IMG/VR virus record: IMGVR_UViG_2541047748_000013
Reading direction: 5' to 3' (one strand)
Origin: a virus
Taxonomy: Duplodnaviria > Heunggongvirae > Uroviricota > Caudoviricetes
DNA length: 41,069 nt
Part shown: piece after piece, positions 1 through 41,069 of the stretch
How positions within the stretch are numbered: the first letter of the stretch is position 1
How the letters are laid out: every line of letters begins with the position of its first letter
The notes under the pieces: model-generated
What the model saw: only the letters and a program-made list of their open reading frames with translations
What the model was told of the DNA's origin: nothing
The model's database searches: none
Position numbers and translations under genes: made by a program

Positions 1-516
1 ATGAAATTTAAAAAATGTCTTCTGCCTGTGGCAATGTTAGCGTCATTCACTCTGGCAGGATGCCAGTCAAATGCTGATGATCATGCCGCCGATGTTTATC
101 AAACCGATCAACTGAATACCAAACAAGAAACTAAAACCGTTAATATTATTTCCATTCTTCCCGCAAAAGTTGCCGTAGACAACGCCCAAAATAAACGGAA
201 CGCACAAGCCTTCGGCGCGCTTATTGGCGCTGTCGCTGGCGGTGTTATCGGCCACAACGTCGGGTCTGGCAGCAATTCCGGAACGACGGCAGGTGCAGTT
301 GGCGGCGGAGCTGTAGGCGCGGCAGCGGGTTCTATGGTGAATGATAAAACCTTAGTGGAAGGTGTTTCTTTAACATATAAGGAAGGCACCAAAGTGTATA
401 CCTCCACCCAGGTGGGTAAAGAGTGCCAGTTTACGACAGGTTTAGCCGTTGTTATTACCACGACGTATAACGAAACGCGTATTCAGCCAAATACCAAATG
501 TCCTGAAAAGAGCTAA
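1..516 (+). CDS. Glycine-zipper outer-membrane lipoprotein (Pcp/SlyB-like); host flank or Bor-like moron
   Basis: ATG at window position 1; signal peptide with lipobox LAGC; long Gly/Ala-rich glycine-zipper segment (GALIGAVAGGVIGHNVGSG...GAVGGGAVGAAAGS). Confidence 0.6.
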   Translation: MKFKKCLLPVAMLASFTLAGCQSNADDHAADVYQTDQLNTKQETKTVNIISILPAKVAVDNAQNKRNAQAFGALIGAVAGGVIGHNVGSGSNSGTTAGAVGGGAVGAAAGSMVNDKTLVEGVSLTYKEGTKVYTSTQVGKECQFTTGLAVVITTTYNETRIQPNTKCPEKS

Positions 517-531
517 TAATCAGGAGGAGTC

Positions 532-1071
532 ATGAAGAAAGTTTTTCTTTGCGCCATCTTAGCCTCCTTAAGCTATCCGGCTATCGCCTCATCATTGCAG
601 GATCAACTCTCGGCTGTCGCAGAAGCGGAACAGCAAGGTAAAAATGAAGAGCAAAGGCAGCATGACGAATGGGTCGCGGAGCGCAACAGGGAAATCCAGC
701 AAGAGAAGCAACGTCGCGCAAACGCCCAGGCCGCGGCTAATAAAAGAGCGGCAACGGCAGCAGCGAATAAGAAAGCTCGTCAGGATAAACTGGACGCCGA
801 AGCCACTGCGGACAAAAAACGCGATCAAAGTTATGAAGATGAGCTACGTAGCTTAGAGATTCAGAAACAAAAACTGGCGCTGGCGAAAGAAGAAGCCCGC
901 GTCAAGCGCGAAAACGAATTTATCGATCAGGAACTGAAGCACAAAGCTGCGCAAACCGATGTGGTGCAATCTGAAGCTGACGCAAACAGAAATATGACTG
1001 AAGGCGGTCGCGATCTGATGAAAAGCGTGGGTAAAGCAGAAGAGAATAAATCAGATAGCTGGTTTAACTAA
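532..1071 (+). CDS. Secreted charged coiled-coil protein of unknown function
   Basis: RBS AGGAGG about 7 nt upstream of ATG; N-terminal signal peptide (AIASS); K/E/Q/R/A-rich low-complexity body; 16 bp after previous gene. Confidence 0.55.
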   Translation: MKKVFLCAILASLSYPAIASSLQDQLSAVAEAEQQGKNEEQRQHDEWVAERNREIQQEKQRRANAQAAANKRAATAAANKKARQDKLDAEATADKKRDQSYEDELRSLEIQKQKLALAKEEARVKRENEFIDQELKHKAAQTDVVQSEADANRNMTEGGRDLMKSVGKAEENKSDSWFN

Positions 1072-1108
1072 ACGATGTTAGTAACTTCAAACCTATAATT
1101 CTTTAGGA

Positions 1109-1143
1109 TAAAAAAACCCTCTGTAGTAACAGAGGGTTTTGTT
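1109..1143. terminator. Bidirectional intrinsic terminator between the lipoprotein pair and the lysis cassette
   Basis: A-run, stem CCCTCTG/CAGAGGG, T-run (aaaaaaaccctctgtagtaacagagggttttgtt). Confidence 0.6.
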
Positions 1144-1289
1144 CATTCATAGTGCAGGGTCAAATCATTCCCACTCAATTATTTACGATAACCATAACCA
1201 ATTGAGTGATAACATTTTTCCAAATCTCAATTTTTCCCGTACCGTTTTATATACCGTCACCGGAAATCAGTACCATGAAAAATGCCATG

Positions 1290-1772
1290 CTATCTGGTCA
1301 AAGTGTCGTACTGTTTTTCGCAGACTCTTCCGGCTTCGGCTGCCCGGTCAGCATACTCTGCCAGTTGTCTGTTTCTCTCGAGAGATTTGCTGAGCACGTC
1401 GGCAAGCAAAACTCCGGTGTCTGCGGCTGACGACCCAGCGCCGACAATGGCGTTATACTGCCTGAGCTGCTCACGGATGGCAAAGAGTTGTTGCTGCAAC
1501 CGGCCAGCGCTAGCGGCAGCATCAAGAGCATCATTGCGCGCCTGGTCGATCCTCTGCTGAGCTTCACGTTCATTGGTCACTTTCTCCTGTTCGTAGTACT
1601 GACGAACTTTGTCTTCTTCGGCTTTGCGGTCTTCTTCCGCCTGAGCATACCCGGCATCGTACTGGCGACTGCCGTGTATATTCCAGGCAACCACTCCTGA
1701 TATGACCAGAACAGCAAACACTGCCACGATAAGAAACTGTTTCCAGTATGCTTTTACGAATGCCCAGATCAT
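1290..1772 (-). CDS. Rz-like i-spanin
   Basis: N-terminal TM helix, charged coiled-coil periplasmic body, immediately downstream of endolysin with 4-nt overlap; contains an embedded out-of-frame lipoprotein ORF. Confidence 0.7.
1298..1534 (-). CDS. Rz1-like o-spanin lipoprotein embedded within Rz in another frame
   Basis: Lipobox LALAGC, Pro-rich mature part, fully embedded in the Rz reading frame; start chosen at internal Met pair, start uncertain. Confidence 0.5.
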   Translation of the reverse strand: MMLLMLPLALAGCSNNSLPSVSSSGSITPLSALGRQPQTPEFCLPTCSANLSRETDNWQSMLTGQPKPEESAKNSTTL

Positions 1773-2398
1773 ACCGCCAGCACCTTACTGGCAGTGATGT
1801 ACCGCGCTCGCCGGTCGTCGATGCCGTTCCGGCCACCATTGATAATCAGAGTTACACGTGCAATATCGCCGGTATACTTCATGCATCCTTTGCTGGCGAA
1901 GAACCACGCCGCGCTACGAGCCGCATATCCGTCCTGCGCCAGCAGTTCAGGGCTCTCCAGCAGGTCAACCTTCAGACCGTTTCCGCAATCACGATAGTTA
2001 TTCAAACCGGTAATCTGGATAAGTCCGCGCCCTCGGTAATTCCAGCCATCACCAGGGGCATTGTTCCCCATGCGTTTGCTGTATACCAGATTTGCGATCG
2101 CGCGCTGGCGCTCAAGTGGCAATGGTGGTTCACCAGCACGGCGCCCCAGTGCATTAGCCTGCCCCTGAGTGAGACGCCCAGCCCGAACGAAGTTAGCCAG
2201 TCCGCTGACACTGTAGTTGAAATTCTCCTGCAACCTGGTGAAGCCCCCAGACTCATGCCCGACTTGAGCAATAAACATTGCCTGATCTTCTGCTTTGCTG
2301 ATACCAAACTCTTTCATCGCAGAAGTTATATGCGAGAACCAGCGTGCGGCCAGTGCCTCGCTGATACCAGCAGCTCGCTGGAATTGTTTAATCTCCAT
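1769..2398 (-). CDS. Endolysin, glycoside hydrolase family 19 (chitinase-like lysozyme)
   Basis: Motifs QVGHESGGF and [12 protein letters not shown] typical of GH19; start placed at ATG (MEIKQ) with GAGG RBS 8 nt upstream rather than the longer listed ORF. Confidence 0.85.
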
Positions 2399-2696
2399 GT
2401 TTAGACCTCGATACTTTAAAAATTTGAACGACGTTACCGCGCGTTTTAATAACCGCAGCCAGCATGACAGCGTTGATAATGACCTCAGATAAATCCACAG
2501 CCATTGGCGTACGTAACCAGATTGCATAGGCGACTCGAACAGGAATACTGGCCGCAGCAACAATCAGGAAATAAGCAAGCCATCCTCCCCACCTTCGATG
2601 TTGAGAGCCGTTACGCCGGAATGTGACAACGCGAATTGCTATGCCAGTGCAAATAACTGCATTGGTGATAAGCAAAAAAAACTCATGCGTTACCAT
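2388..2696 (-). CDS. Lysis-cassette membrane protein (holin/antiholin-like)
   Basis: 102 aa with 2-3 predicted hydrophobic helices, positioned between putative holin and endolysin. Confidence 0.45.
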
Positions 2697-3087
2697 CGTC
2701 TTTTCTCCCCGGAATTAACTCGCGTGGATTATCGGAACGGTGATAGAGCCATATACCAATACGCACAGCGACAATTGCTGACACGAATGCGCCTGCAGAG
2801 AAAACAATCCCTTTTTCAAAAGAGTCCTGCGTGATGGTAGGGATCAGGCTGGCTATGCCGATAAGAATTGATGCTGCTGGTTTGTAAAAGAGAAGGCCGC
2901 AAAGAAAGCTGAGCATCGACAGGAGCACCCGGCGACGGATGGGGTACTCTACTGCAGAGGTAACAAAAATTACCGCCCCAGCCAAAGCCCCTAAAGCAAC
3001 CTCCGGAGGGACACCTGCAATAACCGCAGCAAGAGAACCAAAACTAAGCAACTGATTTAATTGCTCACTTGTTACTTGAGCAGACAT
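2683..3087 (-). CDS. Putative holin
   Basis: 134 aa, several hydrophobic helices, charged C-terminus, first gene of the lysis cassette. Confidence 0.5.
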   Translation of the reverse strand: MSAQVTSEQLNQLLSFGSLAAVIAGVPPEVALGALAGAVIFVTSAVEYPIRRRVLLSMLSFLCGLLFYKPAASILIGIASLIPTITQDSFEKGIVFSAGAFVSAIVAVRIGIWLYHRSDNPRELIPGRKDDGNA

Positions 3088-3368
3088 ACTTTCTCCTGTT
3101 TACTATCTATAAGCCAGTCAATTATTGATGACTAACCCCGCATAGTAAACCATATATGAATCATTATTGTTCCATATCATATATCTCAATAAAAGTACTA
3201 ATGATTTTACAGAACGAGCCAGCAGAGTGGGGGCAGTTGTACAGGAACCATAGACTTAATTTTGTATTTAATAATGCTATGGTGTAATAAACCTGAACAT
3301 GTATTTAAAATACGTACTGATTCATGATAGAATTCAAAGATAACTTTTCACAAACTCCGTTTTTGATA

Positions 3369-3395
3369 CCCGCAAAATATTGCGGGCTTTTTTTT
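3369..3395 (+). terminator. Hairpin plus T8 run in plus orientation abutting the tailspike stop
   Basis: cccgcaaaatattgcggg followed by ctttttttt; no U-run in the minus orientation. Confidence 0.35.
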
Positions 3396-6300
3396 AACGT
3401 TCTTCCAGAGACTGAATCCGCTCTTTTATCTTATCCATTTCTCTGCGCTGCCATGCTGCCTCGATATAGAATAAGAGATCAGGTCTGACCCCCCATCTAG
3501 ATCCTGCTGGCGTTATTTCAACGCGCTCAATGATGTCTTCCATTACCATCACTGGATTATCATCCTCATCAACAATGATGCTCCCGTCATTATCAGTCAG
3601 CGGCATTTCCCTTTGGCCAGTAATGACGTCATCATATACTGCGGGATAATCGTCATAGCAAAGAAAGGCATAGCGGCATGTTGTGCTTTCTTCTTCCATG
3701 AGTCCGTGAGAAATAAGAACATCACGAAGTTGCTGCGCGATTACACCATGATGTATCCTCGCCCCTTCTTCCCCCTTTATAGCGACAGCGTTCAGCCATT
3801 TATAAGCGATATACCTGACGTCACCCCAGGCATCCAGCAATGCTTCGTCAGGAGAGACCGGCTCTGTCTTTAATGTTCCGTCACTGGTAACCACAGGATT
3901 GGAGCCAAGATAAACTGTCGAGAACCTGTTTCCCGGACCACCAAGAGCATTTACATTATCAAGATAAGGTTTAACATCTCCGTTCTCAAAAAGATGTTCG
4001 AGTGCGTTATATACCGCGCGACGTGGAGTACTGCTTCCGGAACCATGCAACGTTATCATTGCACCATCTGCTGAAGACGTTGTTTCACCGCCGCTAACGA
4101 TTAATCTCTGAGCGGTAACATCATCAGACGGTACTTTCTTCGCAATAATGGCGTAATTACCCTCAAGTTTGACTTCCGCGCGAACTTGTCCTGATGTACC
4201 TGCATGGACAGTCAGTGACTGGACGGCAACATCATCTGTGAAATCAACGGGTACAGGAACCGTCCTCACGCCTGACGTCGACATAAAAGTAGGAAGCGTT
4301 CTGTTAGGAGTGGCTCCGTAGACAAAATCCCTTGAAACAAATTCTTCCTGTTTAATTTTCACCCTGAAACAATACAAATCAGCCGGGTGACCATCGTGAA
4401 CATAAGGATATTTTCTGTTGTTATCCCCTATGCTCCATGGGTTTAGAAAGTCTTCCCCACCGAAAATGTAGTACAGCCAGTTGTCTTTGATACAAACTGA
4501 ACCAACACCAACCGCAGAGTTAACTATTCCGCCCTGATAAATCTGATCAGTAACATTAACCCACTCTACATTATCCAGACTCCACTCATTGACGTTAACT
4601 CTGGTCATAAATGTTCTTGGATAATTTCCTGCATAACGGTTATCAGGTTCTCCTCCTTCCCACTCACCAAATGCGCGCTCACTGCCAAAAATAATCAGCT
4701 CATCGCCAACTTTGGCAAAAGGAAGGTTTGAGTGATGAACATTATTTGGGAAGCGAAGAGAATTCCATGATGTACCTAAATCAGAGCTTCTGTGCAATGA
4801 ACTACCGGGTTGAGTACTTAATGTCCCCCTGGTCGTCAGATACAGAATGCCATCATAATATTTTACACATGGCTCAGATGCATTCGCCTCATATTCTACA
4901 GGTATGCGTCTGCGAACAAAGCTACCAGGAGAACCGAAAGCATCAGAGAAATAGAGTATCCCAAGCTCGCGTGGACCAATATCACCATTATGGTAGCCAA
5001 CAGCAAAACTGTTATCGCTAATCGTCGCAAAACTGTGAATCTCAGTAACAGGAGTGCTTCCGTCAACAAAAGAAGGAATAGTTCCAAGACTGGTTTTTCT
5101 CCATGGTGACGAGTGAAATGATGTACCAAAACTCCAGTATCTACCCTCGTTATTCTGATCCACATCCTGGGTATTTTGCGTCGTAACTGTAAAAGTATTT
5201 TTATCAATAACAGTAGTCACCGTCATATTCCCGGTAACACCTGTAACACCAGAGTTTGAGAAGTTGACAAAATCACCAGCAAATAATCCGTGATCAGTAA
5301 TGCGAATATAAGCGACTTGCTGATTTGCTGCTTTCGTTATACCACCATAAACGCGAAGGCTGCGACTCATTGGGCGATCCCACAACTCTGCAACCTGCAG
5401 TTTATTTCCGCTCACGGTCCGCGTCTCAATTACAGCAAAAAGGCGATTTCTGACAACCCCCATACTCATGCAGTGATAGTTAACTGTGGGATAGTTTTCA
5501 TGTAAATCTGTAAGCCATTCCGGCGTTGTCCAGGTCTTCCCGTCATCTCCTGAGCGAACCCATGCAACATGGAGGTTATTTACACCATGGCGGTCTCCAG
5601 CCATAAAAGGCGCATAGATGACATTGTCATATACAAACGTTTTATCCTGCGTCCAGGCGTTGTACCACGGTGTATCTGTAATTTTAAATAACTCTCCCTG
5701 GATAAAATCTTCAGAAGCATAAAAAAGAGGCTGGCCCGGTATTCTCTCAAATAAAAAACGAGCATTTTTAAATCGACTGACATCCGGAAGAGTTGATACT
5801 TTAAAAGTAAGCCCTAATCCGTCAATTTTATAACCTGGAGATGAGGCTTCAAGGCACGCGCTTATTGCAGTGGAATCGTCATTTATACCATCACCAACAG
5901 CTCCAAAATCTTTGGGGCTAATAGCATCACGCATTTTATCCTGGAACGTTCGGTACACAGCCCCAGAACCATACTGAATAAACCAACCAAAACCACCAAC
6001 AACCCCGGCGATTGCAGCATCGACATAATTACGCATTGAGCGATTATTTACAGCGTCCTGCTCAAATGATGGATCTGCAAGGTTAGAAATTTTGTTTTGC
6101 TTTGCATCGTAATATTTTGCAAGCAAAGATGGTTTCATCAATGCACGTCTGAACCACCCAAAACATTGCTGGATCAGCATCGTCAGGTAGTCAAAGGCAT
6201 CTTCATGCACTTCGGGGAAAAATTTTCCCTGATTGCGAAGGTCTGTCTCCTGCACTACATCAAGCACACGATCTATCGTAATTCGCCATCCAGTAGCAAG

Positions 6301-6513
6301 CGGAGACGGAAGAACCACAGAACCGCCACTATAAGTGCCCGCCCCAGTTACCGTATAACCGGTATCCAGAACCAATTCTGTTACGTTCCCGTTCAGGTCA
6401 GACACCTGAACAACCAGGTCTGATTTTCTGAAAATTCGAAAAGTATACGGAAACGATGTCGTAACGCCGTTACCGGTGTATTCGTTGTGGTCAACTTCGG
6501 TTGAGACCGTCAT
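3394..6513 (-). CDS. Tailspike/tail fiber: T7 gp17-like N-terminal adaptor, sialidase-like Asp-box beta-propeller, C-terminal S74-type intramolecular chaperone
   Basis: N-terminus resembles podovirus tail-fiber anchoring domain; Asp-boxes SGDDGKTW and SSDLGTSW; DFGAVGDGINDD motif; C-terminal SDGTLKT...HGVIAQQL region resembles autoproteolytic chaperone domain. Confidence 0.8.
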   Translation of the reverse strand: MTVSTEVDHNEYTGNGVTTSFPYTFRIFRKSDLVVQVSDLNGNVTELVLDTGYTVTGAGTYSGGSVVLPSPLATGWRITIDRVLDVVQETDLRNQGKFFPEVHEDAFDYLTMLIQQCFGWFRRALMKPSLLAKYYDAKQNKISNLADPSFEQDAVNNRSMRNYVDAAIAGVVGGFGWFIQYGSGAVYRTFQDKMRDAISPKDFGAVGDGINDDSTAISACLEASSPGYKIDGLGLTFKVSTLPDVSRFKNARFLFERIPGQPLFYASEDFIQGELFKITDTPWYNAWTQDKTFVYDNVIYAPFMAGDRHGVNNLHVAWVRSGDDGKTWTTPEWLTDLHENYPTVNYHCMSMGVVRNRLFAVIETRTVSGNKLQVAELWDRPMSRSLRVYGGITKAANQQVAYIRITDHGLFAGDFVNFSNSGVTGVTGNMTVTTVIDKNTFTVTTQNTQDVDQNNEGRYWSFGTSFHSSPWRKTSLGTIPSFVDGSTPVTEIHSFATISDNSFAVGYHNGDIGPRELGILYFSDAFGSPGSFVRRRIPVEYEANASEPCVKYYDGILYLTTRGTLSTQPGSSLHRSSDLGTSWNSLRFPNNVHHSNLPFAKVGDELIIFGSERAFGEWEGGEPDNRYAGNYPRTFMTRVNVNEWSLDNVEWVNVTDQIYQGGIVNSAVGVGSVCIKDNWLYYIFGGEDFLNPWSIGDNNRKYPYVHDGHPADLYCFRVKIKQEEFVSRDFVYGATPNRTLPTFMSTSGVRTVPVPVDFTDDVAVQSLTVHAGTSGQVRAEVKLEGNYAIIAKKVPSDDVTAQRLIVSGGETTSSADGAMITLHGSGSSTPRRAVYNALEHLFENGDVKPYLDNVNALGGPGNRFSTVYLGSNPVVTSDGTLKTEPVSPDEALLDAWGDVRYIAYKWLNAVAIKGEEGARIHHGVIAQQLRDVLISHGLMEEESTTCRYAFLCYDDYPAVYDDVITGQREMPLTDNDGSIIVDEDDNPVMVMEDIIERVEITPAGSRWGVRPDLLFYIEAAWQRREMDKIKERIQSLEER

Positions 6514-6617
6514 GTTAAATCTCCAGATAGTCGCAGCACCCGTTGCGCCGCATATCTGGTTATTCTATTACCTGAAAAACCACATATGGATAGAAAGACT
6601 GTAAATACGAATAGATA

Positions 6618-6632
6618 TTACCTTTCAGGTAA
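6618..6632. promoter_or_regulatory. TTACC-N5-GGTAA dyad (putative phage repressor operator) upstream of the antirepressor island
   Basis: Perfect dyad TTACCTTTCAGGTAA; identical copy at 25793-25807. Confidence 0.5.
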
Positions 6633-6671
6633 TTTGCAAAACGTGCTGGATAGCAAACAAATTATTTGCTA

Positions 6672-6687
6672 CTGTATAAATATACAG
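6672..6687. promoter_or_regulatory. LexA (SOS) box
   Basis: CTGTATAAATATACAG matches CTGT-N8-ACAG with AT-rich spacer; overlaps a TATAAAT -10-like element 22 nt upstream of the 6709 start codon. Confidence 0.7.
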
Positions 6688-6708
6688 TTATTGCATGGAG
6701 AAGATAAG

Positions 6709-6966
6709 ATGCAGCAGTATCACTATCCACTGGAAGACGGATTTACCGAAAGGATTCACACGCCGGGAGGCGTCAGGTCACTGGTGGAGGGATCGCACTT
6801 GATGAAATTACTCCGGGATCTCGATAAGGATGGATTTAATGTCGATGGCCCACTTGCCGAACTGACTGCACTGATTAACTACGTCACCAGCTCACAGATG
6901 TCTATGCAGGATCTGCAAACACATCTCGACTATTGTGCCGAACAATTACGAAAACAAACCAGATAA
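6709..6966 (+). CDS. Small protein homologous to the C-terminal domain of the downstream antirepressor
   Basis: 86 aa; GGAG RBS 8 nt upstream; aligns by eye with the Ant C-terminus (LMKLLRDLDKDGFNVDGPLAELT / LMNLLNQLQEDGHDVSGAAAELT; QDLQTHLDY / RDIQTHAEY). Confidence 0.6.
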   Translation: MQQYHYPLEDGFTERIHTPGGVRSLVEGSHLMKLLRDLDKDGFNVDGPLAELTALINYVTSSQMSMQDLQTHLDYCAEQLRKQTR

Positions 6967-6997
6967 GATTTGAAATTACCAATAGGAGTGCTTATAT

Positions 6998-7012
6998 TTA
7001 CCTTTGCGGTAA
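6998..7012. promoter_or_regulatory. TTACC-N5-GGTAA dyad inside a larger hairpin between the ant-like gene and ant
   Basis: TTACCTTTGCGGTAA flanked by inverted repeat AGGAGTGC...GCACTCCT. Confidence 0.45.
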
Positions 7013-7103
7013 ATTTACATCGCACTCCTCTTGTGCCATAGTAATCGGGCACTGGCAAAATCCAGTGCCGGGATTGGCGTCCCGGGTTACTAAGTGGCGC
7101 ATA

Positions 7104-7125
7104 CCACGCCAGACGTGGTTTTTTT
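7104..7125 (+). terminator. Intrinsic terminator upstream of ant
   Basis: CCACG ccaga CGTGG followed by T7 run. Confidence 0.55.
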
Positions 7126-7281
7126 ATGCGTTAAGCACAGCTATATCCGAATTATGGTGGGCTGGGCAGGGGTCCGAAAGGACGCCGGTACCACTTAGGC
7201 CGGTACGCCAACCTTGTCCAGTTCACCACCAGTAATTGGCGTTGCGGTGGTGATTAAAATCACTAAGTGGAGATAACCACC

Positions 7282-7992
7282 ATGGCTAATGCTCAAACTG
7301 CCATCTTCAAATTTGAATCTGTTAACCCTATCCGTTCCATCATTATCGATGGCCAACCATGGTTTGTAGCCCAAGACGTTTGTAGTGCGCTGCGTATCCA
7401 AAACGTCACCCAAGCACTTGAAAAACTGGATGATGATGAAAGGTCTATGTTCAACATAGGGCATGAACATCGTGCAATTTTTGACAGCCGAGTAAAAGAG
7501 ATCAACATTATCTCCGAGTCAGGCCTCTACACACTGATCCTCCGCTGCCGCGACGCAGTGACACCAGGCACTATCCCCTACCGCTTTCGTAAATGGGTTA
7601 CAGGTGAGGTTCTTCCTCAGATCCGCCGCACCGGAAGCTACATTAAAAACTCGCTCCCGCAGGAAGAACGCATAAAGATGGTTGCCGACCAGGTAGCCAA
7701 CGCCACAGCATCAGCAGTAATGCAGGCGATGAAGATAGAGAACAAAACCTACAGCGCCCCGCTGAAGCCCGGCTACCGCAGTTTGATTCACTCGCCGTCG
7801 GGTGTTCTCGGCCTGACGGAGAACTCACTGCTGATGAATTTGCTGAACCAGTTACAGGAAGACGGGCATGACGTATCGGGCGCGGCGGCGGAGCTGACCA
7901 CCATGTTCTGCTACATCGTCGGTGTGAGCAAATGCCTGCGTGATATCCAGACCCACGCGGAGTACATCAACGACAAGGCAGGGTTCTTCTGA
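7282..7992 (+). CDS. ant: Antirepressor, Bro-N/KilA-N N-terminal domain with Ant-type C-terminal domain
   Basis: Bro-N-like N-terminus (FVAQDVCSAL...SGLYTLILRCRD); GGAG RBS 9 nt upstream of ATG at 7282. Confidence 0.8.
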   Translation: MANAQTAIFKFESVNPIRSIIIDGQPWFVAQDVCSALRIQNVTQALEKLDDDERSMFNIGHEHRAIFDSRVKEINIISESGLYTLILRCRDAVTPGTIPYRFRKWVTGEVLPQIRRTGSYIKNSLPQEERIKMVADQVANATASAVMQAMKIENKTYSAPLKPGYRSLIHSPSGVLGLTENSLLMNLLNQLQEDGHDVSGAAAELTTMFCYIVGVSKCLRDIQTHAEYINDKAGFF

Positions 7993-8077
7993 CGAGCGGC
8001 GGCACATGGATGTGCCTACAATTATCAATAATTGTTTACACTCGTTGCAGTTAAAAGCATTATACTCATGTTTAAAA

Positions 8078-8092
8078 TTACCCGATTGGTAA
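8078..8092. promoter_or_regulatory. TTACC-N5-GGTAA dyad overlapping the promoter region of the moron operon
   Basis: TTACCCGATTGGTAA 22 nt upstream of the 8114 start; TAAAAT -10-like hexamer abuts it. Confidence 0.45.
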
Positions 8093-8113
8093 AGTCGATT
8101 GGTTGAGGTTCAT

Positions 8114-8440
8114 ATGAGCAGAAGATATGTCAAGGAGCTGGCTATAGAGTCTGGCACCCCTTTGGGTATCGTTCCTGGCTCCAACTATGCCAAGGCTTTA
8201 AACCGAGACTCTGTCGTCAAAGTTATATCAAGAGACATGAATATGGTCGGAGACGATCTCAGACGGTCAGAAAATCGTGTTTATGCTGAATATATAGTAA
8301 AGAACGGAAAAAAAATTGCAGCGCCTGCTGGCGGAAAATGGGCAATAGTGACAGGGAAAAACTCAAATGCAAGAGGAAAACCAGAAGCTAAAGGAATGTC
8401 CTTCGACAAATATGCAAAAATCTATTGGGCAACCAAGTGA
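8114..8440 (+). CDS. Hypothetical protein (moron operon gene 1)
   Basis: ATG with GAGG RBS 5-6 nt upstream; 109 aa basic protein, no family recognised. Confidence 0.45.
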   Translation: MSRRYVKELAIESGTPLGIVPGSNYAKALNRDSVVKVISRDMNMVGDDLRRSENRVYAEYIVKNGKKIAAPAGGKWAIVTGKNSNARGKPEAKGMSFDKYAKIYWATK

Positions 8441-8915
8441 TAACGAAGAAACTGAGTTCGAGGAAGTTGAGGAAGGGCTAAGTAACGAGATCATTCAACA
8501 CCCAGATGCCTTCACAAGAGTTCTTGATCGCCCTGAAATTCAGGAGATAGTTGTCGCTCACCATGCGTTTCAGGGTCCGCTTCCTCCCCCCTATCTGCTT
8601 CGCGGGTATCAGGATATTTTACCTGATGCCCCCGAACGCATCTTCCAGCTGACGGAGAAGGAGTTTGCTCACCGCCAGAAAATGGAGGAAAAGGCACTTG
8701 ACGGGGCTATTAATAGAGATAAACGTGGGCAGTGGTTTGGCCTGAGTGCAACTATTTTTACAGTAGCTTGTGCAACATTATTAGGTTTAACAGGTCATGA
8801 AGTTCTAGCTGGCACAGTGATCGGTACAGTTGTTGCAGTGGCTGGTATTTTCGTTCTTAGACAAAAACCAAGCATCAAGAAGAAATCTGAAGACAACAAA
8901 CCTGAAGAAAAGTAA
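8367..8915 (+). CDS. DUF2335-like membrane protein (moron operon gene 2)
   Basis: Acidic N-terminus, HHAFQGPLPPPYLL motif, two C-terminal hydrophobic helices; overlaps previous ORF, start uncertain (8367 or 8412). Confidence 0.5.
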   Translation: MQEENQKLKECPSTNMQKSIGQPSDNEETEFEEVEEGLSNEIIQHPDAFTRVLDRPEIQEIVVAHHAFQGPLPPPYLLRGYQDILPDAPERIFQLTEKEFAHRQKMEEKALDGAINRDKRGQWFGLSATIFTVACATLLGLTGHEVLAGTVIGTVVAVAGIFVLRQKPSIKKKSEDNKPEEK

Positions 8916-8936
8916 GCCCGCGCTGCGGGCTTTTTT
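8916..8936 (+). terminator. Intrinsic terminator after the moron operon
   Basis: GCCCGC gct GCGGGC followed by T6. Confidence 0.6.
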
Positions 8937-8967
8937 GTGGACGAAACAAAAGTCAGTGCTACACTCA

Positions 8968-8995
8968 TTGACGCCACATTGAGGTGGCTTATAGA
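8968..8995 (+). promoter_or_regulatory. Putative sigma70 promoter for the small secreted-peptide gene
   Basis: TTGACG, 16-bp spacer, TATAGA. Confidence 0.35.
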
Positions 8996-9008
8996 TGGAA
9001 ATGTCACA

Positions 9009-9170
9009 ATGAAAAAAGCATTTGCTGCACTGTTCGTTTTGTTGTCTCTGGTAGCTTCAACTCAGGCCTTTGCCGGTCGTTGTCAGCACGACAGCGATAC
9101 CGCCGCTGACGGCTCCCGCTGCGGTGGGCGTTCTGCGGATTCCCGCCCGGGCGGCGGTGGCATTCGTTAA
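9009..9170 (+). CDS. Small secreted Cys-containing peptide (53 aa precursor)
   Basis: Signal peptide MKKAFAALFVLLSLVASTQAFA; own promoter and flanking terminators; internal Met of listed ORF 8937-9170. Confidence 0.4.
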   Translation: MKKAFAALFVLLSLVASTQAFAGRCQHDSDTAADGSRCGGRSADSRPGGGGIR

Positions 9171-9192
9171 AAACAAGGCCGCGAAAGCGGCC
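9171..9192. terminator. Bidirectional intrinsic terminator between convergent genes
   Basis: GGCCGC gaaa GCGGCC with A-run upstream and T-rich tract downstream. Confidence 0.55.
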
Positions 9193-9193
9193 T

Positions 9194-9205
9194 GTGACAT
9201 GTCAC
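9194..9205. repeat. 12-bp perfect palindrome GTGACATGTCAC, copy 1 of 3; contains the TGA stop of the 9202-9498 gene
   Basis: Exact 12-mer also at 26777-26788 and 29042-29053, each next to a terminator hairpin. Confidence 0.6.
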
Positions 9206-9498
9206 GTTCCTTTTCTGAATGATAGCCGTTCGAAAAATGATGACATTCCACCGCAGACAATAGCAAAGATGATCCCACCAAAGAAGAGAAGGCCAGCCTG
9301 CCACCACTCCCACCGCCATACATCCACAGCACCAACCATACCAACAATCGCTCCAACAAATGGAATATAGCTCACGATGAAAGCAATGGGGGCTGCAATT
9401 ATCCAGTGCAATCCCCACCATGATTCAAGCCCAGCCATAATTGCTGCCAACTGAAAAAGGCCAACGACGATATAAACAATGAATCCTATCGCTTGCAT
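9202..9498 (-). CDS. Small integral membrane protein (3 TM), superinfection-exclusion-like position
   Basis: 98 aa, Trp-rich hydrophobic helices, directly downstream of the ejection-protein genes. Confidence 0.5.
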   Translation of the reverse strand: MQAIGFIVYIVVGLFQLAAIMAGLESWWGLHWIIAAPIAFIVSYIPFVGAIVGMVGAVDVWRWEWWQAGLLFFGGIIFAIVCGGMSSFFERLSFRKGT

Positions 9499-9510
9499 GT
9501 AGTCACCTAT

Positions 9511-9684
9511 TTACCCAGTAAAAATCAGAGGCCTCCCCTCAATAAGGCTTGCAACAAGAACTATTCCCTGCACAACAAAGATGAACCAGCAAATAGCTTG
9601 AGTCTGAGGGTTAAGAAAATATTTGTAGCGGTCAATAAATAACAACCCACCAGAAATTATCACACTCAAAATAATTAAAAACAC
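9511..9684 (-). CDS. Possible small hydrophobic protein (GTG start)
   Basis: 57-codon ORF not in the supplied track; AAGGAAG RBS 4-5 nt upstream of GTG; two hydrophobic segments. Confidence 0.3.
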   Translation of the reverse strand: MFLIILSVIISGGLLFIDRYKYFLNPQTQAICWFIFVVQGIVLVASLIEGRPLIFTG

Positions 9685-9693
9685 AACACTTCC

Positions 9694-12168
9694 TTATTGC
9701 GGAGTGACATCCTGAGGTCGCCACCAGTATGTCTGATTAAACTCTTTCTTCGAACGTTGCTCCATTTTACGCAAATAGCCTGGTGAAAAATACTCCTGCA
9801 TCTGGTTCAAGATCATATGATCGAGAGCCGCCTTTAAGTACCAGAGATTCGCACCTGGCATCAAACCTTTCCCCAGCTTCACCAGATCACCACCAGTCTG
9901 CTCACTCTTCCCTTCCACAGCATTTAACGGTATGCCCTGAGCAATCTTCACTACGTCATCAACCAGACCAGCTACCGGGCCAAGCATCGACGCCAGCGCG
10001 CCGCTTCCGTACCTAGTGTGATCTGACAATAAAAAGTCACCGTAAAGGCCAAGGCCACCACCTTTCAGTAGAGCACCAAGCCAGAATTTTGCGGCACCTT
10101 CTCCTGTCATCTCTCGAGGATTACGACCAGACGCAAGGTCGTTAAGTTGCTGCGACAAAGCGCCAAGAATGGTCGTACTGGCAATAAACGTCGCAATATA
10201 TGCCGCACGCCCACCAGCAGACGGCATACCCATAGCGCGTGACCAGTGACGCATAACAACCGAGATAGGGAACGATTTAAACAGGAAAACACTTCTCGTT
10301 AATTCACCTTTCCATGTTCCACGCTGAATACCAGAACCGGTTATCAGTTGCTCACGTGCTCCCGGTGTAATAACAGCCATATCAACTTCTTCAGTTACGG
10401 CACCGAGCAGTTTACGCATTGCCTCAAATTTCACTCGTTCAGGCTCACCAAGATGTTTAACTGCTGAATCAGGGATACGCATAATGCTTTCCGGTGTCAG
10501 CATCGTATTATTACCGTTCCCCCAGTCCTCCTGTTGCGCCAGCTTCCATACGCTCCAGTCTGTGTCAGTAATCCCTTTGCTTTTCAGGATACGAAAATCA
10601 GAGTCATCGAGGCTACGAAGGTCTGGTGTCCGTGACACTACTTCTCCCAGGCTTCCCATCATGGTTACGCCATAGGCGCGCTTGTGCGCATCTGACCATG
10701 CTGTAAGCCCACTGGCACGCATTACGGCCGTTGCCGCCCAACGAGACACTGACGGCCCCATATTATCCATCGCCCAGCGGTTAACGCTGCCAAGTAGAGA
10801 TTCCATCGCCAGACCAGCGCGGCGCGCCCGCGCAAGTTCTGTACGGTTCGTTGGGTCCATAGCTTCAAGCTGGTTGCGGAATAACTGGTTCATTGGAAGG
10901 TTGGTAACCTTCGCAGACAGATACATGGTTCCAAGATCAGAGAACGATGACAGCAACGCGGATCCGAGTCTGCTGGCAACCAGCCAGTTGCGGATATTGT
11001 CAGACCATCGCGCGATGTGCGGATTCGCTACAGGCTGTGTCTTTCCAGAAATAAAGTTGTACAGATTCTCTGTGTTGTTCGCCAGCCGCTCGACTTTACC
11101 GGTTTTACTCGGGTTAGCTGTTGCCGTTTCTGCCTTAACCTGATCAAGAAGGGAGCGGAAAACATGATCGGGGTTTGGGCCATATGTTTCCACCAGTGCA
11201 ATATCTTTACTGATACCTTCCAGGTGACCGACCATGATTTCCCATAGAGAGCGATCGCCATAAAGTTGCTGATATTGCAGATAGGAATCTGCATCTTTGA
11301 AATGTATCTGTCGTGATGCATTACCACGGTTAGCACGTGCGCCGGAAATTCGCATTCCGGTATCAGTAAGCTTATTCAGCCCACCAGTAGCGATCGTGTT
11401 ATAAGCCTCTCCAAGAAATGCAGACAACTCGGCATCGTTCATCAGTTGTCCATCGGCTCGGGTATAATATTTGCGATCCAGCTTACCTATAACATCGCTA
11501 ACCCATTTATCTTTTGATACCGCCCCAACCTTTTCCATAGAATGATGTTGAGGGATCCCCCAGTTTTCGAGATAGCCAATGTCCCCACCAGCATCATTAA
11601 ACCGGCGGCGGAGTAGATCTGTCACTTCTCTCCACGCCTTAGCACCTTTTCTTGCTTTAGCATTGCCAGTATTTTGCCCTCGCATTTCATATACCAGGTC
11701 ACGCACGCCCGCTTCATCTTCAAACAGGCCAAAAAAGCGAGGATCAACTGCTTCGAATGCCTCCTGCAATTGACTCAATGCATAATCACGAGTGGCTTTT
11801 GTTCTGGACTCAACAGAGAGGAAATTCGATTTACCGTCTGCATTAAAAGCAATAGTACGGTTAAGAGCGCCAAGTTTCCCATCAGCCCCTTGATAGCTAT
11901 TGATAAATTTATCCAATCTCTGACGTGCGGCTATAGTAAGAGCCACACGACGTTTCTTTAATGCCGCTTCTCGCTGTAATTCTTCAGATGCCAATTGTGC
12001 TGCACGATACAGCCGCTCTGACTCGGAAAGTTGTCGCCACGACATAGGGTCATCACGAGCAATGGAGCGCATATTGCGATAAATGCGGTCTTCAATGTTC
12101 TGTATTTCTCGCGCCGTTAACGTGCGCTGCGCCGCCTGCTGGACCGCTTGTATACATTCCTGTCTCAT
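9694..12168 (-). CDS. Internal virion / DNA-ejection protein (large)
   Basis: 824 aa, last of three large proteins following internal-virion-protein B-like gene, as in T7 gp15/gp16 block. Confidence 0.55.
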   Translation of the reverse strand: MRQECIQAVQQAAQRTLTAREIQNIEDRIYRNMRSIARDDPMSWRQLSESERLYRAAQLASEELQREAALKKRRVALTIAARQRLDKFINSYQGADGKLGALNRTIAFNADGKSNFLSVESRTKATRDYALSQLQEAFEAVDPRFFGLFEDEAGVRDLVYEMRGQNTGNAKARKGAKAWREVTDLLRRRFNDAGGDIGYLENWGIPQHHSMEKVGAVSKDKWVSDVIGKLDRKYYTRADGQLMNDAELSAFLGEAYNTIATGGLNKLTDTGMRISGARANRGNASRQIHFKDADSYLQYQQLYGDRSLWEIMVGHLEGISKDIALVETYGPNPDHVFRSLLDQVKAETATANPSKTGKVERLANNTENLYNFISGKTQPVANPHIARWSDNIRNWLVASRLGSALLSSFSDLGTMYLSAKVTNLPMNQLFRNQLEAMDPTNRTELARARRAGLAMESLLGSVNRWAMDNMGPSVSRWAATAVMRASGLTAWSDAHKRAYGVTMMGSLGEVVSRTPDLRSLDDSDFRILKSKGITDTDWSVWKLAQQEDWGNGNNTMLTPESIMRIPDSAVKHLGEPERVKFEAMRKLLGAVTEEVDMAVITPGAREQLITGSGIQRGTWKGELTRSVFLFKSFPISVVMRHWSRAMGMPSAGGRAAYIATFIASTTILGALSQQLNDLASGRNPREMTGEGAAKFWLGALLKGGGLGLYGDFLLSDHTRYGSGALASMLGPVAGLVDDVVKIAQGIPLNAVEGKSEQTGGDLVKLGKGLMPGANLWYLKAALDHMILNQMQEYFSPGYLRKMEQRSKKEFNQTYWWRPQDVTPQ

Positions 12169-12173
12169 TTAAT

Positions 12174-13976
12174 TTAACCTCTCAAGAAACACGCCACAGC
12201 GACATCAAACAGGCTGGAATCCTGTATTGCCTGCTCACTTTCCCTGTTCGTTTCATCCAGTACTTCACGCGCACTGCGCGATTGTGGATTACCATCATCA
12301 TCCAGCACGGTGATTATCATGTCAGGTGATTCAAGCAGCGAGTCTTCAGCTATGCGCAGATCAATATCTCCTGCCTGATCTGACATCATTTTTTGTTCTG
12401 TCTGTTGCAATATCTTACCGGGCTCAAAAGGAGCTACTTCGTCTGGCGTCCTGACCTCTGCTGTTTTATAGAATGAAACAGCCTGAGCATTAAGTTCACT
12501 TTCTGCCTGCTGTCGCCGTGCCAGTTCTGCTCGAGCTTCAAAAAACTGACCGCCAGGCTCATGCGGTGCCAACGCGTTACGGGAAAATTCCAAGCGTTCT
12601 TGTGCCTGCCGGATTCGTTGGTCAATATCGCGAAGTCTGGCCTGTTTATCTGATCGAGCACGAGATAAAGCCTTACCGCTACCGGTTGGCTCTTCTGCAA
12701 GAATTTGTGCGCGCTGTTCAGTGAGATTTTCAATAATTCGTTGGCTATTAGCGATTTCAGACTGGTAAACCTGTCTATCGCCACGCGGCAAAAGCTGCGC
12801 GGCCTGTTCTTCAAGCAACCGATTTTCTATAGCGCGCGCCGTTACTCCATCATCTACAGATGACAGAGCCTCATTAACTGCCTGAGACAGCAGACTCTTG
12901 CGCCCAGGAATTTCACTGAAAGATGCAGACTCAACAATGCTGGCAACGTCTACAGGTCTCCCCTGGCTAACATCAGACATGGCTTTTCGCAGAGCCTGAA
13001 TGTGCGAATTACGCGAAAGCACGTTGATCGGAACGCCGGGAGCAATATCAATTTCAGCATGATGAGCGGCATTCGCCGCCAGTGCAGCATCGATATCAAC
13101 TGGTGCAAAATTTGGTGCGCTTGTAGACTCGCCGCGAGAGTTCATAAATCTGCCGACACCACCAAACGCCACCCCAAGAACAGCATCAATAGCAATTGCC
13201 TGTCGATCCAACACATCATACTGGTTAGCCATTTCGCTATAGCCACCATCACGAAGCGTTTTTGCAGTAAGCCCACGCTGTGCCATACCGAACGCAATAT
13301 TTGTACCTGCGGCATAGGCAATATCTGGCGTTGCACGTACTGCTGTTGCTGCGGCGCGTCGCACTGAACTTTCACCCGTCCGCGCAAGCTGGGCCGCCAC
13401 ACCTTCCGCCAGCGCACCACCAGCACGTAACCCGAGGCTCATAGGGATCAGTGTTCCGGCACCAGCAGTAATACCCTGCACTAATCCCGCTTCCTGCGCC
13501 GTCCTGAAATCAACACCCTGAGCGGACAGGCGCTCAAATTCAGAGAATCCCTGAAGAGAGGTAACTGCGGCTGCGCCACCAATCGGCCCTGCTAATGCTG
13601 AACCGACAACAGCCTGTCCGCCCATATCGAACAACCCATAAAGAACCTGCCCGGCGGTTCCGGTTGTCGCGGCATCAGGCGTCAACCGCTTAACCTGCTG
13701 CTCTGCTAGTTTTCTCTGCTCGGCAATGTATGAAACTGAAGTATCATTGAACGAGGTGTTTTCGTTAACAAACTGAGCAATCGGGGATACGATTTTATCC
13801 ATTCCTGCCCATAGCAACTGGTCTGGCTTTGCCACCAGCCCGGAGTACAAACCAGACAATGCCGCTCCTACAGCATTGTCGAAAAAACCAACATCGCTGT
13901 TAAATCCCGCTGGATTTGATGCTGCTTCGTCAAGCTGCTGATTCTGGTTTACTGGATTAAGGCCAAAGTAACTCAT
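12174..13976 (-). CDS. Internal virion / ejection protein, Gly/Ala-rich
   Basis: 600 aa, G/A-rich N-terminal half, position in ejection block. Confidence 0.55.
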   Translation of the reverse strand: MSYFGLNPVNQNQQLDEAASNPAGFNSDVGFFDNAVGAALSGLYSGLVAKPDQLLWAGMDKIVSPIAQFVNENTSFNDTSVSYIAEQRKLAEQQVKRLTPDAATTGTAGQVLYGLFDMGGQAVVGSALAGPIGGAAAVTSLQGFSEFERLSAQGVDFRTAQEAGLVQGITAGAGTLIPMSLGLRAGGALAEGVAAQLARTGESSVRRAAATAVRATPDIAYAAGTNIAFGMAQRGLTAKTLRDGGYSEMANQYDVLDRQAIAIDAVLGVAFGGVGRFMNSRGESTSAPNFAPVDIDAALAANAAHHAEIDIAPGVPINVLSRNSHIQALRKAMSDVSQGRPVDVASIVESASFSEIPGRKSLLSQAVNEALSSVDDGVTARAIENRLLEEQAAQLLPRGDRQVYQSEIANSQRIIENLTEQRAQILAEEPTGSGKALSRARSDKQARLRDIDQRIRQAQERLEFSRNALAPHEPGGQFFEARAELARRQQAESELNAQAVSFYKTAEVRTPDEVAPFEPGKILQQTEQKMMSDQAGDIDLRIAEDSLLESPDMIITVLDDDGNPQSRSAREVLDETNRESEQAIQDSSLFDVAVACFLRG

Positions 13977-16486
13977 TGCGGAATATCTCCGGAGAATCTC
14001 TGACGCTTCTGTGTCAGATCAAGAACAACAGGAGAACCATCATCTTTCAGCAGATAACCAGTACCAAGTTTCACCAGATACTGACTATCGCCGTAACTTT
14101 GCAAACCATACTGACCAGGCGGTGTTTTTATCCCGGTGCCGACAACTTGTTCATTCCAAGCCTGATTAACCTGCTTATCGAATTGCTCTGCAGACATTCC
14201 CCACGGCAAAAGGACATTCCCCATTCCGTTATAGTCATGCACGCCACCTGTAGCTACGTTAACAGCCTGTTTCCAGATATCAGTGTCAATTTCACCTGAT
14301 ATCACGCCTTTTTTCGCCATCACACCAGCGTAATAGTCCTTTGCGATCTCGTATGCCATTGATGCCCCCTGAGCATCACCAGCAAATGCATCCTTCACCA
14401 TGTCAGAAAACTCAAGGCGAAGATCAGCATCTTTAGGCATCGGAATACCTTTCGCATCATCAGTACCTTTACGAGCCGCCGCGCCAGCAAGAATTGTCTG
14501 CGCAGCGGTTTCAGGAGACACGGAAACATCCGGATTAAACCAGTTTTTTTCTGCCAAAATACCACCAGGCTTGTCCATCAGTATCCCGGCAACGGCAGCA
14601 GATGGAGCGTTGGCACTGATCTGCTGTAGTGCTGACATATACACCTGCCCACCACCAGTGCTCTGCCTGATGGTATCGAGATATGCTGCCTGTTGGGAAA
14701 CTGGAGCATCACGAAAGAAAACACCGATCTGATTGGCCTCGTCTTTGGAAAAGAACGTCAGTGGAGTGCCATATGACTTAGCAAGGTCACTGACCTGAGC
14801 GGCACGCAAGGCAACGCTCTGTCCAAAGTTATCCTTATTGCTCATGTCGATAGGCTTTGTCTGTCCGGAGGCAAGAGAGAACTGCACAGGATCCGACTGC
14901 CGCTGCTTTATCACCTGATTTGCAGCCGAAACAACGTTGTCATAAAGAGCTGCGCGTGCCGCATACCCCTCCCCTGTTTCACCAGTATCCGGGCGTAATT
15001 GCTCAACATATGCTGTAATGCTGCTTGTCGGCATGTTGCGGAAAGAGCCTATATACTGTCCGGCGATCTGCGTATTCTTAAACTCGGTATATCGCAGGTT
15101 TCCTTCTCTGACTCCATAAGCTGCAATAAAATCATCCTCACCAGGTGGGTTAGGAAATTCAACGCCACGCATATACGCAGCCGTCGCATCGCGAACCCGG
15201 CTGTCGAGCATCGTTTTATATTCAGCCTGCTGTTGTCTGGCTAGTGCATCAGTCTGTCGCAACACGCTGGCCTGATCTGATTCACTTAAAGCATCGAACC
15301 AGGCTACACCGGTATAACGTTTATTTTTTGTCGGTAGCTGAGAAAGCCCCAGCGCAGCACTAACACCTGCAGTTAACTGCTGATCACTGTATGGCTGGCT
15401 ACCGTTTTCATGATGGATAATGGCTGCACAAAGCGCCTTCAGGGTATCAGGATTTGATGCATCGAGAGGCTCATCAGCAGAAACGCCAAGTTGTTCGCAC
15501 ACTGCTTTGATATACGACATAGTGTCATTTTTATCAGTAGGCGGTGCCCAGCGATTAATTATCTCGCTGACGGTATCAATACCCTGCCGCTGATACGACA
15601 TCAGGTTCCGCCCTAATGCACGAATACCGTGTTCAGGGGTTTCGAATTTGGCAAAGCGACCATCATCACCAGTCTGCCCAACCCACGGATTAGTTTTGCT
15701 GTATTCAAGATTGCCGGGGTTATTGTTGCGTATACCGCGGGTACGATCGGAAGAGCCACTATCTGCTACAGCACGGCGAGATCCAGCAGCAGTATCGCTT
15801 AACTCGCCGTTTTGCTGTCTTACCTGAAGATAGTTTGCTCCAATAGCATTTTGAGCAGTTGCTTTTGCTGTTGCTTCTTTAAACTCGATTTTCTTGGCCT
15901 GGATTTGCTCGTCACTCCAGCCATGTGCAATGCCGTAATCCTCAATTTGCTGGAAAGTTTGCTTATTAGCCAATACGTATGCGGCGTTGTCGCCATACAA
16001 TGCTGCGGCATTTTTACCATTGTTCAGCAGCGTAGCCTGAAACTGGCCTTCTTCGTAGGCATTTATTTGCCCTATCTCGTACCTCCCGGCCTGCGTAGTG
16101 AACTGAATGCGCTGCTGCTGCGCCTGCTGCATGAAAGCATTACGAGCCTGTTCATCCGGCAGCGACATAGCCAGTTGTTCGACCTGAGCATCAAACTGCT
16201 GCGTATACTCATGGCCTTTTCCAATAGCATTTTTCCCTTTCAGGTTAAGCAATCCTGTTTCAGGATTATTCAGCAGATCGCTGCTTATCTGACTGAGGTT
16301 AAGAGATGCCTCCTGAGCCAGAGCGATATTGGCACGCTGTTTTTCCTGACCAAAAACATCAATTGCCTCTGTCCCTGCCCGAACAAAAGCATTACCAATA
16401 CCTGGCTGAGAAAACGTCTGCAAGCCTGCTGACTGAACTCCACGACTTTGCACCTGGCGTCCGGATGTAGTAGGAACAACAGGCAT
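13973..16486 (-). CDS. Internal virion protein with putative peptidoglycan-hydrolase domain
   Basis: 837 aa; contains RNNNPGN motif region seen in virion-associated lysozyme domains. Confidence 0.55.
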   Translation of the reverse strand: MPVVPTTSGRQVQSRGVQSAGLQTFSQPGIGNAFVRAGTEAIDVFGQEKQRANIALAQEASLNLSQISSDLLNNPETGLLNLKGKNAIGKGHEYTQQFDAQVEQLAMSLPDEQARNAFMQQAQQQRIQFTTQAGRYEIGQINAYEEGQFQATLLNNGKNAAALYGDNAAYVLANKQTFQQIEDYGIAHGWSDEQIQAKKIEFKEATAKATAQNAIGANYLQVRQQNGELSDTAAGSRRAVADSGSSDRTRGIRNNNPGNLEYSKTNPWVGQTGDDGRFAKFETPEHGIRALGRNLMSYQRQGIDTVSEIINRWAPPTDKNDTMSYIKAVCEQLGVSADEPLDASNPDTLKALCAAIIHHENGSQPYSDQQLTAGVSAALGLSQLPTKNKRYTGVAWFDALSESDQASVLRQTDALARQQQAEYKTMLDSRVRDATAAYMRGVEFPNPPGEDDFIAAYGVREGNLRYTEFKNTQIAGQYIGSFRNMPTSSITAYVEQLRPDTGETGEGYAARAALYDNVVSAANQVIKQRQSDPVQFSLASGQTKPIDMSNKDNFGQSVALRAAQVSDLAKSYGTPLTFFSKDEANQIGVFFRDAPVSQQAAYLDTIRQSTGGGQVYMSALQQISANAPSAAVAGILMDKPGGILAEKNWFNPDVSVSPETAAQTILAGAAARKGTDDAKGIPMPKDADLRLEFSDMVKDAFAGDAQGASMAYEIAKDYYAGVMAKKGVISGEIDTDIWKQAVNVATGGVHDYNGMGNVLLPWGMSAEQFDKQVNQAWNEQVVGTGIKTPPGQYGLQSYGDSQYLVKLGTGYLLKDDGSPVVLDLTQKRQRFSGDIPQ

Positions 16487-17061
16487 CAGTAACCTCCTAT
16501 TTTGAATCGGGAGTCAGAATTCATAAAACCTGAGTTAGATAACATTGGCGTCCCACCACTAGATGTACTTCCTTTAGAGAACGGACTCCACGTCCCACCA
16601 AACATCTGGTACGCACCGTATGCCTTCAGAGGCGCAGTGAGCAATGTTGTTGCTGCTCCCACATTCCCCTGTTTACGGGCTGAACTGGCTTCTGCTTTAT
16701 AGTTGGCAGCCTGAACCTGATAACCGTAAGCCTCGCGTTGCGCGTTATTCACCGTCGTCAGCGAATCAAGAGCGCCAAACTGGGCAGTGTCGCCAAATAT
16801 ATCCAGCGCGTTACCTGTAGATAAATCAGCGCCGGTAGCCCCCATTGTCGCCGCCTGTGTACCAAGCCGCTGTCGGGTCTCTCTGCGTCGTTGCTCAGCT
16901 TCAGCGTTACCTCTGTTTATTGCATCATTTGCCTGAGCTGTGGCTATATCTGCGTTCGCTTCTGCAACCTTCGAGGCATACTTTCCCTGTTGGTACTGGG
17001 TGTATGCCTGAATGCCACTCATGGCGAGCATTGCGCCACCAGCAATAACCGGATCGCACAT
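16486..17061 (-). CDS. Internal virion protein B-like (T7 gp14-like)
   Basis: 191 aa, Ala/Gln-rich, N-terminus MC..A....SGIQA; size and position match. Confidence 0.5.
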   Translation of the reverse strand: MCDPVIAGGAMLAMSGIQAYTQYQQGKYASKVAEANADIATAQANDAINRGNAEAEQRRRETRQRLGTQAATMGATGADLSTGNALDIFGDTAQFGALDSLTTVNNAQREAYGYQVQAANYKAEASSARKQGNVGAATTLLTAPLKAYGAYQMFGGTWSPFSKGSTSSGGTPMLSNSGFMNSDSRFKIGGY

Positions 17062-17525
17062 TATTTTCTCTCCATGTGAAATCTGTGGAAATTAAGACCA
17101 AGAGCACCATAAGGCGCGGCTTCTTCAAGCCTGAATCCAAGCCAGTGCAGCCATGCTTTGGCAACATGGTTTCGCTCGTCGACGTAGTTTTCCAGGCGCG
17201 GATAAACTGCCAGCATCTGCTGCAATACAGGGCGGCAGTGGCGAAGAAATGTCTTCTGATATTTTTCAATACGGCTGGTTCCGACCAGCCAGGGCGTACC
17301 ATTGCCACCGATCATTGACGCCGGAGATACGCCAAACATGGTTACCAGTTCTCCGTTCGCAAATCCTGACCAGGCCATAGTCGCAGTACGCAGACCAACA
17401 CGCAGTGCATCTTCGGTAGTCATCAGTGATACCGCATACAATTCGTCAATATCAGCCTGACGAACATCCGGCAAAATCATCTGAAGATGCTCTTCGGTAG
17501 CGGGAATAATTTGAACGTAGATCAT
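17061..17525 (-). CDS. Internal virion protein A-like (T7 gp13-like)
   Basis: 154 aa, directly downstream of tail tubular B-like gene. Confidence 0.45.
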   Translation of the reverse strand: MIYVQIIPATEEHLQMILPDVRQADIDELYAVSLMTTEDALRVGLRTATMAWSGFANGELVTMFGVSPASMIGGNGTPWLVGTSRIEKYQKTFLRHCRPVLQQMLAVYPRLENYVDERNHVAKAWLHWLGFRLEEAAPYGALGLNFHRFHMERK

Positions 17526-19996
17526 CAGAATCCCCCAACAGTAAGGCGAGGAATAACGGCAAGAACAGACAGCGGCAACGGGTCAAGCTGACGGATTTTT
17601 ACACGTCCGTTTTTGCCCCAGTTACTGTCCAGTTTCACTTCTACTTTTCCGGTAGCGTCATCAACAGGATCATCGTAGAACTCGAATTCACGCTGTGGAT
17701 ATTCGTACCATTTACCGCCGGGCGTAGTCGCCCAGATGCCGCGACTGGCATTCACAACCAGAGTAACAGACGGGATCACCTGTTTTTTGTCCAGCAGCGT
17801 TTCCTGTCCGTTAATGTTGATATCCAGTGTTTCGAATTCAGCAGTTATTGGCAGGCCGATGTGCACTACAGCCCCCGGAGATTCCAGCGTGACGGCACCT
17901 CCGGAAACCACTTTCTGTGGTTCCACGTTCGCATCAGAGAGGATGTTTACGGTCTGGCCTTCAAGATGAGACAAGCCGCCAAATGTCCGGCGCGCCATCT
18001 GCCAGTTCGTGGTGGCCACATTCCTGAGGGATGGCGGGACGTTCCTGTTAGCACGAACCACTACAGCGGTATTGCTGGTTACAGAAATAATGTCGCAACG
18101 TAATTCTTTTGACACCTCATCGCCAGTATCAGGATCAGTTCCGGTATAAGGGAACTGTAGTTGCGCGCCGACATCACTACTGGTGAAGTACGCACCACCA
18201 GAAACACTGATTGTATATTCCGCGCGGTAATCCCATTCGCCAGAACCACCAGTGATGATCATCGTTCTGTCAGACGTATTTCTTCCATCATAGCTAAGGC
18301 CAGAATCAACAAAGAAAGCATCTTCATCGCTGGTAAATAAACGGCTGGACAGTCGCTCGATGTATCTCACTGTTTGCCCGTTAACGGTTCGGTTAATGAC
18401 GAAATACACCGCATCTTCATTGCCTTCGCTGATACTGCATGTGCTTTCATATTTTCCGGTACTGGACTGTGGTGCCCATGCAAAAACCTGTTGATCACGC
18501 AAATAGGTCATCACCAGTAATTTACCGTCATCACGAATGCAGAAGGCGCTGGAGTAAGGGACTATCGAGAAGCACCAGTCAACAATGCTGTGCTTCTGAA
18601 AAAGATGATTGGCAAGGATAGTAAGGTCGTTCCCCTGATAGCCGTCAACATCGAATGAGTAGGCCAGATCACGGACAACACTGCCTTTCTCCTGGACGAA
18701 CAGAGCAATATTCGCCACGGCAATTGGTGGGACATTGCTCGAGCCATTTGATCCCTGAGAGCTGAATGCAAATGATGATGGGGTAAGCACTTTGTTCTGG
18801 TCGCCAGTGATGACGTACTCACCTCCGGAAGTCAGCGCCACCAGCGAACCAACATCAATCAGGTGACGGATCTCATTAACCTGACGCCCGGCATAGGTGT
18901 AGATAATTCTGTCGTCATCCTGCGTAGGATTGCTTTTGCCAAAATCCTTATAATCCCCGGTACGGCTGGCCCAGATAGTCTGAGGAAACGCAGTCGATGC
19001 GGCGAAGTAAAGACGTTGTTGATAATAAACAACAGTGCCAGGATAACCATTAACACTGTTCCAGGCATATTTAGCCCATTTATAGCTGGCATTATCCTCG
19101 CCCACGACCTGCGAAGGGATATAGGAAATCACCTCGGCAGTTGCAGTAGTTCCATTTGCAGCAGTGATACGGGCAATGCCAAAACCACTGTGCAGATATT
19201 CCCACTCAATGCCAGTATCATCATCACCGGATCCGCCCCAGCCATCCCATGATGTGCCTTCTGTATGCGAAGGGCGCAAAGTACCTGTTTTGCCTGCTGT
19301 AACGGCGCGATAGTAGTTACTGTCTGCACGGCGAATATCGCCAATCGACGTACTCTTACTGGTTTCCCATACCGGCACAGAATCCACTGCAGGCTGTTCC
19401 AGATAGAACAATTTGCCTACCTGCTCCGCGCCAAAAATAGAGGCGCTTGCCGTTAGCGTAATTGTCCCGGTGCTGGCGCTGGCATAAACCGTCACTGACT
19501 CGTCAATATTGATATCTTCAAATGGCCCGTTCTTCGTTACCACATCAACCAGTTGCCAGTTGTCATGCGCATAGCGGCGCAACTCTTTCGGCGGGTATGC
19601 CGGATGAACCAGCGTAAGCACGTCTGCGCTTTGCGTGAATTTAATTCGGAACAGATCGGCTTCAGTATATGGCGTGGAAATTTCATAAATAACATTGCTG
19701 CTGTTCAGCACCAACGCACCATCTTTGATAACGCGCATGTACTGGTGTCCGAACTCCAGAGCATAAGTCTGAACCGTCGAGAACTGGAACGGGATCAGGC
19801 GGCATTTCCGATTTGGGTATTTGGCGGCACCGACAAAACGCGTACCAGGTCGATTCTCAACTCCGCCATACTGCCGCACGATAAAGTTATCGCACTTGCG
19901 CAATGCCACCTGGTACTTCGCCATGTCAATACGACCGTACAACGACGGTCCAATCTCACCACCGGCAAAGCTGGGCTGGATCCAACTGATAGCCAT
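17525..19996 (-). CDS. Tail tubular protein B-like (nozzle)
   Basis: 823 aa, follows a 201-aa tail tubular A-like gene; size and order as T7 gp11/gp12. Confidence 0.55.
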   Translation of the reverse strand: MAISWIQPSFAGGEIGPSLYGRIDMAKYQVALRKCDNFIVRQYGGVENRPGTRFVGAAKYPNRKCRLIPFQFSTVQTYALEFGHQYMRVIKDGALVLNSSNVIYEISTPYTEADLFRIKFTQSADVLTLVHPAYPPKELRRYAHDNWQLVDVVTKNGPFEDINIDESVTVYASASTGTITLTASASIFGAEQVGKLFYLEQPAVDSVPVWETSKSTSIGDIRRADSNYYRAVTAGKTGTLRPSHTEGTSWDGWGGSGDDDTGIEWEYLHSGFGIARITAANGTTATAEVISYIPSQVVGEDNASYKWAKYAWNSVNGYPGTVVYYQQRLYFAASTAFPQTIWASRTGDYKDFGKSNPTQDDDRIIYTYAGRQVNEIRHLIDVGSLVALTSGGEYVITGDQNKVLTPSSFAFSSQGSNGSSNVPPIAVANIALFVQEKGSVVRDLAYSFDVDGYQGNDLTILANHLFQKHSIVDWCFSIVPYSSAFCIRDDGKLLVMTYLRDQQVFAWAPQSSTGKYESTCSISEGNEDAVYFVINRTVNGQTVRYIERLSSRLFTSDEDAFFVDSGLSYDGRNTSDRTMIITGGSGEWDYRAEYTISVSGGAYFTSSDVGAQLQFPYTGTDPDTGDEVSKELRCDIISVTSNTAVVVRANRNVPPSLRNVATTNWQMARRTFGGLSHLEGQTVNILSDANVEPQKVVSGGAVTLESPGAVVHIGLPITAEFETLDININGQETLLDKKQVIPSVTLVVNASRGIWATTPGGKWYEYPQREFEFYDDPVDDATGKVEVKLDSNWGKNGRVKIRQLDPLPLSVLAVIPRLTVGGF

Positions 19997-20601
19997 CAGG
20001 ACAACCTCGCAATGGTAAACTCGTCAACCGGTGGCAGTGGTTCCTGTGATTCATTCTGGCTATGCGAGCCAGCACTAAGAATCACGCGATTGTACATATT
20101 GAGGGCAAACGTACCGAGGTCTGCATTCCCAGTCAGCGCCATGTTAATAGCTGCCGCAAGACGCCAGGCCAACGCCTCCATAAAAATGGCATCAAACATG
20201 TTCACATCTGAAACGCGAGAGACATACTTGAGCCATGCCTGCGGCTGGTCTGTGTAGATCAACTTTCCTGTTCCGTTGGTGTCTGCACCAACTTCGTACT
20301 GAACGCGCATTGCTGCTGTTGGATTGCGTACACCAGGAAGCATAATTTCAGTAATGCGCAGACAATCGGACGGGTACTGATACGCATATTCCCAGTCAGG
20401 CGGTGGATTGCTCGTATCTGCAAGCGCCACGCGTTTGGTAGCAAAGTTCCAGTCAAAATCAGAAAGCACAGCATCACGGCAGGCCTCAAAGTGCAGCGAA
20501 CATTCCCCCGCTTCCTTGCTGGCTTCCGTCAGGCTGTTAATGCTGCGGCTATTGCCAATATTGGACAGCGCACGATTGCAGATCTCTACTACAGAGGCCA
20601 T
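19996..20601 (-). CDS. Tail tubular protein A-like (adaptor)
   Basis: 201 aa; position between head-completion genes and tubular B-like. Confidence 0.5.
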   Translation of the reverse strand: MASVVEICNRALSNIGNSRSINSLTEASKEAGECSLHFEACRDAVLSDFDWNFATKRVALADTSNPPPDWEYAYQYPSDCLRITEIMLPGVRNPTAAMRVQYEVGADTNGTGKLIYTDQPQAWLKYVSRVSDVNMFDAIFMEALAWRLAAAINMALTGNADLGTFALNMYNRVILSAGSHSQNESQEPLPPVDEFTIARLS

Positions 20602-20930
20602 TACTCACCCCCATTGCCGTACAGGGTTTCAGCCGCTGATTTTTCTACATCCCCGGAAACAGGAGCGATCGCCATATCAGTGATCTGCAGATCGGCGCTG
20701 CGATTAACACCATCGTCAGTTTCTCTGGCAGACAGGCCTCGAATAACAGCTTTTGCAGTTATCATCACTTCTGTTCCGACGCCCTGAGGTTGCGCCTTCA
20801 GCTTATTCAATGTGTCGTTATTAAGAGTGATGCACAGCCCCCACGGGTATTCATCGCGAGTTCTGGTTTCTCCGCTCTCATCCTGGTAGCTGTCAGTGCC
20901 GGTTTTGAGGTTTACGAGTTCCATATACAC
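20601..20930 (-). CDS. Virion-module hypothetical protein
   Basis: 109 aa, contiguous with structural operon. Confidence 0.45.
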   Translation of the reverse strand: MYMELVNLKTGTDSYQDESGETRTRDEYPWGLCITLNNDTLNKLKAQPQGVGTEVMITAKAVIRGLSARETDDGVNRSADLQITDMAIAPVSGDVEKSAAETLYGNGGE

Positions 20931-20974
20931 TCCTGCAATAAAGGGGCCGAAGCCCCTTGTCGGATTCGCGAGGC

Positions 20975-21319
20975 TTACACGCCTAGTTCTTTACGCTTAT
21001 CTGCGATCTTCTCGCGGAGCGTTTCGGCTTTAGCGTTATGGTGTGGCTTCTCGTTAAAGAGCAATTCGTACTCTTCACGGAGCTTATCCAGTTCACCATC
21101 ATCTGACACATCGTTGATGATTTTGGTGCTGGTTGCTGCCATTGACACCTTTCCTGCAACTTTTGCTTTTGCCTGTCTGGCTGCATCGTTAACAGGTTCC
21201 AGTGCGCTACCAGGCTCACCTTCGTATTCGATTTCTGCCCCCTCCGGCCACAGTGTGTTATGGATATGAGAGAGGCGCAGAACGCGGTATCTTGGTTTCT
21301 CACCTGACATCGATATCAC
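20975..21319 (-). CDS. Virion-module hypothetical protein
   Basis: 114 aa, contiguous with structural operon. Confidence 0.45.
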   Translation of the reverse strand: MISMSGEKPRYRVLRLSHIHNTLWPEGAEIEYEGEPGSALEPVNDAARQAKAKVAGKVSMAATSTKIINDVSDDGELDKLREEYELLFNEKPHHNAKAETLREKIADKRKELGV

Positions 21320-21320
21320 C

Positions 21321-21758
21321 TTAACCAGTTACTTTTGAGCGGATCGGATACGGCGTATTGGCATCAACATCAAGACTGATACCAGCAGTGAATTCGCCAG
21401 CCGTTAGCGGGCCAGTTGCGACGGAGTAGTTAACACGCAGATATCGCTGAACACCGGCAGGCACCTTTGCAGAAACAACTCGTTTACCTGCTGTCAGGGC
21501 GGTCTTTGCCAGTGCACCACTATCATAAATAGTGGTCCATGAGCTGTTATCCTCACTCGTCTGCAACTGGATGTTTACAGTTGCATCACCGCTTGCTGCG
21601 GCGGCTGTGTTAACCAGCGCCCAAAACTCAAGCGGGTAACCCACGCCGATATCACGACGTTTTCCGTCAATTGGACCGAGATCGATTACGTCAGTAGAAG
21701 CCGCGGTATCAGTTACCGCCTGTGCTTCGGAGAACATCAACAGTTTGTCGGTGATCAT
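21321..21758 (-). CDS. Possible capsid decoration / Ig-like protein
   Basis: 145 aa, immediately downstream of major capsid gene; beta-rich composition. Confidence 0.4.
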   Translation of the reverse strand: MITDKLLMFSEAQAVTDTAASTDVIDLGPIDGKRRDIGVGYPLEFWALVNTAAAASGDATVNIQLQTSEDNSSWTTIYDSGALAKTALTAGKRVVSAKVPAGVQRYLRVNYSVATGPLTAGEFTAGISLDVDANTPYPIRSKVTG

Positions 21759-21809
21759 CTTCTTTCTCCATTAGTGGGTCTGTTACGACCCACAGGTTAA
21801 TAACAGGCG

Positions 21810-22802
21810 TTACACCACGCGGGCTTCTGTTTCCAGAAGCGCATCAGTTTCACGGATTGGTACACCACGGAATGAAGTCCACCACTCGCCTTCTGTCTCT
21901 TTTACGCTGATAGCCAGAGATGTTTTCTCCAGAGACTGCAGATCAAGAGCCTGGCCTACAGTGCGGTTCATGTAGAACACCGGGCGGCCCATGCCACGGT
22001 TTGGAATGCGATGCAGTGCTTTAACCATCAACTTCGCAATATTTGCGGCAGAGGATGGTTCTGAAAGATTGCTGACATCGATGTTTGCAATGCGAACAAC
22101 ATAACGCCAGTCACGCAGAGCAAGTCCGTTATCCCATTTGTAATGGGTGCGATAGCCTTCGTACTTGCCGCCATTAGCATCTTCCAGTGTCACCTGGCCT
22201 TTATCTTCCATCTGGATGCCAGCCTTCTGCCCTTTCGGGAAGATGCCATGCACGGTGTTTTCGCCCCACACCACTAACCAGATTGAGGTGTTATCTGTAC
22301 CCGTGCCACCAGCATCAATGATGTTCTGAGCATTACCCGCAGACAGGCTGGAATAGCGGGAGGACAGTCCCATAAACTGCTGAGGATTAACGCTGGAATC
22401 ACCATAAAACAGCGTCTGCGCCATCTGCTGATTCATCGCTTCAATAAATGCGCGGTCTTCAGAAAGGCGGAATTCGGCGGTATTGCCGTTCAGATCAGCC
22501 AGTGACTTATCGACTTCCGCATAGGTTTCCAGCATGCCAACGGAATCGGTTACCTGCACTGTGGTTGATTTGCTTGGCTGTACGCCATAGTTCAGCAAAC
22601 GCCAGGTAGCTGAAGGTAAACCAGAACGAATGGTGGTTCGGTGTCCGGTAGGAAGGTTCCCTTCGACAAAAGGCATATCCTGAAGGATCGGGTTAGTTTG
22701 ACCGAGAAGCTCGATAATCTTATCGACTTTCCCGTTTGGATCGACGCGCTTACCCCAGTCAGCCAGCGTTAGCGCAGTTAAGCCTTTAACAGCCATTGTC
22801 AT
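21810..22802 (-). CDS. Major capsid protein
   Basis: 330 aa, follows scaffold gene in the canonical terminase-portal-scaffold-capsid order. Confidence 0.7.
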   Translation of the reverse strand: MTMAVKGLTALTLADWGKRVDPNGKVDKIIELLGQTNPILQDMPFVEGNLPTGHRTTIRSGLPSATWRLLNYGVQPSKSTTVQVTDSVGMLETYAEVDKSLADLNGNTAEFRLSEDRAFIEAMNQQMAQTLFYGDSSVNPQQFMGLSSRYSSLSAGNAQNIIDAGGTGTDNTSIWLVVWGENTVHGIFPKGQKAGIQMEDKGQVTLEDANGGKYEGYRTHYKWDNGLALRDWRYVVRIANIDVSNLSEPSSAANIAKLMVKALHRIPNRGMGRPVFYMNRTVGQALDLQSLEKTSLAISVKETEGEWWTSFRGVPIRETDALLETEARVV

Positions 22803-22810
22803 TTCCTCTC

Positions 22811-23512
22811 TTATTTGCCATAGAGCACTTCGGCCGCACTACGCTGGCCTTCATTACTACCGGTGACCATGCCATCTTCAGACATCGCCTTTCCGATTTT
22901 CACGAACGTTTTGACCAGATCAGGGTGATTACCCAGCCCGGTGGTGTTCAGATATTCTTTGAGTTCAGGTGTCCCGAACTGGTCAAGCGCACGCTGTGCG
23001 GCGCTAAGGTTAGAAATCAACTTGTCGCCACCGATTTCTTTGTCAGCTTTTACATCAGCAGCCCACTGCTCGGTTGTTTTCTGCCAGGCTTCTGCCTGGC
23101 GCTGCTGCACACCTGCCAGAATCTTCGGATAAGCATCAACCAGCTTTTGCGCTTGCTCGTTGGTCAGGTTTAGTTCTCGCGCCACCGGCTCGAATTCCTT
23201 CAACGCTTCTGTATCCAGCTCTACGCCTTCGGCAGCCTGAAACTCGTACTTTTCAGGCGCACCCTCTGGTTTATCGCCGTCCTTTTTTTCATCCTGCTTA
23301 TCGTTTTCAGGCTTTTTGTCATCAGCAGGTTTATCGCCATCAGCAACAGGTTGTGGCTTATCACCTTCCTGTTGTGATGGATCACCAACTGGAGCAGGGT
23401 TATCACCTGCAGGCGCTGACGGTTCTGACGCAGCCGGAGCTGCTCCACCATCGACTGGTTGCTCATTGCAAAGACGGCGATACAGCAAACGCTCAAATAA
23501 ATTCATGATCAC
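22811..23512 (-). CDS. Scaffolding protein
   Basis: 233 aa, acidic, Pro/Asp/Lys-rich low-complexity N-terminal half, between portal and capsid. Confidence 0.65.
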   Translation of the reverse strand: MIMNLFERLLYRRLCNEQPVDGGAAPAASEPSAPAGDNPAPVGDPSQQEGDKPQPVADGDKPADDKKPENDKQDEKKDGDKPEGAPEKYEFQAAEGVELDTEALKEFEPVARELNLTNEQAQKLVDAYPKILAGVQQRQAEAWQKTTEQWAADVKADKEIGGDKLISNLSAAQRALDQFGTPELKEYLNTTGLGNHPDLVKTFVKIGKAMSEDGMVTGSNEGQRSAAEVLYGK

Positions 23513-23805
23513 TCCTGTTCACTGGCCTCTTTGGCCATCTTCAAATACTGTTCAGGGCAATGCGCCATAACGCGCTGAAACAGTTCCAGCGCCAGATTGC
23601 GTTGCCCCTCATTAAATGCCATTGCCATAGCGTCCATCGGTGAGATAGCGGAAAACACACGGCCTTTCTCCAGCACCGACCAGACAACGCGACGCCCCTG
23701 TTCACTGCTCATGACAAAGCGAATGTCATCAATTTCACGCTGTGCCATGTCACGTTGCTTACGGGCGTTTTCTTCTTTCAGTTGATCATCTTCGTAATCT
23801 GTCAT
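23509..23805 (-). CDS. Hypothetical head-assembly protein
   Basis: 98 aa, 4-nt overlaps with portal and scaffold genes. Confidence 0.5.
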   Translation of the reverse strand: MTDYEDDQLKEENARKQRDMAQREIDDIRFVMSSEQGRRVVWSVLEKGRVFSAISPMDAMAMAFNEGQRNLALELFQRVMAHCPEQYLKMAKEASEQE

Positions 23806-25481
23806 TGTGATTGCCCACCCTGACCACTAACTGCATTCGCCATAGCTGACAAAACACTCGGATCCGAAGTTTTAGCTTCGCTTAGCGTCTTGGCACCCTG
23901 TGCCGCCGCCATCCCCATCGCCATCATTTGTTGCTGCTGTTGTTGCTGTGCCCGTTGCTGGCGAGCCTGCTCAACCTGTTCCTGCGGAACAATGACGGTT
24001 GGAGACACTCCGGACATATCAGCGAATGCATCGATCGCCTGATCAACGTTGAGTTTGTCGAGAGCTTCTGGTTTCGCTTGCGCAAGTTGACCAATGAAGT
24101 TAACCGTGGACGCCAGACTGGACAGGCCGATAGACTTCTGCGCCTGAGCCATGACGGAAATGTATTCGACCTTCAGGGGCATACCTTCCATCACGTCTGG
24201 CGGTGGCGGCAGCATGTTTTTACGCACCATCATCGAGAAAGAGCGGTCAATGAGAGGATTAAGACATTCGTCGTTCAGACGCTCCAGAACCGGCCCCAAC
24301 ATCAGAAGTTTTTCTTCTTTCATTTCGATCACCGCTTCAACAGGCATCGAGCGGGTATTGATGTTCTGCAACATCATGAACAGATCGACAAAGTAGGCGC
24401 TGTTAATGATTTGACGAGTGTCCTGAATGTCTGCCACCAAATCTGCTGTACTGGGGTTAACCAGATAAGCAGGCCTGAAACCATCCTGACCAGTAATCTG
24501 ATCGATATACGTGATGTCGCCAGGAAGAAGGGAGGCACGCTGATTCTTGAGGGAAGTCGGAGCAACCATCGGCGGATTGGTGGCTTTATCAATCAACTGC
24601 GACTTGCGCTTCTGAAGAAGCTGCAATGCCTTAACAGATCCAAGCGCCAGCATACCCGGGCATGATGATCCATAAACATCTTCGCCGTTAACTTCCCAGC
24701 GCGGAGCCATAATTGGAAACTCATCGAATCCGGACTCACGCAACAACTTGTCGTTATCGCCACCAACCTCGTAATAAACCGATTTGAATGGCTTGTTCTT
24801 GCTATCCAGCTTCGATGTATCGCGGTCAATGTTCGGGTAAACCGAATGCATCACTTCAATCCACTTCTCGTAGGTGCCGCTTTCCCACATGCTTTTTACG
24901 GATTCGCTGACGTTATTTAGTCCGAACTCCTGAACAAGCTGACGAACAGTCATAGAGAACTTGCGAAAACAGGTGTCCACACTGCCACGAGGTGAGTTAG
25001 CCAGGTAGTAACTGCCTATCGGGAATGGCATTGTGCGAATGATGTCCTCGTCATCCTCCAGCACTGCCATTGCACCAGTGCTGTATGTGCCGAGGCTTCC
25101 GTATAACTGCGGCAGCGACTGATAGAGATTCGACTTATTGAACATATCGTTCATGCGGTTCTGCACCGCCTCAAGCCACAACTTAACAGGGCCATAATCC
25201 ATCATTTCAGGATCTGGCGTAGCCAGGCGAAACCACGGACGCGCGGGGCTTGTGATGCCTGACATCATGCCGCTGGCGAGAGTGCGCGCCGCCATAGTCC
25301 CGGTCGAATCAATAATGCGTGTATTGCGTCGATCGTTACGGTTAACCTCAGAAGTCAGAAAGCGGGAACCACGCGGGTTGATGTAATCACTCAACTCGCG
25401 CCAGTGCGGCTCGAACGACTGACGCTCGCTTTCAAGTTGTGCGAACTGTTTGTTCAATCGCTCTTTAGTTGTTTCCGCCAT
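23802..25481 (-). CDS. Portal (head-to-tail connector) protein
   Basis: 559 aa, first large gene after terminase; Gln/Ala/Met-rich C-terminus reminiscent of T7 gp8; GGAG RBS. Confidence 0.75.
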   Translation of the reverse strand: MAETTKERLNKQFAQLESERQSFEPHWRELSDYINPRGSRFLTSEVNRNDRRNTRIIDSTGTMAARTLASGMMSGITSPARPWFRLATPDPEMMDYGPVKLWLEAVQNRMNDMFNKSNLYQSLPQLYGSLGTYSTGAMAVLEDDEDIIRTMPFPIGSYYLANSPRGSVDTCFRKFSMTVRQLVQEFGLNNVSESVKSMWESGTYEKWIEVMHSVYPNIDRDTSKLDSKNKPFKSVYYEVGGDNDKLLRESGFDEFPIMAPRWEVNGEDVYGSSCPGMLALGSVKALQLLQKRKSQLIDKATNPPMVAPTSLKNQRASLLPGDITYIDQITGQDGFRPAYLVNPSTADLVADIQDTRQIINSAYFVDLFMMLQNINTRSMPVEAVIEMKEEKLLMLGPVLERLNDECLNPLIDRSFSMMVRKNMLPPPPDVMEGMPLKVEYISVMAQAQKSIGLSSLASTVNFIGQLAQAKPEALDKLNVDQAIDAFADMSGVSPTVIVPQEQVEQARQQRAQQQQQQQMMAMGMAAAQGAKTLSEAKTSDPSVLSAMANAVSGQGGQSQ

Positions 25482-25495
25482 TTCAATGACTCCGG

Positions 25496-25702
25496 TTACT
25501 GACCAAGCAGCGTTTTACCGCTGGTATTAGCGGTTGATGTGTCGCCCTGAGAACCGGTAAGCAGCGTAGAACTACGACCAGCAGCAACGCGACGGCGACG
25601 TGTTTCTTCGTCGCGGGCATCAACAACGGCGGCATCCTGCTCCTGTGGTGCTGCCTGAACTTCTGGTGTTGCAGGCACTGATGGTGAGCTACCCATGCAC
25701 AT
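25496..25702 (-). CDS. Small hydrophilic hypothetical protein
   Basis: 68 aa, GGAG RBS 9 nt upstream, stop 12 nt before portal start; preferred over overlapping 25483-25722 frame. Confidence 0.45.
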   Translation of the reverse strand: MCMGSSPSVPATPEVQAAPQEQDAAVVDARDEETRRRRVAAGRSSTLLTGSQGDTSTANTSGKTLLGQ

Positions 25703-25770
25703 ATCAATGACTCCGTACGCAATTAAATTATTACCAATTTAACCACATATGATTTATTTATCGTAGATAG

Positions 25771-25807
25771 TTGACATTTAACGCACAAATTATTACCTTT
25801 CAGGTAA
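25771..25807 (+). promoter_or_regulatory. Putative plus-strand promoter (TTGACA) with TTACC-N5-GGTAA dyad upstream of tRNA-Arg
   Basis: TTGACA at 25771-25776; dyad TTACCTTTCAGGTAA at 25793-25807 identical to the 6618 site. Confidence 0.4.
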
Positions 25808-26129
25808 CCAAAGAGTTCATTCCGGTTACTAACCTGACTGGCTTGTCGTTAAATTGAACAGGTGGAGTGAGCTTTTATTTTGAGCAGTACGGCGTATGGC
25901 ACATGCGCCGATAGCGGTCTGGATACGTTTAAGGGGCACCCTCCCTTGCTCGGGCAAACGAACCAGGTAGCCGGAATGTGCAAGTCGAGCGGTTTTATTC
26001 CGCGCACGGGGATTCACCATCCCGGCGATTCGGTGTGACGCCTCGGAAGAGACGAGGGTACAACGATGAGAGCATTTATGGAGCCGCGACAAAGTGTGGC
26101 GCCTTAACAGGCTAAGTGCTCTCAGCGTT

Positions 26130-26206
26130 GTGGCATTAGCTCAGTTGGACAGAGCAACCGCCTTCTAAGCGGTTGGTCGCAGGTTCGAATCCTGCATGCC
26201 ACGCCA
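26130..26206 (+). tRNA. tRNA-Arg (anticodon UCU)
   Basis: Manual cloverleaf: acceptor GTGGCAT/ATGCCAC, D-stem GCTC/GAGC, anticodon stem ACCGC/GCGGT with loop CTTCTAA, T-arm GCAGG-TTCGAAT-CCTGC, discriminator G, encoded CCA. Confidence 0.9.
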
Positions 26207-26249
26207 GAATCACGCCTAAGGACCGTGATGCCAGAAGTTCCAGGTGCTT

Positions 26250-26291
26250 GGCGGTGATGGTTTCCCTTGAAGGACTATCACCGCCCTTTTT
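26250..26291 (+). terminator. Intrinsic terminator downstream of tRNA-Arg
   Basis: GGCGGTGAT...ATCACCGCC stem followed by CTTTTT. Confidence 0.55.
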
Positions 26292-26400
26292 ACAGCAGGA
26301 CGCCATTGCGATGACTTCATGCTGTAAACCAGTACAGCCACGGAAGGCATAACTCATTGCTTCCGGTTCGCCGGGCATTTTTTTAAGGTGAGATTAGACT

Positions 26401-26772
26401 ATGAGTGACAAAGACATTGAATCTGAAATTCAGGCTAAAGGTTTAGCCGCGCCGCGCGTTACGCCAGACCATATCGAGAGCATTATTGCTCAGGAGGCAT
26501 ATTTCACAGCAGAAGATGGTGCCTTTGGCGTAGCCATAAAAGCGAAACATACTGGCGGAGAGGTAAACTACCAGCCGCACGAATCACTTTCTCTGCTGAC
26601 GTTCTGCGTCCTGGTGCTGCGCAACGGCTTCACCGTCACCGGAGAGAGCGCCTGTGCAAGCCCGGAAAACTTTGATGCGGAAATTGGTCGGAAGATTGCC
26701 CGGCAGAATGCTGTAAACAAAATCTGGATGCTTGAAGGTTACTTGCTGAAGCAGAAGTTAAGCGAGCAATAA
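26401..26772 (+). CDS. Gp49 / Sf6 gp66-family phage protein
   Basis: 123 aa; recalled resemblance to the Phage_gp49_66 family; plus-strand island inside the minus-strand late operon. Confidence 0.55.
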   Translation: MSDKDIESEIQAKGLAAPRVTPDHIESIIAQEAYFTAEDGAFGVAIKAKHTGGEVNYQPHESLSLLTFCVLVLRNGFTVTGESACASPENFDAEIGRKIARQNAVNKIWMLEGYLLKQKLSEQ

Positions 26773-26776
26773 CACC

Positions 26777-26788
26777 GTGACATGTCAC
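26777..26788. repeat. 12-bp palindrome GTGACATGTCAC, copy 2 of 3
   Basis: 4 nt after the Gp49-like stop, immediately followed by a terminator hairpin. Confidence 0.6.
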
Positions 26789-26791
26789 AAA

Positions 26792-26819
26792 CAGCCAGCC
26801 GATGAGCTGGCTTTGTTTT
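26792..26819 (+). terminator. Intrinsic terminator after the Gp49-like gene
   Basis: AGCCAGC cgatga GCTGGCT followed by TTGTTTT. Confidence 0.55.
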
Positions 26820-26862
26820 ATCCTCACCAGAGGATATCTCCGTCATTATCCCCGCTAACGGA

Positions 26863-28338
26863 TTAAGCATAGGGATCATAATCTGTAATGGCCTTGCCTT
26901 GCTGGTTCTGCTGCCCGGGAATTCGCAGACGCTTAGACACAGGGAACGCAAACGTCAGCAGTAGCGCATCGCCTTTACCCGGCGAACGCCCAAGCCGCTC
27001 CTTGATATCTTCCTTCGGTTCGATAACGATTTTACCGTCCACACGAACTTTGTACTCTGCCGCCGACAGGTCGTCTGCAGTTTCCTGGTCATCCAGCATG
27101 CCGCCGAGCCTCAGCCATGTCTTGCATGAGTTGAACATCTCCCCACGCTTGTTGAGCATCTGCGGGTCAGTAGACGCGCCACCGAACGGAACAAGTTGCC
27201 ATGTACGTCCCCAGCCATCACCGATTGACTTCAAACCGGTTCCGTAACCGAAGTCGATGAACACCGCGTCAGCCTGATACTGGTCTTCAAAGTCAGCGAT
27301 ACGCTTCGCCATAATCAGATCGTCGGTAGTCTTGTTGCCAGTCCACAGCACCTTACTGTGTAGCCCCTGCCGCAGGTATATCACCGCGTCATCAACGCCT
27401 GAATATGCCGGGTCAACACCGATTATCACCGGAGCATGTGCAACCTGCGCAGCGGTAACCACCCGCTTCATGGCCTCGTCTGTAAGGCCTGTTGGGATAA
27501 ACTGGAGTTCTGACGCGTCAGGGAAGATCCCCCGCACGCGGACCTTCACGAAGTCGCTGTCTTCGCCGTAGTCGTCAACCCATTTCTGCAGCTGCTGCTT
27601 GTTTGTGCCTTCCACGGTGCGGCTGTCAATCTGCGCGCACTTCCAGCGGTGCTTGTACTTGCGGAAGCATTCGCGGAAGCGCCCGGTGTTACGCGTCGGG
27701 TTCCCAAACGCCACCCAGATAATTTCCGTGTCTTCGTCCGTAAGCGCACCCTCAGCAACTTCCCACACCAGATCCGCAATGTTCGACGCTTCATCGAATA
27801 CCACGATGATGCGTTTGCGCTCGTTGTGTAGTCCGGCGAATGCCTCGGTGTTGTGCTCAGACCAGGGTATTGCGTCAGCCCGCCACCGCTTGTCGTGCCC
27901 TAGGTCATTGCTGTACATCGCGGTAGCGGTACAGGTAAACCAGTCTTTCGTGATAGCAAGGTTCGACCACTTGATAATTTCCGGCCAGGTCTTCGTTCGT
28001 AGCTGGTTGTCGGTGTTGGCGGTCACCACGACCTTACAATCCTCGCAAGTGGACATGCCCCAGTTGATCAGCATTGAGATGAATGCGGATTTACCAATAC
28101 CGTGACCAGAAGCGCGTGCCAGCATAAGCGGCTGATAGCGCGTCTCTGGATTCTGCAGGTGATCACGTATCTCTCGGAACGCATCAGCCTGCCACTGACG
28201 TGGGCCGGTGGCATGTGCCAGTTCAGTCCCCTCTTCCCCCCACGGGAACGCATAGAGGGCATAGCCAAGCGGATCGTGAGTGAACCCTGCAATATCCTCG
28301 ATTAACTGCTCTTCAGGAGATAACGCTGTATCTGTCAC
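26863..28338 (-). CDS. Terminase large subunit
   Basis: 491 aa; N-terminal ATPase-like region (GHGIGKSAF Walker A-like) and C-terminal nuclease-like region; overlaps small subunit stop. Confidence 0.85.
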   Translation of the reverse strand: MTDTALSPEEQLIEDIAGFTHDPLGYALYAFPWGEEGTELAHATGPRQWQADAFREIRDHLQNPETRYQPLMLARASGHGIGKSAFISMLINWGMSTCEDCKVVVTANTDNQLRTKTWPEIIKWSNLAITKDWFTCTATAMYSNDLGHDKRWRADAIPWSEHNTEAFAGLHNERKRIIVVFDEASNIADLVWEVAEGALTDEDTEIIWVAFGNPTRNTGRFRECFRKYKHRWKCAQIDSRTVEGTNKQQLQKWVDDYGEDSDFVKVRVRGIFPDASELQFIPTGLTDEAMKRVVTAAQVAHAPVIIGVDPAYSGVDDAVIYLRQGLHSKVLWTGNKTTDDLIMAKRIADFEDQYQADAVFIDFGYGTGLKSIGDGWGRTWQLVPFGGASTDPQMLNKRGEMFNSCKTWLRLGGMLDDQETADDLSAAEYKVRVDGKIVIEPKEDIKERLGRSPGKGDALLLTFAFPVSKRLRIPGQQNQQGKAITDYDPYA

Positions 28339-28931
28339 TGATTGCCATCCTGACGTTCTTTCAGTCTCTTCCTGGCTGCCGCTATGCGATCAGCAATTGT
28401 CACATTCACATTAACATCCAGGCGTTCTTTGAATGCGTTGACGTCGACGTGCTTACCAATCAGTTCGAGGTTCTTCACCTTGTCAGGCCATTTAATTTTT
28501 TTGAGGATTGTCTCTATCGAATCCTCGTTCATGTTCATGATGGTCGATGACAGATCAAAGCCACTAAGCGTAGTGCGCCAGATTTTCGGCCACTCGCGGA
28601 TTGGCTTAAGGCTCCCATCGTCGTTGAGGATGTCGATCACGTCCATCTGGTCGATCTCCACCAGGCGCATGAGAACGTAATCAGCACTGACGCGCATTCG
28701 TTTGTTGCGCTCCTCCATCAACTCGGCAATCCGTTTTTGAATGCGTTCATCGCGCATCATGACACTGGCTTTAACTGCCGCTGTATTTGGGGAGAATCCT
28801 GCGTTAATCGCTGCCTGAGTCTGGTTTTCAGGCGTTTTGATGTATGACTGGCAATAAGCCTCCTGCATTGCTGTTAGTGGCTTAAATTGCGTTGATTTGC
28901 GTTTATAGGCTTTAGGTTCAGCAGGCATCAT
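28335..28931 (-). CDS. Terminase small subunit
   Basis: About 198 aa from internal Met pair (MMPAEP); immediately upstream of large subunit; listed ORF start at 29009 judged too far upstream. Confidence 0.7.
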   Translation of the reverse strand: MMPAEPKAYKRKSTQFKPLTAMQEAYCQSYIKTPENQTQAAINAGFSPNTAAVKASVMMRDERIQKRIAELMEERNKRMRVSADYVLMRLVEIDQMDVIDILNDDGSLKPIREWPKIWRTTLSGFDLSSTIMNMNEDSIETILKKIKWPDKVKNLELIGKHVDVNAFKERLDVNVNVTIADRIAAARKRLKERQDGNQ

Positions 28932-28948
28932 AACCACCGTGGTAATAG

Positions 28949-28963
28949 TTACCGTTGTGGTAA
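28949..28963. promoter_or_regulatory. TTACC-N5-GGTAA dyad cluster just upstream of the terminase small subunit start
   Basis: TTACCGTTGTGGTAA flanked by GGTAATAGTTACC and GGTAATAGTACC. Confidence 0.45.
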
Positions 28964-28971
28964 TAGTACCA

Positions 28972-29000
28972 TGCAAAATAAAGCCGCCATAGTTGGCGGC
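28972..29000 (-). terminator. Intrinsic terminator (minus orientation) in front of the packaging/late operon
   Basis: Minus-strand hairpin GCCGCC aactat GGCGGC followed by TTTATTTTG. Confidence 0.5.
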
Positions 29001-29041
29001 AGTATTCAAACCCCATCAAATTCATCATGCATAATCTACTC

Positions 29042-29053
29042 GTGACATGTCAC
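29042..29053. repeat. 12-bp palindrome GTGACATGTCAC, copy 3 of 3; contains the TGA stop of the 29050-29391 gene
   Basis: Exact 12-mer; about 40 nt upstream (minus direction) of the terminator hairpin. Confidence 0.6.
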
Positions 29054-29391
29054 ACTATTAATTTCGTTTCATGCCAGCCTTTAGTCACCCAGCATTGCGA
29101 GTCACCATCACACGGGCATGAATTCACAGGAACTCTCTCGCCGCACTTACCGCAACGTTTTCTGCTGATCGATTTTATACGCCCGTGCACGCGTGCATCA
29201 TCCTGGCGGATCAGTAACGCTATATACTCACCAAATTCGTAAGGCGCACGCCCGGGGCGACGCGTGGCACAGTTACGCTCCAGCATTTCAATTTCCTGAG
29301 CATCAAGCACAATTTCCAGCTTACGCACACCAGATGCAGCTTGTCTGGCTCTCTGAGCGGCTTTGCGCTCTGCTGCTGATTTAGCCATCAA
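29050..29391 (-). CDS. Zn-ribbon protein (C-terminal CxxC...CPC), candidate late-gene regulator
   Basis: 113 aa; basic Ala/Arg-rich N-terminus and Cys4 cluster CGKCG...CPCDG; last gene before late terminator and terminase. Confidence 0.5.
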   Translation of the reverse strand: MMAKSAAERKAAQRARQAASGVRKLEIVLDAQEIEMLERNCATRRPGRAPYEFGEYIALLIRQDDARVHGRIKSISRKRCGKCGERVPVNSCPCDGDSQCWVTKGWHETKLIV

Positions 29392-29662
29392 TATTCACCT
29401 TTATCGCGAACACCTTTACCGGTTTATCGCCGAAGTGGGGATGTGTGATTGTCTTGATTTCATATCCGTCATACGGAATATCAATTCTGCGGCTGGAATC
29501 GTCGCGCTTCGGATATCCCTTTGTGATAATCAGGCGGTCATACTCGCGGAACATAATTCGCTTATTCCAGTAGTCATTACACAGGCGATACTCTTCCGTT
29601 TTCTCTCCGCGAATCATGGCATCGAAGTATTCACCTTTAACGGCAAGTTGCAGGTTAGCCAC
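29381..29662 (-). CDS. DUF3850/ASCH-like (PUA-fold) phage protein
   Basis: 93 aa; recalled resemblance (VKGEYFDAMIRGEKTEEYR). Confidence 0.5.
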   Translation of the reverse strand: MANLQLAVKGEYFDAMIRGEKTEEYRLCNDYWNKRIMFREYDRLIITKGYPKRDDSSRRIDIPYDGYEIKTITHPHFGDKPVKVFAIKVNIDG

Positions 29663-29745
29663 GACCTTCCTCCTTTGGCTTGTGAATTTGTATCGTCATG
29701 CCGCTTTGAGTGGTGACTACAACGACAGAACCAGGCTGAAGACTG

Positions 29746-29943
29746 TTAAGATTGAATGCTTCGTAAAACGAAGCCAAGGCCAGCGCTTTTTTTATTCTTT
29801 CGGTTCCACCAACGCCATCCATTGCTACAGGCTACACTGACAATCCACTGTCCACTCCTGTAAGCCATATAAAACCAGATGAGCAAAACCTGAATGAATG
29901 CTATCCAGTCAATAATCGTATATTTCGCGAAGGAGACCATCAA
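29746..29943 (-). CDS. Possible small membrane protein
   Basis: 65 aa, hydrophobic N-terminal helix, start abuts upstream gene stop; weak support. Confidence 0.3.
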   Translation of the reverse strand: MMVSFAKYTIIDWIAFIQVLLIWFYMAYRSGQWIVSVACSNGWRWWNRKNKKSAGLGFVLRSIQS

Positions 29944-30512
29944 TTAACCTCCTGCGGCGGTTCCGGTAGAGGCATCCAGTACAAGGCGTTCCCTAACCAC
30001 GATAAAGTGCCGTCGCTCAACTCCACGTATTCCCCTTGTACCTGTCCTGCCATATACTCGCCGTGCTTTGAATAAATTAAAATCCAATCATCTTGAGCGG
30101 GCATTCGCTCACTACAGCTTATCCAACCATCCGGAGTTACCGGATAGTTGCCCGACAGCTCGTTCAACTTGTAAGTTTGGCTTACAGGTTCGGCTTCCAG
30201 TTCTGCAATGCGCTTCTCTGCAGCTTCCAGCTCAACGCGCAGCTTCCCTACCGTTAGCGCAATTTCCTCGTTCTCCTGGTCGCGGCGTTTGATGTATTGC
30301 TGGTTTCTTTCCCGTTCATCCAGCAGCGCCAGCACGGTTTCTGGTCCGGTCAGAAATTTGAAGGCGTTGAGCGCATCAATATCCACACCGTAATCCTTAA
30401 GTTCCTGTTCACTTAACAAATCATCATCAACTGGCAACATTAACAGGCGTTCCATTGCCGGAATTGCACGTTCTGCCGCCTCACGCAGTGCCTGATAGTC
30501 AATCTTGTTCAC
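29940..30512 (-). CDS. DUF551-domain protein (coiled-coil N-terminus)
   Basis: C-terminal WISCSERMPAQDDWILIY...ALYWMPLPEPP motif; start placed at GTG with AAGGGAG RBS 7 nt upstream instead of the listed ATG at 30593. Confidence 0.55.
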   Translation of the reverse strand: MNKIDYQALREAAERAIPAMERLLMLPVDDDLLSEQELKDYGVDIDALNAFKFLTGPETVLALLDERERNQQYIKRRDQENEEIALTVGKLRVELEAAEKRIAELEAEPVSQTYKLNELSGNYPVTPDGWISCSERMPAQDDWILIYSKHGEYMAGQVQGEYVELSDGTLSWLGNALYWMPLPEPPQEVN

Positions 30513-30804
30513 TGGTTGTCTCCCTTGCAGGGCTTTCGAATGTATCAAACTCAAACAACTTAACCACGTCATCAAACAGGACATAATCGCCATCAGGATC
30601 TTCAGTCATGTCAGCGCCACACTCCTGACCGAACGAGTCACAACCATCCATATCAAGCTCGTATCGCTTCAGGTTTGCGATATTTGATAAATTCAGCGCC
30701 AGTACAGCTAGGGCATAAACCTCTTCGGCGGTATACCCTGCGCCATGCCCATACATTTCAATGCGGGATATGATTTCTTCTACCCGTTGTTTTGTGATCG
30801 TCAT
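30499..30804 (-). CDS. Acidic hypothetical protein
   Basis: 101 aa, contiguous in nin-like operon. Confidence 0.5.
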   Translation of the reverse strand: MTITKQRVEEIISRIEMYGHGAGYTAEEVYALAVLALNLSNIANLKRYELDMDGCDSFGQECGADMTEDPDGDYVLFDDVVKLFEFDTFESPARETTSEQD

Positions 30805-31280
30805 TTTTGCTCACCTCCATGTTCTTCCAGAAAAATACGCATAGCCTCAAGCATCTCTTCGGTGTCATACGGAGACAGCTTGTCACGCAGGATGTGTTCA
30901 ATGCTGTTAATGAACTTTCGGATTGCTTTGCGTTCAATTTCAGTCAGGAAAGCATCGGTGGCTGGGGTGTCTGATTGCAGAGACTTTGCGCGATAGTCAT
31001 TCCACCCTCTTGCATACATGGGATTAACTCGCACTCCATCTTTTACGCAATATGCCTGCCCTCCACGGTTGATAACCTTGATTTCGTCCATAGCGCCAGA
31101 CTTCAGCCCCGCATTCTCTGCCGCCAGCGCATTAGCACGCACCAGTTGCACTTCCAGTTGCGTTGCCAAATCGCTGATCAGCTTTGCCACACTGCGCATA
31201 TCAACGGCACCACATTCTGCTTTCAGTTCCGAAGCCATCTCATGCCCGGCGGCAACTAACCCTTTGATATTACTTTCCAT
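30801..31280 (-). CDS. Hypothetical protein (possibly Ead/Ea22-like)
   Basis: 159 aa, coiled-coil N-terminus; 4-nt overlap with next gene. Confidence 0.5.
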   Translation of the reverse strand: MESNIKGLVAAGHEMASELKAECGAVDMRSVAKLISDLATQLEVQLVRANALAAENAGLKSGAMDEIKVINRGGQAYCVKDGVRVNPMYARGWNDYRAKSLQSDTPATDAFLTEIERKAIRKFINSIEHILRDKLSPYDTEEMLEAMRIFLEEHGGEQK

Positions 31281-31341
31281 CTTTACCCTCGCTTATCCAC
31301 ATAACTTATTGATTACATTGATAACTAAAAAGATCGTCGAT

Positions 31342-31686
31342 TCAGAACTCTTCGATGTTCCAGCCACCACCTGCTTTCTTTGGTTTAACCGTTACCCCGA
31401 TGATTCGGAACGGATACTGATCTGCGGCGACTTTGGTTTTCACCCTGGCGTCGTCGGTCCAGAAACCTTTCACTTCGTGCAGTTCCATCTCTCCGGTGGC
31501 GAGCATCACAGCGAAATCTGGCGTATAGAACGTGTTGTCAGCTAACCGCAGCTTGATACCCTCGAATCGATACCAGGCGATTTCCCCTGCACGTTTACGC
31601 AGCTCAAGGTGCTGGCAATACGCAGATTCAGTTTTGTTCATCTGGCCTGTTTTGAGTCGACCAAGAGCCTGTATCTGTTTTCTCAT
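31342..31686 (-). CDS. DUF1064-like phage protein (possible nuclease fold)
   Basis: 114 aa; own promoter-like element and operator dyad overlapping the RBS. Confidence 0.5.
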   Translation of the reverse strand: MRKQIQALGRLKTGQMNKTESAYCQHLELRKRAGEIAWYRFEGIKLRLADNTFYTPDFAVMLATGEMELHEVKGFWTDDARVKTKVAADQYPFRIIGVTVKPKKAGGGWNIEEF

Positions 31687-31689
31687 GAT

Positions 31690-31704
31690 TTACCTCTGAG
31701 GTAA
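31690..31704. promoter_or_regulatory. TTACC-N5-GGTAA dyad overlapping the Shine-Dalgarno of the DUF1064-like gene
   Basis: TTACCTCTGAGGTAA 4 nt from the start codon; the GAGG of the right arm is the only RBS-like element. Confidence 0.5.
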
Positions 31705-31751
31705 TTAAAAACCACATAAGACATGAAATCAATAGAGTTTATAATATTTTG

Positions 31752-31766
31752 TTACCTAACAGGTAA
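31752..31766. promoter_or_regulatory. TTACC-N5-GGTAA dyad between replication and nin-like genes
   Basis: TTACCTAACAGGTAA. Confidence 0.45.
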
Positions 31767-31803
31767 TTATCGAGGCGTAAAAAAATGCGCTATCGCGCTG
31801 GTA

Positions 31804-32580
31804 TTACTTGATAAATCCTGCCGCCTTTCCCCGCCTGTATTCCTCCATCAGCCACTGCGCCGGTGTTATTCCCCCAAGGGTGGCGGCGTTAGGCATGCAC
31901 CCGAAACTTCGCCCTGGTGGATGGTAAACGTCTCTCCCTGTGTCCGGAGGTGTACTCATGGGCTCTGGCTTTGCCTGTATGCTGATCACCGGATCGGGTA
32001 TCTGCTGTCCGGAAGCCACCTTTTTCGCCCAATCATCGAGCAGCCTGCGCGCGTGTTTCTCAACCTCACTCTCGCTAAGCTGGCGCTGATACATTGCACG
32101 ACGGGTATCACATACGACCCAGTACATAACCGGATGCCGCCACGGGAATCTTTCGGGACCACCAGGATATAAACTTTTTTCCTTGCTGTACCGGTGAAAC
32201 TCCGCCATCACATCGTCAATGGTGACGCCAAGAACCATCTTGCTGTCTTTGCACCACTTGATGAATTGCCCTGGCGACGGCCAGAACGGAGATTCACTGG
32301 CGCGGGCGTGGCGCATACCAGCGTTAACCTGTTCCATTGTAGTGATCCCATTCTCCAGAAACGCAAGCATCCATTGCTTACGGAATTCATTAAGTTTGTT
32401 CTGCTCCCTTATGGTCGAAACGCTTGCAGGAAATGCAGCCTGTAACTGGACAAATAGTTCATTGAAAATTCTAGCAACCTGCTCCTTTTTGCCATTGCTG
32501 TCACGCCGCTCTTCATGCACAGCAACACCATGCTCACGTAAGCGATCGTACTCATTGAGAAGTTCTGGAGTTGATTTCAT
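31804..32580 (-). CDS. P: Replication protein P-like helicase loader
   Basis: Recalled strong similarity to lambda P (ENGITTMEQVNAGMR, PSPGQF). Confidence 0.8.
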   Translation of the reverse strand: MKSTPELLNEYDRLREHGVAVHEERRDSNGKKEQVARIFNELFVQLQAAFPASVSTIREQNKLNEFRKQWMLAFLENGITTMEQVNAGMRHARASESPFWPSPGQFIKWCKDSKMVLGVTIDDVMAEFHRYSKEKSLYPGGPERFPWRHPVMYWVVCDTRRAMYQRQLSESEVEKHARRLLDDWAKKVASGQQIPDPVISIQAKPEPMSTPPDTGRDVYHPPGRSFGCMPNAATLGGITPAQWLMEEYRRGKAAGFIK

Positions 32581-33400
32581 CCCACACCCCTTCTATCCAG
32601 TCAGTGTTATTCCAGTCAAGCTCATCGCTTTTCCCGGCATTTTTTGATTTTCCCCTGATATGATTTACGTGCCTGGCGAATTTTTGTTCCCACTGAACCT
32701 GCGTGAACACTTTGCCCTCAGCCATCCAGTAATCCCGGAATGCAGCAAGTTCAGCAGGTGTAAATTCCGGTTCCGGCAGGGCCGTTCCCCACAGCGCAGC
32801 ACGCCGCCGAAAATCTGGCGACGGTAGCCAGCCATCTGTCATCGGAAATTTCCCGATGGGTTCACTCAGGCCATCCAGAAATTCAGGTTCTGCCACCTGC
32901 AACGGCGTACTGTTCGCTTCACTGGTCGGAGCACCCTCGCACACGTGCGCTATGTGTGGGGTTTTATATATATCTTCCTCTTCCTCTTCCTCTGGTAACT
33001 CCTTTTGTAACGCTGTTGGCGTTACTTTTTGCGTTACTCGTTTTCGATGCTCTGCCACTCTTCTATTCGTAAGTGCACGTTTTTTCGATGATTCTCCATT
33101 ATGTCGCTCAAAGTTTGGAAGAATTAGTTTGCCGTCATGATAAGCAAGCCATCCGACGCTAATGAGGGCGTCAGCAAATCCTGTAATAAAAGCGAGTCTA
33201 TCAAGTACTCCTTTTGTAACGCTGCCAGCGTTACCGTCTATTGTTTGCTGGTCAGCCCATGCCCATATACGAACCAGCTTTCCAAGAACAGCATCTGGAT
33301 CAATACCCAGAATTTCTGCTATCTGAAAAATTTCAGGTTTATCAGGAGTGATAACTTCAACCTTAATCCAGCTGCTTGCCATAGGTTTCCCCTCTTGCAC
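32552..33400 (-). CDS. Replication initiator / replisome organizer (lambda O analogue)
   Basis: N-terminal replisome-organizer-like domain, poly-Glu linker, C-terminal DnaT-like region; iterons inside the coding sequence. Confidence 0.7.
   Translation of the reverse strand: MQEGKPMASSWIKVEVITPDKPEIFQIAEILGIDPDAVLGKLVRIWAWADQQTIDGNAGSVTKGVLDRLAFITGFADALISVGWLAYHDGKLILPNFERHNGESSKKRALTNRRVAEHRKRVTQKVTPTALQKELPEEEEEEDIYKTPHIAHVCEGAPTSEANSTPLQVAEPEFLDGLSEPIGKFPMTDGWLPSPDFRRRAALWGTALPEPEFTPAELAAFRDYWMAEGKVFTQVQWEQKFARHVNHIRGKSKNAGKSDELDWNNTDWIEGVWDEINSRTSQ
32960..33234. repeat. Putative replication origin: paired 19-bp palindromic iterons plus AT-rich tract inside the O-like gene
   Basis: GTAACGCTGTTGGCGTTAC (33007-33025) and GTAACGCTGCCAGCGTTAC (33216-33234), both preceded by CTCCTTTT; extra GCGTTAC at 33031; AT-rich GTTTTATATATATC near 32961. 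Confidence 0.5.
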
Positions 33401-33575
33401 TCTTTAGTGCACAAGCAAATTCATTACGATGGCGGTTGGCGCTATTCATTGCACATTCAACACATGTTCCGTTCAGAACATACCTTTCAGAGAGATGGCC
33501 GTGACGGCACCGCTTTCCTGTGAAATAGCGATTTAACCCGGCTTTTGCGGCCTCCATTCTGGTTACTATCTTCAA
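33363..33575 (-). CDS. Small Cys/His-rich protein in the cII position
   Basis: 64-70 aa, CRHGH...CVEC cluster; overlaps O-like start; weak RBS; low support. Confidence 0.3.
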   Translation of the reverse strand: MKIVTRMEAAKAGLNRYFTGKRCRHGHLSERYVLNGTCVECAMNSANRHRNEFACALKSARGETYGKQLD

Positions 33576-33653
33576 TTTTTCCGCCCCTTTTTGTTATTGA
33601 TATTGGCTATTTTGCACAATTGGAAAATTTGATCAACCAGATTTGGTTTTTTA

Positions 33654-33668
33654 TTACCTTTGAGGTAC
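33654..33668. promoter_or_regulatory. TTACC-N5-GGTAC dyad between cro-like and downstream genes
   Basis: TTACCTTTGAGGTAC, imperfect right arm. Confidence 0.4.
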
Positions 33669-33670
33669 GA

Positions 33671-33701
33671 ATAGATATGAAAAGACCGCCGGGTGGCGGT
33701 C
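33671..33701 (-). terminator. Weak intrinsic terminator after the cro-like gene (tR1-like position)
   Basis: GACCGCC-ACCC-GGCGGTC hairpin followed by TTTTCAT on the minus strand. Confidence 0.3.
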
Positions 33702-33723
33702 TACAGAGGGTTGTAGCTGGATA

Positions 33724-33954
33724 TCATGAGTAGAAGAAGTATGCCAGTTCTGCTTTTGAGCGCAGCCATTGTCTTGTTTTACAGGCTTTAAAAAGCCCAT
33801 TCATCAATACCTTACCTGGCATTTTGCGCTTACCTGTTAAGTGAGTCTGGATATAGTGACTCGTCGTTCCGGCTTCCTGTGCGAAGGCTTCACGCTCATC
33901 CGGAGTAAGTGCAAGCCAGTGCTTTTTGAAATCGAAATGTCCGTTATCGCTCAT
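33724..33954 (-). CDS. Cro-like HTH regulator
   Basis: 76 aa; HTH-like segment (FAQEAGTTSHYIQTHLTGKRKMP); divergent from the repressor gene across an operator-rich 154-bp region. Confidence 0.6.
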   Translation of the reverse strand: MSDNGHFDFKKHWLALTPDEREAFAQEAGTTSHYIQTHLTGKRKMPGKVLMNGLFKACKTRQWLRSKAELAYFFYS

Positions 33955-33990
33955 AGCTATTGCCTGATATTTATTTCAGATAATAAATAT

Positions 33991-34053
33991 TCACCCATAA
34001 GGTAACAAAAATCAAGGATAGTTACCTATGGGGTGCATTTACCTGTTGGGTAA
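33991..34053. promoter_or_regulatory. Tripartite operator in the divergent repressor/cro promoter region
   Basis: Three dyads: TCACCCATAAGGTAA (33991-34005), TTACCTATGGGGTGC (34022-34036), TTACCTGTTGGGTAA (34039-34053). Confidence 0.55.
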
Positions 34054-34108
34054 TATTGCTTTAAATTGAATCATCTACTGATTCATATATGAGGCGATTT
34101 CCCAGAAA

Positions 34109-34693
34109 ATGAAAAGTATCCAGGACGTCCGCAGGCAAAATCTCAACGACTTGATCGACCGTGAATTCAATGGTGTTCAGACGCGGATGGCTGAAAAACT
34201 TGGAACTCAGGCAAATCTGGTAAACCGCTGGGCTCTTGGCAAGAAGGTTATCGGCGACCAGGTTGCACGAAAAATTGAAGCTGCCGCCAATAAACCCCGT
34301 AACTGGCTTGATATTGATCGCTCGCTTTCTCAGGAGGGTTTTCAGCCTGTCGGCCCGAGCGATATAGGTCAGCTGGCGGCTCACAACCTGGAACGCTGGA
34401 TGAGCGAAAGCCGCGACCTTTCAACGCAGGGAAAACTACACCGCGCATCCGGCGTCGCCCAGGTGACAATCAGCCGCCTGTTAAACAATGAGGTCAGCGT
34501 TTCCATTTCCACCCTGGAGAATGTTGCATCCGCATTCGGGCGTCACGGCTATGAATTACTGATTCACCCGCACGACCCTGCGACCATCAACTATGATCGC
34601 TCGCGCTACGCATTGTTACCCGAAACCGAGAAAGCAAAGATCGAAAGTTACATTGAATTTGTCATCAACCAGAACGAAAAAAACAAACAATAA
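34109..34693 (+). CDS. CI-type repressor with tandem HTH domains and no S24 peptidase domain
   Basis: 194 aa; two XRE-like HTH segments; no Ala-Gly/Ser-Lys autocleavage domain visible; short leader. Confidence 0.6.
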   Translation: MKSIQDVRRQNLNDLIDREFNGVQTRMAEKLGTQANLVNRWALGKKVIGDQVARKIEAAANKPRNWLDIDRSLSQEGFQPVGPSDIGQLAAHNLERWMSESRDLSTQGKLHRASGVAQVTISRLLNNEVSVSISTLENVASAFGRHGYELLIHPHDPATINYDRSRYALLPETEKAKIESYIEFVINQNEKNKQ

Positions 34694-34715
34694 AATCATA
34701 TTTTTCAGTAAGTAA

Positions 34716-34738
34716 GCCGCCTTCTGGCGGCTTTTTTA
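34716..34738 (+). terminator. Intrinsic terminator after the repressor gene
   Basis: GCCGCC ttct GGCGGC followed by T6. Confidence 0.6.
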
Positions 34739-34750
34739 TTGCCTATACGA

Positions 34751-34765
34751 TTACCTAACGGGTAA
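34751..34765. promoter_or_regulatory. TTACC-N5-GGTAA dyad upstream of early-left promoter
   Basis: TTACCTAACGGGTAA. Confidence 0.5.
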
Positions 34766-34784
34766 TTTTTTTAACTCATATCTA

Positions 34785-34812
34785 TTGACATCAAACCAGA
34801 TACGCATAATCA
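34785..34812 (+). promoter_or_regulatory. Putative early-left (PL-like) promoter
   Basis: TTGACA at 34785-34790, CATAAT-like -10 around 34805-34812, bracketed by two operator dyads. Confidence 0.45.
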
Positions 34813-34827
34813 TTACCTCAACGGTAA
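34813..34827. promoter_or_regulatory. TTACC-N5-GGTAA dyad just downstream of the PL-like -10
   Basis: TTACCTCAACGGTAA. Confidence 0.5.
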
Positions 34828-34846
34828 CAGACCGAGGTAACAAGTT

Positions 34847-35008
34847 ATGCAGTGGAAAATCATCAACGGTTGGTACTGCGTTACTGCATGCGGATTCATG
34901 AGCTGGAAGTTCCGCACCTTACAGGAAGGCATTAAGTGGGCTTTCGTCAGCAAAGAAGCTCGCGATGTGGCAAACGATAACGAGATATGGGAGGAGGTTA
35001 GCAAATGA
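34847..35008 (+). CDS. Small Trp-rich protein, first gene of early-left operon
   Basis: 53-codon ORF not in supplied track; GAGGT RBS 7 nt upstream; stop overlaps next start (ATGA). Confidence 0.4.
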   Translation: MQWKIINGWYCVTACGFMSWKFRTLQEGIKWAFVSKEARDVANDNEIWEEVSK

Positions 35009-36039
35009 GTGAATTATCAATCATCGAAATCACACCAGATATGGCACCAAGAATTTACGTTGAAAAAGGACTAGAAAAGTTTCTCGAGCAGATCCGCGAA
35101 GGTGTTAATGAAGTGCCTGACATTAGCACAGACAAAGGAAGAAAGCGCATTGCATCTCTGGCTGCGAAGGTTTCAAGAAGTAAAACAGCGGTAGAAAAAC
35201 CAGGACGTGATTATCTGAAACGCCTGAAAGAACAGCCGAAAGTAGTTGAAGCAGAGTTGCGACGCTTCGTAACCGAATGCGATCGGCTTCGTGATGAAGT
35301 ACGCCGCCCACTCACCGAGTGGGAAAATGCTGAGAAATTACGCACTGAAGCACTGCAACAACGCCTGACAAATTTGCGAGCACTGGCTGACGTGATCGAT
35401 CTCTCCGGAAACTACTTGCCATCATCTGATATTCAGGAACGAATTCAAGAGGCTAAATCAGTAGCACTTGATGAAAGTTGGCAGGAGTACGCAGCAGAAG
35501 CTGGAGTAGCCAAGGATTCAACCATCCAGAAACTGGAAGAATCACTCGCAGTAGCTCAAAAACGCGAGCATGAAGCCGCTGAGCTGGAGCGACTTCGCAA
35601 AGAAGCGGAGGAAAAAGCGCGCATTGAGCGAGAAGAGAATATCCGCCGGGAAGCTGCTGAACAGGCCAGGCTCGAAGCTGAACAAAAAGCGAAAGCTGAA
35701 ATTGATGCTGCGGCACGCCTGGCGGCGGAAGAAAAAGCACGTGCTGAAGTAGCAGAACGTCAGCGAATTGAAGCAGAGCAGCGTGCACGACGCGAAAAAG
35801 AAGAAGCCGTTGCCGAGGAACGCCGACGCCAAGAGGCGGAAGAAAAAGCCCGCCTTGACGAACAGAAGCGTATCGCCGACGAAGAAGCGCGCCGAGCTGC
35901 AGATAAAGAGCATCGCCGTACCGTTAACCGCAGAGTAATCGCAGATCTGATAGCCCAAGGCATTCCCGAAGAATTCGCGCAGAAAGCAATGTTGGCTATC
36001 GCTGGCGGCAAAGTGCAGGACGCGTATATCAAATATTGA
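35005..36039 (+). CDS. Coiled-coil protein with long EAR/K-rich repeat region, unknown function
   Basis: 344 aa; about 120-aa N-terminal domain followed by charged Ala/Glu/Arg/Lys low-complexity region. Confidence 0.55.
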   Translation: MSELSIIEITPDMAPRIYVEKGLEKFLEQIREGVNEVPDISTDKGRKRIASLAAKVSRSKTAVEKPGRDYLKRLKEQPKVVEAELRRFVTECDRLRDEVRRPLTEWENAEKLRTEALQQRLTNLRALADVIDLSGNYLPSSDIQERIQEAKSVALDESWQEYAAEAGVAKDSTIQKLEESLAVAQKREHEAAELERLRKEAEEKARIEREENIRREAAEQARLEAEQKAKAEIDAAARLAAEEKARAEVAERQRIEAEQRARREKEEAVAEERRRQEAEEKARLDEQKRIADEEARRAADKEHRRTVNRRVIADLIAQGIPEEFAQKAMLAIAGGKVQDAYIKY

Positions 36040-36040
36040 G

Positions 36041-36346
36041 GTGGGTATGAACGTTAATCAGCAGAAAAATCTTCAAAAAATCATGCTGGCATTCGACAAG
36101 GACTACCGCCTGTCAGAACAGCTATATGACCGACAAGTTGAACTGATCGATAGCATCCGGCTTCATCAACTGGCCTCAACTTTTGACGCTGTAACAGGCA
36201 AAGGAGTTCGCCAGGAAGTGCTGGAGGCTGCTAAAGACAGCCCTGAGTTCGAAGAACTGACAGATTCCTACCGGCGCGAGGCAATGGCAATTATCGCACG
36301 CTGGGATCTGGCGGATCGGATTGATGGGCAGAGGGAAGCGGCATGA
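36041..36346 (+). CDS. Hypothetical protein preceding the exonuclease
   Basis: 101 aa; 1-nt gap from previous gene, 4-nt overlap with next. Confidence 0.5.
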   Translation: MGMNVNQQKNLQKIMLAFDKDYRLSEQLYDRQVELIDSIRLHQLASTFDAVTGKGVRQEVLEAAKDSPEFEELTDSYRREAMAIIARWDLADRIDGQREAA

Positions 36347-37242
36347 TGCAGAACGCTGGAATCATGGATAGAACAAAATACATCGGAGGAAGCGATGTTG
36401 CAGGGATTCTTGGAATTAGCCCATGGCGCACCCCGCTTGAGGTTTATCTGGATAAGGTCCAGCCACGTGTCAAACCAGTAGACCCAAGCAAGCAGAAAGT
36501 TTTCACGCGTGGCCAGCGTATGGAGCCATACGTAATAGACCTGCTTTCTGAGGAAACAGGGATGGAAATCGTTCATCGCGGAAACCGCTATATCCACCGT
36601 GATTACGATTTTATTGCAGCTGAGATCGATGCAGAAGCAGCGTCAGGCGAGAACATTGAGATCAAAACAGTTAGTCCGTTCAAAGCCAAAGAATGGGGAG
36701 AAATCCAGACAGATGCAATTCCTGTGCATTACACGGCCCAGGCCATGCACGGGTTGATGGTTACAAACAAACAGGTATGCGTTTTCGGTGTGCTTATCGG
36801 TGGCGACGACTTCCGAATCTATCGGGTTGAGCGTGATGAAGAAACTATCCAGGCGATCTTAGAAAAAGAAATCGCTTTCTGGGACCGAGTGAAAAATCTT
36901 AACCCGCCGGAAGCTACCAGCGTAAGCGATGTATCGCTGATGTTTGAGAAAGATGCCGGGACAAGTATCGAGGCTGACGGAAAGGCACTCGCACTATTCA
37001 ACGATCTACGAGACATGAAGTCACGCAGAAAATCACTGGAAGAAGAAATAGCTATATCAGAAGAGAAGCTGAAGATGTACATGCAAGAGCACTCAGTCCT
37101 GACCCTGGACGGAAAGCCGCTCTGCACATGGAAATCTCAGATCAGCAACAGATTCGACCAGAAGCTATTCCAGTCAGTACACCCTGAGTTATTCGAAAAA
37201 TTCAAAACAACAACGACACAACGCGTCTTCAGAATGAAGTAA
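36343..37242 (+). CDS. YqaJ-type recombination exonuclease (lambda Exo-like)
   Basis: YIGGSDVAGILG motif and PD-(D/E)xK-like region; immediately upstream of RecT-like gene. Confidence 0.8.
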   Translation: MMQNAGIMDRTKYIGGSDVAGILGISPWRTPLEVYLDKVQPRVKPVDPSKQKVFTRGQRMEPYVIDLLSEETGMEIVHRGNRYIHRDYDFIAAEIDAEAASGENIEIKTVSPFKAKEWGEIQTDAIPVHYTAQAMHGLMVTNKQVCVFGVLIGGDDFRIYRVERDEETIQAILEKEIAFWDRVKNLNPPEATSVSDVSLMFEKDAGTSIEADGKALALFNDLRDMKSRRKSLEEEIAISEEKLKMYMQEHSVLTLDGKPLCTWKSQISNRFDQKLFQSVHPELFEKFKTTTTQRVFRMK

Positions 37243-37251
37243 GGAGAAAAA

Positions 37252-38274
37252 ATGTCTATCAATGCACTTAAGGCAGCGGCTACCGGTAACCAAGTTGCAC
37301 ATCATAATGAGAAACTAACAACTCTGGCCGGACTTCTGGCAGACCCAAAAATTAAAGCTCAGATGGCTTTGGCACTTCCAAAGCACATGACAGCAGACCG
37401 TCTGGCGCGCATAGCAACCACAGAGATCCGAAAGGTTCCAAAACTTGCATCATGCGACCAAGCCAGCTTCCTGGGGGCAATTATGCAATGTGCCCAATTG
37501 GGTCTTGAACCAGGCGGAGCTCTTGGACACGCTTACCTGATACCGTTCGACAAACGCCAGAAAGTAAATGGAAGATGGGAAACCGTATCTACAGAAGCAC
37601 AGCTGATTATCGGCTATCGCGGAATGATTGACCTTGCCCGCCGCTCTGGGCAGATCCTGAGTATCTCGGCTCGTACCGTACATACAAACGACAAATTCAG
37701 CTACTCATACGGCCTGGAAGAAACGCTCGAGCATTTACCTTGCGAAACAGGTGACCGCGGAGAATTAACGCACGTTTACGCCGTTGCACGACTGAAAGAT
37801 GGCGGAGTCCAATTTGAAGTTATGAGCCGGGCAGACATTGAGAAAGTTCGTGCACTGAGCAAAGCCGGTAGCAGTGGCCCATGGGTTGATCACTTCGATG
37901 AGATGGCTAAAAAAACAGTAATTCGCCGACTATTCAAATATCTTCCTGTTTCTATTGAAATGCAGAAGGCTGTTGTTATGGATGAGCGCGCTGAAGCTGG
38001 ACTTAGCCAAGATAACGCAGCTGTTATCACTGGTGAATATTCCGTAGTTGACGATGAGCGTCAACACCTGTCGCCAATTTCAGATTCAGAACGAGAAGAA
38101 GCTCGAGAATATATCATCGCGATACTTAATAGCCTGGATCCATCTGCTGAAGATGCAAAAACGATGTTCAAGCGCGCTGAAAATGAGATTAACACCATGG
38201 CTGAAAAGCTCGGTGATGAATATCACCAAAAATTCATGATGACGCTTAACGATATGCGTCCAGAATTCGAGTAA
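37252..38274 (+). CDS. recT: RecT-family single-strand annealing protein
   Basis: 340 aa; AAGGAG RBS; recalled RecT-like core (GYRGMIDLARRSG). Confidence 0.8.
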   Translation: MSINALKAAATGNQVAHHNEKLTTLAGLLADPKIKAQMALALPKHMTADRLARIATTEIRKVPKLASCDQASFLGAIMQCAQLGLEPGGALGHAYLIPFDKRQKVNGRWETVSTEAQLIIGYRGMIDLARRSGQILSISARTVHTNDKFSYSYGLEETLEHLPCETGDRGELTHVYAVARLKDGGVQFEVMSRADIEKVRALSKAGSSGPWVDHFDEMAKKTVIRRLFKYLPVSIEMQKAVVMDERAEAGLSQDNAAVITGEYSVVDDERQHLSPISDSEREEAREYIIAILNSLDPSAEDAKTMFKRAENEINTMAEKLGDEYHQKFMMTLNDMRPEFE

Positions 38275-38323
38275 CCACCACCGCGGTGCCACACGCGCCG
38301 CACTGCAACCAAGAGAGGTATTT

Positions 38324-38572
38324 ATGAAAGGTGCATTAGGTAAGAAGGAACTCCTGGCGGTGGTGCCACTGTCATGGAGCACTATCGACCGTATGGAGCG
38401 CGCAGGGGAATTTCCTAAACGCTGGTATATCACTGACAAACGCTGCGCATGGAACCGTGACGAAGTTGAGCGTTGGCTTGATGAACGTCAGGCAGCAAGC
38501 CCGGCAGAGTTCCAGGGTAAAAAACCTCCTGTTCAGCAACGTGTATATCGTCCTGTGAGCAACGCGGCATGA
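38324..38572 (+). CDS. AlpA-family regulator / excisionase-like protein
   Basis: 82 aa; MerR-type HTH pattern typical of AlpA/Xis; GAGG RBS. Confidence 0.65.
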   Translation: MKGALGKKELLAVVPLSWSTIDRMERAGEFPKRWYITDKRCAWNRDEVERWLDERQAASPAEFQGKKPPVQQRVYRPVSNAA

Positions 38573-38681
38573 GTGTGCTGCTAAGGCACTGGAGCAAATG
38601 GTCAGGATGGTACTTATTCCTGGCCTCTGTTTCAGCATGGCTTTATCTGCTGGCATTAATTTTCAGAGAGGGTTGGATTAA

Positions 38682-38981
38682 GTGAGAAAGTTAAGCCGAC
38701 TTGAAAAATATCACATGAACAAGGTTTCAATGCGCAGCCCTTCAAAGGTTGTTGCCGTTACTCCTGCGGCGATAGAGATCGAAAAACGCGCGATTGAAAG
38801 AGAGAAAAAAGGGCAATTCCGCATTGCCGCTCACCTTTGGCTTCAGTGTATGGATGTTGCTTCTGGTGATGTTGAACGTGCAAGGATCGCGGTTCGCAGG
38901 GACCAATGTATCACAAAAGGTAACGGCCTTCGCCGTGGCGACTATAGCGGCATAGGATGTTGTGGGGTGGTTTATGACTAA
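38682..38981 (+). CDS. Possible PerC/ANR-family regulator
   Basis: 99 aa; Trp/Arg pattern (RIAAHLWLQCMDV...ARIAVRRDQC) loosely resembles PerC; GTG start assumed. Confidence 0.4.
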   Translation: MRKLSRLEKYHMNKVSMRSPSKVVAVTPAAIEIEKRAIEREKKGQFRIAAHLWLQCMDVASGDVERARIAVRRDQCITKGNGLRRGDYSGIGCCGVVYD

Positions 38982-39624
38982 GAAATACACACTAATCTAT
39001 GCAGATCCACCCTGGGTATACCGGGACAAAGCCGCAGATGGTAATCGCGGTGCCGGTTTTAAATATCCGGTTATGAGTGTGCTGGATATCTGCCGCCTTC
39101 CTGTGTGGGATTTGGCCGATGAAAACTGTCTGTTGGCCATGTGGTGGGTGCCAACACAACCACTCGAAGCACTAAAAGTTGTTGAAGCCTGGGGATTCCG
39201 TCTGATGACCATGAAGGGCTTCACGTGGATAAAATGTGGTAGTCGACAACCAGATAAACTGGTTATGGGTATGGGACACATGACTCGCGCCAATAGTGAA
39301 GATTGCCTGTTTGCGGTAAAGGGAAAACTACCTACGCGCATTAATGCAGGGATCGTTCAGTCATTTACCGCACCGCGGCTTGAGCATTCAAGAAAGCCAG
39401 ATATCGTTCGTGAAAAACTTGTGCAATTATTAGGCGATGTTTCTCGCATTGAACTGTTCGCCCGCCAGACGTCTCATGGCTTCGATGTTTGGGGTAATCA
39501 GTGCGAAGACCCGGCAGTGCAACTACACCCTGGATACGCGTTGGATATTGGCGGATTAACAAATGCATTCAGCAATGCTCCGCTGTCACCAACAGACAAC
39601 CAGGGGCGGGAGCGTGCTGCATGA
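38974..39624 (+). CDS. MT-A70 family N6-adenine DNA methyltransferase (orphan)
   Basis: DPPW catalytic motif (YADPPWVY); no adjacent restriction endonuclease gene. Confidence 0.8.
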   Translation: MTKKYTLIYADPPWVYRDKAADGNRGAGFKYPVMSVLDICRLPVWDLADENCLLAMWWVPTQPLEALKVVEAWGFRLMTMKGFTWIKCGSRQPDKLVMGMGHMTRANSEDCLFAVKGKLPTRINAGIVQSFTAPRLEHSRKPDIVREKLVQLLGDVSRIELFARQTSHGFDVWGNQCEDPAVQLHPGYALDIGGLTNAFSNAPLSPTDNQGRERAA

Positions 39625-39815
39625 ACAGGGCATCACCAGCAGATTTAAGAAAATGCCTTGAAACTGCAAACATGCTTGCACACAGCGGGATCAGGTTTGT
39701 TCCAATTCCCGCTGTCACTGATGCTGAATTTGCAACACTGTCAGCAATATTCGAAAACAAAATTGAATCACTGGCAGCAGAAGCAGAGATGGAAGAAAAT
39801 CAGCAGAACTATTAA
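39621..39815 (+). CDS. Small hypothetical protein adjacent to integrase (DUF1382-like?)
   Basis: 64 aa; ATGA overlap with methyltransferase stop. Confidence 0.4.
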   Translation: MNRASPADLRKCLETANMLAHSGIRFVPIPAVTDAEFATLSAIFENKIESLAAEAEMEENQQNY

Positions 39816-39818
39816 ACG

Positions 39819-41069
39819 TTATTCCCCCGCCATCCACTTCTCAAACTTCGACGGGGAGAACGGAATCAGATCCGTATGCTCCCCGTCAATCCATGAATCA
39901 ATCATATCGGCCCACTGCTGCAACATGTAGGCGCGCTGTCTGGCGTATTCCGCTTTGTTATATACGGCGCGCACACCTTTCTGCTCATGTGCCAGAGCCT
40001 TTTCAATCCAGTCTGAAGGATAACCAGCCTCATGCAACAACGTACTGGCTGTACGGCGCATATCATGTACAGTGAAGTCCTGAATATGCTCACCATCTTC
40101 ATTTATTATTTTCACCGTTCTGTCGATCAGAGAGTTCAGCGCGGCATTAGATAATGGCTTCCGGAAATTGTAACGACCAGGAACCAGATATTCACTTCCA
40201 CCAGCGCACATCTGCAACCCGACCAATATATCCTGTGCCTGTTTAGGCAGGTAAATAACGTGCGCCCGGCTTCCCTTCATGCGGTCTGGAGGAATTGTCC
40301 ATGTCCATTTTTTAAAATCTATTTCATCCCACGTTGCATTGGTGAATTCGCCCTTACGAACCATAGTGATAAGCACCAGTTTTAAAGCCATTTTCATAGT
40401 GCCCATAGCACCAATGGCATCCAGCGTGCGGAAGAACAGGCCAATTTCTTCTGGTGTCAGTGTTCGCTCTCGTGGTTTAAATATGGCGATAGACGAAGGT
40501 TTAATGTCAGCCGCAGGATTAAACAAACCATGACCACGGTCATTGGCGTGACGGTATACGCTACTGATGATCTCCCTGGCCTGCACTGCTGTTGCCCGGC
40601 CACCGCGTTCGACAATCCGGTCACACAAATCACGAACCATCGATGTGGTAATTTCAGCCATCATTTTATTGCCAAGAACCGGAAGTATGTCACGGTCGAT
40701 CACCGCCTGTTTCATTGCGCGGGTACTGTCAGCCAGGATGACGTGTTTCATATAACTGTCGGTATGTACCGCAAACGTCTCGGCACCACGAATCTTTTTG
40801 ATACCGTCACGTTTAGCCGCAGCCGGTGACTGGCCTGCTTTAAGCAGCTTCTTTGCAGCAATCAGTTCTTCTCGCGCTTCTGCCAGGCTGATACCGTCAT
40901 GCCCATACTGCCCGATTACCAGTGTTTCGCGGCGACCGTTGATACGGTAGTCATAGCGAAACGAGACCGTGCCTGACGTAAGCACAGCTACATACAGCCC
41001 GTCACGATCGGAGACCTTGTACAGTTTGTCCTGCGGCTTGAGGTTTTTTAATTTTGTATCGGTAAGCAC
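39819..41069 (-). CDS. int: Tyrosine integrase, P4-type; 5' end runs off the window
   Basis: N-terminal LTDTKLKNLKP arm-binding-type motif; C-terminal R...HxxR...Y-type catalytic region (HDMRRTASTLL, VRAVY); ORF open at window edge. Confidence 0.85.
   Translation of the reverse strand: MLTDTKLKNLKPQDKLYKVSDRDGLYVAVLTSGTVSFRYDYRINGRRETLVIGQYGHDGISLAEAREELIAAKKLLKAGQSPAAAKRDGIKKIRGAETFAVHTDSYMKHVILADSTRAMKQAVIDRDILPVLGNKMMAEITTSMVRDLCDRIVERGGRATAVQAREIISSVYRHANDRGHGLFNPAADIKPSSIAIFKPRERTLTPEEIGLFFRTLDAIGAMGTMKMALKLVLITMVRKGEFTNATWDEIDFKKWTWTIPPDRMKGSRAHVIYLPKQAQDILVGLQMCAGGSEYLVPGRYNFRKPLSNAALNSLIDRTVKIINEDGEHIQDFTVHDMRRTASTLLHEAGYPSDWIEKALAHEQKGVRAVYNKAEYARQRAYMLQQWADMIDSWIDGEHTDLIPFSPSKFEKWMAGE

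Follow-up and report, generated by a model that had tools for sequence, protein, structure and literature searches.

The omega repressor of pSM19035 recognizes operators made of 5'-(A/T)ATCAC(A/T)-3' heptad repeats, with one ribbon-helix-helix (RHH) dimer on each 7-bp heptad. MatP, the organizer of the E. coli Ter macrodomain, is likewise an RHH protein. Its site, matS, has the 13-bp consensus GTGAC[AG]N[TC]GTCAC and is avoided by prophages (PMC3603311).

The DNA analyzed here, referred to as the window (the whole stretch, 41,069 nt), is that of an epsilon15/phiV10-like temperate podophage. This group includes serotype-converting phages of Salmonella and E. coli O157; to our knowledge, the way in which its late genes are activated is not known. 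An earlier note had drawn attention to a 12-bp palindrome, GTGACATGTCAC, that recurs in the window, and had offered three roles for it: a regulator-binding site at operon boundaries, a terminator or antitermination accessory element, or a module-junction linker. Our literature search identified no paper on this motif in phages.

Palindrome copies in the window

The exact 12-mer occurs at positions 9194-9205, 26777-26788, and 29042-29053 (sites 1, 2, and 3); 0.01 copies are expected by shuffling, and 0 of 100 shuffles reached three, in agreement with the earlier judgment that the triplication is unlikely by chance. All three copies share an asymmetric 14-mer, CGTGACATGTCACA, in the orientations given in Table 1. 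Each copy marks the 3' end of a gene and lies 0-41 nt from an intrinsic terminator. As the earlier note had it, the TGA of the palindrome serves as the stop codon of two genes, the 98-aa ORF at site 1 and the regulator ORF at site 3 (29050-29391, - strand), and the palindrome at site 2 begins 4 nt past the TAA of the Gp49-like ORF. Terminator hairpins with T-runs were found in the direction of each upstream gene, directly abutting the palindrome at site 1 (0 nt), 4 nt away at site 2 (there on the + strand, as part of a bidirectional hairpin), and 41 nt downstream at site 3, before terS. With a folding energy of -2.7 kcal/mol and no U-run, the lone palindrome falls outside the definition of an intrinsic terminator; the neighboring hairpins fall within it. 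The accessory gene that ends at site 1 is missing from phiV10 at the corresponding place. The one-mismatch copy in Table 1 is probably not a functional site.

Table 1. Positions of the 14-bp elements and of neighboring features in the window
Feature	Position	Strand	Remarks
Site 1, 14-bp element	9193..9206	-	End of long head/tail transcription unit; kept in phiV10 and epsilon15
Site 2, 14-bp element	26776..26789	+	Between terL end and convergent Phage_gp49_66 gene; kept in phiV10 and epsilon15
Site 3, 14-bp element	29041..29054	+	Same position in epsilon15
One-mismatch copy, GTGCCATGTCAC	23742..23753		Within coding region; conserved by descent
Intrinsic terminator hairpin	9176..9193	-	AGGCCGCTTTCGCGGCCT + TGTTTTT
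Bidirectional terminator hairpin	26793..26812		AGCCAGC..GCTGGCT, flanked by A-rich and T-rich runs
Intrinsic terminator hairpin	28983..29000	-	GCCGCCAACTATGGCGGC + TTTATTTT; between regulator gene and terS
98-aa accessory gene	9202..9498	-	PHROG 3075; inserted between phiV10 p21 homologue and site 1
Accessory gene, reverse-oriented	26401..26772	+	Pfam PF13876 Phage_gp49_66; N4 gp49 / Sf6 gene 66 family
Candidate regulator gene, 112 aa	29050..29388	-	Last gene of early-right operon
Two tandem epsilon15-type repressor-operator 17-mers	28930..28964		ATTACC-N5-GGTAAT-like; abut probable terS start (ATG 28929, -)

Conservation of the motif and its linkage to a phage gene

In 83 non-redundant contexts, conservation extends one base beyond the 12-mer core on each side, which gives a 14-bp element with the consensus Y-GTGAC-AT-GTCAC-R, and nothing else is conserved there. 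The element consists of two inverted 7-bp half-sites with centers 7 bp apart, a layout typical of sites bound by dimers; it also fits the operator of an RHH pair, in which short half-sites, repeated or inverted, are spaced by less than a helical turn. The epsilon15 genome carries the exact 12-mer at all three homologous positions, with different flanks and different terminator hairpins, and this island of exact conservation suggests that the motif is under selection.

Counts in related phages, by which the earlier note had proposed to judge the palindrome and its association with gene 3' ends, speak in its favor. Using the candidate protein to collect loci, we searched 1.37 Mb of sequence; GTGAC-NN-GTCAC occurred 137 times, compared with 0-3 times for twelve control patterns that included 1-, 3-, and 4-bp spacings and swapped half-sites, while one-mismatch variants were at chance level (152 observed, 140 expected). 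In some relatives, an exact site is flanked by one-mismatch copies ~38 bp apart, forming operator-like arrays. All six complete genomes with a homologue of the protein, which span podo-, sipho-, and myoviruses of hosts from E. coli to Vibrio, have one to three sites; no sites were found in lambda, P22, or P2. A 106-kb sample of E. coli K-12 holds no site, and the same script detects a true matS there.

The gene adjoining site 3 is the key to the element. Among its close homologues, 77 of 78 have a stop codon within or ≤8 nt from a GTGAC-NN-GTCAC site. The same linkage is found in 49/49 N15-like loci, in ZF40, and in a Yersinia P2-like phage, and it persists in homologues of ~39-55% identity; because these loci are phylogenetically related, fewer independent events underlie the counts than the figures suggest. 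The linkage is not a coding artefact, because the site lies 2-8 nt after the stop where the gene ends in TAA. The pair of gene and site recurs in five unrelated phage lineages and in ~12% of complete E. coli genomes; members of the protein family occur in 637 of the 5,426 such genomes. Furthermore, the dinucleotide at the center of the site tracks the protein clade: it is TG at all sites of N15-like phages (GTGAC-TG-GTCAC) and AC or GC in Vibrio K308.

Positions of the sites vary by lineage. Most related loci have a counterpart of site 2 at a distance of 2.2-2.6 kb from site 3, and 70 of 86 site contexts fall outside long ORFs, whereas some sites in ZF40 and N15 are intragenic. In the epsilon15-like lineage, 48/86 site contexts have a terminator within 60 nt, compared with 16% of random positions, but terminators are mostly absent at the sites of N15, ZF40, and Vibrio K308. 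The earlier suggestion of a terminator or antitermination accessory therefore holds as a positional link within one lineage and not in general; because site positions differ between lineages, one function at terminators cannot be general.

The candidate cognate protein

The gene adjoining site 3, which the earlier note overlooked, encodes a member of the phiV10 p55 / epsilon15 gp49 / N15 gp46 family. PHROG 536 describes this family as “transcriptional regulator,” and PGAP calls it “hypothetical.” The protein begins with a basic helix (N-terminus AERKAAQRARQ), and four cysteines (C79, C82, C91, and C99) are invariant in the family. The protein may carry an RHH domain at approximately residues 22-66 followed by a putative C4 zinc ribbon; support for this architecture is moderate, and the fold assignment is weak. 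An hhalign comparison of the family with E. coli YbfE gave a probability of 60% and E = 8.8e-5 over 55 columns, which is below family thresholds; the aligned part of YbfE (residues 52-89) is its Pfam RHH_1 domain. NCBIfam likewise returned a sub-threshold match to the YbfE family (E = 0.05).

AlphaFold predicted a monomer with pLDDT 62, with helices at residues 30-40 and 52-74 and with residues 20-29 unstructured; Foldseek identified no matches to this model. A Pfam search of the protein gave no match. We detected no similarity to MatP, Arc, Mnt, omega, or CopG, and found no relationship to Q-, N-, or Ogr-type regulators.

Proposed role of the element

From sequence comparison, the likeliest partner of the 14-bp element is the 112-aa protein of the phage itself, which would recognize it as a DNA site. 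Their linkage and co-occurrence suggest that the protein binds the site physically, and its target would be DNA rather than RNA. The fuller reading, in which the element is the operator of this protein and may act in read-through control at transcription-unit boundaries, seems to us probable, if far from assured. It corresponds to the first of the three roles offered earlier, which is favored by the exact conservation of the motif, its strong enrichment, confined to phages that encode the small protein, and the copy fused to the gene; the set of three as a whole is partly supported.

Under this operator reading, the putative RHH/zinc-ribbon protein would bind as a dimer or a pair of dimers. 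Because the gene holds one site at its own stop codon, gene and site move together as a cassette; the two extra copies in epsilon15-like phages mark the 3' ends of both rightward late transcription units, each by an intrinsic terminator. The protein, made as the final product of the early-right operon, would then occupy the three sites and set the amount of transcription that crosses unit boundaries, enters terS-terL, passes the convergent accessory genes, and continues into the head/tail genes. It might do so by aiding polymerase past terminators, or as a roadblock or insulator.

A more specific and previously undescribed version of this mechanism, in which a DNA-tethered RHH/zinc-ribbon factor sits at unit 3' ends beside terminators and decides read-through, is speculative and in our view rather unlikely; if true, it would be the missing early-to-late switch of epsilon15-like phages, a group that lacks homologues of Q, N, and Ogr. 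The protein family is not a universal late switch, because late regulators of the Q-like or Ogr kind are already present in N15, ZF40, and the P2-like phage. In a more remote variant, the protein and its sites would be a phage counterpart of MatP/matS that bridges dispersed sites.

The analysis pairs an uncharacterized protein family with a sharply defined 14-bp site, and this pairing supplies exact coordinates for binding, ChIP, and read-through work. It also points to conserved putative protein sites at gene ends and not at promoters alone, which matters for the annotation of mosaic phage genomes.

Alternative explanations

The alternative that survives best, although we consider it improbable, places recognition at the RNA level: the transcribed palindrome would form a hairpin (4-5 bp stem, CNNG loop) bound by the arginine-rich N-terminus of the same protein, either as a nut/boxB-like antitermination loading site or as a translational operator by the ribosome-binding site of the next gene. 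Such a hairpin is predicted in all three contexts, apart from the terminator stems, and the N-terminus is both basic and helical; the sites lie at a stop codon and upstream of a terminator, like nutR, and in many relatives they are directly upstream (0-10 nt) of a Shine-Dalgarno sequence. However, the hairpin is weak, and its stem shows no covariation, as the ten outer bases are invariant and the variation falls in the would-be loop tip. The commonest center, AT, is self-complementary, a property relevant to duplex symmetry and irrelevant to RNA. The flanking Y and R combine independently, and the C..A mismatch is not depleted on the sense strand. The asymmetric N15 sites face differing ways relative to transcription, and in the late direction the terminator hairpin precedes site 2.

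A host factor (MatP, or another nucleoid or termination factor) that binds the motif and makes the phage protein irrelevant is very unlikely. Its appeal lies in half-sites identical to those of matS and in the hosts of the motif-carrying phages, which are all Enterobacterales, Vibrio, or Aeromonas, a range that overlaps with that of MatP. The palindrome was nevertheless rejected as matS, as its copies have 12 bp with a 2-bp spacer and matS has 13 bp with a 3-bp spacer; we found no matS with 0-1 mismatch in the window and no 3-bp-spaced copy in the 1.37 Mb of related loci. Avoidance of matS by prophages also argues against a host factor, which would leave unexplained the fusion of site and gene in five lineages, the clade-specific centers, and the absence of the motif from lambda, P22, and P2.

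We give equally little credence to a role in recombination, as a linker at module junctions, or in packaging, in which the palindrome would provide short homology or a terminase cleavage site and no transcriptional operator. The earlier idea of a linker is apt as a description: similarity between genomes stops where the palindrome does, with ~20 unrelated flanks downstream of the gene-site cassette at site 3 and 10 upstream of site 1, which is how the boundary or linker sequences of mosaic lambdoid genomes are defined, although the term describes position and not mechanism. As an account of function it fares poorly, since homologous recombination needs more than 12-14 bp and the junction pattern follows from the location of the site in conserved cassettes at gene ends. 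One site does lie just upstream of terS in epsilon15-like phages and Vibrio K308. However, N15 has no site near cos; in ZF40, the regulator gene (~14.6-14.9 kb) and the sites (5.1, 7.6, and 14.9 kb) are at least 9 kb from the terminase large-subunit gene (23.9 kb); most genes that follow the cassette have no part in packaging; and it would be unusual for one genome to have three pac sites.

The slimmest chance is that the palindrome is an upstream accessory of the intrinsic terminator (a pause or stability element) with no dedicated protein: all three copies in the window are near terminators and 29/86 contexts have a hairpin within 4 nt, but the palindrome stays invariant next to hairpins of differing sequence, no terminator lies within 60 nt in ~44% of contexts, the motif is missing from the other terminators of the window and from those of lambda, P22, and P2, and in one direction the hairpin comes before the site 2 palindrome.

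Comparison with known systems

The arrangement at site 3 resembles lambda Q/qut-tR' and N/nutR-tR1, where a regulator gene ends the early operon and is followed by its own site, a terminator, and late genes. Unlike those systems, the site described here is palindromic and present in several copies; the lambda regulators have no homology to the 112-aa protein, and N15 and ZF40 have a Q-like gene as well. Q-type antitermination (qut) was rejected as an identity: there is no Q-family match, the only promoter-like overlap is a weak -35-like match at site 3 (GTGACA-18-CATGAT, score 9/12), and the site and terminator are spaced differently in epsilon15 (22 nt) and in the window (41 nt).

The epsilon15-type repressor operators, of which the window holds 13 copies at places other than the palindrome, are also multi-copy palindromes on the same transcription units, but they stand at 5' ends and the palindrome at 3' ends. 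The operators annotated in NC_004775.2 differ from it in sequence, and we rejected an epsilon15 CI-type operator as its identity.

E. coli YbfE is the only detectable relative of the phage protein, with a likeness that covers the basic segment and the RHH domain. It is a LexA-regulated RHH_1 protein whose function and DNA site are not known, and, unlike the phage protein, it is without a zinc ribbon. MatP/matS shares with the phage system the half-sites GTGAC/GTCAC and the use of few dispersed sites per DNA domain; in contrast to the phage protein, MatP is encoded by the host, and hhalign finds no similarity between the two.

The omega repressor has no detectable sequence similarity to the phage protein, which has the additional C4 zinc ribbon, and its operators string together 7-10 heptads at promoters and centromeres, whereas each phage site stands alone at a gene 3' end and has two units. 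The likeness lies in the site itself: the 14-mer can be read as two inverted 7-bp units, TGTCAC(R), each a near-match to the heptad, and the phage protein is a putative RHH protein. A site for two adjacent dimers would explain the 7-bp center-to-center spacing.

Organization of the window and position of the palindrome

The window derives from a temperate podophage of the epsilon15/phiV10 type (Uetakevirus), with 96-98.5% identity to ZX5, HEMP4, phiv142-3 and TL-2011b across the aligned 52-77% of each half-window query. Viewed in the orientation of phiV10, the minus strand of the window carries the late genes, and there are three rightward units: the early-right operon, whose last gene encodes 112 amino acids (hereafter the regulator gene); terS-terL, which follows this operon; and a long head/tail unit beyond an accessory block in reverse orientation (comprising the gp49_66 gene and a tRNA-Arg). 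Each unit starts near repressor operators of the epsilon15 type and ends with the palindrome and a terminator.

An earlier note had described three exact copies of GTGACATGTCAC in the window and considered chance an unlikely origin. All three copies were recovered, and dinucleotide-preserving shuffles, with 0.01 copies expected, ruled out a chance repeat; the window contains a single copy with one mismatch. The gene contexts described in that note were also confirmed: two minus-strand ORFs stop at the TGA of the palindrome, the remaining copy starts 4 nt past the stop codon of the gene for a Pfam Phage_gp49_66 protein, and terminator-like hairpins, each with a T-run, are found at distances of 0, 4 and 41 nt from the copies. 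An asymmetric 14-mer, CGTGACATGTCACA, is common to all three.

Coordinates of the palindrome sites and associated features in the window and in related phages
Feature	Position	Strand	Remarks
Site 1	9194-9205		stop codon of 98-aa ORF
Hairpin at site 1	9193-9176
98-aa ORF (PHROG 3075)	9202-9498	-	corresponding phiV10 interval (L001), 19345-19504
One-mismatch copy of palindrome	23742		within coding region
tRNA-Arg (anticodon TCT)	26130-26206	+	accessory block between terminase and portal modules; adjoins Phage_gp49_66 gene
Phage_gp49_66 gene	26401-26772	+
Site 2	26777-26788
Hairpin at site 2	26793-26812
terS start, ATG (probable)	28929	-	MPAEPK..., same as epsilon15
terS start, TTG (probably wrong)	29009		ORF list and phiV10 annotation
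Hairpin at site 3	29000-28983
Site 3	29042-29053		stop codon of regulator gene
Regulator gene	29050-29388	-	ORF 29050-29391
ATTACC-N5-GGTAAT copies	28930-28964, 25792-25808, 6617-6633, 6997-7013, 8077-8093, 31689-31767, 33653-34828
Two of the N15 (L123) sites	28550-28561, 33237-33248
matS-consensus sequence, Vibrio phage K308 (L394)	19491-19503
LexA-box promoter, related loci	L395, about 8560-8700		also downstream of regulator gene in L003, L021, L032, L113, L119
14-mer in Q-like gene start, related loci			L008, L013, L018, L070, L111, L120

The 98-aa ORF is an insertion between the homologue of phiV10 p21 and site 1; in relatives this slot holds at least 10 different cargo sequences, and the palindrome always lies directly downstream. 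Regarding terS, the TTG start is disfavored because the terminator hairpin and operators would then fall within the coding sequence.

Conservation of the palindrome

In phiV10, the palindrome occurs at both homologous internal positions. A third copy, with one mismatch, spans the point where the GenBank record was opened (the ends of DQ126339.2 fall inside the palindrome: ...GTGA / CATGTTAC...), so linear searches return only two copies. Epsilon15 has exact copies at all three homologous positions, where the flanks and terminator hairpins differ. Using the shared 14-mer to scan IMG/VR, we found the motif beside many differing hairpins and flanks; because this approach biases the flanks of the resulting locus set, all statistics were redone with protein-anchored loci. 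Based on these comparisons, we infer that the palindrome is under selection.

Linkage to the regulator gene

The flank that recurs in the 14-mer loci is the 3'-terminal part of a small gene, whose product ends in ...GWHETKL.V. This is the regulator gene of the window, equivalent to phiV10 p55, epsilon15 gp49, N15 gp46 and ZF40 gp22, and it is assigned to PHROG 536 ("transcriptional regulator"). Loci were fetched via the protein, which avoids motif-search bias, yielding 80 close-homologue loci (78 with downstream sequence). A site is present at the regulator stop codon in 77 of those 78, with a second site 2.2-6 kb downstream in most close-homologue loci and none in the 10 kb upstream of the gene. 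Where the regulator gene ends in TAA (ZF40 and related loci L034 and L322-L325), the site lies 2-8 nt beyond the stop, which indicates that the association is not a coding artifact.

More distant homologues show related arrangements. The stop codon of N15 gene 46 lies within GTGACTGGTCAC, and this identical asymmetric variant occurs twice more in the N15 genome. GTGAC-NN-GTCAC covers the stop codon in all 49 N15-like loci (center TG in 48, GG in 1), and the TG variant is also found in repA in every N15-like locus with sufficient upstream sequence. In a Yersinia P2-like phage, GTGACGCGTCAC covers the stop codon of the regulator homologue. Vibrio phage K308, with a homologue of 31.6% identity, has three GTGAC-NN-GTCAC sites, one of them 20 nt upstream of terS, and in two more subfamilies each 20 kb contains 1-3 sites, at positions other than the stop codon. 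The pairing of the regulator gene with the site is well supported. Of 5,426 complete E. coli genomes, 637 have the cassette of gene and site (≥80% nucleotide identity), with the product listed as a hypothetical protein; E. coli ExPEC XM (NZ_CP025328.1) has one 100% match.

In the protein-anchored loci (1.37 Mb), 137 instances of GTGAC-NN-GTCAC were counted, compared with 0-3 for each of twelve control patterns, which included spacers of 0, 1, 3 (matS-like) and 4 bp as well as swapped and reversed half-sites. Variants with one mismatch are only as frequent as chance predicts, so specificity is sharp. Among 83 non-redundant contexts, Y-GTGAC-AT-GTCAC-R is the sole conserved part (Y at position -1 and R at position +12, each in 96%; AT center in 70 of 83 clusters, 84%). 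Each of the six complete genomes encoding a homologue has 1-3 sites, for a total of 15 in 243 kb against approximately 0.2 expected by our estimate from base composition. No sites were found in lambda, P22 and P2, all of which lack the regulator gene, or in 106 kb sampled from E. coli K-12; the same script detected a canonical matS in the Ter-region sample.

Genomic context of the sites

In relatives, a long ORF has its 3' end no more than 60 nt away in ~58% of site contexts, and 70 of 86 contexts are outside long ORFs, compared with 17% of random positions. The association with terminators held in part: a terminator-like hairpin is present within 60 nt in 48 of 86 contexts (within 4 nt in 29), against baselines of 16% (all random positions) and 31% (random positions outside ORFs), but it is not universal: the sites of N15, ZF40 and K308 are intragenic or lie after a stop codon and ahead of the following Shine-Dalgarno sequence. 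The suggestion of a module junction was also upheld as a description of position: homology between genomes ends at the palindrome, with ~20 unrelated sequences downstream of the cassette and 10 upstream of site 1. In some relatives, the exact site is flanked by one-mismatch copies ~38 bp apart, resembling an operator array.

Several individual sites have other neighbors. In N15, one site precedes by ~24 nt a good promoter (TTGACG-18-TAGAGT) that points toward genes 32-30, the antirepressor region, and another site is within repA; these two suggest regulatory targets unlike the epsilon15-like ones. Downstream of the cassette, several relatives have a small gene under a TTGACT promoter that includes a perfect LexA box (CTGT-N8-ACAG); this module, absent from the window, looks SOS-controlled and possibly encodes an antirepressor. 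In some loci, codons 2-6 of a gene for a Q-like antiterminator coincide with the exact 14-mer (ATG CGT GAC ATG TCA CAG, MRDMSQ...); one of these loci (L070) also encodes a regulator homologue 12 kb away. This occurrence may reflect coding coincidence or be a genuine target at the start of Q.

Recognition of the palindrome and possible function

The main rival to recognition of duplex DNA is a role at the RNA level, through the arginine-rich N-terminus of the regulator. The transcribed palindrome could fold into a weak hairpin (-2.7 kcal/mol) that does not involve the terminator stems; however, the ten outer bases show no covariation, the would-be loop tip is the variable part, the most frequent center (AT) is self-complementary, and on the sense strand the flanking Y and R bases vary independently of each other, giving no signal of RNA pairing. 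These points of sequence favor duplex recognition.

In epsilon15-like phages, the regulator is the last early-right product, and its sites lie beside terminators at the ends of the three rightward units, where it would control read-through from one unit to the next. The annotations of phiV10 and epsilon15 include no homologue of Q, N or Ogr, and together these features make read-through control the most economical reading; the predicted effect may be to promote or to block passage, both of which fit the sequence. Since regulators of the Q-like or Ogr type are present as well in N15, ZF40 and the P2-like phage, the general role of the family is probably local control at gene boundaries and not a universal late switch.

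Other functions fared less well. A late-promoter activator is unlikely to work with fixed geometry, as epsilon15 and the window differ by ~18 bp in the spacing between site 3 and the operator/terS region. As a promoter, the half-site GTGACA is -35-like and sites 1 and 3 give 9-of-12 matches, but shuffles give as many, and the distance from site to terminator varies between phages. A link to packaging is disfavored by the diverse genes downstream of the cassette. The palindrome is not the terminator itself, its own fold being just -2.7 kcal/mol, nor a CI-type repressor operator, since the repressor binding sites annotated in the epsilon15 record are ATTACC-N5-GGTAAT. The window has 13 copies of the latter (≤2 mismatches; 1.2 expected), placed at late-unit starts and in the immunity region, with a tandem pair adjoining the terS start codon.

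The palindrome is also distinct from matS: its half-sites are identical to those of matS, whereas its spacer is 2 bp instead of 3. Avoidance of matS in prophages has been reported (PMC3603311). K308 has one canonical 13-bp matS-consensus sequence, GTGACACCGTCAC, alongside its three 12-bp sites. In the literature, we found neither the 12-mer nor the N15 variant in a phage context, and the ZX5 paper does not treat the regulator protein.

The regulator protein and comparison with known DNA-binding proteins

In an alignment of 17 diverse members, the N-terminal segment is basic, a beta-alpha-alpha-like pattern is seen, and four cysteines are invariant (C79, C82, C91 and C99). AlphaFold, with a shallow alignment, predicted helices at residues 5-19, 30-40 and 52-74 (pLDDT 62). 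A Foldseek search with this model gave no match, and neither did a profile search of the regulator against Pfam and PDB. NCBIfam gave a sub-threshold match to the LexA-regulated protein YbfE, and hhalign aligned the regulator family with YbfE over 55 columns (probability 60%, E = 8.8e-5). The aligned YbfE segment is the Pfam RHH_1 domain, and RefSeq names YbfE as a ribbon-helix-helix (RHH) protein. Based on this match and the invariant cysteines, the reading of the regulator as a ribbon-helix-helix protein with a C4 zinc ribbon is moderately supported. Using hhalign, we identified no homology to MatP, Mnt or Arc, or to omega and CopG, for which approximate sequences were used.

The site consists of two inverted 7-bp units that are TGTCAC-like. 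RHH proteins such as omega bind TGTCAC-like 7-bp units, with one dimer per heptad; the likeness of the omega heptads to the 7-bp units of the phage site is a lead only.

Follow-up and report, generated by a model that had tools for sequence, protein, structure and literature searches.

The late operon of an epsilon15/phiV10-type prophage and the T7 kinship of its short tail

Between positions 9694 and 25702 of the 41,069-nucleotide stretch of viral DNA analysed here (the window), structural genes follow one another much as the virion genes of phage T7 do. Is this a T7 module "embedded" in a lambdoid temperate genome, as a preliminary description proposed, or does the resemblance have an older origin? 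The parallel itself was confirmed: all the listed open reading frames (ORFs) of the region were found on the minus strand, intact, full length and packed with overlapping starts and stops (Table 1), and their order and sizes match T7, in which gp8, 9, 10, 11, 12, 13, 14, 15 and 16 measure 536, 307, 345, 196, 794, 138, 196, 747 and 1318 aa. Chance does not account for the T7-like order: at seven of the positions it is supported by protein family, profile or fold matches.

Table 1. Features of the window, in order of position
Feature	Position	Strand	Evidence
Host yfgH and yfgI	1-1071		adjoin att core
att core ATTGAGTGGGAATGATT, left prophage boundary	1163-1179	-	exact match, 0 expected by chance
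Tailspike, 1039 aa	3394-6513	-	Pfam endosialidase domains
Strong terminator hairpin closing late operon	9176-9193		terminator scan
Two small membrane-protein ORFs	9202-9498 and 9511-9684	-	hydrophobic translations
Putative large internal protein 3, 824 aa, epsilon15 gp17 family	9694-12168	-	phrog_684 "virion structural protein"
Putative large internal protein 2, 600 aa, epsilon15 gp16 homologue	12174-13976	-	phrog_1145
Large internal protein 1, 837 aa	13973-16486	-	phrog_7182 "tail injection transglycosylase"
Small internal/ejection protein B, 191 aa	16486-17061	-	PF24072 T7_gp14 E 4.4e-8
Small internal virion protein A, 154 aa, T7 gp13 position	17061-17525	-	phrog_308 E 1e-62
Tail nozzle, 823 aa, T7 gp12/"tubular protein B" type	17525-19996	-	
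Tail adaptor, 201 aa, T7 gp11/"tubular protein A" fold	19996-20601	-	
Capsid protein, 109 aa, epsilon15 gp10 family	20601-20930	-	PF21628 Gp10-like E 1e-51
114-aa protein, epsilon15 gp9 homologue	20975-21319	-	phrog_590; phiV10 p12 99%
Bbp16-family protein, 145 aa	21321-21758	-	PF21190 Bbp16 E 7e-47
Major capsid protein, 330 aa, epsilon15 gp7 type	21810-22802	-	PF20911 GP7 E 2e-149
Scaffold candidate, 233 aa	22811-23512	-	position between portal and capsid genes
98-aa Bbp19-like protein	23509-23805	-	PF25181 E 3e-17
Portal, 559 aa	23802-25481	-	PF12236 Head-tail_con E 7e-188
68-aa protein, epsilon15 gp3 homologue	25496-25702	-	phrog_831; phiV10 p06 99%
Opposite-strand insert between terL and portal block	26130-26772	+	
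tRNA-Arg(TCT)	26130-26206	+	ARAGORN
Hairpins at the insert	26250-26285 and 26793-26812		
Sf6 gp66/N4 gp49-like gene	26401-26772	+	PF13876 E 2e-35
Terminase large subunit (terL), 491 aa	26863-28338	-	phrog_2 E 6e-53
Terminase small subunit (terS), 224 aa	28335-29009	-	PF03592 Terminase_2 E 1.4e-29; phiV10 p01 99% aa

Very probably, the region represents the late operon, devoted to morphogenesis, of a Uetakevirus prophage of the epsilon15/phiV10 type integrated in its host. Over 99% of its length, it shows 97-98% DNA identity to four podophages, HEMP4, vB_EcoP_ZX5, phiv142-3 and phiV10, of which ZX5 and phiV10 are classified in Uetakevirus; the synteny with known temperate podoviruses extends to epsilon15, the type of the genus, whose gp1-gp20 order is the same. 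The att core (Table 1), a sequence previously published for phiV10, epsilon15 and ZX5, adjoins host yfgI, which indicates that the window is a prophage, and it sits in an E. coli K1-type chromosome. The phage group is one already described, the published K1 phage ZX5 being nearly identical. Many E. coli prophages are cryptic, and this chromosomal copy is known from sequence alone, so that one might suspect a defective remnant with nonfunctional structural genes. We consider this very unlikely: besides the intact ORFs, (i) the structural proteins, the swapped tailspike excepted, show 93-100% amino acid identity to their counterparts in phiV10, an isolated phage, (ii) the 824-aa protein and its counterpart in the plaque-forming ZX5 are 99.2% identical, (iii) the window is 98% identical to ZX5 DNA where the two can be aligned, and its tailspike gene 99.9%, and (iv) the prophage has its att core, an integrase, a repressor and a lysis cassette. 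The early region, described before as lambdoid, is so in a loose sense, with a lambda-type P protein, a CI-type repressor, RecT and an integrase.

The limits of the operon are wider than first drawn. It runs past 9694 through two small membrane-protein ORFs to the terminator hairpin, and the proposal that module boundaries coincide with palindrome/terminator cassettes holds only loosely. Upstream, terS and terL (26863-29009) are part of the same morphogenesis block, TerL being 99% identical to its phiV10 counterpart and 95% to epsilon15 gp2. The 68-aa and 98-aa genes that flank the portal gene, and three additional genes located between those of capsid and adaptor, are without T7 counterparts; for the 68-aa protein, no link to T7 gp6.7 or gp7.3 was found. 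The gp17-like fibre thought to belong to the module turned out to lie outside it, plus-strand genes (2.7 kb) separating the tailspike gene from the ejection genes.

In the head, the portal is related to that of T7: T7 gp8 is also in PF12236 (E 3e-113) and matches the portal reciprocally through phrog_332/449. The major capsid protein (99.7% identical in phiV10, 43% in epsilon15 gp7) belongs to PF20911, T7 gp10 to another family, PF21703, and no similarity was found between TerL and T7 gp19. The record of epsilon15 gp8, the Bbp16-type protein, carries an HHpred note to 3j4u_H, "BBP16, cementing protein", and epsilon15 gp10 carries a capsid-protein annotation and is modelled in PDB 3j40; a decoration or cement role may be suggested for the 109-aa capsid protein. 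By its position only, the 233-aa protein is probably the scaffolding protein; it has no Pfam or PDB match. Public records call it a "protease", a label that phrog_458 carries; its one NCBIfam match is at chance level, far under the cut-off and to a non-protease family. In the epsilon15 record, the "protease" label of gp6 rests on similarity to an LT2 "putative endoprotease".

The tail is where the relationship to T7 is clearest. The adaptor matches the connector of Carin-1 (PDB 8ck1_E, E 1.5e-26, 32% identity) and the nozzle its "Tail Nozzle" (8ck1_A, E 6e-217, 45% identity). AF2 models of both proteins (pLDDT 78 and 89, respectively) were searched by Foldseek. For the adaptor, whose sequence profile gave no significant match to T7 gp11, the model retrieved Carin-1 (1e-15), LME-1 (1e-8), T7 gp11 (7ey7_M, 3e-6) and KP32 tubular protein A (4e-6). 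For the nozzle, it retrieved Carin-1 (TM 0.91) and T7 gp12 over its full length (E 9e-24, TM 0.53), and profile alignment with hhalign placed nozzle residues 321-439 on gp12 350-466 (E 5e-5). A tail machine of the P22 (Lederbergvirus-like) type, with a gp4 adaptor, gp10 hub and gp26 needle, has to be weighed here: the order terS-terL-portal-scaffold-coat-adaptor-hub-small and large ejection proteins-antirepressor region-tailspike is also found in P22, the tailspike shares its endosialidase part, at 99.5% identity, with the P22-like phage CUS-3, and the gp14 and gp16 trees of Swanson 2022 cluster epsilon15 with P22. Indeed, the genome layout resembles P22 as much as T7. Yet the nozzle (823 aa) is far from the 472 aa of gp10 and matches it less well than gp12, both in hhalign (E 0.067) and in Foldseek (E 2e-9, TM 0.30); gp4 is missing from the top 50 adaptor fold matches, no gene of gp26 size follows the nozzle, and the portal is of the T7 type. 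A P22-type machine is thus very unlikely, and the adaptor and nozzle searches support a tail of the T7 adaptor-nozzle type, neither siphovirus- nor myovirus-like, as first proposed.

After the nozzle come five putative internal proteins. T7 gp13 is also in phrog_308 (E 1e-42), and the 191-aa protein scores 33.7 bits against PF24072, for a cut-off of 27. The 837-aa protein, 56% identical to epsilon15 gp15, bears a muralytic domain at about residues 249-403 and matches Gp29 (PDB 9vvp_L, 1295 aa) over residues 3-151 (E 9e-39) and the endolysin 7q47 (E 2e-17). The 600-aa protein, 32% identical to epsilon15 gp16, has no Pfam match and no T7 similarity was found for it; its position suggests a large internal protein. 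Neither it nor the 837-aa protein showed detectable similarity to gp15. The 824-aa protein gave a weak profile-profile match to the T7 gp16 family (hhalign E 3.5e-4, probability 37%, 317 collinear columns) and may be a candidate homologue of the gp16 C-terminal part; Hardies et al. 2016 (PMC4819975) assigned epsilon15 gp17, of the same family, as IVP-D. Three large ejection proteins are indeed encoded, as the preliminary description had it, but T7 has two.

The tailspike is composite, joining an epsilon15 gp20/Carin-1-type N-terminal anchor (8ck1 fibre anchor, E 1e-35) to a K1 endosialidase (endoNF 1v0e, E 0) and a C-terminal chaperone domain (3gw6). The CUS-3 identity concerns siaK1 and spans window positions 3423-5815. 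The N-terminus of the tailspike shares phrog_1640/2710/27277/15695 with T7 gp17.

Could the structural genes have moved recently from an Autographiviridae (T7-family) phage into a lambdoid backbone? The collinear order, the matching protein sizes and the portal, gp13-like and gp14-like families held in common with T7 would fit such a chimera. However, BLASTP, tBLASTN and phmmer matched none of the T7 structural proteins, the capsid, scaffold and terminase are of families other than those of T7, no ORF of the window outside the structural genes is large enough for a phage RNA polymerase, and the same combined architecture is kept across the genus and in distant relatives, namely BcepC6B, VP5 and Pelagibacter and Liberibacter phages. 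Recent transfer is refuted, and we give the chimera next to no credence. The link with T7 is instead an ancient common ancestry of the podovirus tail and ejection apparatus. Of a "T7-like virion module", the portal family, the adaptor and nozzle folds and the gp13 and gp14 families stand, and the capsid, cement proteins and terminase do not; because capsid and terminase come from lineages other than that of T7, "T7-like" is limited to the tail and ejection part. Nor are such phages under-characterised: epsilon15 serves as a model phage for cryo-EM, phiV10 and ZX5 have been published, and Hardies 2016 had already equated epsilon15 gp11, 12, 13, 14 and 17 with tubular A and B and IVP-A, B and D. 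The T7 kinship of the short tail was thus in the literature, and the observation, though right in outline, is an ordinary one.

A working model of the virion may be suggested. The minus-strand operon would supply terminase, a dodecameric portal and scaffold, together with a capsid protein of HK97 fold, its cement proteins and a short tail hub, in which a gp11-type adaptor ring would bear a gp12-type nozzle; trimeric endosialidase tailspikes would dock to this hub via the conserved N-terminal anchor. The five proteins encoded after the nozzle would make up a core inside the head, lying over the portal; upon infection they would be ejected and build a channel through the cell envelope, with peptidoglycan being cut by the muralytic domain of the 837-aa protein. 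The gene content and its near-identity to viable phages are direct observations, and family or fold identifies the portal, capsid, cement proteins, adaptor, nozzle, gp13-like and gp14-like proteins, muralytic domain and endosialidase; work on epsilon15, T7 and Carin-1 is the basis for presuming the stoichiometries, the packaging of the core, the formation of the channel and what the 233-, 600- and 824-aa proteins do. The ejection proteins and core stack of epsilon15 are discussed in Swanson 2022.

Among known systems, T7 shares the features set out above and differs, beyond its capsid, scaffold and terminase families and the three extra capsid-associated genes found here, in having its terminase genes downstream (upstream here), a Pfam SLT domain (PF01464) in gp16 (here the muralytic domain is not of that family and lies in the first large protein), and a lifestyle that is not temperate, with a phage RNA polymerase. 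P22 and CUS-3, likewise temperate podoviruses, resemble the prophage in their lambdoid early region, their structural order and the antirepressor region before the tailspike, but differ in the gp4/gp10/gp26 hub and in portal and coat families. Epsilon15 is closer: amino acid identity is high in the nozzle (88%), adaptor (84%) and portal (81%) and lower in the cement proteins (36-42%) and gp17 (28%), the catalytic part of its tailspike is unrelated and its locus is without the tRNA-Arg gene. The closest solved structures for nozzle, adaptor and fibre anchor are those of Carin-1 (Cobetia marina phage, PDB 8CK1) and LME-1 (Legionella phage, PDB 9EFK), which differ in hosts and receptor-binding domains, LME-1 being much the more remote (17% identity); in the LME-1 paper, Carin-1 is termed "another T7-like virus" and the LME-1 portal-tail complex is said to be much like that of T7. 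In ZX5, phiV10, phiv142-3 and HEMP4, about 30% of the non-structural half is unaligned, corresponding to nin/ea-type accessory genes and the ~6.5-9.5 kb region, and phiV10 has its own, different tailspike and an O-acetyltransferase. ZX5 (MW722083), a podovirus with a 60-nm head and a 15-nm tail by electron microscopy, is the nearest: 97.8% identical over 99% of 9694-25702, with the same attP core, early genes and integration on the guaA side, guaA being the site reported in the ZX5 paper.

The block at 9694-25702 on the minus strand, which runs from the portal gene through the genes of three large internal proteins (9694-16486), does not represent a novel chimera but the ordinary morphogenesis operon of an already described genus of temperate podophages. 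Among 50,697 phage records, megablast covered 99% of the block, and its DNA was 98.1% identical to that of HEMP4, 97.8% to vB_EcoP_ZX5 (hereafter ZX5), 97.3% to phiv142-3 and 97.2% to phiV10, followed by Enterobacter phage Tyrion (81%) and Salmonella phage epsilon15 (75% across about half of the block). The rest of the genome was 68-80% covered, at 96-98% identity, by ZX5, phiv142-3, phiV10 and HEMP4. By genome-wide nucleotide similarity the window falls within Uetakevirus, the genus given in the ZX5, phiV10 and epsilon15 records. Its genes correspond one to one with phiV10 p01-p25 and epsilon15 gp1-gp20, the Uetakevirus order terS-terL-portal...gp17-tailspike is kept, and the epsilon15-type capsid and cement proteins are present (matches to PF20911, PF21628 and PF21190). 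At the amino-acid level, all structural proteins share 93-100% identity with those of phiV10. The corresponding identity to epsilon15 is 95% for terL, 88% for the nozzle (823 aa), 84% for the adaptor (201 aa), 81% for the portal, 43% for the capsid (330 aa), 36-42% for the cement proteins, 32% for the second large internal protein (600 aa) and 28% for the third (824 aa). Relative to epsilon15, and within the genus, the structural module is internally mosaic. Salmonella phages SPN1S and SPN9TCW have a counterpart of the 824-aa protein with 94% identity.

The window is an integrated prophage. Bases 1-1071, which hold two host genes, were found in 5422 of the 5426 complete E. coli genomes, and similarity to phage records starts exactly at the attP core, whose sequence is the one published in the ZX5 paper. 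The integrase, the core ATTGAGTGGGAATGATT and the guaA-adjacent integration are all those of Uetakevirus. ZX5 itself was isolated, imaged by electron microscopy (60-nm head, 15-nm tail) and shown to lysogenise its K1 host at the 3' end of guaA, and the same endosialidase tailspike has been published for it. Of the 5426 genomes, 459 carry 80% or more of bases 1-3400 (junction and lysis cassette); identity is 100% in isolates from humans, among them SF-468 and the cerebrospinal-fluid isolate EC69, and 99.9% in the duck isolate ExPEC XM.

Minus-strand ORFs follow one another without a break between 29009 and 9176, and the GC skew is negative over the whole of this stretch. Within the block, these ORFs encode proteins of 68, 559 (portal), 98, 233, 330, 145, 114, 109, 201, 823, 154, 191, 837, 600 and 824 aa, and stop and start codons overlap between most of them. 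The gene sizes and order given in the preliminary description are therefore real, except that the gp17-like fibre (1039 aa) had been placed inside the block and its gene lies outside. The same description had the edges of the module coincide with palindrome/terminator cassettes; this holds only loosely: hairpins and a terminator lie nearby, but there is no hairpin at 9694 itself. The plus-strand tRNA-Arg(TCT) gene between terL and the portal block is also found in phiV10 (20407-20483) and ZX5 and is absent from epsilon15. In phiV10 it overlaps the opposite-strand CDS PhiV10p04 (20413-20664), which makes this CDS doubtful.

Coordinates of the features in and around the morphogenesis operon
Feature	Position	Strand	Remarks
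yfgH	1-516		E. coli host gene
yfgI	532-1071		E. coli host gene, adjoining the att core
attP core	1163-1179		published core sequence
Lysis cassette	1290-3087		two holin-family proteins, GH19 endolysin, DUF2514 protein
Tailspike	3394-6513	-	1039 aa
Plus-strand insert	6586-8915	+	between ejection genes and tailspike
Bro-N antirepressor-type gene	7267-7992	+	in the insert
DUF2335 membrane protein	8367-8915	+	in the insert
Hairpin	8914-8932		bidirectional, downstream side
Terminator	9176-9193		strong, end of operon
Small ORF	9202-9498	-	98 aa, membrane protein, strongly hydrophobic, after last ejection gene; matches phrog_3075
Small ORF	9511-9684	-	57 aa, membrane protein, strongly hydrophobic, after last ejection gene
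Hairpin	9527-9548		weak, downstream side
Third large internal protein	9694-12168	-	824 aa
Nozzle	17525-19996	-	823 aa
Scaffold candidate	22811-23512	-	233 aa
tRNA-Arg(TCT)	26130-26206		in opposite-strand insert next to terL
ORF equivalent to PhiV10p04	26136-26378
Hairpins	26250-26285, 26289-26328, 26793-26812		upstream side
Sf6 gp66/N4 gp49-like gene	26401-26772	+	in opposite-strand insert next to terL
CI-type HTH_3 repressor	34109-34693		divergent from a small 76-aa ORF in the Cro position
Tyrosine integrase	39819-41069		at the end of the window

The genome around the module had been described as lambdoid, which is fair for gene content. Besides the repressor, it encodes a lambda P-type replication protein (PF06992, E 5e-56), a DnaT-domain initiator, a YqaJ exonuclease and RecT for recombination, an MT-A70 methylase and the integrase, and NinX/Ea-like genes are annotated in ZX5; in its repressors, P protein, recombination genes and integrase, the early region is lambdoid. 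The gene order is the genus's own and not that of lambda: the lysis cassette lies downstream of the tailspike, whereas it lies upstream of the terminase in lambda.

Whether the virion module embedded in this genome is T7-like depends on the depth of the test. BLASTP, phmmer and tBLASTN comparisons of all 19 window proteins with T7 gp8-gp19 gave nothing significant, and family, profile and fold tests were therefore used instead. These deeper tests show a T7-like tail and a core that is T7-like in part, so that the earlier reading stands for these components, although not at the level of pairwise similarity. Synteny alone is unable to separate T7 from P22, which has the same overall gene order, down to an antirepressor region that lies between its ejection genes and its tailspike.

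The portal belongs to the T7 gp8 family: it matches PF12236 (E 7e-188), as does T7 gp8 (E 3e-113), and the PHROG matches of the two proteins are reciprocal. The adaptor matched the Carin-1 'connector' chain 8ck1_E (E 1.5e-26); its sequence profile was negative against both T7 gp11 (hhalign E 0.56) and P22 gp4 (E 0.35), and it did not match PF17212 in Pfam. Its AlphaFold2 model (pLDDT 78.5), searched by Foldseek, matched Carin-1 (1e-15), LME-1 (1e-8), cyanophage P-SCSP1u, PhiM1, KP32 tubular protein A and T7 gp11 (7ey7_M, E 3.4e-6; also 7box and 6r21). Over the T7 gp11 chains, E ranged from 3e-6 to 2e-5 and TM from 0.42 to 0.46, with a probability of 1.00, and P22 gp4 was absent from the top 50 matches of the model. 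By its predicted structure the protein is a gp11-fold adaptor (tubular protein A), a kinship that the fold search alone succeeded in detecting.

The nozzle is a gp12-type protein (tubular protein B). It matched the Carin-1 'Tail Nozzle' 8ck1_A (E 6e-217), and hhalign with a 28-sequence profile aligned its residues 321-439 to T7 gp12 residues 350-466 (E 5e-5), inside the central gp12 domain (354-556) of Hardies et al.; the same profile scored E 0.067 against P22 gp10. Among PDB sequences, the matches of the profile were limited to Carin-1, LME-1 and a 'nozzle gp13' chain and did not include T7 gp12, and PF25675 was not directly matched in Pfam. In Foldseek, the AlphaFold2 model (pLDDT 89, pTM 0.85) had a TM of 0.91 to Carin-1, behind which the T7-type nozzles came as a block (E 1e-21 to 1e-24, TM about 0.5). 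The T7 gp12 chains 7ey9_s, 9jyz_P, 6r21_a and 7boy_s were among the matches, gp12 aligning over its full length (E 9e-24 to 4e-21, TM 0.53-0.55), and P22 gp10 stood far below the T7-type nozzles (E 2e-9, TMq 0.30). By these profile and fold results, the hub belongs with T7 rather than with P22. No P22-type gp10 hub with a gp26 needle was found, nor does any gene of needle size follow the nozzle gene; a P22-type tail (gp4/gp10/gp26) is rejected on the hub scores and on this missing gene. The nozzle profile also matched a domain (residues 490-558) of 7eea_A, the tailspike receptor-binding protein of a short-tailed cyanophage (E 1.5e-8), at positions 250-318, which are numbered along the profile and lie upstream of nozzle residue 321. 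This match suggests that the nozzle carries an inserted surface domain.

The head and packaging genes differ from those of T7. The capsid belongs to the epsilon15 gp7 family (PF20911) and not to the T7 family PF21703, T7 has no counterpart of the Bbp16-like, gp10-like and 114-aa genes lying between capsid and adaptor, and the terS and terL upstream of the block are of other families than those of T7. The 233-aa protein does not contain the T7 gp9 domain (PF05396); it had no Pfam or PDB match, and its NCBIfam match was at chance level, far under the cut-off, to an unrelated family. The N-terminal third of its translation is acidic and proline-rich. Public records and PHROG 458 call the gene 'protease', 'endoprotease' or 'peptidase'. 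Both roles are putative, a scaffolding protein being the more likely of the two. The 68-aa protein, considered as a T7 gp6.7/gp7.3 analogue, has no PHROG in common with these proteins and no BLASTP similarity to them. Membership in the Autographiviridae fails as well: apart from the portal, the nozzle, the three large internal proteins and the tailspike, no ORF reaches 500 aa, leaving no RNA polymerase ORF, the capsid and candidate scaffold are of other families, and the phage is temperate, with an integrase and a repressor. A recent T7-to-lambdoid chimera is rejected.

The tailspike is a three-part mosaic. Its first 209 or so residues form an anchor of the epsilon15 gp20/Carin-1 type, a K1 endosialidase (endoNF 1v0e, E 0) spans residues 205-876, and an intramolecular chaperone domain follows at the C-terminus. 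The N-terminus shares phrog_1640, 2710, 27277 and 15695 with T7 gp17, finds a match in the fibre anchor of Carin-1 (8ck1), and was termed a T7-like tail fibre domain by the ZX5 authors; BLASTP found only a 22-residue motif (E 0.007), and PF03906 was unmatched at E ≤ 0.01. The gene is 99.9% identical to that of ZX5 over its whole length, and from 3423 to 5815 it matches siaK1 of the P22-like prophage CUS-3 at 99.5% identity, indicating that the receptor-binding module was exchanged between two podophage lineages. The prophage is common in extraintestinal pathogenic E. coli and encodes an endosialidase against the K1 capsule, which bears on K1 phage-host ecology. The plus-strand insert next to the tailspike mirrors the immI (mnt-arc-ant) region, found at the same position in P22; it differs between this prophage and phiV10.

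The internal proteins are T7-like in part. The 154-aa protein and T7 gp13 both belong to phrog_308, and the 191-aa protein belongs to the T7 gp14 family (PF24072, E 4.4e-8, 33.7 bits vs a curated cut-off of 27). No relative below 87% identity came out of the homologue search for the 824-aa protein, and diverse relatives were drawn instead from phage records (13 sequences from Pseudomonas, Acinetobacter, Burkholderia, Klebsiella, Salmonella, Vibrio, Pelagibacter and Liberibacter phages). Against a profile built from the C-terminal two-thirds of T7 gp16, the resulting profile gave a collinear alignment of 317 columns (hhalign E 3.5e-4, probability 37%), and it matched the single T7 gp16 sequence at E 0.009, with a GxL...QFKSF motif; neither the single sequence nor the profile matched PDB sequences. 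These alignments are suggestive of a relationship to T7 gp16, in line with Hardies et al. (2016; PMC4819975), who reported a gp16 match with larger sequence sets. No gp15 homologue was recognised, the 837-aa (first large) and 600-aa proteins having neither similarity to T7 gp15 nor a family in common with it; Hardies et al. found no gp15 match either and assigned epsilon15 gp15/16 by position only. The 600-aa protein matched no solved structure and no T7 protein.

The muralytic domain is also placed differently. T7 has two large internal proteins and carries its lytic transglycosylase at the N-terminus of the last and largest; the window encodes three, and it is the first of them, the 837-aa protein, that carries the muralytic domain (residues 249-403). 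This domain matched the N-terminus of the 9vvp Gp29 chain (L, 1295 aa; E 9e-39) and also the endolysin 7q47, and unlike that of T7 gp16 it is not a Pfam SLT domain. It is tempting to speculate that the 837-, 600- and 824-aa proteins build an internal core and ejection channel departing from the solved T7 gp14/gp15/gp16 paradigm, although we consider this unlikely; if true, a phage present in roughly 8% of complete E. coli genomes would possess a distinct variant of the ejectosome.

Little here is new: that epsilon15-type phages have T7-like tail and ejection proteins is already known. The results will mainly serve annotation, as in public records the adaptor, nozzle and large internal proteins still go under 'hypothetical' or under vague names such as 'tail protein' or 'head protein'. 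For gp11, T7 tubular protein A is already cited in the epsilon15 RefSeq record, and Swanson et al. (2022) compared the ejection proteins of epsilon15 with their T7 and P22 counterparts. Hardies et al. (2016; PMC4819975) united T7, phiRIO-1, epsilon15, P22, N4 and F116 in a 'transient tail homology group', in which epsilon15 gp12 is tubular tail B, gp13 and gp14 are IVP-A and IVP-B, gp17 is IVP-D and gp15/16 are proposed as IVP-C candidates, with a separate history for capsid and terminase. [quoted passage not shown]

Follow-up and report, generated by a model that had tools for sequence, protein, structure and literature searches.

A conserved structured RNA, possibly a cis-acting antiterminator, leads a predicted repressor-controlled phage unit with a tRNA-Arg(UCU) gene and an Acb4-family gene

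The window analyzed here, a stretch of phage DNA of 41,069 nucleotides, carries on its plus strand an island located between gp3/portal and terminase, which are both encoded on the minus strand, as the original prediction had stated. The features of the locus are listed in Table 1. Since phiV10, Tyrion, SPN1S and Klebsiella uetakeviruses carry the same plus-strand unit at this place, between gp3 and terminase, it does not represent a recent insertion; epsilon15 has a deletion remnant of it there. We propose that 25771-26819 constitutes a single repressor-controlled early counter-defence transcription unit, ancestral to epsilon15/phiV10-like phages, in which a putative operator-overlapped promoter is followed by a structured leader RNA, tRNA-Arg(UCU), the terminators T1 and T2, an Acb4-family gene and the terminator T3.

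Table 1. Features of the island and its flanking genes (positions in the window).
Feature	Position	Strand	Remarks
portal	23802-25481	-	
gp3	25496-25702	-	
direct repeat AAATTATTACC, copy 1	25725-25735		operator half-site context, gp3/island divergent region
-35 box TTGACA	25771-25776	+	seen in the sequence; putative promoter function
best -10 candidate TACCTT	25794-25799	+	17-nt spacer from TTGACA; weak
operator dyad TTACCTTTCAGGTAA	25793-25807		overlaps -10 region; predicted
5' leader of unit	25808-25887	+	upstream of structured RNA
structured RNA, whole (~245 nt)	25888-26129	+	core and P7 domain
RNA core	25888-26061	+	covariance model 159.4 bits, E = 4.7e-44
P1	25890-25894/25906-25910	+	
P2	25919-25922/25963-25966	+	encloses variable domain
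invariant segment GGTAGCCGGAATGTGCAAG	25966-25984	+	
P4	25989-25992/26000-26003	+	
P5	26009-26012/26020-26023	+	
pseudoknot	26015-26018/26032-26035	+	
P6	26041-26045/26053-26057	+	loop GAAGAGA
P7 (3' domain)	26061-26130	+	long helix 26061-26077/26114-26130, encloses two small hairpins
tRNA-Arg(UCU)	26130-26206	+	encoded CCA; ARAGORN, Rfam
terminator T1	26250-26291	+	14-bp stem and U5; -22.8 kcal/mol, z = -5.8
terminator T2	26362-26385	+	directly before acb4 ribosome-binding site; weak here, -7.5 kcal/mol
acb4-family gene (Gp49 / PF13876)	26401-26772	+	123 aa; predicted cyclic-dinucleotide sponge
terminator T3	26793-26819	+	closes unit; 7 bp, -12.3 kcal/mol; possibly bidirectional toward terminase
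large terminase	26863-28338	-	

A TTGACA promoter overlapped by an operator dyad had been predicted at the start of the island. Box and dyad are indeed present and are kept in four diverged uetakeviruses, and ATTGACA is retained in phiV10-type, epsilon15 and Klebsiella relatives, but a generic sigma-70 consensus scan called no promoter at the island, because the best -10 candidate is weak. We nevertheless infer promoter activity at 25771-25799. With at most one mismatch allowed, the window holds 13 copies of the dyad TTACC-N5-GGTAA as compared to 0.58 expected, a count reached in none of 100 shuffles. Copies are found upstream of the small-terminase start (28931, 28949) and of isrK/C4, the copy at 25793 is located in the gp3 divergent region, and in the epsilon15 record the corresponding position is labeled as a repressor site. 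The dyad is therefore predicted to be a genuine phage repressor operator, and its excess in the window argues for the island being a repressor-controlled unit. The direct repeat occurs in exact copies at 25725 and 25787, an arrangement also kept in one Klebsiella relative. An authentic C4/isrK pair is present elsewhere in the window (7049-7233).

Instead of the two plus-strand terminators proposed originally, three were found. Terminators were judged from a scan tool, alignments and folding, as a simpler finder overlooked terminators with large loops. T1 and T3 show the GC-rich hairpin followed by a U tract used as criterion for intrinsic terminators, and T2 comprises 6-7 GC pairs and U7 in relatives. 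The phiV10 record annotates a terminator at the position of T3, and T1 is homologous to the PL-leader terminator of mEp460 and Stx2a_1447. As T1 is thus shared by the lambdoid PL leader and the island, the RNA and T1 appear to travel together.

The plus-strand gene had been recognized as Gp49-like, and its 123-aa product indeed matches Pfam PF13876 (Phage_gp49_66) over the complete profile (positions 1-82 of 82; 121.3 bits, cut-off 27; E = 2.4e-35), while its identity as an Acb4 sponge had been missed. Acb4 is characterized as a tetramer binding 3'3'-cGAMP or related CBASS signals and rescuing phage from CBASS. PF13876 was defined as the Acb4 family, of which all eight homologs tested bound 3'3'-cGAMP (bioRxiv 10.1101/2024.12.30.630793). 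The family profile matches PDB 9e4w, i.e., Acb4 of the Bacillus phage SPO1 and founding member, at E = 4.4e-6. An AlphaFold2 model of the protein (pLDDT 83.3) was compared to the PDB using Foldseek, and the best 13 matches were all chains of 9e4w (probability 1.00, target-normalised TM-score 0.62-0.73), the next match following at E = 0.22. Sequence identity to SPO1 Acb4 amounts to only 20-22%, and the phage protein features an extra N-terminal helix region of ~25 residues. Based on sequence and modelled fold, this ORF belongs to the Acb4 anti-CBASS sponge family and is a predicted cyclic-dinucleotide sponge, and its annotation as "Gp49 family protein" should be changed to Acb4-family sponge.

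ARAGORN detected a single tRNA in the window, tRNA-Arg(tct) on the plus strand, which scores 73.3 bits with Rfam RF00005 (gathering score 29) and is annotated by RefSeq in an identical prophage. This confirms the complete tRNA-Arg(UCU) that had been called, including its CCA at 26204-26206.

Directly upstream of the tRNA, 25888-26129 is a conserved structured RNA of the plus strand. The region 25808-26129 had been described as non-coding and unexplained; it contains no conserved ORF, but is not featureless either. In the core, six covarying helices were identified, one of them forming the pseudoknot. Among 23 diverse sequences, 97.4% of the cells in these helices were paired and 11 pairs showed compensatory changes, compared to about 30% paired cells (27-43%) in slid controls. 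The P7 domain displays compensatory changes in 11 of 15 predicted pairs (21 diverse sequences) and a folding energy of -37.4 kcal/mol (z = -6.0); its last pair takes nucleotide +1 of the tRNA, so that the helix ends at the RNase P site. The plus strand is assigned because G-U pairs of the RNA would read as C-A mismatches on the opposite strand. The copies are only ~70% identical overall, yet contain unpaired stretches of up to 19 nt that do not vary. In the 5' leader, which is conserved among uetakeviruses at 25842-25887, the segment 25818-25829 (CATTCCGGTTAC) is complementary to the invariant core positions 25967-25978 and paired with them in the minimum-free-energy fold. A mutual-information scan of 74 distinct sequences returned only helices already proposed; a possible tertiary pairing GCACAU/AUGUGC is invariant across the copies and hence gives no covariation signal either way.

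A protein-coding reading of the region was rejected in view of the 19-nt invariant blocks lacking a third-position pattern, and likewise of indels in the variable regions that are no multiples of three and of the compensatory helix substitutions. The Rfam covariance scan suggested earlier for 25808-26129 was run and no family matched: with Rfam 15 (4227 models), the window, P1 and BUCT708 copies gave only noise at E ≤ 10 and nothing at the gathering threshold. A full-text literature search yielded no earlier description of the RNA, King et al. (2011) on the HK639 antiterminator RNAs lying outside its reach. Hence, this is a structured RNA class without Rfam match that was not found in the literature search.

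The RNA is present in ~30% of the complete E. coli genomes (roughly 1,600 of 5,426) and is confined to Enterobacterales within the scan run. With the covariance model, each locus shows a single copy, and neither a second copy in the window nor a PR-side copy resembling putR was found. Three contexts were observed, namely the uetakevirus island, the PL leader of lambdoid phages without annotated N, and P1, where the RNA is situated between trnI and ban. In all of these but P1, the RNA is followed by a strong intrinsic terminator. Judged by inspection, RNA and downstream coding genes appear to share one orientation, opposite-strand ORFs looking spurious except at L117-type loci. A tRNA adjoins the RNA in 50 of the 129 loci, tRNA-Arg being directly 3' in 31 and tRNA(CAU) directly 5' in 19 of them; adjacency to a tRNA was rejected as a general rule, since 79 of the 129 copies lack one within 600 nt. 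In 61 of 129 loci, an S24 cI repressor gene precedes the RNA by ~140 nt on the same strand. The RNA of mEp460 is preceded by the cI terminator and by two CI operators, which carry the motif also found at OR (TTGC-N7-GCAA), no operator follows T1, and the 12-gene PL operon begins only beyond a terminator of -21.2 kcal/mol; an N gene is not annotated. A second lambdoid group (BUCT708 type) differs from the mEp460 group in repressor, promoter and terminator and shows the order promoter, RNA, terminator (7 GC pairs and U7), genes.

Gene cargo behind the RNA varies and includes Acb4, Tad2-like, RdgC-like and other proteins, the Tad2-like cargo being found in one Klebsiella uetakevirus and one P1-like element. 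A direct homology of Gp49 and Tad2 was considered and rejected, as BLASTP between both proteins was insignificant; judged from their sequences, they are different sponge families occupying one slot.

The RNA is probably an effector in its own right and not just a passive leader, i.e., either a protein-free reprogrammer of host RNA polymerase that serves counter-defence cargo as a portable expression driver, or a trans-acting neutraliser or sensor of host defence. Our preferred explanation, held tentatively and at somewhat less than even chances, is that of a cis-acting processive antiterminator, similar in action to put of HK022 and unrelated to it in sequence. Put acts in cis on RNA polymerase, at the zinc-binding domain of beta', and prevents termination without protein factors. 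It is located just downstream of PL and suppresses intrinsic as well as Rho-dependent terminators, reportedly independent of a tether to the elongation complex (PMC9378689). By analogy, we infer antitermination by the leader RNA: it would fold during transcription and act in cis on the very RNA polymerase that made it, and the modified polymerase could then pass T1 and T2 into any downstream cargo, while an RNase P cut at tRNA +1 would release the RNA from the transcript. Since T2 abuts the ribosome-binding site of acb4, transcription of this gene would only be possible via readthrough of T1 and T2.

Both RNAs share the leader position just downstream of a repressor-controlled early promoter in a lambdoid phage without N, both have terminators downstream that require readthrough, and neither has a dedicated protein partner encoded upstream. 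The location of put is reproduced in mEp460, with CI operators, RNA, T1 and PL operon in this order and no N annotated. Further in favor of an antiterminator, the leader position recurs in the second lambdoid lineage, the cargo varies while the RNA stays constant, and repressor control is indicated by the repeated operator dyad in the window and, in P1, by the location of the RNA inside the C1-controlled ban operon. In contrast, put comprises ~70 nt and two stem-loops, whereas the RNA described here spans ~245 nt and folds into at least seven helices plus a pseudoknot; put occurs in two copies (putL and putR) rather than one per genome without a PR-side copy, and the present RNA is also found in podovirus (uetakevirus) and P1 contexts and beside tRNAs. 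A blastn-short comparison with the HK022 PL-nun region gave only chance-level words of 9 to 14 nt, the 14-mer lying inside the nun coding sequence. Based on these chance words and the different architecture, homology to put was rejected and the functional analogy kept. The missing PR-side copy, the lack of sequence similarity to HK022 putL and the deviating architecture also weigh against antitermination as such, as do canonical P1, which lacks the P7 domain, and epsilon15, where the RNA core was lost and T2 and the sponge gene were retained.

An alternative option, which we regard as less likely yet serious, is a stand-alone early RNA gene that acts in trans and is co-transcribed with the tRNA, T1 simply being its terminator. 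Release of such an RNA might come about through RNase P cleavage at tRNA +1, possibly through RNase III cutting within P7, or through termination. Serving as decoy, inhibitor or takeover RNA, it could then engage a factor of the host or of defence, in which case the sponge genes would be co-located with it and not its targets. Promoter, RNA and strong terminator, the layout that recurs, would normally be expected of an independent small-RNA gene as well, and two Klebsiella-type uetakevirus loci (L117-type) keep RNA and tRNA without any cargo gene before terminase, thus resembling a stand-alone RNA operon. The same direction is indicated by P1, in which the RNA is neighbored by three tRNAs, a dicF-like region and thus further RNA products, while in its canonical form no convincing terminator separates the RNA from ban. 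In addition, the invariant unpaired segments amid copies of ~70% identity suggest a conserved binding partner, P7 finishes exactly at the RNase P site, and counter-defence genes (Acb4, Tad2-like) are among the neighbors. However, in lambdoid phages without N the whole PL operon lies behind T1 and CI operators are found only upstream of the RNA, so that termination at T1 would silence the operon. Moreover, the RNA appears by inspection to be co-oriented with coding genes and never forms an isolated, freely oriented gene, and no candidate target was identified.

P1 C4 and the P4 CI immunity RNA are matured by RNase P and, as this RNA may be, are phage regulatory RNAs cut from longer operator-controlled transcripts; the RNA described here shows no similarity to the C4 model and no identified antisense target, and differs in size and fold. 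GOLLD and ROOL, large structured RNAs associated with phages, often have tRNA genes next to them. They resemble this RNA in being prophage-borne, in their frequent tRNA neighbors and in their complex conserved folds, whereas the present RNA has no Rfam match to either, is much smaller (~245 nt), is found only in Enterobacterales in the scan run, and occupies a leader position co-oriented with downstream genes.

The original prediction viewed the locus as a tRNA/Gp49 moron inserted antisense into the late operon, causing interference or supplying AGA decoding, with the upstream DNA as spacer. This is improbable. In agreement with such an explanation, the unit converges with terminase and diverges from gp3/portal, and phage argU-like tRNAs, e.g., the argN/argO tRNAs of Stx phages, are known to compensate codon usage. 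The tRNA-Arg(UCU) shares with such tRNAs of enterobacterial phages the anticodon, the canonical cloverleaf, the encoded CCA and the rarity of AGA in the host. With 7.4 AGA and 4.1 AGG per 1000 codons (46 ORFs), both codons reach about three times typical E. coli usage, which backs the AGA supply in part, but AGA is absent from the capsid, scaffold, portal and large-terminase genes, and thus from the most highly expressed late genes. Instead, AGA/AGG cluster in accessory genes and in a tailspike-like ORF (3394-6513; 16 AGA, 8 AGG). In further contrast to argU-like tRNAs, the tRNA here directly continues a structured RNA at its 3' end, P7 extending to tRNA +1, and is carried, together with a counter-defence gene, by a unit under putative operator control. 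Conservation of the island extends across the genus, and no RNA element of the locus is better conserved than the supposed spacer. Late transcription, for which readthrough of the island had been considered obligatory, need not pass it, as the operators before the terminase start (28931, 28949) and beside gp3 (25793) suggest separate units, and nothing points to antisense interference.

Slightly less credible still is a processing or stability element, i.e., a folded 5' domain guiding cleavage by RNase P, RNase III or RNase E, which would mature the adjacent tRNA or protect the downstream mRNA and leave RNA polymerase unaffected. The tRNA genes adjoining the RNA in 50 of 129 loci would fit, and the P7 helix of 17-20 bp ending at tRNA +1 is a plausible RNase III substrate; the epsilon15 record even carries a site nearby labeled "RNaseIII mRNA processing". 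This site, however, is a different hairpin in the 5' leader and is annotated on the other strand, most copies (79 of 129) lack a tRNA within 600 nt, and a near-invariant core of ~175 nt with a pseudoknot exceeds the needs of a simple processing site. A riboswitch-like leader, which would gate T1 and T2 in response to a metabolite or to a nucleotide signal arising from defence and thus restrict expression of the sponge gene or early operon to times of need, is the least likely option: a complex pseudoknotted fold with invariant junction nucleotides in a 5' leader, terminators downstream and nucleotide-signal sponges among the cargo are compatible with it, but the terminator never adjoins or overlaps the conserved core (the tRNA and 43 nt intervene here, 55-140 nt elsewhere), no alternative pairing of core and T1 was seen, the cargo is heterogeneous, P1 lacks a terminator and no known riboswitch family was matched in Rfam.

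To our knowledge, RNA-only processive antitermination in phages rests essentially on one example, put of HK022. If the preferred antiterminator explanation is true, a second, unrelated and far more widespread RNA would occupy the same position, making the strategy a general one, and expression of the early-left operon in many lambdoid prophages without N would be accounted for. The occurrence of the RNA in P1 and phiV10 makes testing accessible to any P1 laboratory. Furthermore, the conserved RNA and terminator could mark a variable slot, filled by e.g., Acb4 or Tad2-like sponges, for the discovery of counter-defence genes, and the link to this sponge slot raises the possibility that the RNA itself takes part in counter-defence.

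Despite its occurrence in those ~1,600 of 5,426 complete E. coli genomes, the RNA lacks RefSeq annotation. Overlaps with the RNA or the tRNA are seen for one minus-strand ORF (25829-26092) as well as for mEp460_037 and PhiV10p04, both of which are annotated, and several annotated antisense ORFs of this kind, these two among them, look spurious.

The DNA at 25888-26129, directly upstream of tRNA-Arg(UCU), is on comparative sequence evidence a conserved structured RNA; the original prediction had rightly called this stretch non-coding, but it is no longer unexplained. Its core structure was derived by eye and then tested on an alignment of 23 diverse copies (A2), in which the core helices form standard pairs in 97.4% of cells, with compensatory changes in 11 pairs and a covariation score not reached by any shuffle. 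When the 3' partners were slid by 1-3 columns as a control, pairing fell to 27-43%. The 3' domain formed by helix P7 folds at -37.4 kcal/mol (z = -6.0), and its outermost pair uses nucleotide +1 of the tRNA, so that RNase P cleavage would set the 3' end of the RNA. The G-U pairs place the RNA on the + strand. A protein-coding reading was ruled out by three features: the compensatory substitutions, blocks of up to 19 nt without any variation, and non-triplet indels within variable hairpins.

Features of the tRNA-Arg/acb4 island, its neighbours and the structured RNA
Feature	Position	Strand	Remarks
Portal	23802-25481	-	
gp3	25496-25702	-	
TTGACA box	25771-25776		
Dyad TTACCTTTCAGGTAA	25793-25807		
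RNA helix P1	25890-25894 / 25906-25910		
RNA helix P2	25919-25922 / 25963-25966		variable domain inside
RNA helix P5	26009-26012 / 26020-26023		
RNA pseudoknot	26015-26018 / 26032-26035		P5 loop CACC with GGUG; covaries to AACC/GGUU
RNA helix P6	26041-26045 / 26053-26057		loop GAAGAGA
RNA long helix P7 (3' domain)	26061-26077 / 26114-26130		15 predicted pairs, 11 with compensatory changes, 21 diverse sequences
tRNA-Arg(tct)	26130-26206	+	ARAGORN, sole tRNA in window; Rfam 73.3 bits; encoded 3' CCA
Terminator-like site T1	26250-26285	+	fold -22.8 kcal/mol
Terminator-like site T2	26362-26375	+	fold -7.5 kcal/mol
ORF (acb4), 123 aa	26401-26772	+	
Terminator-like site T3	26793-26812	+	fold -12.3 kcal/mol
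Large terminase	26863-28338	-	

The strand opposite the RNA, tRNA and terminators has several annotated or callable ORFs, i.e., mEp460_037 (L001, 2943-3311), PhiV10p04 (L002, 3437-3688) and two in the window (25829-26092 and 26136-26378, both -); these are probably spurious, because substitutions here follow the pairing of RNA helices and the ORFs do not persist from copy to copy. The leader segment CATTCCGGTTAC (25818-25829) is complementary, with one G-U pair, to GTAGCCGGAATG (25967-25978), the most conserved single-stranded block of the core, and the minimum-free-energy fold pairs the two. Among four aligned uetakevirus leaders only the phiV10-type has this complementarity, which could represent an alternative, inactivating conformation. 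Some Stx2a phages (L010/L124, Stx2a_1447 type, ~2690-2760) have a larger P7 insert, ~130 nt long and including a tRNA T-arm-like GGTTCAATTCCAG, in which ARAGORN called no tRNA.

Relatives of 25889-26129, at ~80% identity, lie in unannotated DNA of unrelated phages, including P1, P7, D6, SJ46 and RCS47, the lambdoid phages mEp460, cdtI, 2H10 and Ayreon, Stx2c and Stx2a phages, Klebsiella and Enterobacter phages and one deposited Stenotrophomonas phage. An exact two-block pattern from the RNA matches at least 120 IMG/VR contigs and 18 species genomes, all of Enterobacterales; with the mEp460 copy as megablast query, 1,638 of 5,426 complete E. coli genomes gave a match. Out of 40 sampled E. coli matches, 32 had no annotated feature; in seven the only overlap was with a tRNA-Arg annotation, and the remaining one overlapped a hypothetical protein. 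By covariance model R1 every locus has exactly one copy, and the one in the window (25888-26061) scores 159 bits. In the Rfam scan that had been proposed for this stretch, three diverged copies gave no match to Rfam 15 at E ≤ 10. A description of the RNA was not found in the literature searched, which left out King et al. 2011 on the HK639 antiterminator RNAs, and an earlier description is possible. The copy in OM816834.1 ("Stenotrophomonas phage vB_SmeS_BUCT708") is near-identical to viral-contig copies in IMG/VR; the genome scan saw no copy of the element outside Enterobacterales, and the host on record may merit a check.

The surroundings of the RNA fall into recurrent types. At 61 of 129 loci an S24-type cI repressor gene, on the strand of the RNA, is found ~140 nt upstream of it, at 31 (uetakeviruses) tRNA-Arg(UCU) follows immediately 3', and at 19 (P1-like elements) a tRNA(CAU) immediately precedes it. 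In mEp460, the cI stop is followed by a terminator, two CI operators (TTGC-N7-GCAA, a motif also present at OR), the RNA (2985-3245), a terminator of -21.2 kcal/mol, a long hairpin and the first ORF of a 12-gene leftward operon, with no operator after the RNA's terminator and no annotated N gene. BUCT708-type phages, a second lambdoid lineage with a different repressor, show TTGACG-17-TAAATT, the RNA, a terminator (seven GC pairs and U7) and genes; in their long leader, between this terminator and the first ORF, a GGAAAGACC-like motif recurs six or more times (L008, 2425-3060), and these copies may be sites for an RNA-binding protein. In phage P1, the RNA (71023-71191) is part of the C1-controlled ban operon, with trnI 14 nt upstream of it and ban 100 nt downstream; a dicF-like region and two further tRNAs belong to the same operon. 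T1 and T2 are conserved in four diverged genera-level uetakevirus lineages; T1 has a homolog in the terminator of the lambdoid PL leader, and T2 abuts the acb4 ribosome-binding site, so that only readthrough can transcribe acb4. Epsilon15 carries a deletion from the variable domain of the RNA through tRNA-Arg to the left arm of T1 (L005, 2549-2639; alignment A3), leaving an RNA remnant of only 39.6 bits, and retains P1, T2 and an Acb4-family gene (gp50); the "RNaseIII" feature of its record is a separate leader hairpin.

The recurring order is thus a repressor-controlled early promoter, the conserved RNA, a strong intrinsic terminator and genes, and the lambdoid phages with the RNA encode no antiterminator protein upstream. 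HK022 put, which comes immediately after PL, suppresses terminators of both the intrinsic and the Rho-dependent kind, reportedly independently of a tether to the elongation complex (PMC9378689). This shared order argues for the RNA acting in cis as a processive antiterminator by the logic of put, a reading we favour tentatively, at slightly less than even chances; it would constitute a new variant of RNA-mediated antitermination. Descent from put was rejected, since words common to the RNA and the HK022 PL-nun region do not exceed chance and the two RNAs differ in architecture. The main rival, itself rather doubtful, is a stand-alone early RNA acting in trans and ended by T1; such an RNA might represent a phage effector of a new kind. 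Its invariant single-stranded blocks, the phage P1 context without a terminator after the RNA, loci without a cargo gene (two Klebsiella-type loci keep RNA and tRNA only) and the counter-defence neighbours are consistent with this role; however, T1 would then bar the way into the lambdoid PL operon. Less likely still are a riboswitch and a processing element, because the terminator never adjoins the core and no tRNA accompanies 79 of the 129 copies.

The tRNA and the gene behind it are of already known kinds. The "Gp49-like" ORF is a predicted anti-CBASS sponge of the Acb4 family: it matches PF13876 (E = 2.4e-35), a profile of 30 homologs matches SPO1 Acb4 (PDB 9e4w, E = 4.4e-6), and the 13 best Foldseek matches of its AlphaFold2 model (pLDDT 83) are all 9e4w chains (probability 1.00, target-normalised TM-score 0.62-0.73). 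Acb4 founds PF13876 with 1,331 homologs, and 8/8 homologs tested bound 3'3'-cGAMP (bioRxiv 10.1101/2024.12.30.630793). In the Klebsiella uetakevirus ST512-KPC3phi13.3, the slot after tRNA and terminators holds a Tad2-like protein (PF11195, Thoeris anti-defence 2; E = 4e-26). Such genes follow the RNA in a Klebsiella uetakevirus (L009, 3011-3532) and, independently, in a P1-like element (L033, 742-1317) with the order RNA, Tad2-like gene, two ORFs, ban; the slot is therefore a counter-defence cargo position.

The prophage is a phiV10/epsilon15-like Uetakevirus of E. coli, and the 1.16-kb island region is identical (100%) to seven complete E. coli chromosomes among the matches listed (e.g., SF-468) and 98.5% identical to phiV10. 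The predicted tRNA (accepted by ARAGORN), ORF, TTGACA box and dyad are all present, and the + strand terminators exist, but as three sites instead of two. With TACCTT, a weak match, as the best -10 candidate, a generic sigma-70 scan called no promoter. The dyad is a true operator: TTACC-N5-GGTAA (≤1 mismatch) occurs 13 times in the 41-kb window (0.58 expected; 0/100 shuffles reach 13), and a divergent regulatory region (33.6-34.8 kb) holds several of the copies. Relatives (phiV10-type, epsilon15 and Klebsiella) keep both the ATTGACA box and the dyad, Tyrion keeps the dyad too, and the homologous place in the epsilon15 record bears a repressor-site annotation. Copy number and conservation make the island one of many operator-controlled units. 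The set is ordinary for a temperate phage and resembles in layout the multi-operator control by P1 C1. Late transcription, contrary to the original prediction, need not cross the island, since there are operators in front of the terminase start, too, and in the gp3 divergent region. At 28931-28963, two dyads (28931 and 28949) lie inside an ORF called from TTG 29009 and just 5' of an alternative ATG at 28937, probably the true small-terminase start; the terminase unit appears directly repressor-controlled.

Rare-codon supply by the tRNA is plausible for acquired genes, but not for core late genes; the tRNA might conceivably also stand in for tRNAs that host defences cleave. Across 46 window ORFs, AGA and AGG reach 7.4 and 4.1 per 1000 codons, about three times typical E. 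coli usage. They gather in accessory genes and in a tailspike-like ORF (3394-6513, -; 16 AGA and 8 AGG in 1039 codons), which has the largest concentration in the window; AGA is absent from the capsid, scaffold, portal and large-terminase genes.

A further dyad copy (6998-7012) lies just 5' of an isrK RNA (67.7 bits in Rfam) directly followed by a C4 antisense RNA (66 bits; together 7049-7233, +) and a 241-codon ORF (7267-7992). The group resembles a secondary immunity module of the P1 immI (c4-ant) type, here carried by a uetakevirus prophage.

Follow-up and report, generated by a model that had tools for sequence, protein, structure and literature searches.

Identity of the phage and layout of the locus

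The region just upstream of the gene for the small terminase subunit (terS) raises the question of how a phage switches on its late genes at a locus where no known type of late regulator stands out. In the window, i.e., the whole stretch of 41,069 nucleotides that was analysed (IMG/VR record IMGVR_UViG_2541047748_000013), a small gene for a Cys-containing protein (here ZR), a palindrome, an intrinsic terminator and a group of dyads precede terS. The original prediction had interpreted these elements as a late-control unit of the lambda PR'-tR' type, with ZR as a possible antiterminator or activator. The open reading frame, the palindrome, the terminator and the dyads were all found at, or within a few bases of, the places assigned to them, and they are non-random. 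The locus was also rightly viewed as a control point between the early-right operon and the first late gene, and, as had been noted, no Q, Ogr or sigma-like protein was recognisable among the proteins scanned.

The 901 bases around the locus gave a full-length match at 98% identity to Escherichia phage vB_EcoP_PAS61 and also matched phiV10, the O157 typing phages 9 and 10, and TL-2011b. Judged by its sequence, the window is the genome of an epsilon15/phiV10-like phage (Uetakevirus; temperate podoviruses). The genes of interest are located on the minus strand and run from a lambda-P-like replication gene through DUF1064, Ead/Ea22-like genes and DUF4752 to an ASCH gene, the ZR gene (112 aa), terS, and terL. 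At this locus the early-right operon meets the first late (packaging) gene, and the elements follow each other along the direction of transcription as ZR gene, palindrome, terminator, extended -10 element with operators, and terS. The likely start codon of the ZR gene is the ATG at 29388, which overlaps the stop of the upstream ASCH gene, and its stop codon is a TGA (29052-29050). The coordinates of all features are listed in Table 1.

Table 1. Positions of the genes, sites and predicted signals in the window.
Feature	Position	Strand	Remarks
terS, small terminase subunit, first late gene	28335..28931	-	Pfam Terminase_2 1e-29; PHROG 51
Operator O2	28931..28945	.	TTACCACGGTGGTTA; one mismatch; holds terS Shine-Dalgarno and touches start codon
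Operator O1	28949..28963	.	TTACCACAACGGTAA; exact TTACC-N5-GGTAA; epsilon15 equivalent (12-27) annotated as repressor-binding
P_terS, predicted extended -10	28963..28971	-	TGgTACTAT; abuts O1
Intrinsic terminator (predicted), end of early-right operon	28972..29000	-	GCCGCC-AACTAT-GGCGGC-TTTATTTTG; scan match
Palindrome S1	29042..29053	.	GTGACATGTCAC; contains ZR stop codon; proposed ZR binding site
ZR gene, 112 aa, last gene of early-right operon	29050..29388	-	ORF within 29050-29391
Palindrome S2	26777..26788	.	Between terL end and convergent cargo gene; 4 nt before terminator
Terminator after S2	26793-26820	+	4 nt past palindrome
Palindrome S3	9194..9205	.	Overlaps stop of last gene of long structural operon; 1 nt before terminator
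Terminator after S3	9192-9165	-	1 nt past palindrome
Prophage repressor gene, two HTH motifs	34109..34693	+	Pfam HTH_3; phiV10/epsilon15 annotation

Operators and predicted promoter ahead of terS

The dyad TTACC-N5-GGTAA is present in ten exact copies in the window, against an expectation of 0.03, and four more copies carry one or two mismatches. Three copies (33991, 34022, and 34039) lie between the repressor gene and a cro-like gene, two (34751 and 34813) flank a PL-like promoter, and further copies precede DUF1064, the gp3/portal block, the tailspike gene, and the antirepressor region. The GenBank record of epsilon15 marks the motif as "repressor" before terS (12-27), gp3/portal, the tailspike gene and the resolvase gene, as well as three times in OL. 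The same dyad was thus found both in the divergent repressor/cro region and before terS, a distribution that points to a CI-type operator set. Because of the repeated copies and the epsilon15 annotation, the dyads at the locus are assigned to a known genome-wide operator set; their interpretation as a local analogue of a Q site was discarded, as they belong to this set of prophage operators. The dyad cluster itself had been correctly recognised, but its proposed extent (28941-28970) was too short, as O2 runs to the start codon of terS (28931).

The product of the repressor gene at 34109-34693 is the presumed binder of TTACC-N5-GGTAA, based on the position of the gene and on the GenBank annotation. 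A comparison of repressor and operator covariation was not discriminating, as repressors of 42% and 59% identity keep the same motif. The arrangement resembles the dispersed operators annotated in epsilon15 in that one repressor motif heads many units, late ones included, which would amount to direct silencing in the lysogen. Repressor motifs that are repeated genome-wide ahead of many transcription units are also known for P1 C1 and as the "stoperators" of mycobacteriophage L5; the present set differs from these in that its sites number only about 10-14 and each of them heads a unit, and in that its binding protein is a presumed one.

A putative promoter for terS (P_terS) consists of a predicted extended -10 element fused to O1. 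The upstream regions of 80 IMG/VR loci, together with those of epsilon15 and Tyrion, gave 21 distinct variants for comparison. The TG, the TA..AT and both pairs of operator half-sites were invariant, and changes fell on the n of TGn, on hexamer positions 3-4, and on the operator centres. The operator-fused pattern TG-n-TA-nn-AT occurs a single time in the window, and no -35 element was recognisable for P_terS. Among relatives as close as those compared, this conservation is modest evidence for a promoter. O1 would span about -8 to +7 of P_terS, and O2 covers the terS ribosome-binding site. Since the conserved extended -10 abuts O1, the late genes likely start at a repressed promoter of their own. 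The papers on ZX5 and on the phiV10 reporter phage say nothing about late control.

Terminator and comparison with the lambda Q system

The hairpin at 29000-28972 folds at -13.8 kcal/mol, the phiV10 and epsilon15 annotations place a terminator at the corresponding position, and the stem is invariant over the 21 variants. Its GC-rich stem, its T run and its location where a transcription unit ends give the hairpin the make-up of an intrinsic terminator, and it is predicted to act as one.

Two aspects of the locus resemble the Q/PR'-qut-tR' system of lambda: the last early gene, directly ahead of the late ones, codes for a small putative regulator, and an intrinsic terminator separates the two sets of genes. 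The order is, however, reversed: the terminator precedes the sole conserved promoter-like element and the dyads instead of following them, which contradicts the PR'-tR' geometry proposed before, and the dyads are assigned to the repressor and do not form a Q-binding element. A promoter upstream of the terminator would be needed for that geometry, and the sole match there (GTGACA-18-CATGAT, 9/12, with part of the palindrome as -35) is weak and was rejected, as its -10 is not conserved in epsilon15-type and insertion-bearing relatives. ZR, in turn, has neither a Q-family signature nor a Q-like fold, and a ZR homologue coexists with a Q protein in N15 (see below).

ZR protein and its relatives

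ZR matches PHROG 536, which is labelled "transcriptional regulator", with an E-value of 2.7e-54; no Pfam family was found for it, nor any PDB relative by sequence. Homologues are gp49 of epsilon15, p55 of phiV10, and gp46 of N15. The protein carries five Cys residues in the arrangement C-x2-C, C-x-C, and C. In an alignment of 57 members of the ZR family, C79 and C82 are invariant and C99 is nearly so. The family alignment further contains a basic N-terminal RKxxQRxR, a strand-helix-helix pattern, PY..EY..LIR, and the C-x2-C with two more Cys. The AlphaFold model is confident (mean pLDDT 92.7); a basic helix at the N-terminus is followed by a ribbon-helix-helix-like core and, at the C-terminus, by a cluster of Cys residues. 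The model resembles ribbon-helix-helix DNA binders to which such a cluster has been added, a likeness that holds for the fold class and at low Z, and Foldseek gave no significant match against the PDB. The best explanation of the model is that ZR would be a DNA-binding protein of the ribbon-helix-helix type with a putative zinc-binding tail, and it is a plausible nucleic-acid-binding regulator.

The search for remote homology and structural likeness to Q families, proposed as a check of an antiterminator function, yielded neither a Q signature in the sequence nor a likeness to any Q structure. The Ogr_Delta zinc finger (PF04606) gave no Pfam match in ZR either. The family profile searched against the PDB reached TraR (E = 0.034) and YbiI (E = 0.045) over residues 48-109, both marginal and below significance. 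No member of the family matched the DksA/TraR Pfam model, and of the finger CxxC-N17-21-CxxC typical of DksA/TraR the second CxxC is not kept in the family alignment. ZR resembles Ogr/Delta and DksA/TraR as a small Cys-containing protein of phages or plasmids that would act on transcription; it differs from them in its RHH-like core, which they lack, in one Cys position, and in the absence of an acidic tip.

Close relatives of ZR in enterobacterial prophages numbered 721, and cluster representatives of the family 151, down to about 30% identity. To date, members of the family have been labelled just "transcriptional regulator" or "hypothetical". In N15, the ZR homologue (gene 46) occurs beside a true Q (gp40, Pfam 1e-110) in one and the same phage, and ZF40 contains a ZR homologue (gp22) as well as an annotated Q-like protein (gp25). 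In the P2-like Yersinia phage vB_YenM_56.17 the homologue comes after replication gene A, and the phage also encodes a true Ogr (gp54, 4e-21). The homologue of Chlobot is part of a leftward recombination/xis/int operon, far from any terminase gene. Given these phages that encode a true Q (N15) or a true Ogr (the P2-like Yersinia phage) besides a homologue, the ZR family is, by this comparison of sequences, not a general substitute for Q or Ogr.

Association of ZR with the palindrome GTGAC-NN-GTCAC

The 12-bp palindrome at the end of the ZR gene occurs in three exact copies in the window (9194, 26777, and 29042), against 0.01 expected from shuffles. Across three lineages, an exact site was located within -12 to +40 of the ZR stop in 188 of 196 loci (84/89 of the Uetakevirus type, 51/51 of the N15 type, and 53/56 of the Yersinia type). 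The usual offset from the stop is -4, so that the TGA of the palindrome serves as stop codon. In distant relatives the site is likewise found at or just after the ZR stop: GTGACTGGTCAC in N15 (homologue of 36% identity), GTGACGCGTCAC in the Yersinia phage (42% identity), GTGACAGGTCAC in Vibrio phage PE002A, and GTGAC-NN-GTCAC in ZF40 and Chlobot. N15 and ZF40 have three exact copies each, and Vibrio K308-type phages have two or three, with central bases that differ within one genome; base composition alone would give about 0.04 copies per genome. One copy in the Vibrio phages lies 19 nt ahead of the terS start, and an Aeromonas phage carries the variant GTGACCGGACAC ahead of two ribosome-binding sites.

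The half-sites are fixed while the two central bases vary, even inside one Vibrio phage, and this is the pattern expected of the site of a dimeric DNA-binding protein. ZR is the only gene common to the neighbourhoods in Uetakevirus, N15, ZF40, Chlobot, the P2-like Yersinia phage and the Vibrio phages, from which it follows that ZR gene and palindrome form a unit. The joint inheritance of gene and site in many phage lineages makes it most likely that ZR binds the palindrome as its cognate site. No paper was found in a full-text literature search with the exact string of the palindrome, and the pairing seems to be previously undescribed. The Tyrion record is cut in the middle of a palindrome, and a role of the site as a packaging end was therefore considered and rejected, as the Tyrion paper describes the genome as circularly permuted with an arbitrary start.

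All three copies of the window have syntenic counterparts in epsilon15 and Tyrion; those of S3 (19517 in epsilon15, 20377 in Tyrion) are each followed by a terminator. S2 is exact in 50 of 72 related loci and has one mismatch in at least 7 more, and it is altered by point changes or absent in about 30% of related prophages; some related loci have other cargo at the position of S2, without a site. At least 7 different cargo genes border directly on S2, and compensatory changes are found in the hairpin next to it.

Position of the sites relative to terminators

All three sites of the window have a terminator within 42 nt (3/3, against a background of 0.029 per site), and each terminator follows its site in the direction of the gene that ends there. 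The distance from S1 to the terminator is 41 nt in the window and 23 nt in epsilon15, and it increases to 300-430 nt where a gene has been inserted. An extra small gene between ZR and the terminator was found in about 22 related loci, joined at ...GATGAATTTGATGG, and one relative (L063) carries a LexA-box moron between ZR and terS and has no terminator there. At these mosaic joints, the terminator, the promoter and the operators move with terS, and the palindrome moves with ZR. The adjacency of palindrome and terminator is absent in N15, ZF40, the Yersinia phage and Vibrio K308, and it was rejected as a general rule, as it applies to Uetakeviruses only.

S2 and S3 are located at convergent gene junctions beside variable cargo genes, which argues, if not tightly, against antitermination at these two sites and fits an insulating role. 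Since the putative ZR site lies just upstream of three terminators in this genus, ZR may have a role in the control of termination, in either direction.

Interpretation of the locus and weighing of alternatives

The best explanation, given a probability of about 0.6, is an operon-end terminator, then a repressor-controlled late promoter, beside a separate module of ZR plus its site. The last early gene would be ZR, ending inside the 12-bp palindrome, and the intrinsic terminator would end the early transcript after it. A separate sigma-70 promoter with the extended -10 TGgTACTAT would come next, and two prophage operators would overlap its -10 and start region as well as the ribosome-binding site of terS. 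The repressor would then most likely control the late packaging genes directly, by occupying or leaving a promoter that is their own. The same operator stands ahead of other gene blocks. Q-type antitermination would not be needed. For ZR we infer, as the preferred function, that of a boundary factor at 3' ends, which would limit or shape read-through. A switch that consists of the repressor only gives no obvious delay between early and late genes, and an activator may be needed; candidates could be ZR itself and the product of a PerC-like gene (38682-38981). Taken further, ZR and GTGAC-NN-GTCAC might constitute a widely shared phage "gene plus site" system that controls RNA polymerase at an adjacent terminator, in which ZR could be an insulator or a site-loaded antiterminator. 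This wider reading is put forward tentatively and is rated as unlikely; if true, temperate phages would have a new means, independent of a Q protein, of keeping the transcription of early, late and cargo genes apart.

As first suggested, though with another geometry, ZR might instead be a positive late regulator: it would bind the palindrome and pass to RNA polymerase coming from the early operon, which would then transcribe through the terminator into terS, or it would activate P_terS. The positional logic is that of lambda Q, as ZR is the last early gene and directly precedes the late genes. The terminator follows the site after 23-41 nt in the window and in epsilon15, and a site of the Vibrio phages is found 19 nt before the terS start. 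P_terS and other late promoters have no good -35, so that an activator may be needed, and the marginal profile match of residues 48-109 (E = 0.03-0.045) is to the polymerase-binding Zn-finger proteins TraR and YbiI. However, this match comes without the fourth Cys position and the acidic N-terminus, and the DksA/TraR Pfam model is unmatched family-wide. Read-through at the convergent S2 and S3 would produce antisense RNA against terL or cargo genes, and the distance from site to promoter or terminator ranges from 23 to about 430 nt, with one relative lacking the terminator altogether. Together with the homologues beside a true Q and a true Ogr, the one in a leftward xis/int operon, and the lack of likeness to any Q structure, these observations make a positive regulator quite improbable. 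An entirely different proposal is that ZR and the palindromes are not transcriptional at all and constitute a DNA organiser similar to MatP/matS or ParB, which would bridge the two or three sites per genome or mark the DNA for replication, packaging, or defence evasion; the placement at operon ends would then merely indicate where binding sites are tolerated. This is doubtful: tolerance alone hardly accounts for the 3/3 adjacency to terminators or for the copies at syntenic positions in epsilon15 and Tyrion, no domain for oligomerisation was identified in ZR, and hhalign of the ZR family against MatP was not significant (probability 0.8%).

The palindrome might also be unrelated to ZR and mark a joint at which phage modules recombine, or form a small hairpin in RNA. 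Mosaic breakpoints do fall exactly at the palindrome at both S1 and S2, and in several lineages it directly precedes the ribosome-binding site of the next gene. As RNA, however, it folds at merely -2.9 kcal/mol, its constant half-sites around two variable central bases conform to a dimeric DNA site, and ZR is the sole gene shared by all of these neighbourhoods, which renders such a coincidence very improbable. In the preferred reading, i.e., a terminator and a repressed late promoter beside the module of ZR and its site, the locus as first described is mostly explained, as the terminator and the operator before terS were already annotated in epsilon15. What is new is a small protein family apparently tied to a specific 12-bp palindrome. 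This link spans podo-, myo-, P2-like and telomere phages of Escherichia, Salmonella, Klebsiella, Yersinia, Pectobacterium, Vibrio and Aeromonas. The pairing gives an uncharacterised family a target that can be tested directly. It also provides a starting point for studying the timing of late genes and the insulation of cargo genes in epsilon15-like phages, which have no Q.

Resemblance to the host matS site

The matS site of E. coli is GTGAC[AG]N[TC]GTCAC (PMC3603311, PMC3116907). Like MatP/matS, the ZR system would combine an RHH-type protein (a likeness at fold level only) with a few dispersed palindromes, and the half-sites GTGAC and GTCAC are identical. The 13-bp matS GTGACRNYGTCAC was not found in the window, even with one mismatch, and homology of ZR to MatP was dropped on account of the hhalign result and kept as an analogy. 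The centre of the ZR site has 2 bp and that of matS 3 bp, and ZR has the Cys cluster where MatP has a four-helix bundle and a coiled coil. The ZR system differs further in being phage-borne, with a gene that carries its own site. The half-sites shared with matS of the host raise the question of an interplay with host chromosome organisation.

S2 as a mosaic joint

S2, a copy of the GTGAC-NN-GTCAC palindrome that is the proposed site of ZR (a 112-aa Cys-containing protein encoded upstream of terS), is a mosaic joint together with its adjoining sequence in the window and the equivalent region of the compared loci L005-L084. Across this set, no fewer than seven unrelated cargo genes on the reverse strand terminate 2-6 nt from the palindrome, and the adjoining hairpin carries compensatory stem changes (AGCCAGC/GCTGGCT versus AGCCCGC/GCGGGCT). 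In some prophages, the S2 palindrome has one-base variants (GTGATATGTCAC, GTGACATGCCAC).

Table. Coordinates of S2, operators, the PerC-like gene and further palindrome copies in the window
Feature	Position	Strand	Details
S2 joint	26777-26820		
Operators between P-like gene and DUF1064	31690-31704, 31752-31766		
Late-unit operators	6618 and 25793		before tailspike gene and gp3/portal
PerC-like "transcriptional activator" gene	38682-38981	+	PHROG 868, E=6.5e-62; Pfam PerC, 6e-07
One-mismatch palindrome copies	23742-23753, 10239-10250		GTGCCATGTCAC, GTGACCAGTGAC

ZR region in related phages and prophages

The linear record of phage Tyrion (KX231829, L094) is cut in the middle of S1, the palindrome at the ZR stop (between ...GTGTGACA and TGTCACG...). 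A physical genome end at this position was considered and rejected; the Tyrion genome is reported in its publication to be circularly permuted, and the cut in the record is therefore arbitrary. In phage Chlobot (PP925838, L002), the ZR homologue was found by tblastn at 3861-4339 with 86% identity over 112 aa, where the annotation divides it into two CDS ("UmuD-like protein" and "transcriptional regulator"), probably as the result of a mis-annotation or a frameshift.

Some related prophages carry a moron between the ZR palindrome and terS (L063, 7532-8001; L065 and L066, 7587-8001), which holds a promoter-like element of its own together with a LexA box close to the consensus (TACTGTTTAAATGTACAGTA or TACTGTGTATTTATACAGTA). 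There is no terminator between moron and terS in L063.

Operators and a further candidate activator

The arrangement of a gene end, two operators (TTACC-N5-GGTAA dyads, presumed prophage-repressor sites), and the next gene occurs a second time between the P-like gene and DUF1064. Here, the Shine-Dalgarno sequence of DUF1064 lies inside the downstream operator, as that of terS lies inside operator O2, and a terminator is annotated at the equivalent place in phiV10. At the two late-unit operators, the right half runs into a -10-like TAATAT or TAATAA, and a good -35 is absent from both; TTTTGCA is found upstream of the tailspike operator as well as of the predicted terS promoter.

The PerC-like gene, a homologue of epsilon15 gp31, is located in the leftward operon. 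Its product is a further candidate for the activation of late genes in this phage, which lacks Q.

Further palindrome copies

The one-mismatch copies in the window lie in coding regions of structural genes. N15 (L091) has a copy at the gene 46 stop and two others (28550 and 33237), one in the stretch that separates gene 33 from the antirepressor operon and one inside repA. In Aeromonas phage 14AhydR10PP (L203), the asymmetric variant GTGACCGGACAC occurs at 141 and 2922, upstream of the ZR homologue itself and of another small gene, followed at both positions by GA(A/G)(A/G)GGTTAAAT and then ATG. In N15, Chlobot, and the L013-type loci, too, the palindrome is immediately adjacent to a Shine-Dalgarno sequence.

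Follow-up and report, generated by a model that had tools for sequence, protein, structure and literature searches.

The repeats that lie within the replication initiator gene of this phage probably constitute its theta-type replication origin (we put the probability at roughly 0.7), a reading that is based on comparison of the sequence with those of related phages. The analysed stretch of DNA, hereafter the window, is 41,069 nucleotides long and is a phiV10/epsilon15-like temperate podovirus; the region matched the Escherichia phages vB_EcoP_ZX5 and HEMP4 (99.8%) and TL-2011b (97.8%), which are of this kind. The first-pass annotation of this DNA had already placed an origin within the initiator gene, and the comparison with related phages now lends support to that proposal. 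What appears to be new is the initiator family together with the design of its repeats, since a lambda-style origin within an initiator gene is a known arrangement.

The replication genes sit in an early operon on the minus strand, with the following features in and around it:

34109–34693, plus strand: CI-like repressor gene, diverging from the early operon
33980..34008, minus strand: candidate early rightward-type promoter (9/12 consensus positions), given as context only
33954..33724, minus strand: Cro/cII-like gene, first in the early operon
33702–33683: intrinsic terminator after the Cro/cII-like gene, from the terminator scan
33575..33363, minus strand: 70-aa zinc-finger-like ORF, just upstream of the initiator gene
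33382..32552, minus strand: initiator (O-like) gene, 276 aa from the ATG at 33382
32580..31804, minus strand: lambda P-family helicase loader gene (Pfam Phage_lambda_P, 5e-56)
Following the lambda P-family gene in the early operon: DUF1064 gene

The start of the initiator was set at the ATG at 33382 and not at the mechanically called GTG at 33400, the homologues in the alignment all beginning with MA(S/G)xWIK. The loader gene, which overlaps the 3' end of the initiator gene, also matched phrog_109 ("P-like helicase loader", 1.6e-89) in PHROG. The 70-aa ORF accompanies the initiator gene in several relatives. A transcript from the candidate promoter, placed between the CI-like and the Cro/cII-like genes, would cross the origin; the promoter scan of the window returned matches no commoner than expected by chance. 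DnaA boxes were not enriched in the window and none was found within the origin region, where the Rfam search also retrieved nothing. The cumulative GC skew has its minimum at 33–35 kb, where transcription also changes direction, and hence is no proof of an origin.

Two 19-bp palindromic iterons, about 200 bp apart and sharing GCGTTAC arms and an identical leader, had been described at this locus. Indeed, a 28-nt direct repeat is present at 32998–33025 and 33207–33234, with 25 of 28 positions identical and a start-to-start spacing of 209 bp; both copies hold GTAACGC-N5-GCGTTAC and have the leader CTCCTTTT in common. The copy at 33216–33234 is a perfect 9+1+9 palindrome and that at 33007–33025 has 7-bp arms. 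When the 27-mer pattern was searched for with up to three mismatches, only these two places were retrieved (0 of 100 shuffles). Although both palindromic copies are thus present, the real repeat unit is a 7-bp half-site, GTAACGC, with a 12-bp period, of which there are six copies in two clusters, a third exact half-site (33031–33037) and a degenerate fourth (32995–33001) having been missed in the first count:

Cluster 1, 33216–33234: GTAACGC-TGCCA-GCGTTAC, two inverted half-sites 12 bp apart
33228, half-site, plus-strand sequence GCGTTAC
33216, half-site, plus-strand sequence GTAACGC
Cluster 2, 32995–33037: four half-sites with a 12-bp period, two direct and then two inverted
33031 (33031–33037), half-site, plus-strand sequence GCGTTAC, exact
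33019, half-site, plus-strand sequence GCGTTAC
33007, half-site, plus-strand sequence GTAACGC
32995 (32995–33001), half-site, plus-strand sequence GTAACTC, degenerate

Exact GTAACGC occurs 14 times in the 41-kb window (3.7 expected), and five of the 14 occurrences fall in a single stretch of 230 bp at this locus. Pairs of half-sites spaced by 12 bp, with at most one mismatch allowed, were found nowhere else in the window, promoter regions included. The repeats had been assigned to the linker-coding part of the gene, which is correct for the cluster at 32995–33037 but not for the copy at 33216–33234, whose codons 50–56 (G-N-A-G-S-V-T, G50–T56) belong to a loop of the N-terminal domain (residues 47–56 in the AlphaFold model). 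Cluster 2, a (CTTCCT)3 repeat and an AT tract encode the linker, disordered in the same model (residues 123–172). The two repeat copies are read in different frames, as G-N-A-G-S-V-T-K-G-V and V-T-P-T-A-L-Q-K-E-L, and are therefore a repeat of the DNA and not of the protein.

The AT-rich tract and the (CTTCCT)3 repeat noticed earlier beside the iterons were both found again, as part of the following series:

32973..32993, minus (sense) strand: all-purine tract AGAGGAAGAGGAAGAGGAAGA, 21 nt, starting 2 nt past the last half-site
32974–32991: (CTTCCT)3
32962..32973: AT tract TTTTATATATAT, 12 bp, candidate first-melting site
32940..32958: inverted repeat CACACGTGCGCTATGTGTG, beyond the AT tract, 8 pairs with G-T allowed

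The least stable 20-mer of the whole initiator gene starts at 32962–32963 (dG −19.4 kcal/mol, against a window mean of −26.8 with sd 2.6), so that the 20-mer at the AT tract ranks in the top 0.17% of the window for instability; at the 40-bp scale the region is weaker (top 1.5%), and the shortness of the tract, 12 bp, counts against its being part of an origin. Irrespective of the iteron sequence, the last half-site is followed in 13 of 15 diverse relatives by C(C/T) and then by 21–29 nt of pure purine, which on the sense strand takes the form (GAGGAA)n or (GAGAA)n, and a short AT-rich stretch comes next. Since the purine tract is translated as EEEEEE or as REEKRRE depending on the lineage, it is the DNA that stays constant, and we propose the 21-nt tract as a candidate part of the DNA-unwinding element. 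A conservation profile anchored on this tract was blurred by the variable 12-bp/23-bp spacing and gave nothing informative beyond the last half-site. The inverted repeat at 32940–32958 occupies the place that the palindrome has at the right end of lambda ori, but is kept only partly in relatives and its role is uncertain.

The initiator matched phrog_2509 ("replication initiation protein") over its full length at 2e-129, and is organised in a winged-helix-like N-domain with a basic helix (residues ~10–118), a disordered linker (~123–172) and a DnaT-type C-domain (~178–250). In the full-length AlphaFold model (pLDDT 72.5), residues 10–90 form a confident helical domain with a beta hairpin at its end, followed by a long basic helix (91–118) that bears the invariant residues H94, G96, K100, R102 and R108, and the C-domain is modelled as three helices. 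The latter was recognised by Pfam as DnaT (PF17948, 1.6e-18, residues 185–255) and by Foldseek as similar to the DnaT structures 4ou6/6aeq (E 1e-5, 54–59% identity, target TM 0.82–0.92). For the N-domain, no Pfam match was retrieved even at E<10, the resemblance of its fold to DnaD-type winged helices is weak, and the comparison of its family profile with lambda O (PF04492, Phage_rep_O) by hhalign detected no similarity (probability 0.1%). The initiator is thus not homologous to lambda O, as far as profile comparison can tell, and the label "O-like" given to it at first is valid by analogy only. The N-domain family is large: a full-library phmmer search at E ≤0.001 retrieved 7,116 representatives of 50%-identity clusters, and among the 150 matches listed the domain mostly begins with the first residue of the protein or only a few residues further on. 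The protein footprint of the cluster 1 site (site 1), GNAxxV[T/S], was present in 112 of the 145 cluster representatives examined.

By tblastn, the N-domain (residues ~4–136) recurs at 35–89% identity in phages of Klebsiella, Enterobacter, E. coli, Xanthomonas, Pseudomonas, Vibrio, Ralstonia and Salmonella, where it is joined to varied C-domains and followed by a loader that is P-like, DnaC-like or absent. A comparison with the iterons of related phages had been suggested from the outset, and it found the half-sites kept at equal positions of the gene in about 30 diverged relatives (35–90% amino-acid identity), belonging to Escherichia, Klebsiella, Enterobacter, Xanthomonas and Pseudomonas, to a Pusillimonas (Betaproteobacteria) replicon and to a planctomycete chromosome; in this last case a prophage in a 10.8-Mb chromosome shows the same half-site layout as the other relatives. 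All homologues of the GTAACGC class have the palindrome at +149/+161 of the gene, and all of them also have a homologous array of 3–5 half-sites at +335..+415. In 28 non-redundant loci (<90% nucleotide identity), 181 exact half-sites were counted between −120 and +450 of the start (11.3/kb) and 15 in the flanks (0.18/kb), and in 78 cases the distance between neighbouring half-sites was 12 bp. At the nucleotide level, homology to Enterobacter phage BUCT554 and to a Klebsiella phage runs from the gene start to 32958 and 32973, respectively. It therefore ends at the AT tract, and the N-domain and its sites move as a unit whereas the C-domain and the loader vary. Judging from these sequence boundaries, N-domain and sites travel together as is expected of an initiator and its cognate origin; as the sites are part of the very gene that encodes the N-domain, this co-inheritance is not independent evidence of binding. 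The search of the plasmid collection gave two matches only, both phage-like circular records, and no independent evidence of plasmid-type maintenance.

Many relatives carry a further palindrome 19–55 bp upstream of the start codon, beside the ribosome-binding site, and such a position, together with the inverted repeats that are typical of operators bound by dimers, would suit a different role, in which the half-sites are operator or autoregulatory sites where the initiator or another phage regulator curbs transcription or translation of the initiator gene, or serve handcuffing, the pairing of DNA copies, and are not the place of strand opening. Inverted half-iterons of plasmid Rep genes do serve autoregulation and handcuffing. 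However, the window itself has no upstream site, its main array is found 350–400 bp into the gene, invariably joined to a purine/AT tract that operators do not need, and no sites occur at promoter regions elsewhere in the genome. We consider a purely regulatory role unlikely, and an operator role could well coexist with origin function.

The sequence of the half-sites differs among lineages, and within a lineage the copies change together. In locus L053 (45% identity) all five half-sites read GTCACGC, a switch that accounts for the replacement of Asn51 by His in the protein. In epsilon15, SPN1S and their relatives (35–40% identity) the half-sites are GTCCGC with an 11-bp period, arranged in two clusters about 280 bp apart of which the downstream one has two direct and then two inverted sites, and in a Vibrio phage the iteron is TGTCACA. 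Residues 103–109 of the basic helix read ALTNRRV in the GTAACGC class versus A-x-(D/E)-A-(D/E)-R-(K/Q) in the others. Because independent iteron classes are few, this difference between sequences may be taken as a lead to specificity only; with just three or four of them, covariation of protein and site is confounded by phylogeny.

The same set of relatives bears on the identity of the binding protein. Should the half-sites instead be the target of, for example, a host factor or a different phage protein, they might act in partition, packaging or defence evasion, and the 70-aa ORF (33575..33363), which travels with the gene in several relatives, would be one candidate binder. Against this, the upstream gene varies among the relatives that keep the sites (cII, KilAC antirepressor, Roi, methylases), and a host factor would hardly account for the different iteron classes seen in phages that share an enterobacterial host or infect near relatives of it. 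A binder other than the initiator therefore seems very improbable to us.

Codon choice indicates that it is the DNA of the half-sites that is selected. Among 28 sequences of <90% nucleotide identity, the codons of site 1 were nearly invariant (GGT 27/28, AAC 28/28, GCT 24/28, AGC 24/24, GTT 28/28, ACA 22/26), with a codon entropy of 0–0.8 bit against ~1–2.4 bit at nearly all other conserved residues. The frame of cluster 2 is V-T-x in the window and close relatives, and G-N-A in most other lineages. In many homologues a 12-bp insertion adds one more GTAACGC and, in the protein, a 4-residue "xxNA" insertion (GNA-KC-NA-xSVT). As synonymous sites are frozen and the linker array is kept in either frame, the half-sites are, on this comparative evidence, under DNA-level selection; likewise, the alignments indicate that the DNA repeat shapes the protein and not the reverse. 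These data also weigh on the notion that the repeats have no function and are a by-product of a conserved G-N-A-x-x-V-T motif and of a recombination-prone boundary between N- and C-domain modules. Site 1 does encode conserved residues, and the nucleotide homology of mosaic relatives does end just past the purine/AT tract; yet synonymous positions are frozen at the site-1 codons only, the linker array persists in two reading frames, copies are also found in non-coding DNA upstream of the gene, and every copy switches sequence together in other lineages, which leaves little credit to a functionless repeat. Just as little can be given to the palindromes being RNA or ssDNA hairpins (mRNA stability elements, attenuators or antisense terminators) since, even if 33007–33025 and 33216–33234 were scanned as terminator-like on the plus (antisense) strand and TTTTT follows the first, many half-sites are direct or unpaired at a 12-bp/23-bp register and cannot form hairpins, the stems are short (4 G-C pairs) and no Rfam family matched.

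The half-sites are thus best read as the binding sites of an origin. They are unique to the initiator gene, selected, concertedly changing and always next to the purine/AT tract, of which the AT part is the local minimum of stability. In the mechanism that we envisage, the N-terminal module (winged-helix-like domain plus basic helix) would bind the GTAACGC half-sites, so that the initiator would occupy the four-site array at 32995–33037 and the palindrome at 33216–33234. The resulting nucleoprotein complex would strain the DNA from 2 nt past the last half-site, where the purine/AT tract would melt; the DnaT-like C-domain may then hold the opened strand and/or dock the neighbouring lambda-P-like loader, which would bring the host DnaB. 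The palindrome 209 bp upstream may be an auxiliary site that raises the local concentration of initiator or loops to the core. A comparable part has been ascribed to the additional iterons of Stx phages. Binding of the half-sites by the N-domain, unwinding, recruitment of the loader and activation by transcription through the origin are steps that we infer, the course of the mechanism being read by analogy with lambda (PMC7466680, PMC12663957) and SPP1 (PMC6316719).

The likeness to lambda ori is extensive. As in lambda, the probable origin lies within the initiator gene, in the codons of a linker between a DNA-binding N-domain and a loader-interacting C-domain, and has dyad-symmetric repeats, then a strand-asymmetric tract rich in purines and an AT-rich stretch, with an inverted repeat as a tentative further counterpart (PMC7466680), and a P-family loader gene comes after the initiator gene. 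In lambda the order is four iterons, AAAAGAAAAAAGAAAAGA, TTATT and a palindrome, with AAAAGAAAAAAGAAAAGA corresponding to the purine tract of the window (PMC7466680). The order of half-sites, purine tract and AT tract found here matches it, the partly conserved inverted repeat being a tentative match to the palindrome, in agreement with the lambda-ori-like layout, of different iteron sequence and spacing, that had been put forward for this locus. Differences are nonetheless evident. The N-domain has no detectable similarity to lambda O and the C-domain is DnaT-like; the four 18–19-bp iterons of lambda, ~20–24 bp apart, are replaced by 7-bp half-sites with a 12-bp period and mixed orientation; a second cluster lies 209 bp upstream, in domain-coding sequence; and the AT tract is much shorter. 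Stx phages have six iterons, the extra ones adding 13 residues to the protein (PMC7466680), whereas each extra half-site here adds 4 residues.

A Rac-like prophage of E. coli 442/2 (MN652886) has a YdaU with an N-domain of identical type, and its GTAACGC sites occupy site 1, site 2 (the linker array, followed by (GAGGAA)3) and a position ahead of the gene. The oriJ of the K-12 Rac prophage was considered as the same origin and rejected: the K-12 YdaU N-domain is an unrelated one, DUF1376, and the repeats are (A/G)TGTTCAAACA, which makes the classical oriJ an analogue, and by hhalign K-12 YdaU matched only the C-terminal domain found in some family members. The loader of the Rac module (ydaU-ydaV) is DnaC-like and not P-like.

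In the oriL of SPP1, located in gene 38, G38P binds direct repeats in its own gene beside an AT-rich unwinding element, and the loader and helicase genes come after the initiator gene (PMC6316719). No sequence relationship to SPP1 was found, however, and repeat design and hosts differ. In iteron plasmids (pPS10 RepA, F RepE, R6K pi), Rep monomers sit on direct iterons and dimers on inverted half-iterons. The use of one short recognition sequence both direct and inverted, with winged-helix binders, is a likeness to these plasmids (PMC4980987). Their iterons, however, lie outside the rep gene, are ~20 bp long and have a 22-bp period. As to E. coli DnaT (primosomal protein I), the C-domain matches its ssDNA-binding domain, but is fused here to a candidate site-specific origin-binding module; DnaT itself works in PriA-dependent restart and not at origins.

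Origins inside initiator genes are textbook knowledge for lambdoid phages, and no concept is overturned by the present one. No paper on this origin family was found in a search that covered the literature outside subscription journals, and none of the annotated public records that we inspected has an origin marked at the locus. As the initiator, moreover, falls outside the lambda O family and the origin is not the oriJ of K-12, we rate it as a solid and widespread variant of the lambda-style origin. By sequence, the initiator family and its repeat design recur in thousands of uncharacterised phages. More tentatively, and at somewhat less than even odds, the window might stand as the type case for a large family of phage origins that has so far gone undescribed (the 7,116 representatives), in which gain of sites and change of specificity are visible in the protein and the polypurine tract is possibly an element by which the initiator captures single strands; the DnaA-trio, which adjoins DnaA boxes, offers a comparison for such an element. 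In this broader family picture, the half-site is written into the surface-loop codons of a DNA-binding domain as well as into the linker.

If confirmed, the finding would provide the origin and the initiator specificity for phiV10/epsilon15-like podoviruses, a group to which serotype-converting phages and phages linked to enterohaemorrhagic E. coli belong, and would also cover thousands of related prophages in Gamma- and Betaproteobacteria and in at least one planctomycete. At present the initiator N-domain either lacks an annotation or carries the wrong label "primosomal protein I", and an annotation rule follows from the layout: a half-site array, C(C/T), a purine tract of 21–29 nt and a short AT-rich stretch, ~350–420 bp into the gene. 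Such origins may be of use for building phage-derived replicons and are relevant to defence systems that sense phage origins (PMC12663957). As the DNA-binding protein and its binding sites share nucleotides, site and protein would evolve together, making these phages a natural experiment in the joint evolution of an initiator and its origin.

In the initiator protein encoded by the O-like gene, the C-domain (window 32552-32850) was found to share 54-59% identity with the ssDNA-binding domain of DnaT from E. coli and Salmonella, and unrelated C-domains were observed in relatives having the same initiator N-domain. The C-domain looks like a host-derived domain joined to a phage origin-binding module. 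A segment of the basic helix at initiator residues 103-109 (window about 33056-33076) reads ALTNRRV in all the proteins of the class with the GTAACGC half-site, its counterpart in the GTCACGC and GTCCGC classes of relatives being A-x-(D/E)-A-(D/E)-R-(K/Q). Residues 103-109 are candidate specificity determinants, the comparison between classes being confounded by phylogeny.

Three further features of the window lie around the initiator gene and the lambda P-family loader gene:
31342-31686, minus strand, DUF1064 gene, next after the loader gene
33363-33575, minus strand, 70-aa ORF assigned to phrog_1081, labelled as of unknown function
33631-33702, 70-bp segment containing a minus-strand intrinsic terminator (AGACCGCCACCCGGCGGTCT followed by a T-run)

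The 70-aa ORF overlaps the initiator gene start and its product carries a zinc-finger-like pattern (RCRHGH...GTCVEC); the same small gene precedes the initiator in Enterobacter phage BUCT554, Klebsiella phage ST11-OXA245phi3.2 and SPN1S. In these three phages the position of the DUF1064 gene is also kept, even where the loader gene is missing. The terminator segment shows 97-99% identity across many phiV10-like phages that have no other part of this region in common, and a terminator is annotated at its counterpart in the phiV10 record.

The cumulative GC-skew minimum falls within window 33000-35000, overlapping both the proposed origin and the divergent-transcription switch of the immunity region; since both coincide there, it cannot be ascribed to one rather than the other.

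In the Rac prophage of E. coli K-12 MG1655 (locus L014), ydaU encodes a DUF1376 N-domain and has its own repeats (region 3767-4080 within ydaU), lying within the linker-coding part:
4011, 4045, 4068 (inverted) and also 3767, repeats (A/G)TGTTCAAACA

These repeats are candidates for the iterons of classical oriJ. A Rac-like prophage in E. coli 442/2 (MN652886, 1196-1660 of locus L013) is labelled 'Rac', yet its YdaU shares its N-domain and GTAACGC sites with the window phage and not with K-12 Rac; 'Rac' prophages therefore have mosaic replication modules.

An N-domain 58% identical to that of the window phage was also found in a prophage-like region at 7.98 Mb of a 10.8-Mb planctomycete chromosome (CP036432; 1501-2208 of locus L095), together with a site-1 palindrome identical to the window's; a site-2 array is also present, with (GAGAA)5 after it. 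This planctomycete occurrence represents an unexpectedly broad host range for a single iteron sequence.

Follow-up and report, generated by a model that had tools for sequence, protein, structure and literature searches.

How is lysogeny maintained, and how is it released, in a temperate phage whose repressor seems to lack a self-cleaving domain? This question is raised by positions 33654-34846 of a 41,069-nucleotide stretch of viral DNA (the window, by which we mean the whole stretch analysed). We are highly confident that this segment is the lysis-lysogeny switch of a phiV10/epsilon15-type podophage, with a Rep/Ant pair of the SPC32H type. The window itself is assigned to Uetakevirus as a phiV10/epsilon15-like E. 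coli podophage, and the region is 96.5-98.7% identical to E. coli Uetakevirus records that include phiV10, vB_EcoP_ZX5, TL-2011b and HEMP4. A preliminary description of the locus had named a repressor, OR-like sites, a gene in the position of cro, a terminator and a PL-like promoter, and all of these are found where it had placed them. That reading of an immunity region is correct but ordinary, because a switch of this type has already been described, and its structure solved, in close relatives. The discovery value is accordingly small: GenBank already lists the Rep sequence as the phiV10/ZX5 repressor, work on SPC32H has solved the mechanism, and epsilon15 carries an annotation of the operator consensus. 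What is gained in practice is a correct annotation of the window, with its immunity region and with a LexA-controlled Ant as the trigger of induction. Our genome-wide map of 13-14 operator sites applies to phiV10-type E. coli phages, and the annotation should be of use in engineering phiV10-like reporter or therapeutic phages and in predicting the SOS inducibility of such prophages. Sequence features with their statistics and conservation, the homology of Rep and Ant, the absence of an S24 domain and the LexA box were computed here, while the function of the repressor (from overexpression in ZX5) and the domain roles, tetramer and action of Ant (from SPC32H) are taken from the literature on homologues.

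Rep and its domains

Rep is a protein of 194 residues encoded on the plus strand at 34109-34693, and is predicted to consist of an N-terminal HTH DNA-binding domain, an HTH_3-like middle domain and a C-terminal domain for oligomerisation and Ant binding. Its identity is 100% to phiV10 p40 and ZX5 ORF21, 78% to its counterpart in Tyrion, and 42% to those of epsilon15 and SPC32H. Overexpression of ORF21 in ZX5 abolished free phage and cut the endolysin and holin transcripts by >99.9% (PMC9782041). A phmmer search against the PDB aligned residues 1-190 of Rep with residues 2-197 of 5D50_A, an entry named "Repressor" (E 4e-42), and residues 89-190 with 5D4Z, which covers SPC32H Rep 92-198 (E 4e-20); the same two entries, 5D50 and 5D4Z, were the top matches when an AF2 model of Rep was searched with Foldseek.

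Secondary accounts of SPC32H identify 5D4Z as SPC32H Rep and give the domain order as a DNA-binding domain (DBD), a dimerisation domain (MDD) and a tetramerisation/Ant-binding domain (PMC9986798). The crystallised fragment 92-198 is described as a tetramer (PMC9986798, PMC9638917), and in the second of these accounts the repressor binds DNA as a tetramer that is disassembled by tetrameric Ant (PMC9638917). According to these secondary accounts, only the N-terminal HTH of SPC32H Rep is a DNA-binding domain, and the second HTH-like module dimerises. By homology, the Rep of the window would likewise have a middle dimerisation domain and a C-terminal tetramerisation/Ant-binding domain.

This bears on the earlier label of Rep as a "tandem-HTH" repressor. 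Two HTH-like modules are indeed present according to Pfam, but a DNA-binding role for the second was overstated, since the corresponding module is the dimerisation domain in SPC32H Rep. Could Rep nevertheless be a true tandem binder, in which both modules of one chain touch DNA, one per half-site? Pfam finds two HTH_3 stretches, the stronger of which is the second module (residues 106-147), besides a YdaS/HTH match at residues 21-61, and the AF2 model is all-helical, with two separate bundles on a flexible linker and the helices of the N-terminal domain at residues 4-59. These features would suit such a binder, but the operators described below are dyads with the symmetry that two identical DNA-binding domains would call for, and in the published accounts what follows the DBD of SPC32H Rep is given over to dimerisation, tetramerisation and Ant binding, the 92-198 fragment being tetrameric (PMC9986798, PMC9638917). 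Moreover, the N-terminal domain is the best kept part of Rep across phages with a common operator (52% against 32-45% elsewhere, with the NLVNRW motif retained), which fits an operator common to these phages. We therefore regard binding by both modules as improbable. The preferred reading is that the N-terminal HTH domain of Rep binds 15-17-bp dyads of the form (A)TTACC-N5-GGTAA(T), whereas the second HTH-like module, together with the C-terminal segment, would form dimers and tetramers without contacting DNA.

Operators and promoters around rep

The open reading frames confirm a divergent region of 154 bp (33955-34108) between rep on the plus strand and the cro-position gene on the minus strand. 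Dyads in this gap were scored by their mismatches to TTACC-N5-GGTAA. The dyad nearest cro, TCACCCATAAGGTAA at 33991-34005 (TCACC...GGTAA), has one mismatch, and all five phages compared share its TCACC imperfection. The middle dyad, TTACCTATGGGGTGC at 34022-34036 (TTACC...GGTGC), has two mismatches and a degenerate right half; it is exact at the corresponding position, 17 bp from the next dyad, in epsilon15, SPC32H and BUCT711. The dyad nearest rep, TTACCTGTTGGGTAA at 34039-34053, is exact. These sites had been reported as three overlapping dyads at 33991-34053, and of this the three OR-like dyads and their positions hold, but there is no overlap: counted as 17-mers, the second dyad adjoins the third, and the first is at a distance of 31 bp from the second. 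Shuffled sequence contains 11.3 sites with at most two mismatches per 41 kb, so that three dyads within 154 bp have a Poisson P of about 1e-5. All three are kept in position in Tyrion, epsilon15, SPC32H and BUCT711, and the spacings in the five phages are 17 plus 30/31. Another candidate with two mismatches, inside the cro-position gene at 33830-33844, was set aside as it is not kept as a dyad in the five-phage alignment.

There are two candidates for the rightward early promoter (PR), both predicted on the minus strand. One combines a -35 element TTGATT at 34015-34010, invariant in the five phages, with a -10 element AATATT at 33991-33986; the other, TTGTTA-17-TATTAT at 34008-33980, was found by a promoter scan. 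Both are imperfect, and any choice between them is one that we infer. The block AAAAATCAA (which reads TTGATTTTT on the minus strand) at the candidate PR is invariant in the five-phage alignment. The OR dyad nearest cro would cover the spacer and -10 of PR, and the other two would lie upstream of it, over the region where rep transcription must begin. No consensus promoter on the plus strand passed the scan within 33955-34108, where weak candidates for a rep promoter can be picked out by eye.

The cro-position gene is an open reading frame for 76 residues at 33724-33954 on the minus strand. It encodes a small HTH protein homologous to phiV10 p41 and epsilon15 gp39 (76% identity to the latter, with an invariant AGTTSHYIQ.HLT segment), and it is followed by an intrinsic terminator at 33683-33702 on the minus strand, with an 8-bp stem of which 6 pairs are GC, that is annotated in phiV10. 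The protein matches phrog_35, "transcriptional repressor" (E 5.6e-13). A Pfam search found no family and a PDB sequence search no match for it; its AF2 model is a 5-helix bundle (pLDDT 87), whose best PDB folds are the YdaS-N, 434 and P22 c2 DNA-binding domains, weak matches with E of about 0.5 and a TM score of 0.64. Its gene has the position of the first gene of the rightward early transcript, and the protein may act as Cro and bind OR. Just past its terminator, at the very start of the region (33654-33668), there is an operator-like dyad, TTACCTTTGAGGTAC, with one mismatch. Its counterparts in Tyrion (35365, there too 337 bp from the OR site) and BUCT711 (6032) also have one mismatch, and its ATTACC is invariant in the five-phage alignment.

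On the other side of rep, the strong terminator that had been described is present as an 8-bp stem at 34714-34733, 6 of its pairs being GC, with a T run behind it, the whole spanning 34714-34740 on the plus strand; it is annotated in phiV10, and Rfam, searched permissively over 33500-35000, yielded no matches other than sub-threshold ones to this hairpin. Beyond it, the predicted PL-like promoter, TTGACA-17-AATCAT at 34785-34813 on the plus strand (10/12 matches in the scan, the -10 AATCAT being imperfect), is bracketed by two exact dyads, in agreement with the preliminary description. The distal one (34751-34765) is upstream of the -35, and the proximal one (34813-34827) overlaps the -10 and +1. 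We rejected CATAAT as the -10 element because its spacer from TTGACA is only 14 nt, and the scan favours AATCAT at 17 nt. A supposed third PL dyad at about 34826-34840 was also rejected, being a GGTAA half alone that is the Shine-Dalgarno of the next gene. This gene, the first of the leftward early operon, encodes 53 residues (34847-35008, plus strand; phrog_898, function not annotated), and downstream of it are genes for a 344-aa protein, a 101-aa protein, a YqaJ exonuclease and RecT. The dyad-flanked promoter would thus be the leftward early promoter and is predicted to drive this recombination operon, one dyad lying upstream of its -35 and the other, 62 bp away, over its -10/+1. The 62-bp pairing of the 34751 and 34813 dyads is kept in 5/5 phages. 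As a separate observation, the 62-63 bp spacing is invariant although the repressors have diverged to 42% identity.

Operator dyads across the genome

The dyad also occurs outside the immunity region. Exact TTACC-N5-GGTAA is present 10 times in the window against 0.03 expected, a count reached by none of 100 shuffles, and the dyad marks about nine loci genome-wide (near 6.6, 7.0, 8.1, 25.8, 28.9, 31.7, 33.65, 34.0 and 34.8 kb) at positions that are kept in Tyrion, epsilon15, SPC32H and BUCT711. About seven of these loci are further to OR and PL: the site just past the cro terminator; a 62-bp pair ahead of a DUF1064 gene that itself lies downstream of the replication genes; two dyads that adjoin the start codon of the small terminase; and sites in front of the portal operon, between tailspike and ant, over the promoter of another antirepressor, of Bro type, and in front of a gene of unassigned function. 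With the same dyad at so many loci, one Rep probably silences most of the prophage directly.

Epsilon15 provides an independent view of these sites. Its repressor, gp38, is 42% identical to Rep and its dyad consensus is the same; its genome has 15 sites with at most one mismatch against 0.63 expected, of which seven are annotated as "protein_bind: repressor" in the GenBank record (AY150271.2). The annotated "repressor / lysogeny" sites are at PL, before the junction-resolvase gene, at the terminase, before the portal operon and between tailspike and ant, and these loci correspond to those of the window; three OR dyads found by our scan (33341, 33358 and 33388) are left unannotated in that record. 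The operator string ATTACCWDWWNGGTAAT is what we take to be the consensus; it was not found in a literature search, and the motif is borne out by the GenBank features of epsilon15. That Rep binds these dyads is suggested by their position, statistics and conservation together with the epsilon15 annotation.

Might the dyads instead be mainly the sites of the 76-residue cro-position protein or of another phage regulator, with Rep recognising something else? That protein is better conserved than Rep (identity to epsilon15 of 76% against 42%), its putative recognition helix is invariant in parallel with the conservation of the dyads, and an enriched motif, ATVTGGTT, stands beside several of them. 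However, dyads lie over the -10/+1 of promoters that are necessarily silent in a lysogen (PL and that of the Bro-type antirepressor) and adjoin ant, and the curators of epsilon15 label them as repressor sites. An operator common to repressor and Cro is normal, so binding by Cro would not exclude binding by Rep. We consider this explanation slightly less probable still than DNA contact by both HTH modules, and retain Rep as the likely ligand of the dyads. The enrichment of ATVTGGTT itself amounts to 15 copies against 4.2 expected.

The operator pairs that flank the promoter region at PL and before the DUF1064/resolvase gene are exactly 62 bp apart, about six helical turns, and this spacing is invariant (62-63 bp) in five phages. 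One conjecture, which we offer tentatively and think rather unlikely to be right, is that Rep tetramers clamp promoters, a single tetramer bridging both dyads of a 62-bp pair and wrapping the promoter in a micro-loop, and that, given the further dyads at the terminase, portal, tailspike/ant and Bro-type antirepressor loci, nearly every transcription unit is silenced directly. If true, a single repressor would silence nearly all transcription units directly, with no lambda-style cascade. An experimental demonstration of promoter clamping by Rep was not found in the literature as far as it was checked; the 62-bp pairs offer a simple, testable hypothesis on how a tetrameric repressor engages promoters.

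Antirepressor and induction

Elsewhere in the window, at 6709-6966 on the plus strand, is a gene for a small antirepressor, Ant, of 85 residues, which matches PDB 5D50_E, "Anti-repressor protein" (E 4e-47), and is 86% identical to SPC32H Ant. It is preceded by a LexA box, CTGTATAAATATACAG, at 6672-6687 on the plus strand (the 20-mer matches 18/20 consensus positions). A putative Rep operator lies at 6618-6632 between the divergent tailspike and ant genes, and its epsilon15 counterpart (19895-19911) is annotated as a repressor-binding site. The distance between LexA box and operator is 54-55 nt in the window, epsilon15, SPC32H and Tyrion, that is, in four of five phages, BUCT711 being the exception. 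A consensus scan passed no promoter for ant. In SPC32N, a point mutation of the LexA box reportedly leads to clear plaques or constitutive induction. The genome that encodes Rep thus also appears to encode its cognate Ant under LexA control, which would explain the missing protease.

An alternative for induction is a repressor of the lambda CI/LexA type, with a cryptic self-cleaving S24 domain in its C-terminal part and induced directly by RecA. All that speaks for it is the lambda-like gene order, in which rep diverges from cro, three dyads are present, and a PL-like promoter comes after a terminator. Pfam found no S24 domain in Rep even at E up to 1, none of 86 homologues (all of about 194 aa) has one, the alignment of Rep residues 1-190 with a solved non-protease repressor leaves no such domain over its full length, and the all-helical AF2 model matches no S24 fold in Foldseek. 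The earlier statement that the repressor has no protease domain therefore stands up to sensitive searches, and the encoding of a dedicated, LexA-controlled Ant also counts against self-cleavage, so that this alternative is refuted at the level of sequence and structure. The architecture had been called distinct from LexA-like CI, and it is; it is not novel, however, belonging to a known class that is inactivated by a LexA-controlled antirepressor, here encoded in the window. Since Rep lacks an S24 protease, induction would not proceed by RecA-stimulated self-cleavage. Under the Rep/Ant reading, DNA damage would cause LexA to leave the near-consensus box before ant, and Ant would then bind Rep and strip it from DNA. 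It is barely credible that Rep is instead a toxin-antitoxin-type HTH antitoxin ("VapI antidote" or YdaS-like) and no phage repressor: one phage record does use the name "plasmid maintenance system antidote protein VapI" for the identical protein, and Pfam gives a weak YdaS_toxin match (21 bits, cut-off 30), but no toxin gene adjoins rep, which stands where a complete temperate phage has its repressor gene and whose product is homologous to a solved Rep, and the claim is contradicted by the repression of lytic genes on overexpression of the identical ZX5 protein (PMC9782041).

The closest known systems include the SPC32H Rep/Ant pair (PDB 5D50, 5D4Z). The genus, the gene order and the three-part Rep (E 4e-42 over its full length) are alike, as are Ant (86% identity), the LexA box 54-55 nt from a Rep dyad before ant, and the dyads at corresponding loci and spacings. 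The two differ in Rep (42% identity overall, 52% in the DNA-binding domain), in the middle OR dyad, exact there and degenerate in the window, and at PL, where SPC32H has a third dyad, 76 bp further along, that the window lacks; the window for its part has the second, Bro-type antirepressor module as an extra. Studies of the SPC32H switch were reportedly published by Kim and Ryu in 2013 and by Kim et al. in 2016. With phiV10 p40 and ZX5 ORF21 the protein is 100% and the region 98% identical at the DNA level, and the immunity region is essentially without difference, but operators are not defined in the papers and records of these phages. The ZX5 paper takes the Bro-type ORF4 as the antirepressor (PMC9782041).

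The likeness to lambda CI/Cro lies in divergent repressor and cro genes flanking three operators, and in a repressor gene that points in the same direction as an operator-bearing leftward early promoter of recombination genes, with a terminator between the two. Unlike lambda CI, Rep has no S24 domain and would not undergo RecA-mediated cleavage, induction relying on an antirepressor; Rep would form tetramers through a different domain; the operators reach late and structural loci; and among the OR dyads the perfect one adjoins the repressor gene and does not lie over PR. Gifsy-1, Gifsy-3, Fels-2, coliphage 186 (Tum) and N15 (AntC) have a LexA-repressed gene for a small protein that inactivates a non-cleavable repressor. 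The logic is the same, but the Ant and Rep folds are not known to be related to these. LexA-controlled antirepressors are said to have been described by Lemire et al. in 2011. Between the window and SPC32H, Ant is 86% conserved and its partner Rep only 42%, which is unexpected for a coevolving pair.

Layout of the immunity region and its repressor

The immunity region of the window is a member of the Rep-Ant system of SPC32H, epsilon15 and phiV10, with the binding of the repressor (Rep) to its dyads being putative on the sequence comparisons made here. That system is already known, and all of its defining features that are testable in silico are found in the window. The immunity region given in the preliminary description at 33654-34846 is confirmed. 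ORF calls place the gene of the 194-aa Rep at 34109-34693 (+) and a divergent 76-aa ORF in the cro position at 33724-33954 (-), leaving the 154-bp gap that had been proposed between them. Our pattern search of the window for TTACC-N5-GGTAA finds three dyads in this operator region (OR), one nearest cro with one mismatch (33991-34005), a middle one with two (34022-34036) and an exact one nearest rep (34039-34053); with the site frequency of shuffled sequence as background, finding three in 154 bp has P ~1e-5. While these had been described as three overlapping dyads at 33991-34053, the overlap is absent: the second and third abut as 17-mers, and the first stands 31 bp from the second. The strong terminator expected after rep is an 8-bp hairpin with six GC pairs followed by a T run (34714-34740, +), and a matching one lies 3' of the 76-aa gene (33702-33683, -). 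The PL-like promoter between two dyads was also recovered, as TTGACA-17-AATCAT (34785-34813), the best sigma-70 match of the region with 10 of 12 positions, with exact dyads upstream of its -35 (34751-34765) and over its -10/+1 (34813-34827). CATAAT, though more conspicuous, was rejected as the PL -10 because it leaves a spacer of only 14 nt to the -35. A dyad with one mismatch lies just beyond the cro terminator at 33654, and no rep promoter passed our consensus scan. The layout resembles that of lambda: the repressor and cro genes diverge around a tripartite OR, and past a terminator comes PL, which has operators and recombination genes of its own.

In the OR alignment of the five phages compared (the window, epsilon15, SPC32H, Tyrion and BUCT711), the half-sites are invariant and the dyad centers variable. 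The block AAAAATCAA is invariant as well and reads TTGATTTTT on the cro strand, which we infer to be the candidate -35 of PR, in a choice between two PR candidates; the cro-proximal dyad would then fall in the PR spacer and -10. Searches with the 76-aa protein gave no Pfam family and no PDB match by sequence, but a match to phrog_35 “transcriptional repressor” (E 5.6e-13). With epsilon15 gp39 it shares 76% identity, including an AGTTSHYIQ.HLT segment that is invariant. Its AlphaFold model is a five-helix bundle (pLDDT 87) whose nearest folds, all weak (E ~0.5, TM 0.64, probability 0.94), are YdaS-N and the DNA-binding domains of 434 and P22 c2. “Cro-like” is a reasonable term for this putative regulator, by position and fold class. 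Beyond the cro terminator and its dyad is a 70-aa gene (33363-33575, -; phrog_1081, a homologue of epsilon15 gp40), situated where lambda has cII, whose product has a Cys/His-rich stretch (CRHGH...CVEC) resembling a zinc ribbon.

The two HTH modules and the missing protease domain of Rep hold as a description of its sequence. Pfam reports two HTH_3 stretches, of which the one at residues 106-147 is the stronger, and additionally a YdaS-like HTH at residues 21-61. A cryptic S24 domain was found neither by Pfam at E up to 1 nor among 86 database homologues, each about 194 aa, and Foldseek returned no protease-like fold for the Rep model. In the AlphaFold model (pLDDT 74), residues 4-59 and 85-151 each form a helical bundle, the linker between them (71-84) is disordered, and residues 172-193 form a C-terminal helix; the top Foldseek matches of this model are 5D50 (“Rep-Ant complex from Salmonella-temperate phage”) and 5D4Z. 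By sequence, residues 1-190 align to 5D50 chain A “Repressor” (E 4e-42) and residues 89-190 to 5D4Z (E 4e-20), the latter being SPC32H Rep (PMC9986798). In that protein, an N-terminal DNA-binding domain is followed by a middle dimerization domain and a C-terminal tetramerization domain that also binds the antirepressor (PMC9986798), so that of the “tandem HTH” two HTH-like modules stand in sequence, but the second corresponds to an oligomerization domain. The lack of the S24 feature that defines CI/LexA-type repressors does set Rep apart from them, but its class is already known from SPC32H. On DNA, SPC32H Rep is a tetramer, and each palindrome is read by a pair of DNA-binding domains drawn from different dimers (PMC9638917). 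The DNA-binding domain is the best-conserved part of Rep (52% versus 32-45% elsewhere), which would be consistent with an operator common to these phages.

Putative operators across the genome

The putative operator is genome-wide in the window. Exact copies of TTACC-N5-GGTAA number 10 against 0.03 expected, a count that no shuffle reached, and there are three further sites with one mismatch in addition to the two-mismatch OR site. Outside the immunity region, dyads are found as a pair (31690, 31752) before a DUF1064 gene, itself after a lambda-P-like replication gene; as a pair (28931, 28949) directly next to the start codon of the small terminase; upstream of the portal operon (25793); between the tailspike gene and the antirepressor gene ant (6618); over the -10 of a TTGAAA-17-TATATT promoter (6998-7012); and before a gene without assigned function (8078). 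Some dyads overlap translation signals instead of promoters: the small-terminase pair (28931-28963) is flanked by a terminator hairpin and the ATG, and dyad 31690-31704 contains the GAGG Shine-Dalgarno of the DUF1064 gene. Epsilon15 has 15 sites with up to one mismatch (0.63 expected), seven of which are annotated in its GenBank record (AY150271.2) as “protein_bind: repressor, lysogeny”. The same pattern detects OR dyads at 33341, 33358 and 33388 in the epsilon15 gp38-gp39 gap (33341-33402), for which that record has no annotation.

The site loci are common to all five phages, as are the spacings in OR (17 + 30/31 bp), at PL (62-63 bp) and before the DUF1064/resolvase gene (62 bp); the 337 bp from OR to the post-cro site are common to the window and Tyrion only. 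The pairs 34751/34813 and 31690/31752 in the window, and 32555/32617 and 35907/35969 in epsilon15, are exactly 62 bp apart, with equivalents in SPC32H, Tyrion and BUCT711 (63 bp in one case). Such pairs bracket a promoter region at two loci in 5/5 Uetakevirus genomes, despite repressors down to 42% identity. This invariant pairing around promoters is the least-explored aspect of the system, and it suggests that a single Rep tetramer could possibly bridge the two operators in phase.

A second motif, ATVTGGTT, occurs 15 times in the window (4.2 expected; 0/100 shuffles reach 15), with copies at 6554, 6578, 6957, 25741, 31710, 33635 and 34794, among others. Seven of them fall in presumed promoter spacers, no more than ~60 bp from a Rep dyad. 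The motif might belong to a promoter element specific to the phage, or a second regulator might bind there.

Antirepressors and induction

Outside the region first described, an 85-aa gene, ant (6709-6966, +), codes for a protein that matches chain E of PDB 5D50, “Anti-repressor protein” (E 4e-47). The LexA box CTGTATAAATATACAG (6672-6687, +) stands 22 nt upstream of the ant start codon, and the 20-mer containing it matches the LexA consensus at 18/20 positions. The Rep dyad at 6618 lies 54 nt farther upstream, and this box-to-dyad arrangement (55 nt) is also seen in epsilon15, SPC32H and Tyrion. Work on SPC32H by Kim and Ryu in 2013 reportedly found that LexA represses ant, that SOS releases it, and that Ant inactivates the non-cleavable Rep. 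By the same logic, LexA would repress ant in the window, SOS would release it, and Ant would inactivate a Rep that is not cleaved. Secondary accounts agree on the Rep-Ant part of the SPC32H logic (PMC9638917, PMC9986798), with tetrameric Ant splitting the Rep tetramer (PMC9638917). Between the window and SPC32H, Ant is 86% identical, whereas Rep is 42% and its C-terminal Ant-binding segment 45% identical. This would be unexpected for coevolving partners, and hints at possible cross-induction between heterologous prophages.

Downstream of ant, the TTGAAA-17-TATATT promoter (6970-6998) precedes three elements: an Rfam isrK match (7049-7125, 67.7 bits) with a terminator at its end (7103-7125), a C4 antisense RNA (7150-7233, 66 bits, Rfam) and a 236-aa Bro-N protein (7282-7992). 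Over its C-terminal ~74 residues, this protein shares 42% identity with the small Ant (E 9e-16). Judged by these matches, 6970-7992 looks like a second antirepressor module, a P1/P7 immI-type c4-ant unit put under Rep control.

Relatives of the phage

E. coli Uetakevirus records (phiV10, vB_EcoP_ZX5, HEMP4, TL-2011b and others) share 96.5-98.7% identity with the region, and the Enterobacter phages Tyrion and BUCT554 share 77%; all come from this genus of epsilon15-like podophages. Rep itself is 100% identical to phiV10 p40 (“putative transcriptional repressor, two HTH motifs”) and ZX5 ORF21, 78% to the Tyrion repressor, 45% to that of Klebsiella phage BUCT711, and 42% to both epsilon15 gp38 and SPC32H Rep. 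Overexpression of ZX5 ORF21 led to loss of free phage, with endolysin and holin transcripts down by >99.9% (PMC9782041). The tailspike (3394-6513, -) is a complete endosialidase, with End_N_terminal, End_beta_propel (E 4e-233), End_tail_spike and a Peptidase_S74 chaperone, which points to a phiV10-like phage probably specific to the K1 capsule, not O157. Between the promoter region of the portal operon and the gene for the large terminase is a tRNA-Arg(TCT) gene (26130-26206, +), and a tRNA-Arg is annotated at the corresponding place in SPC32H.
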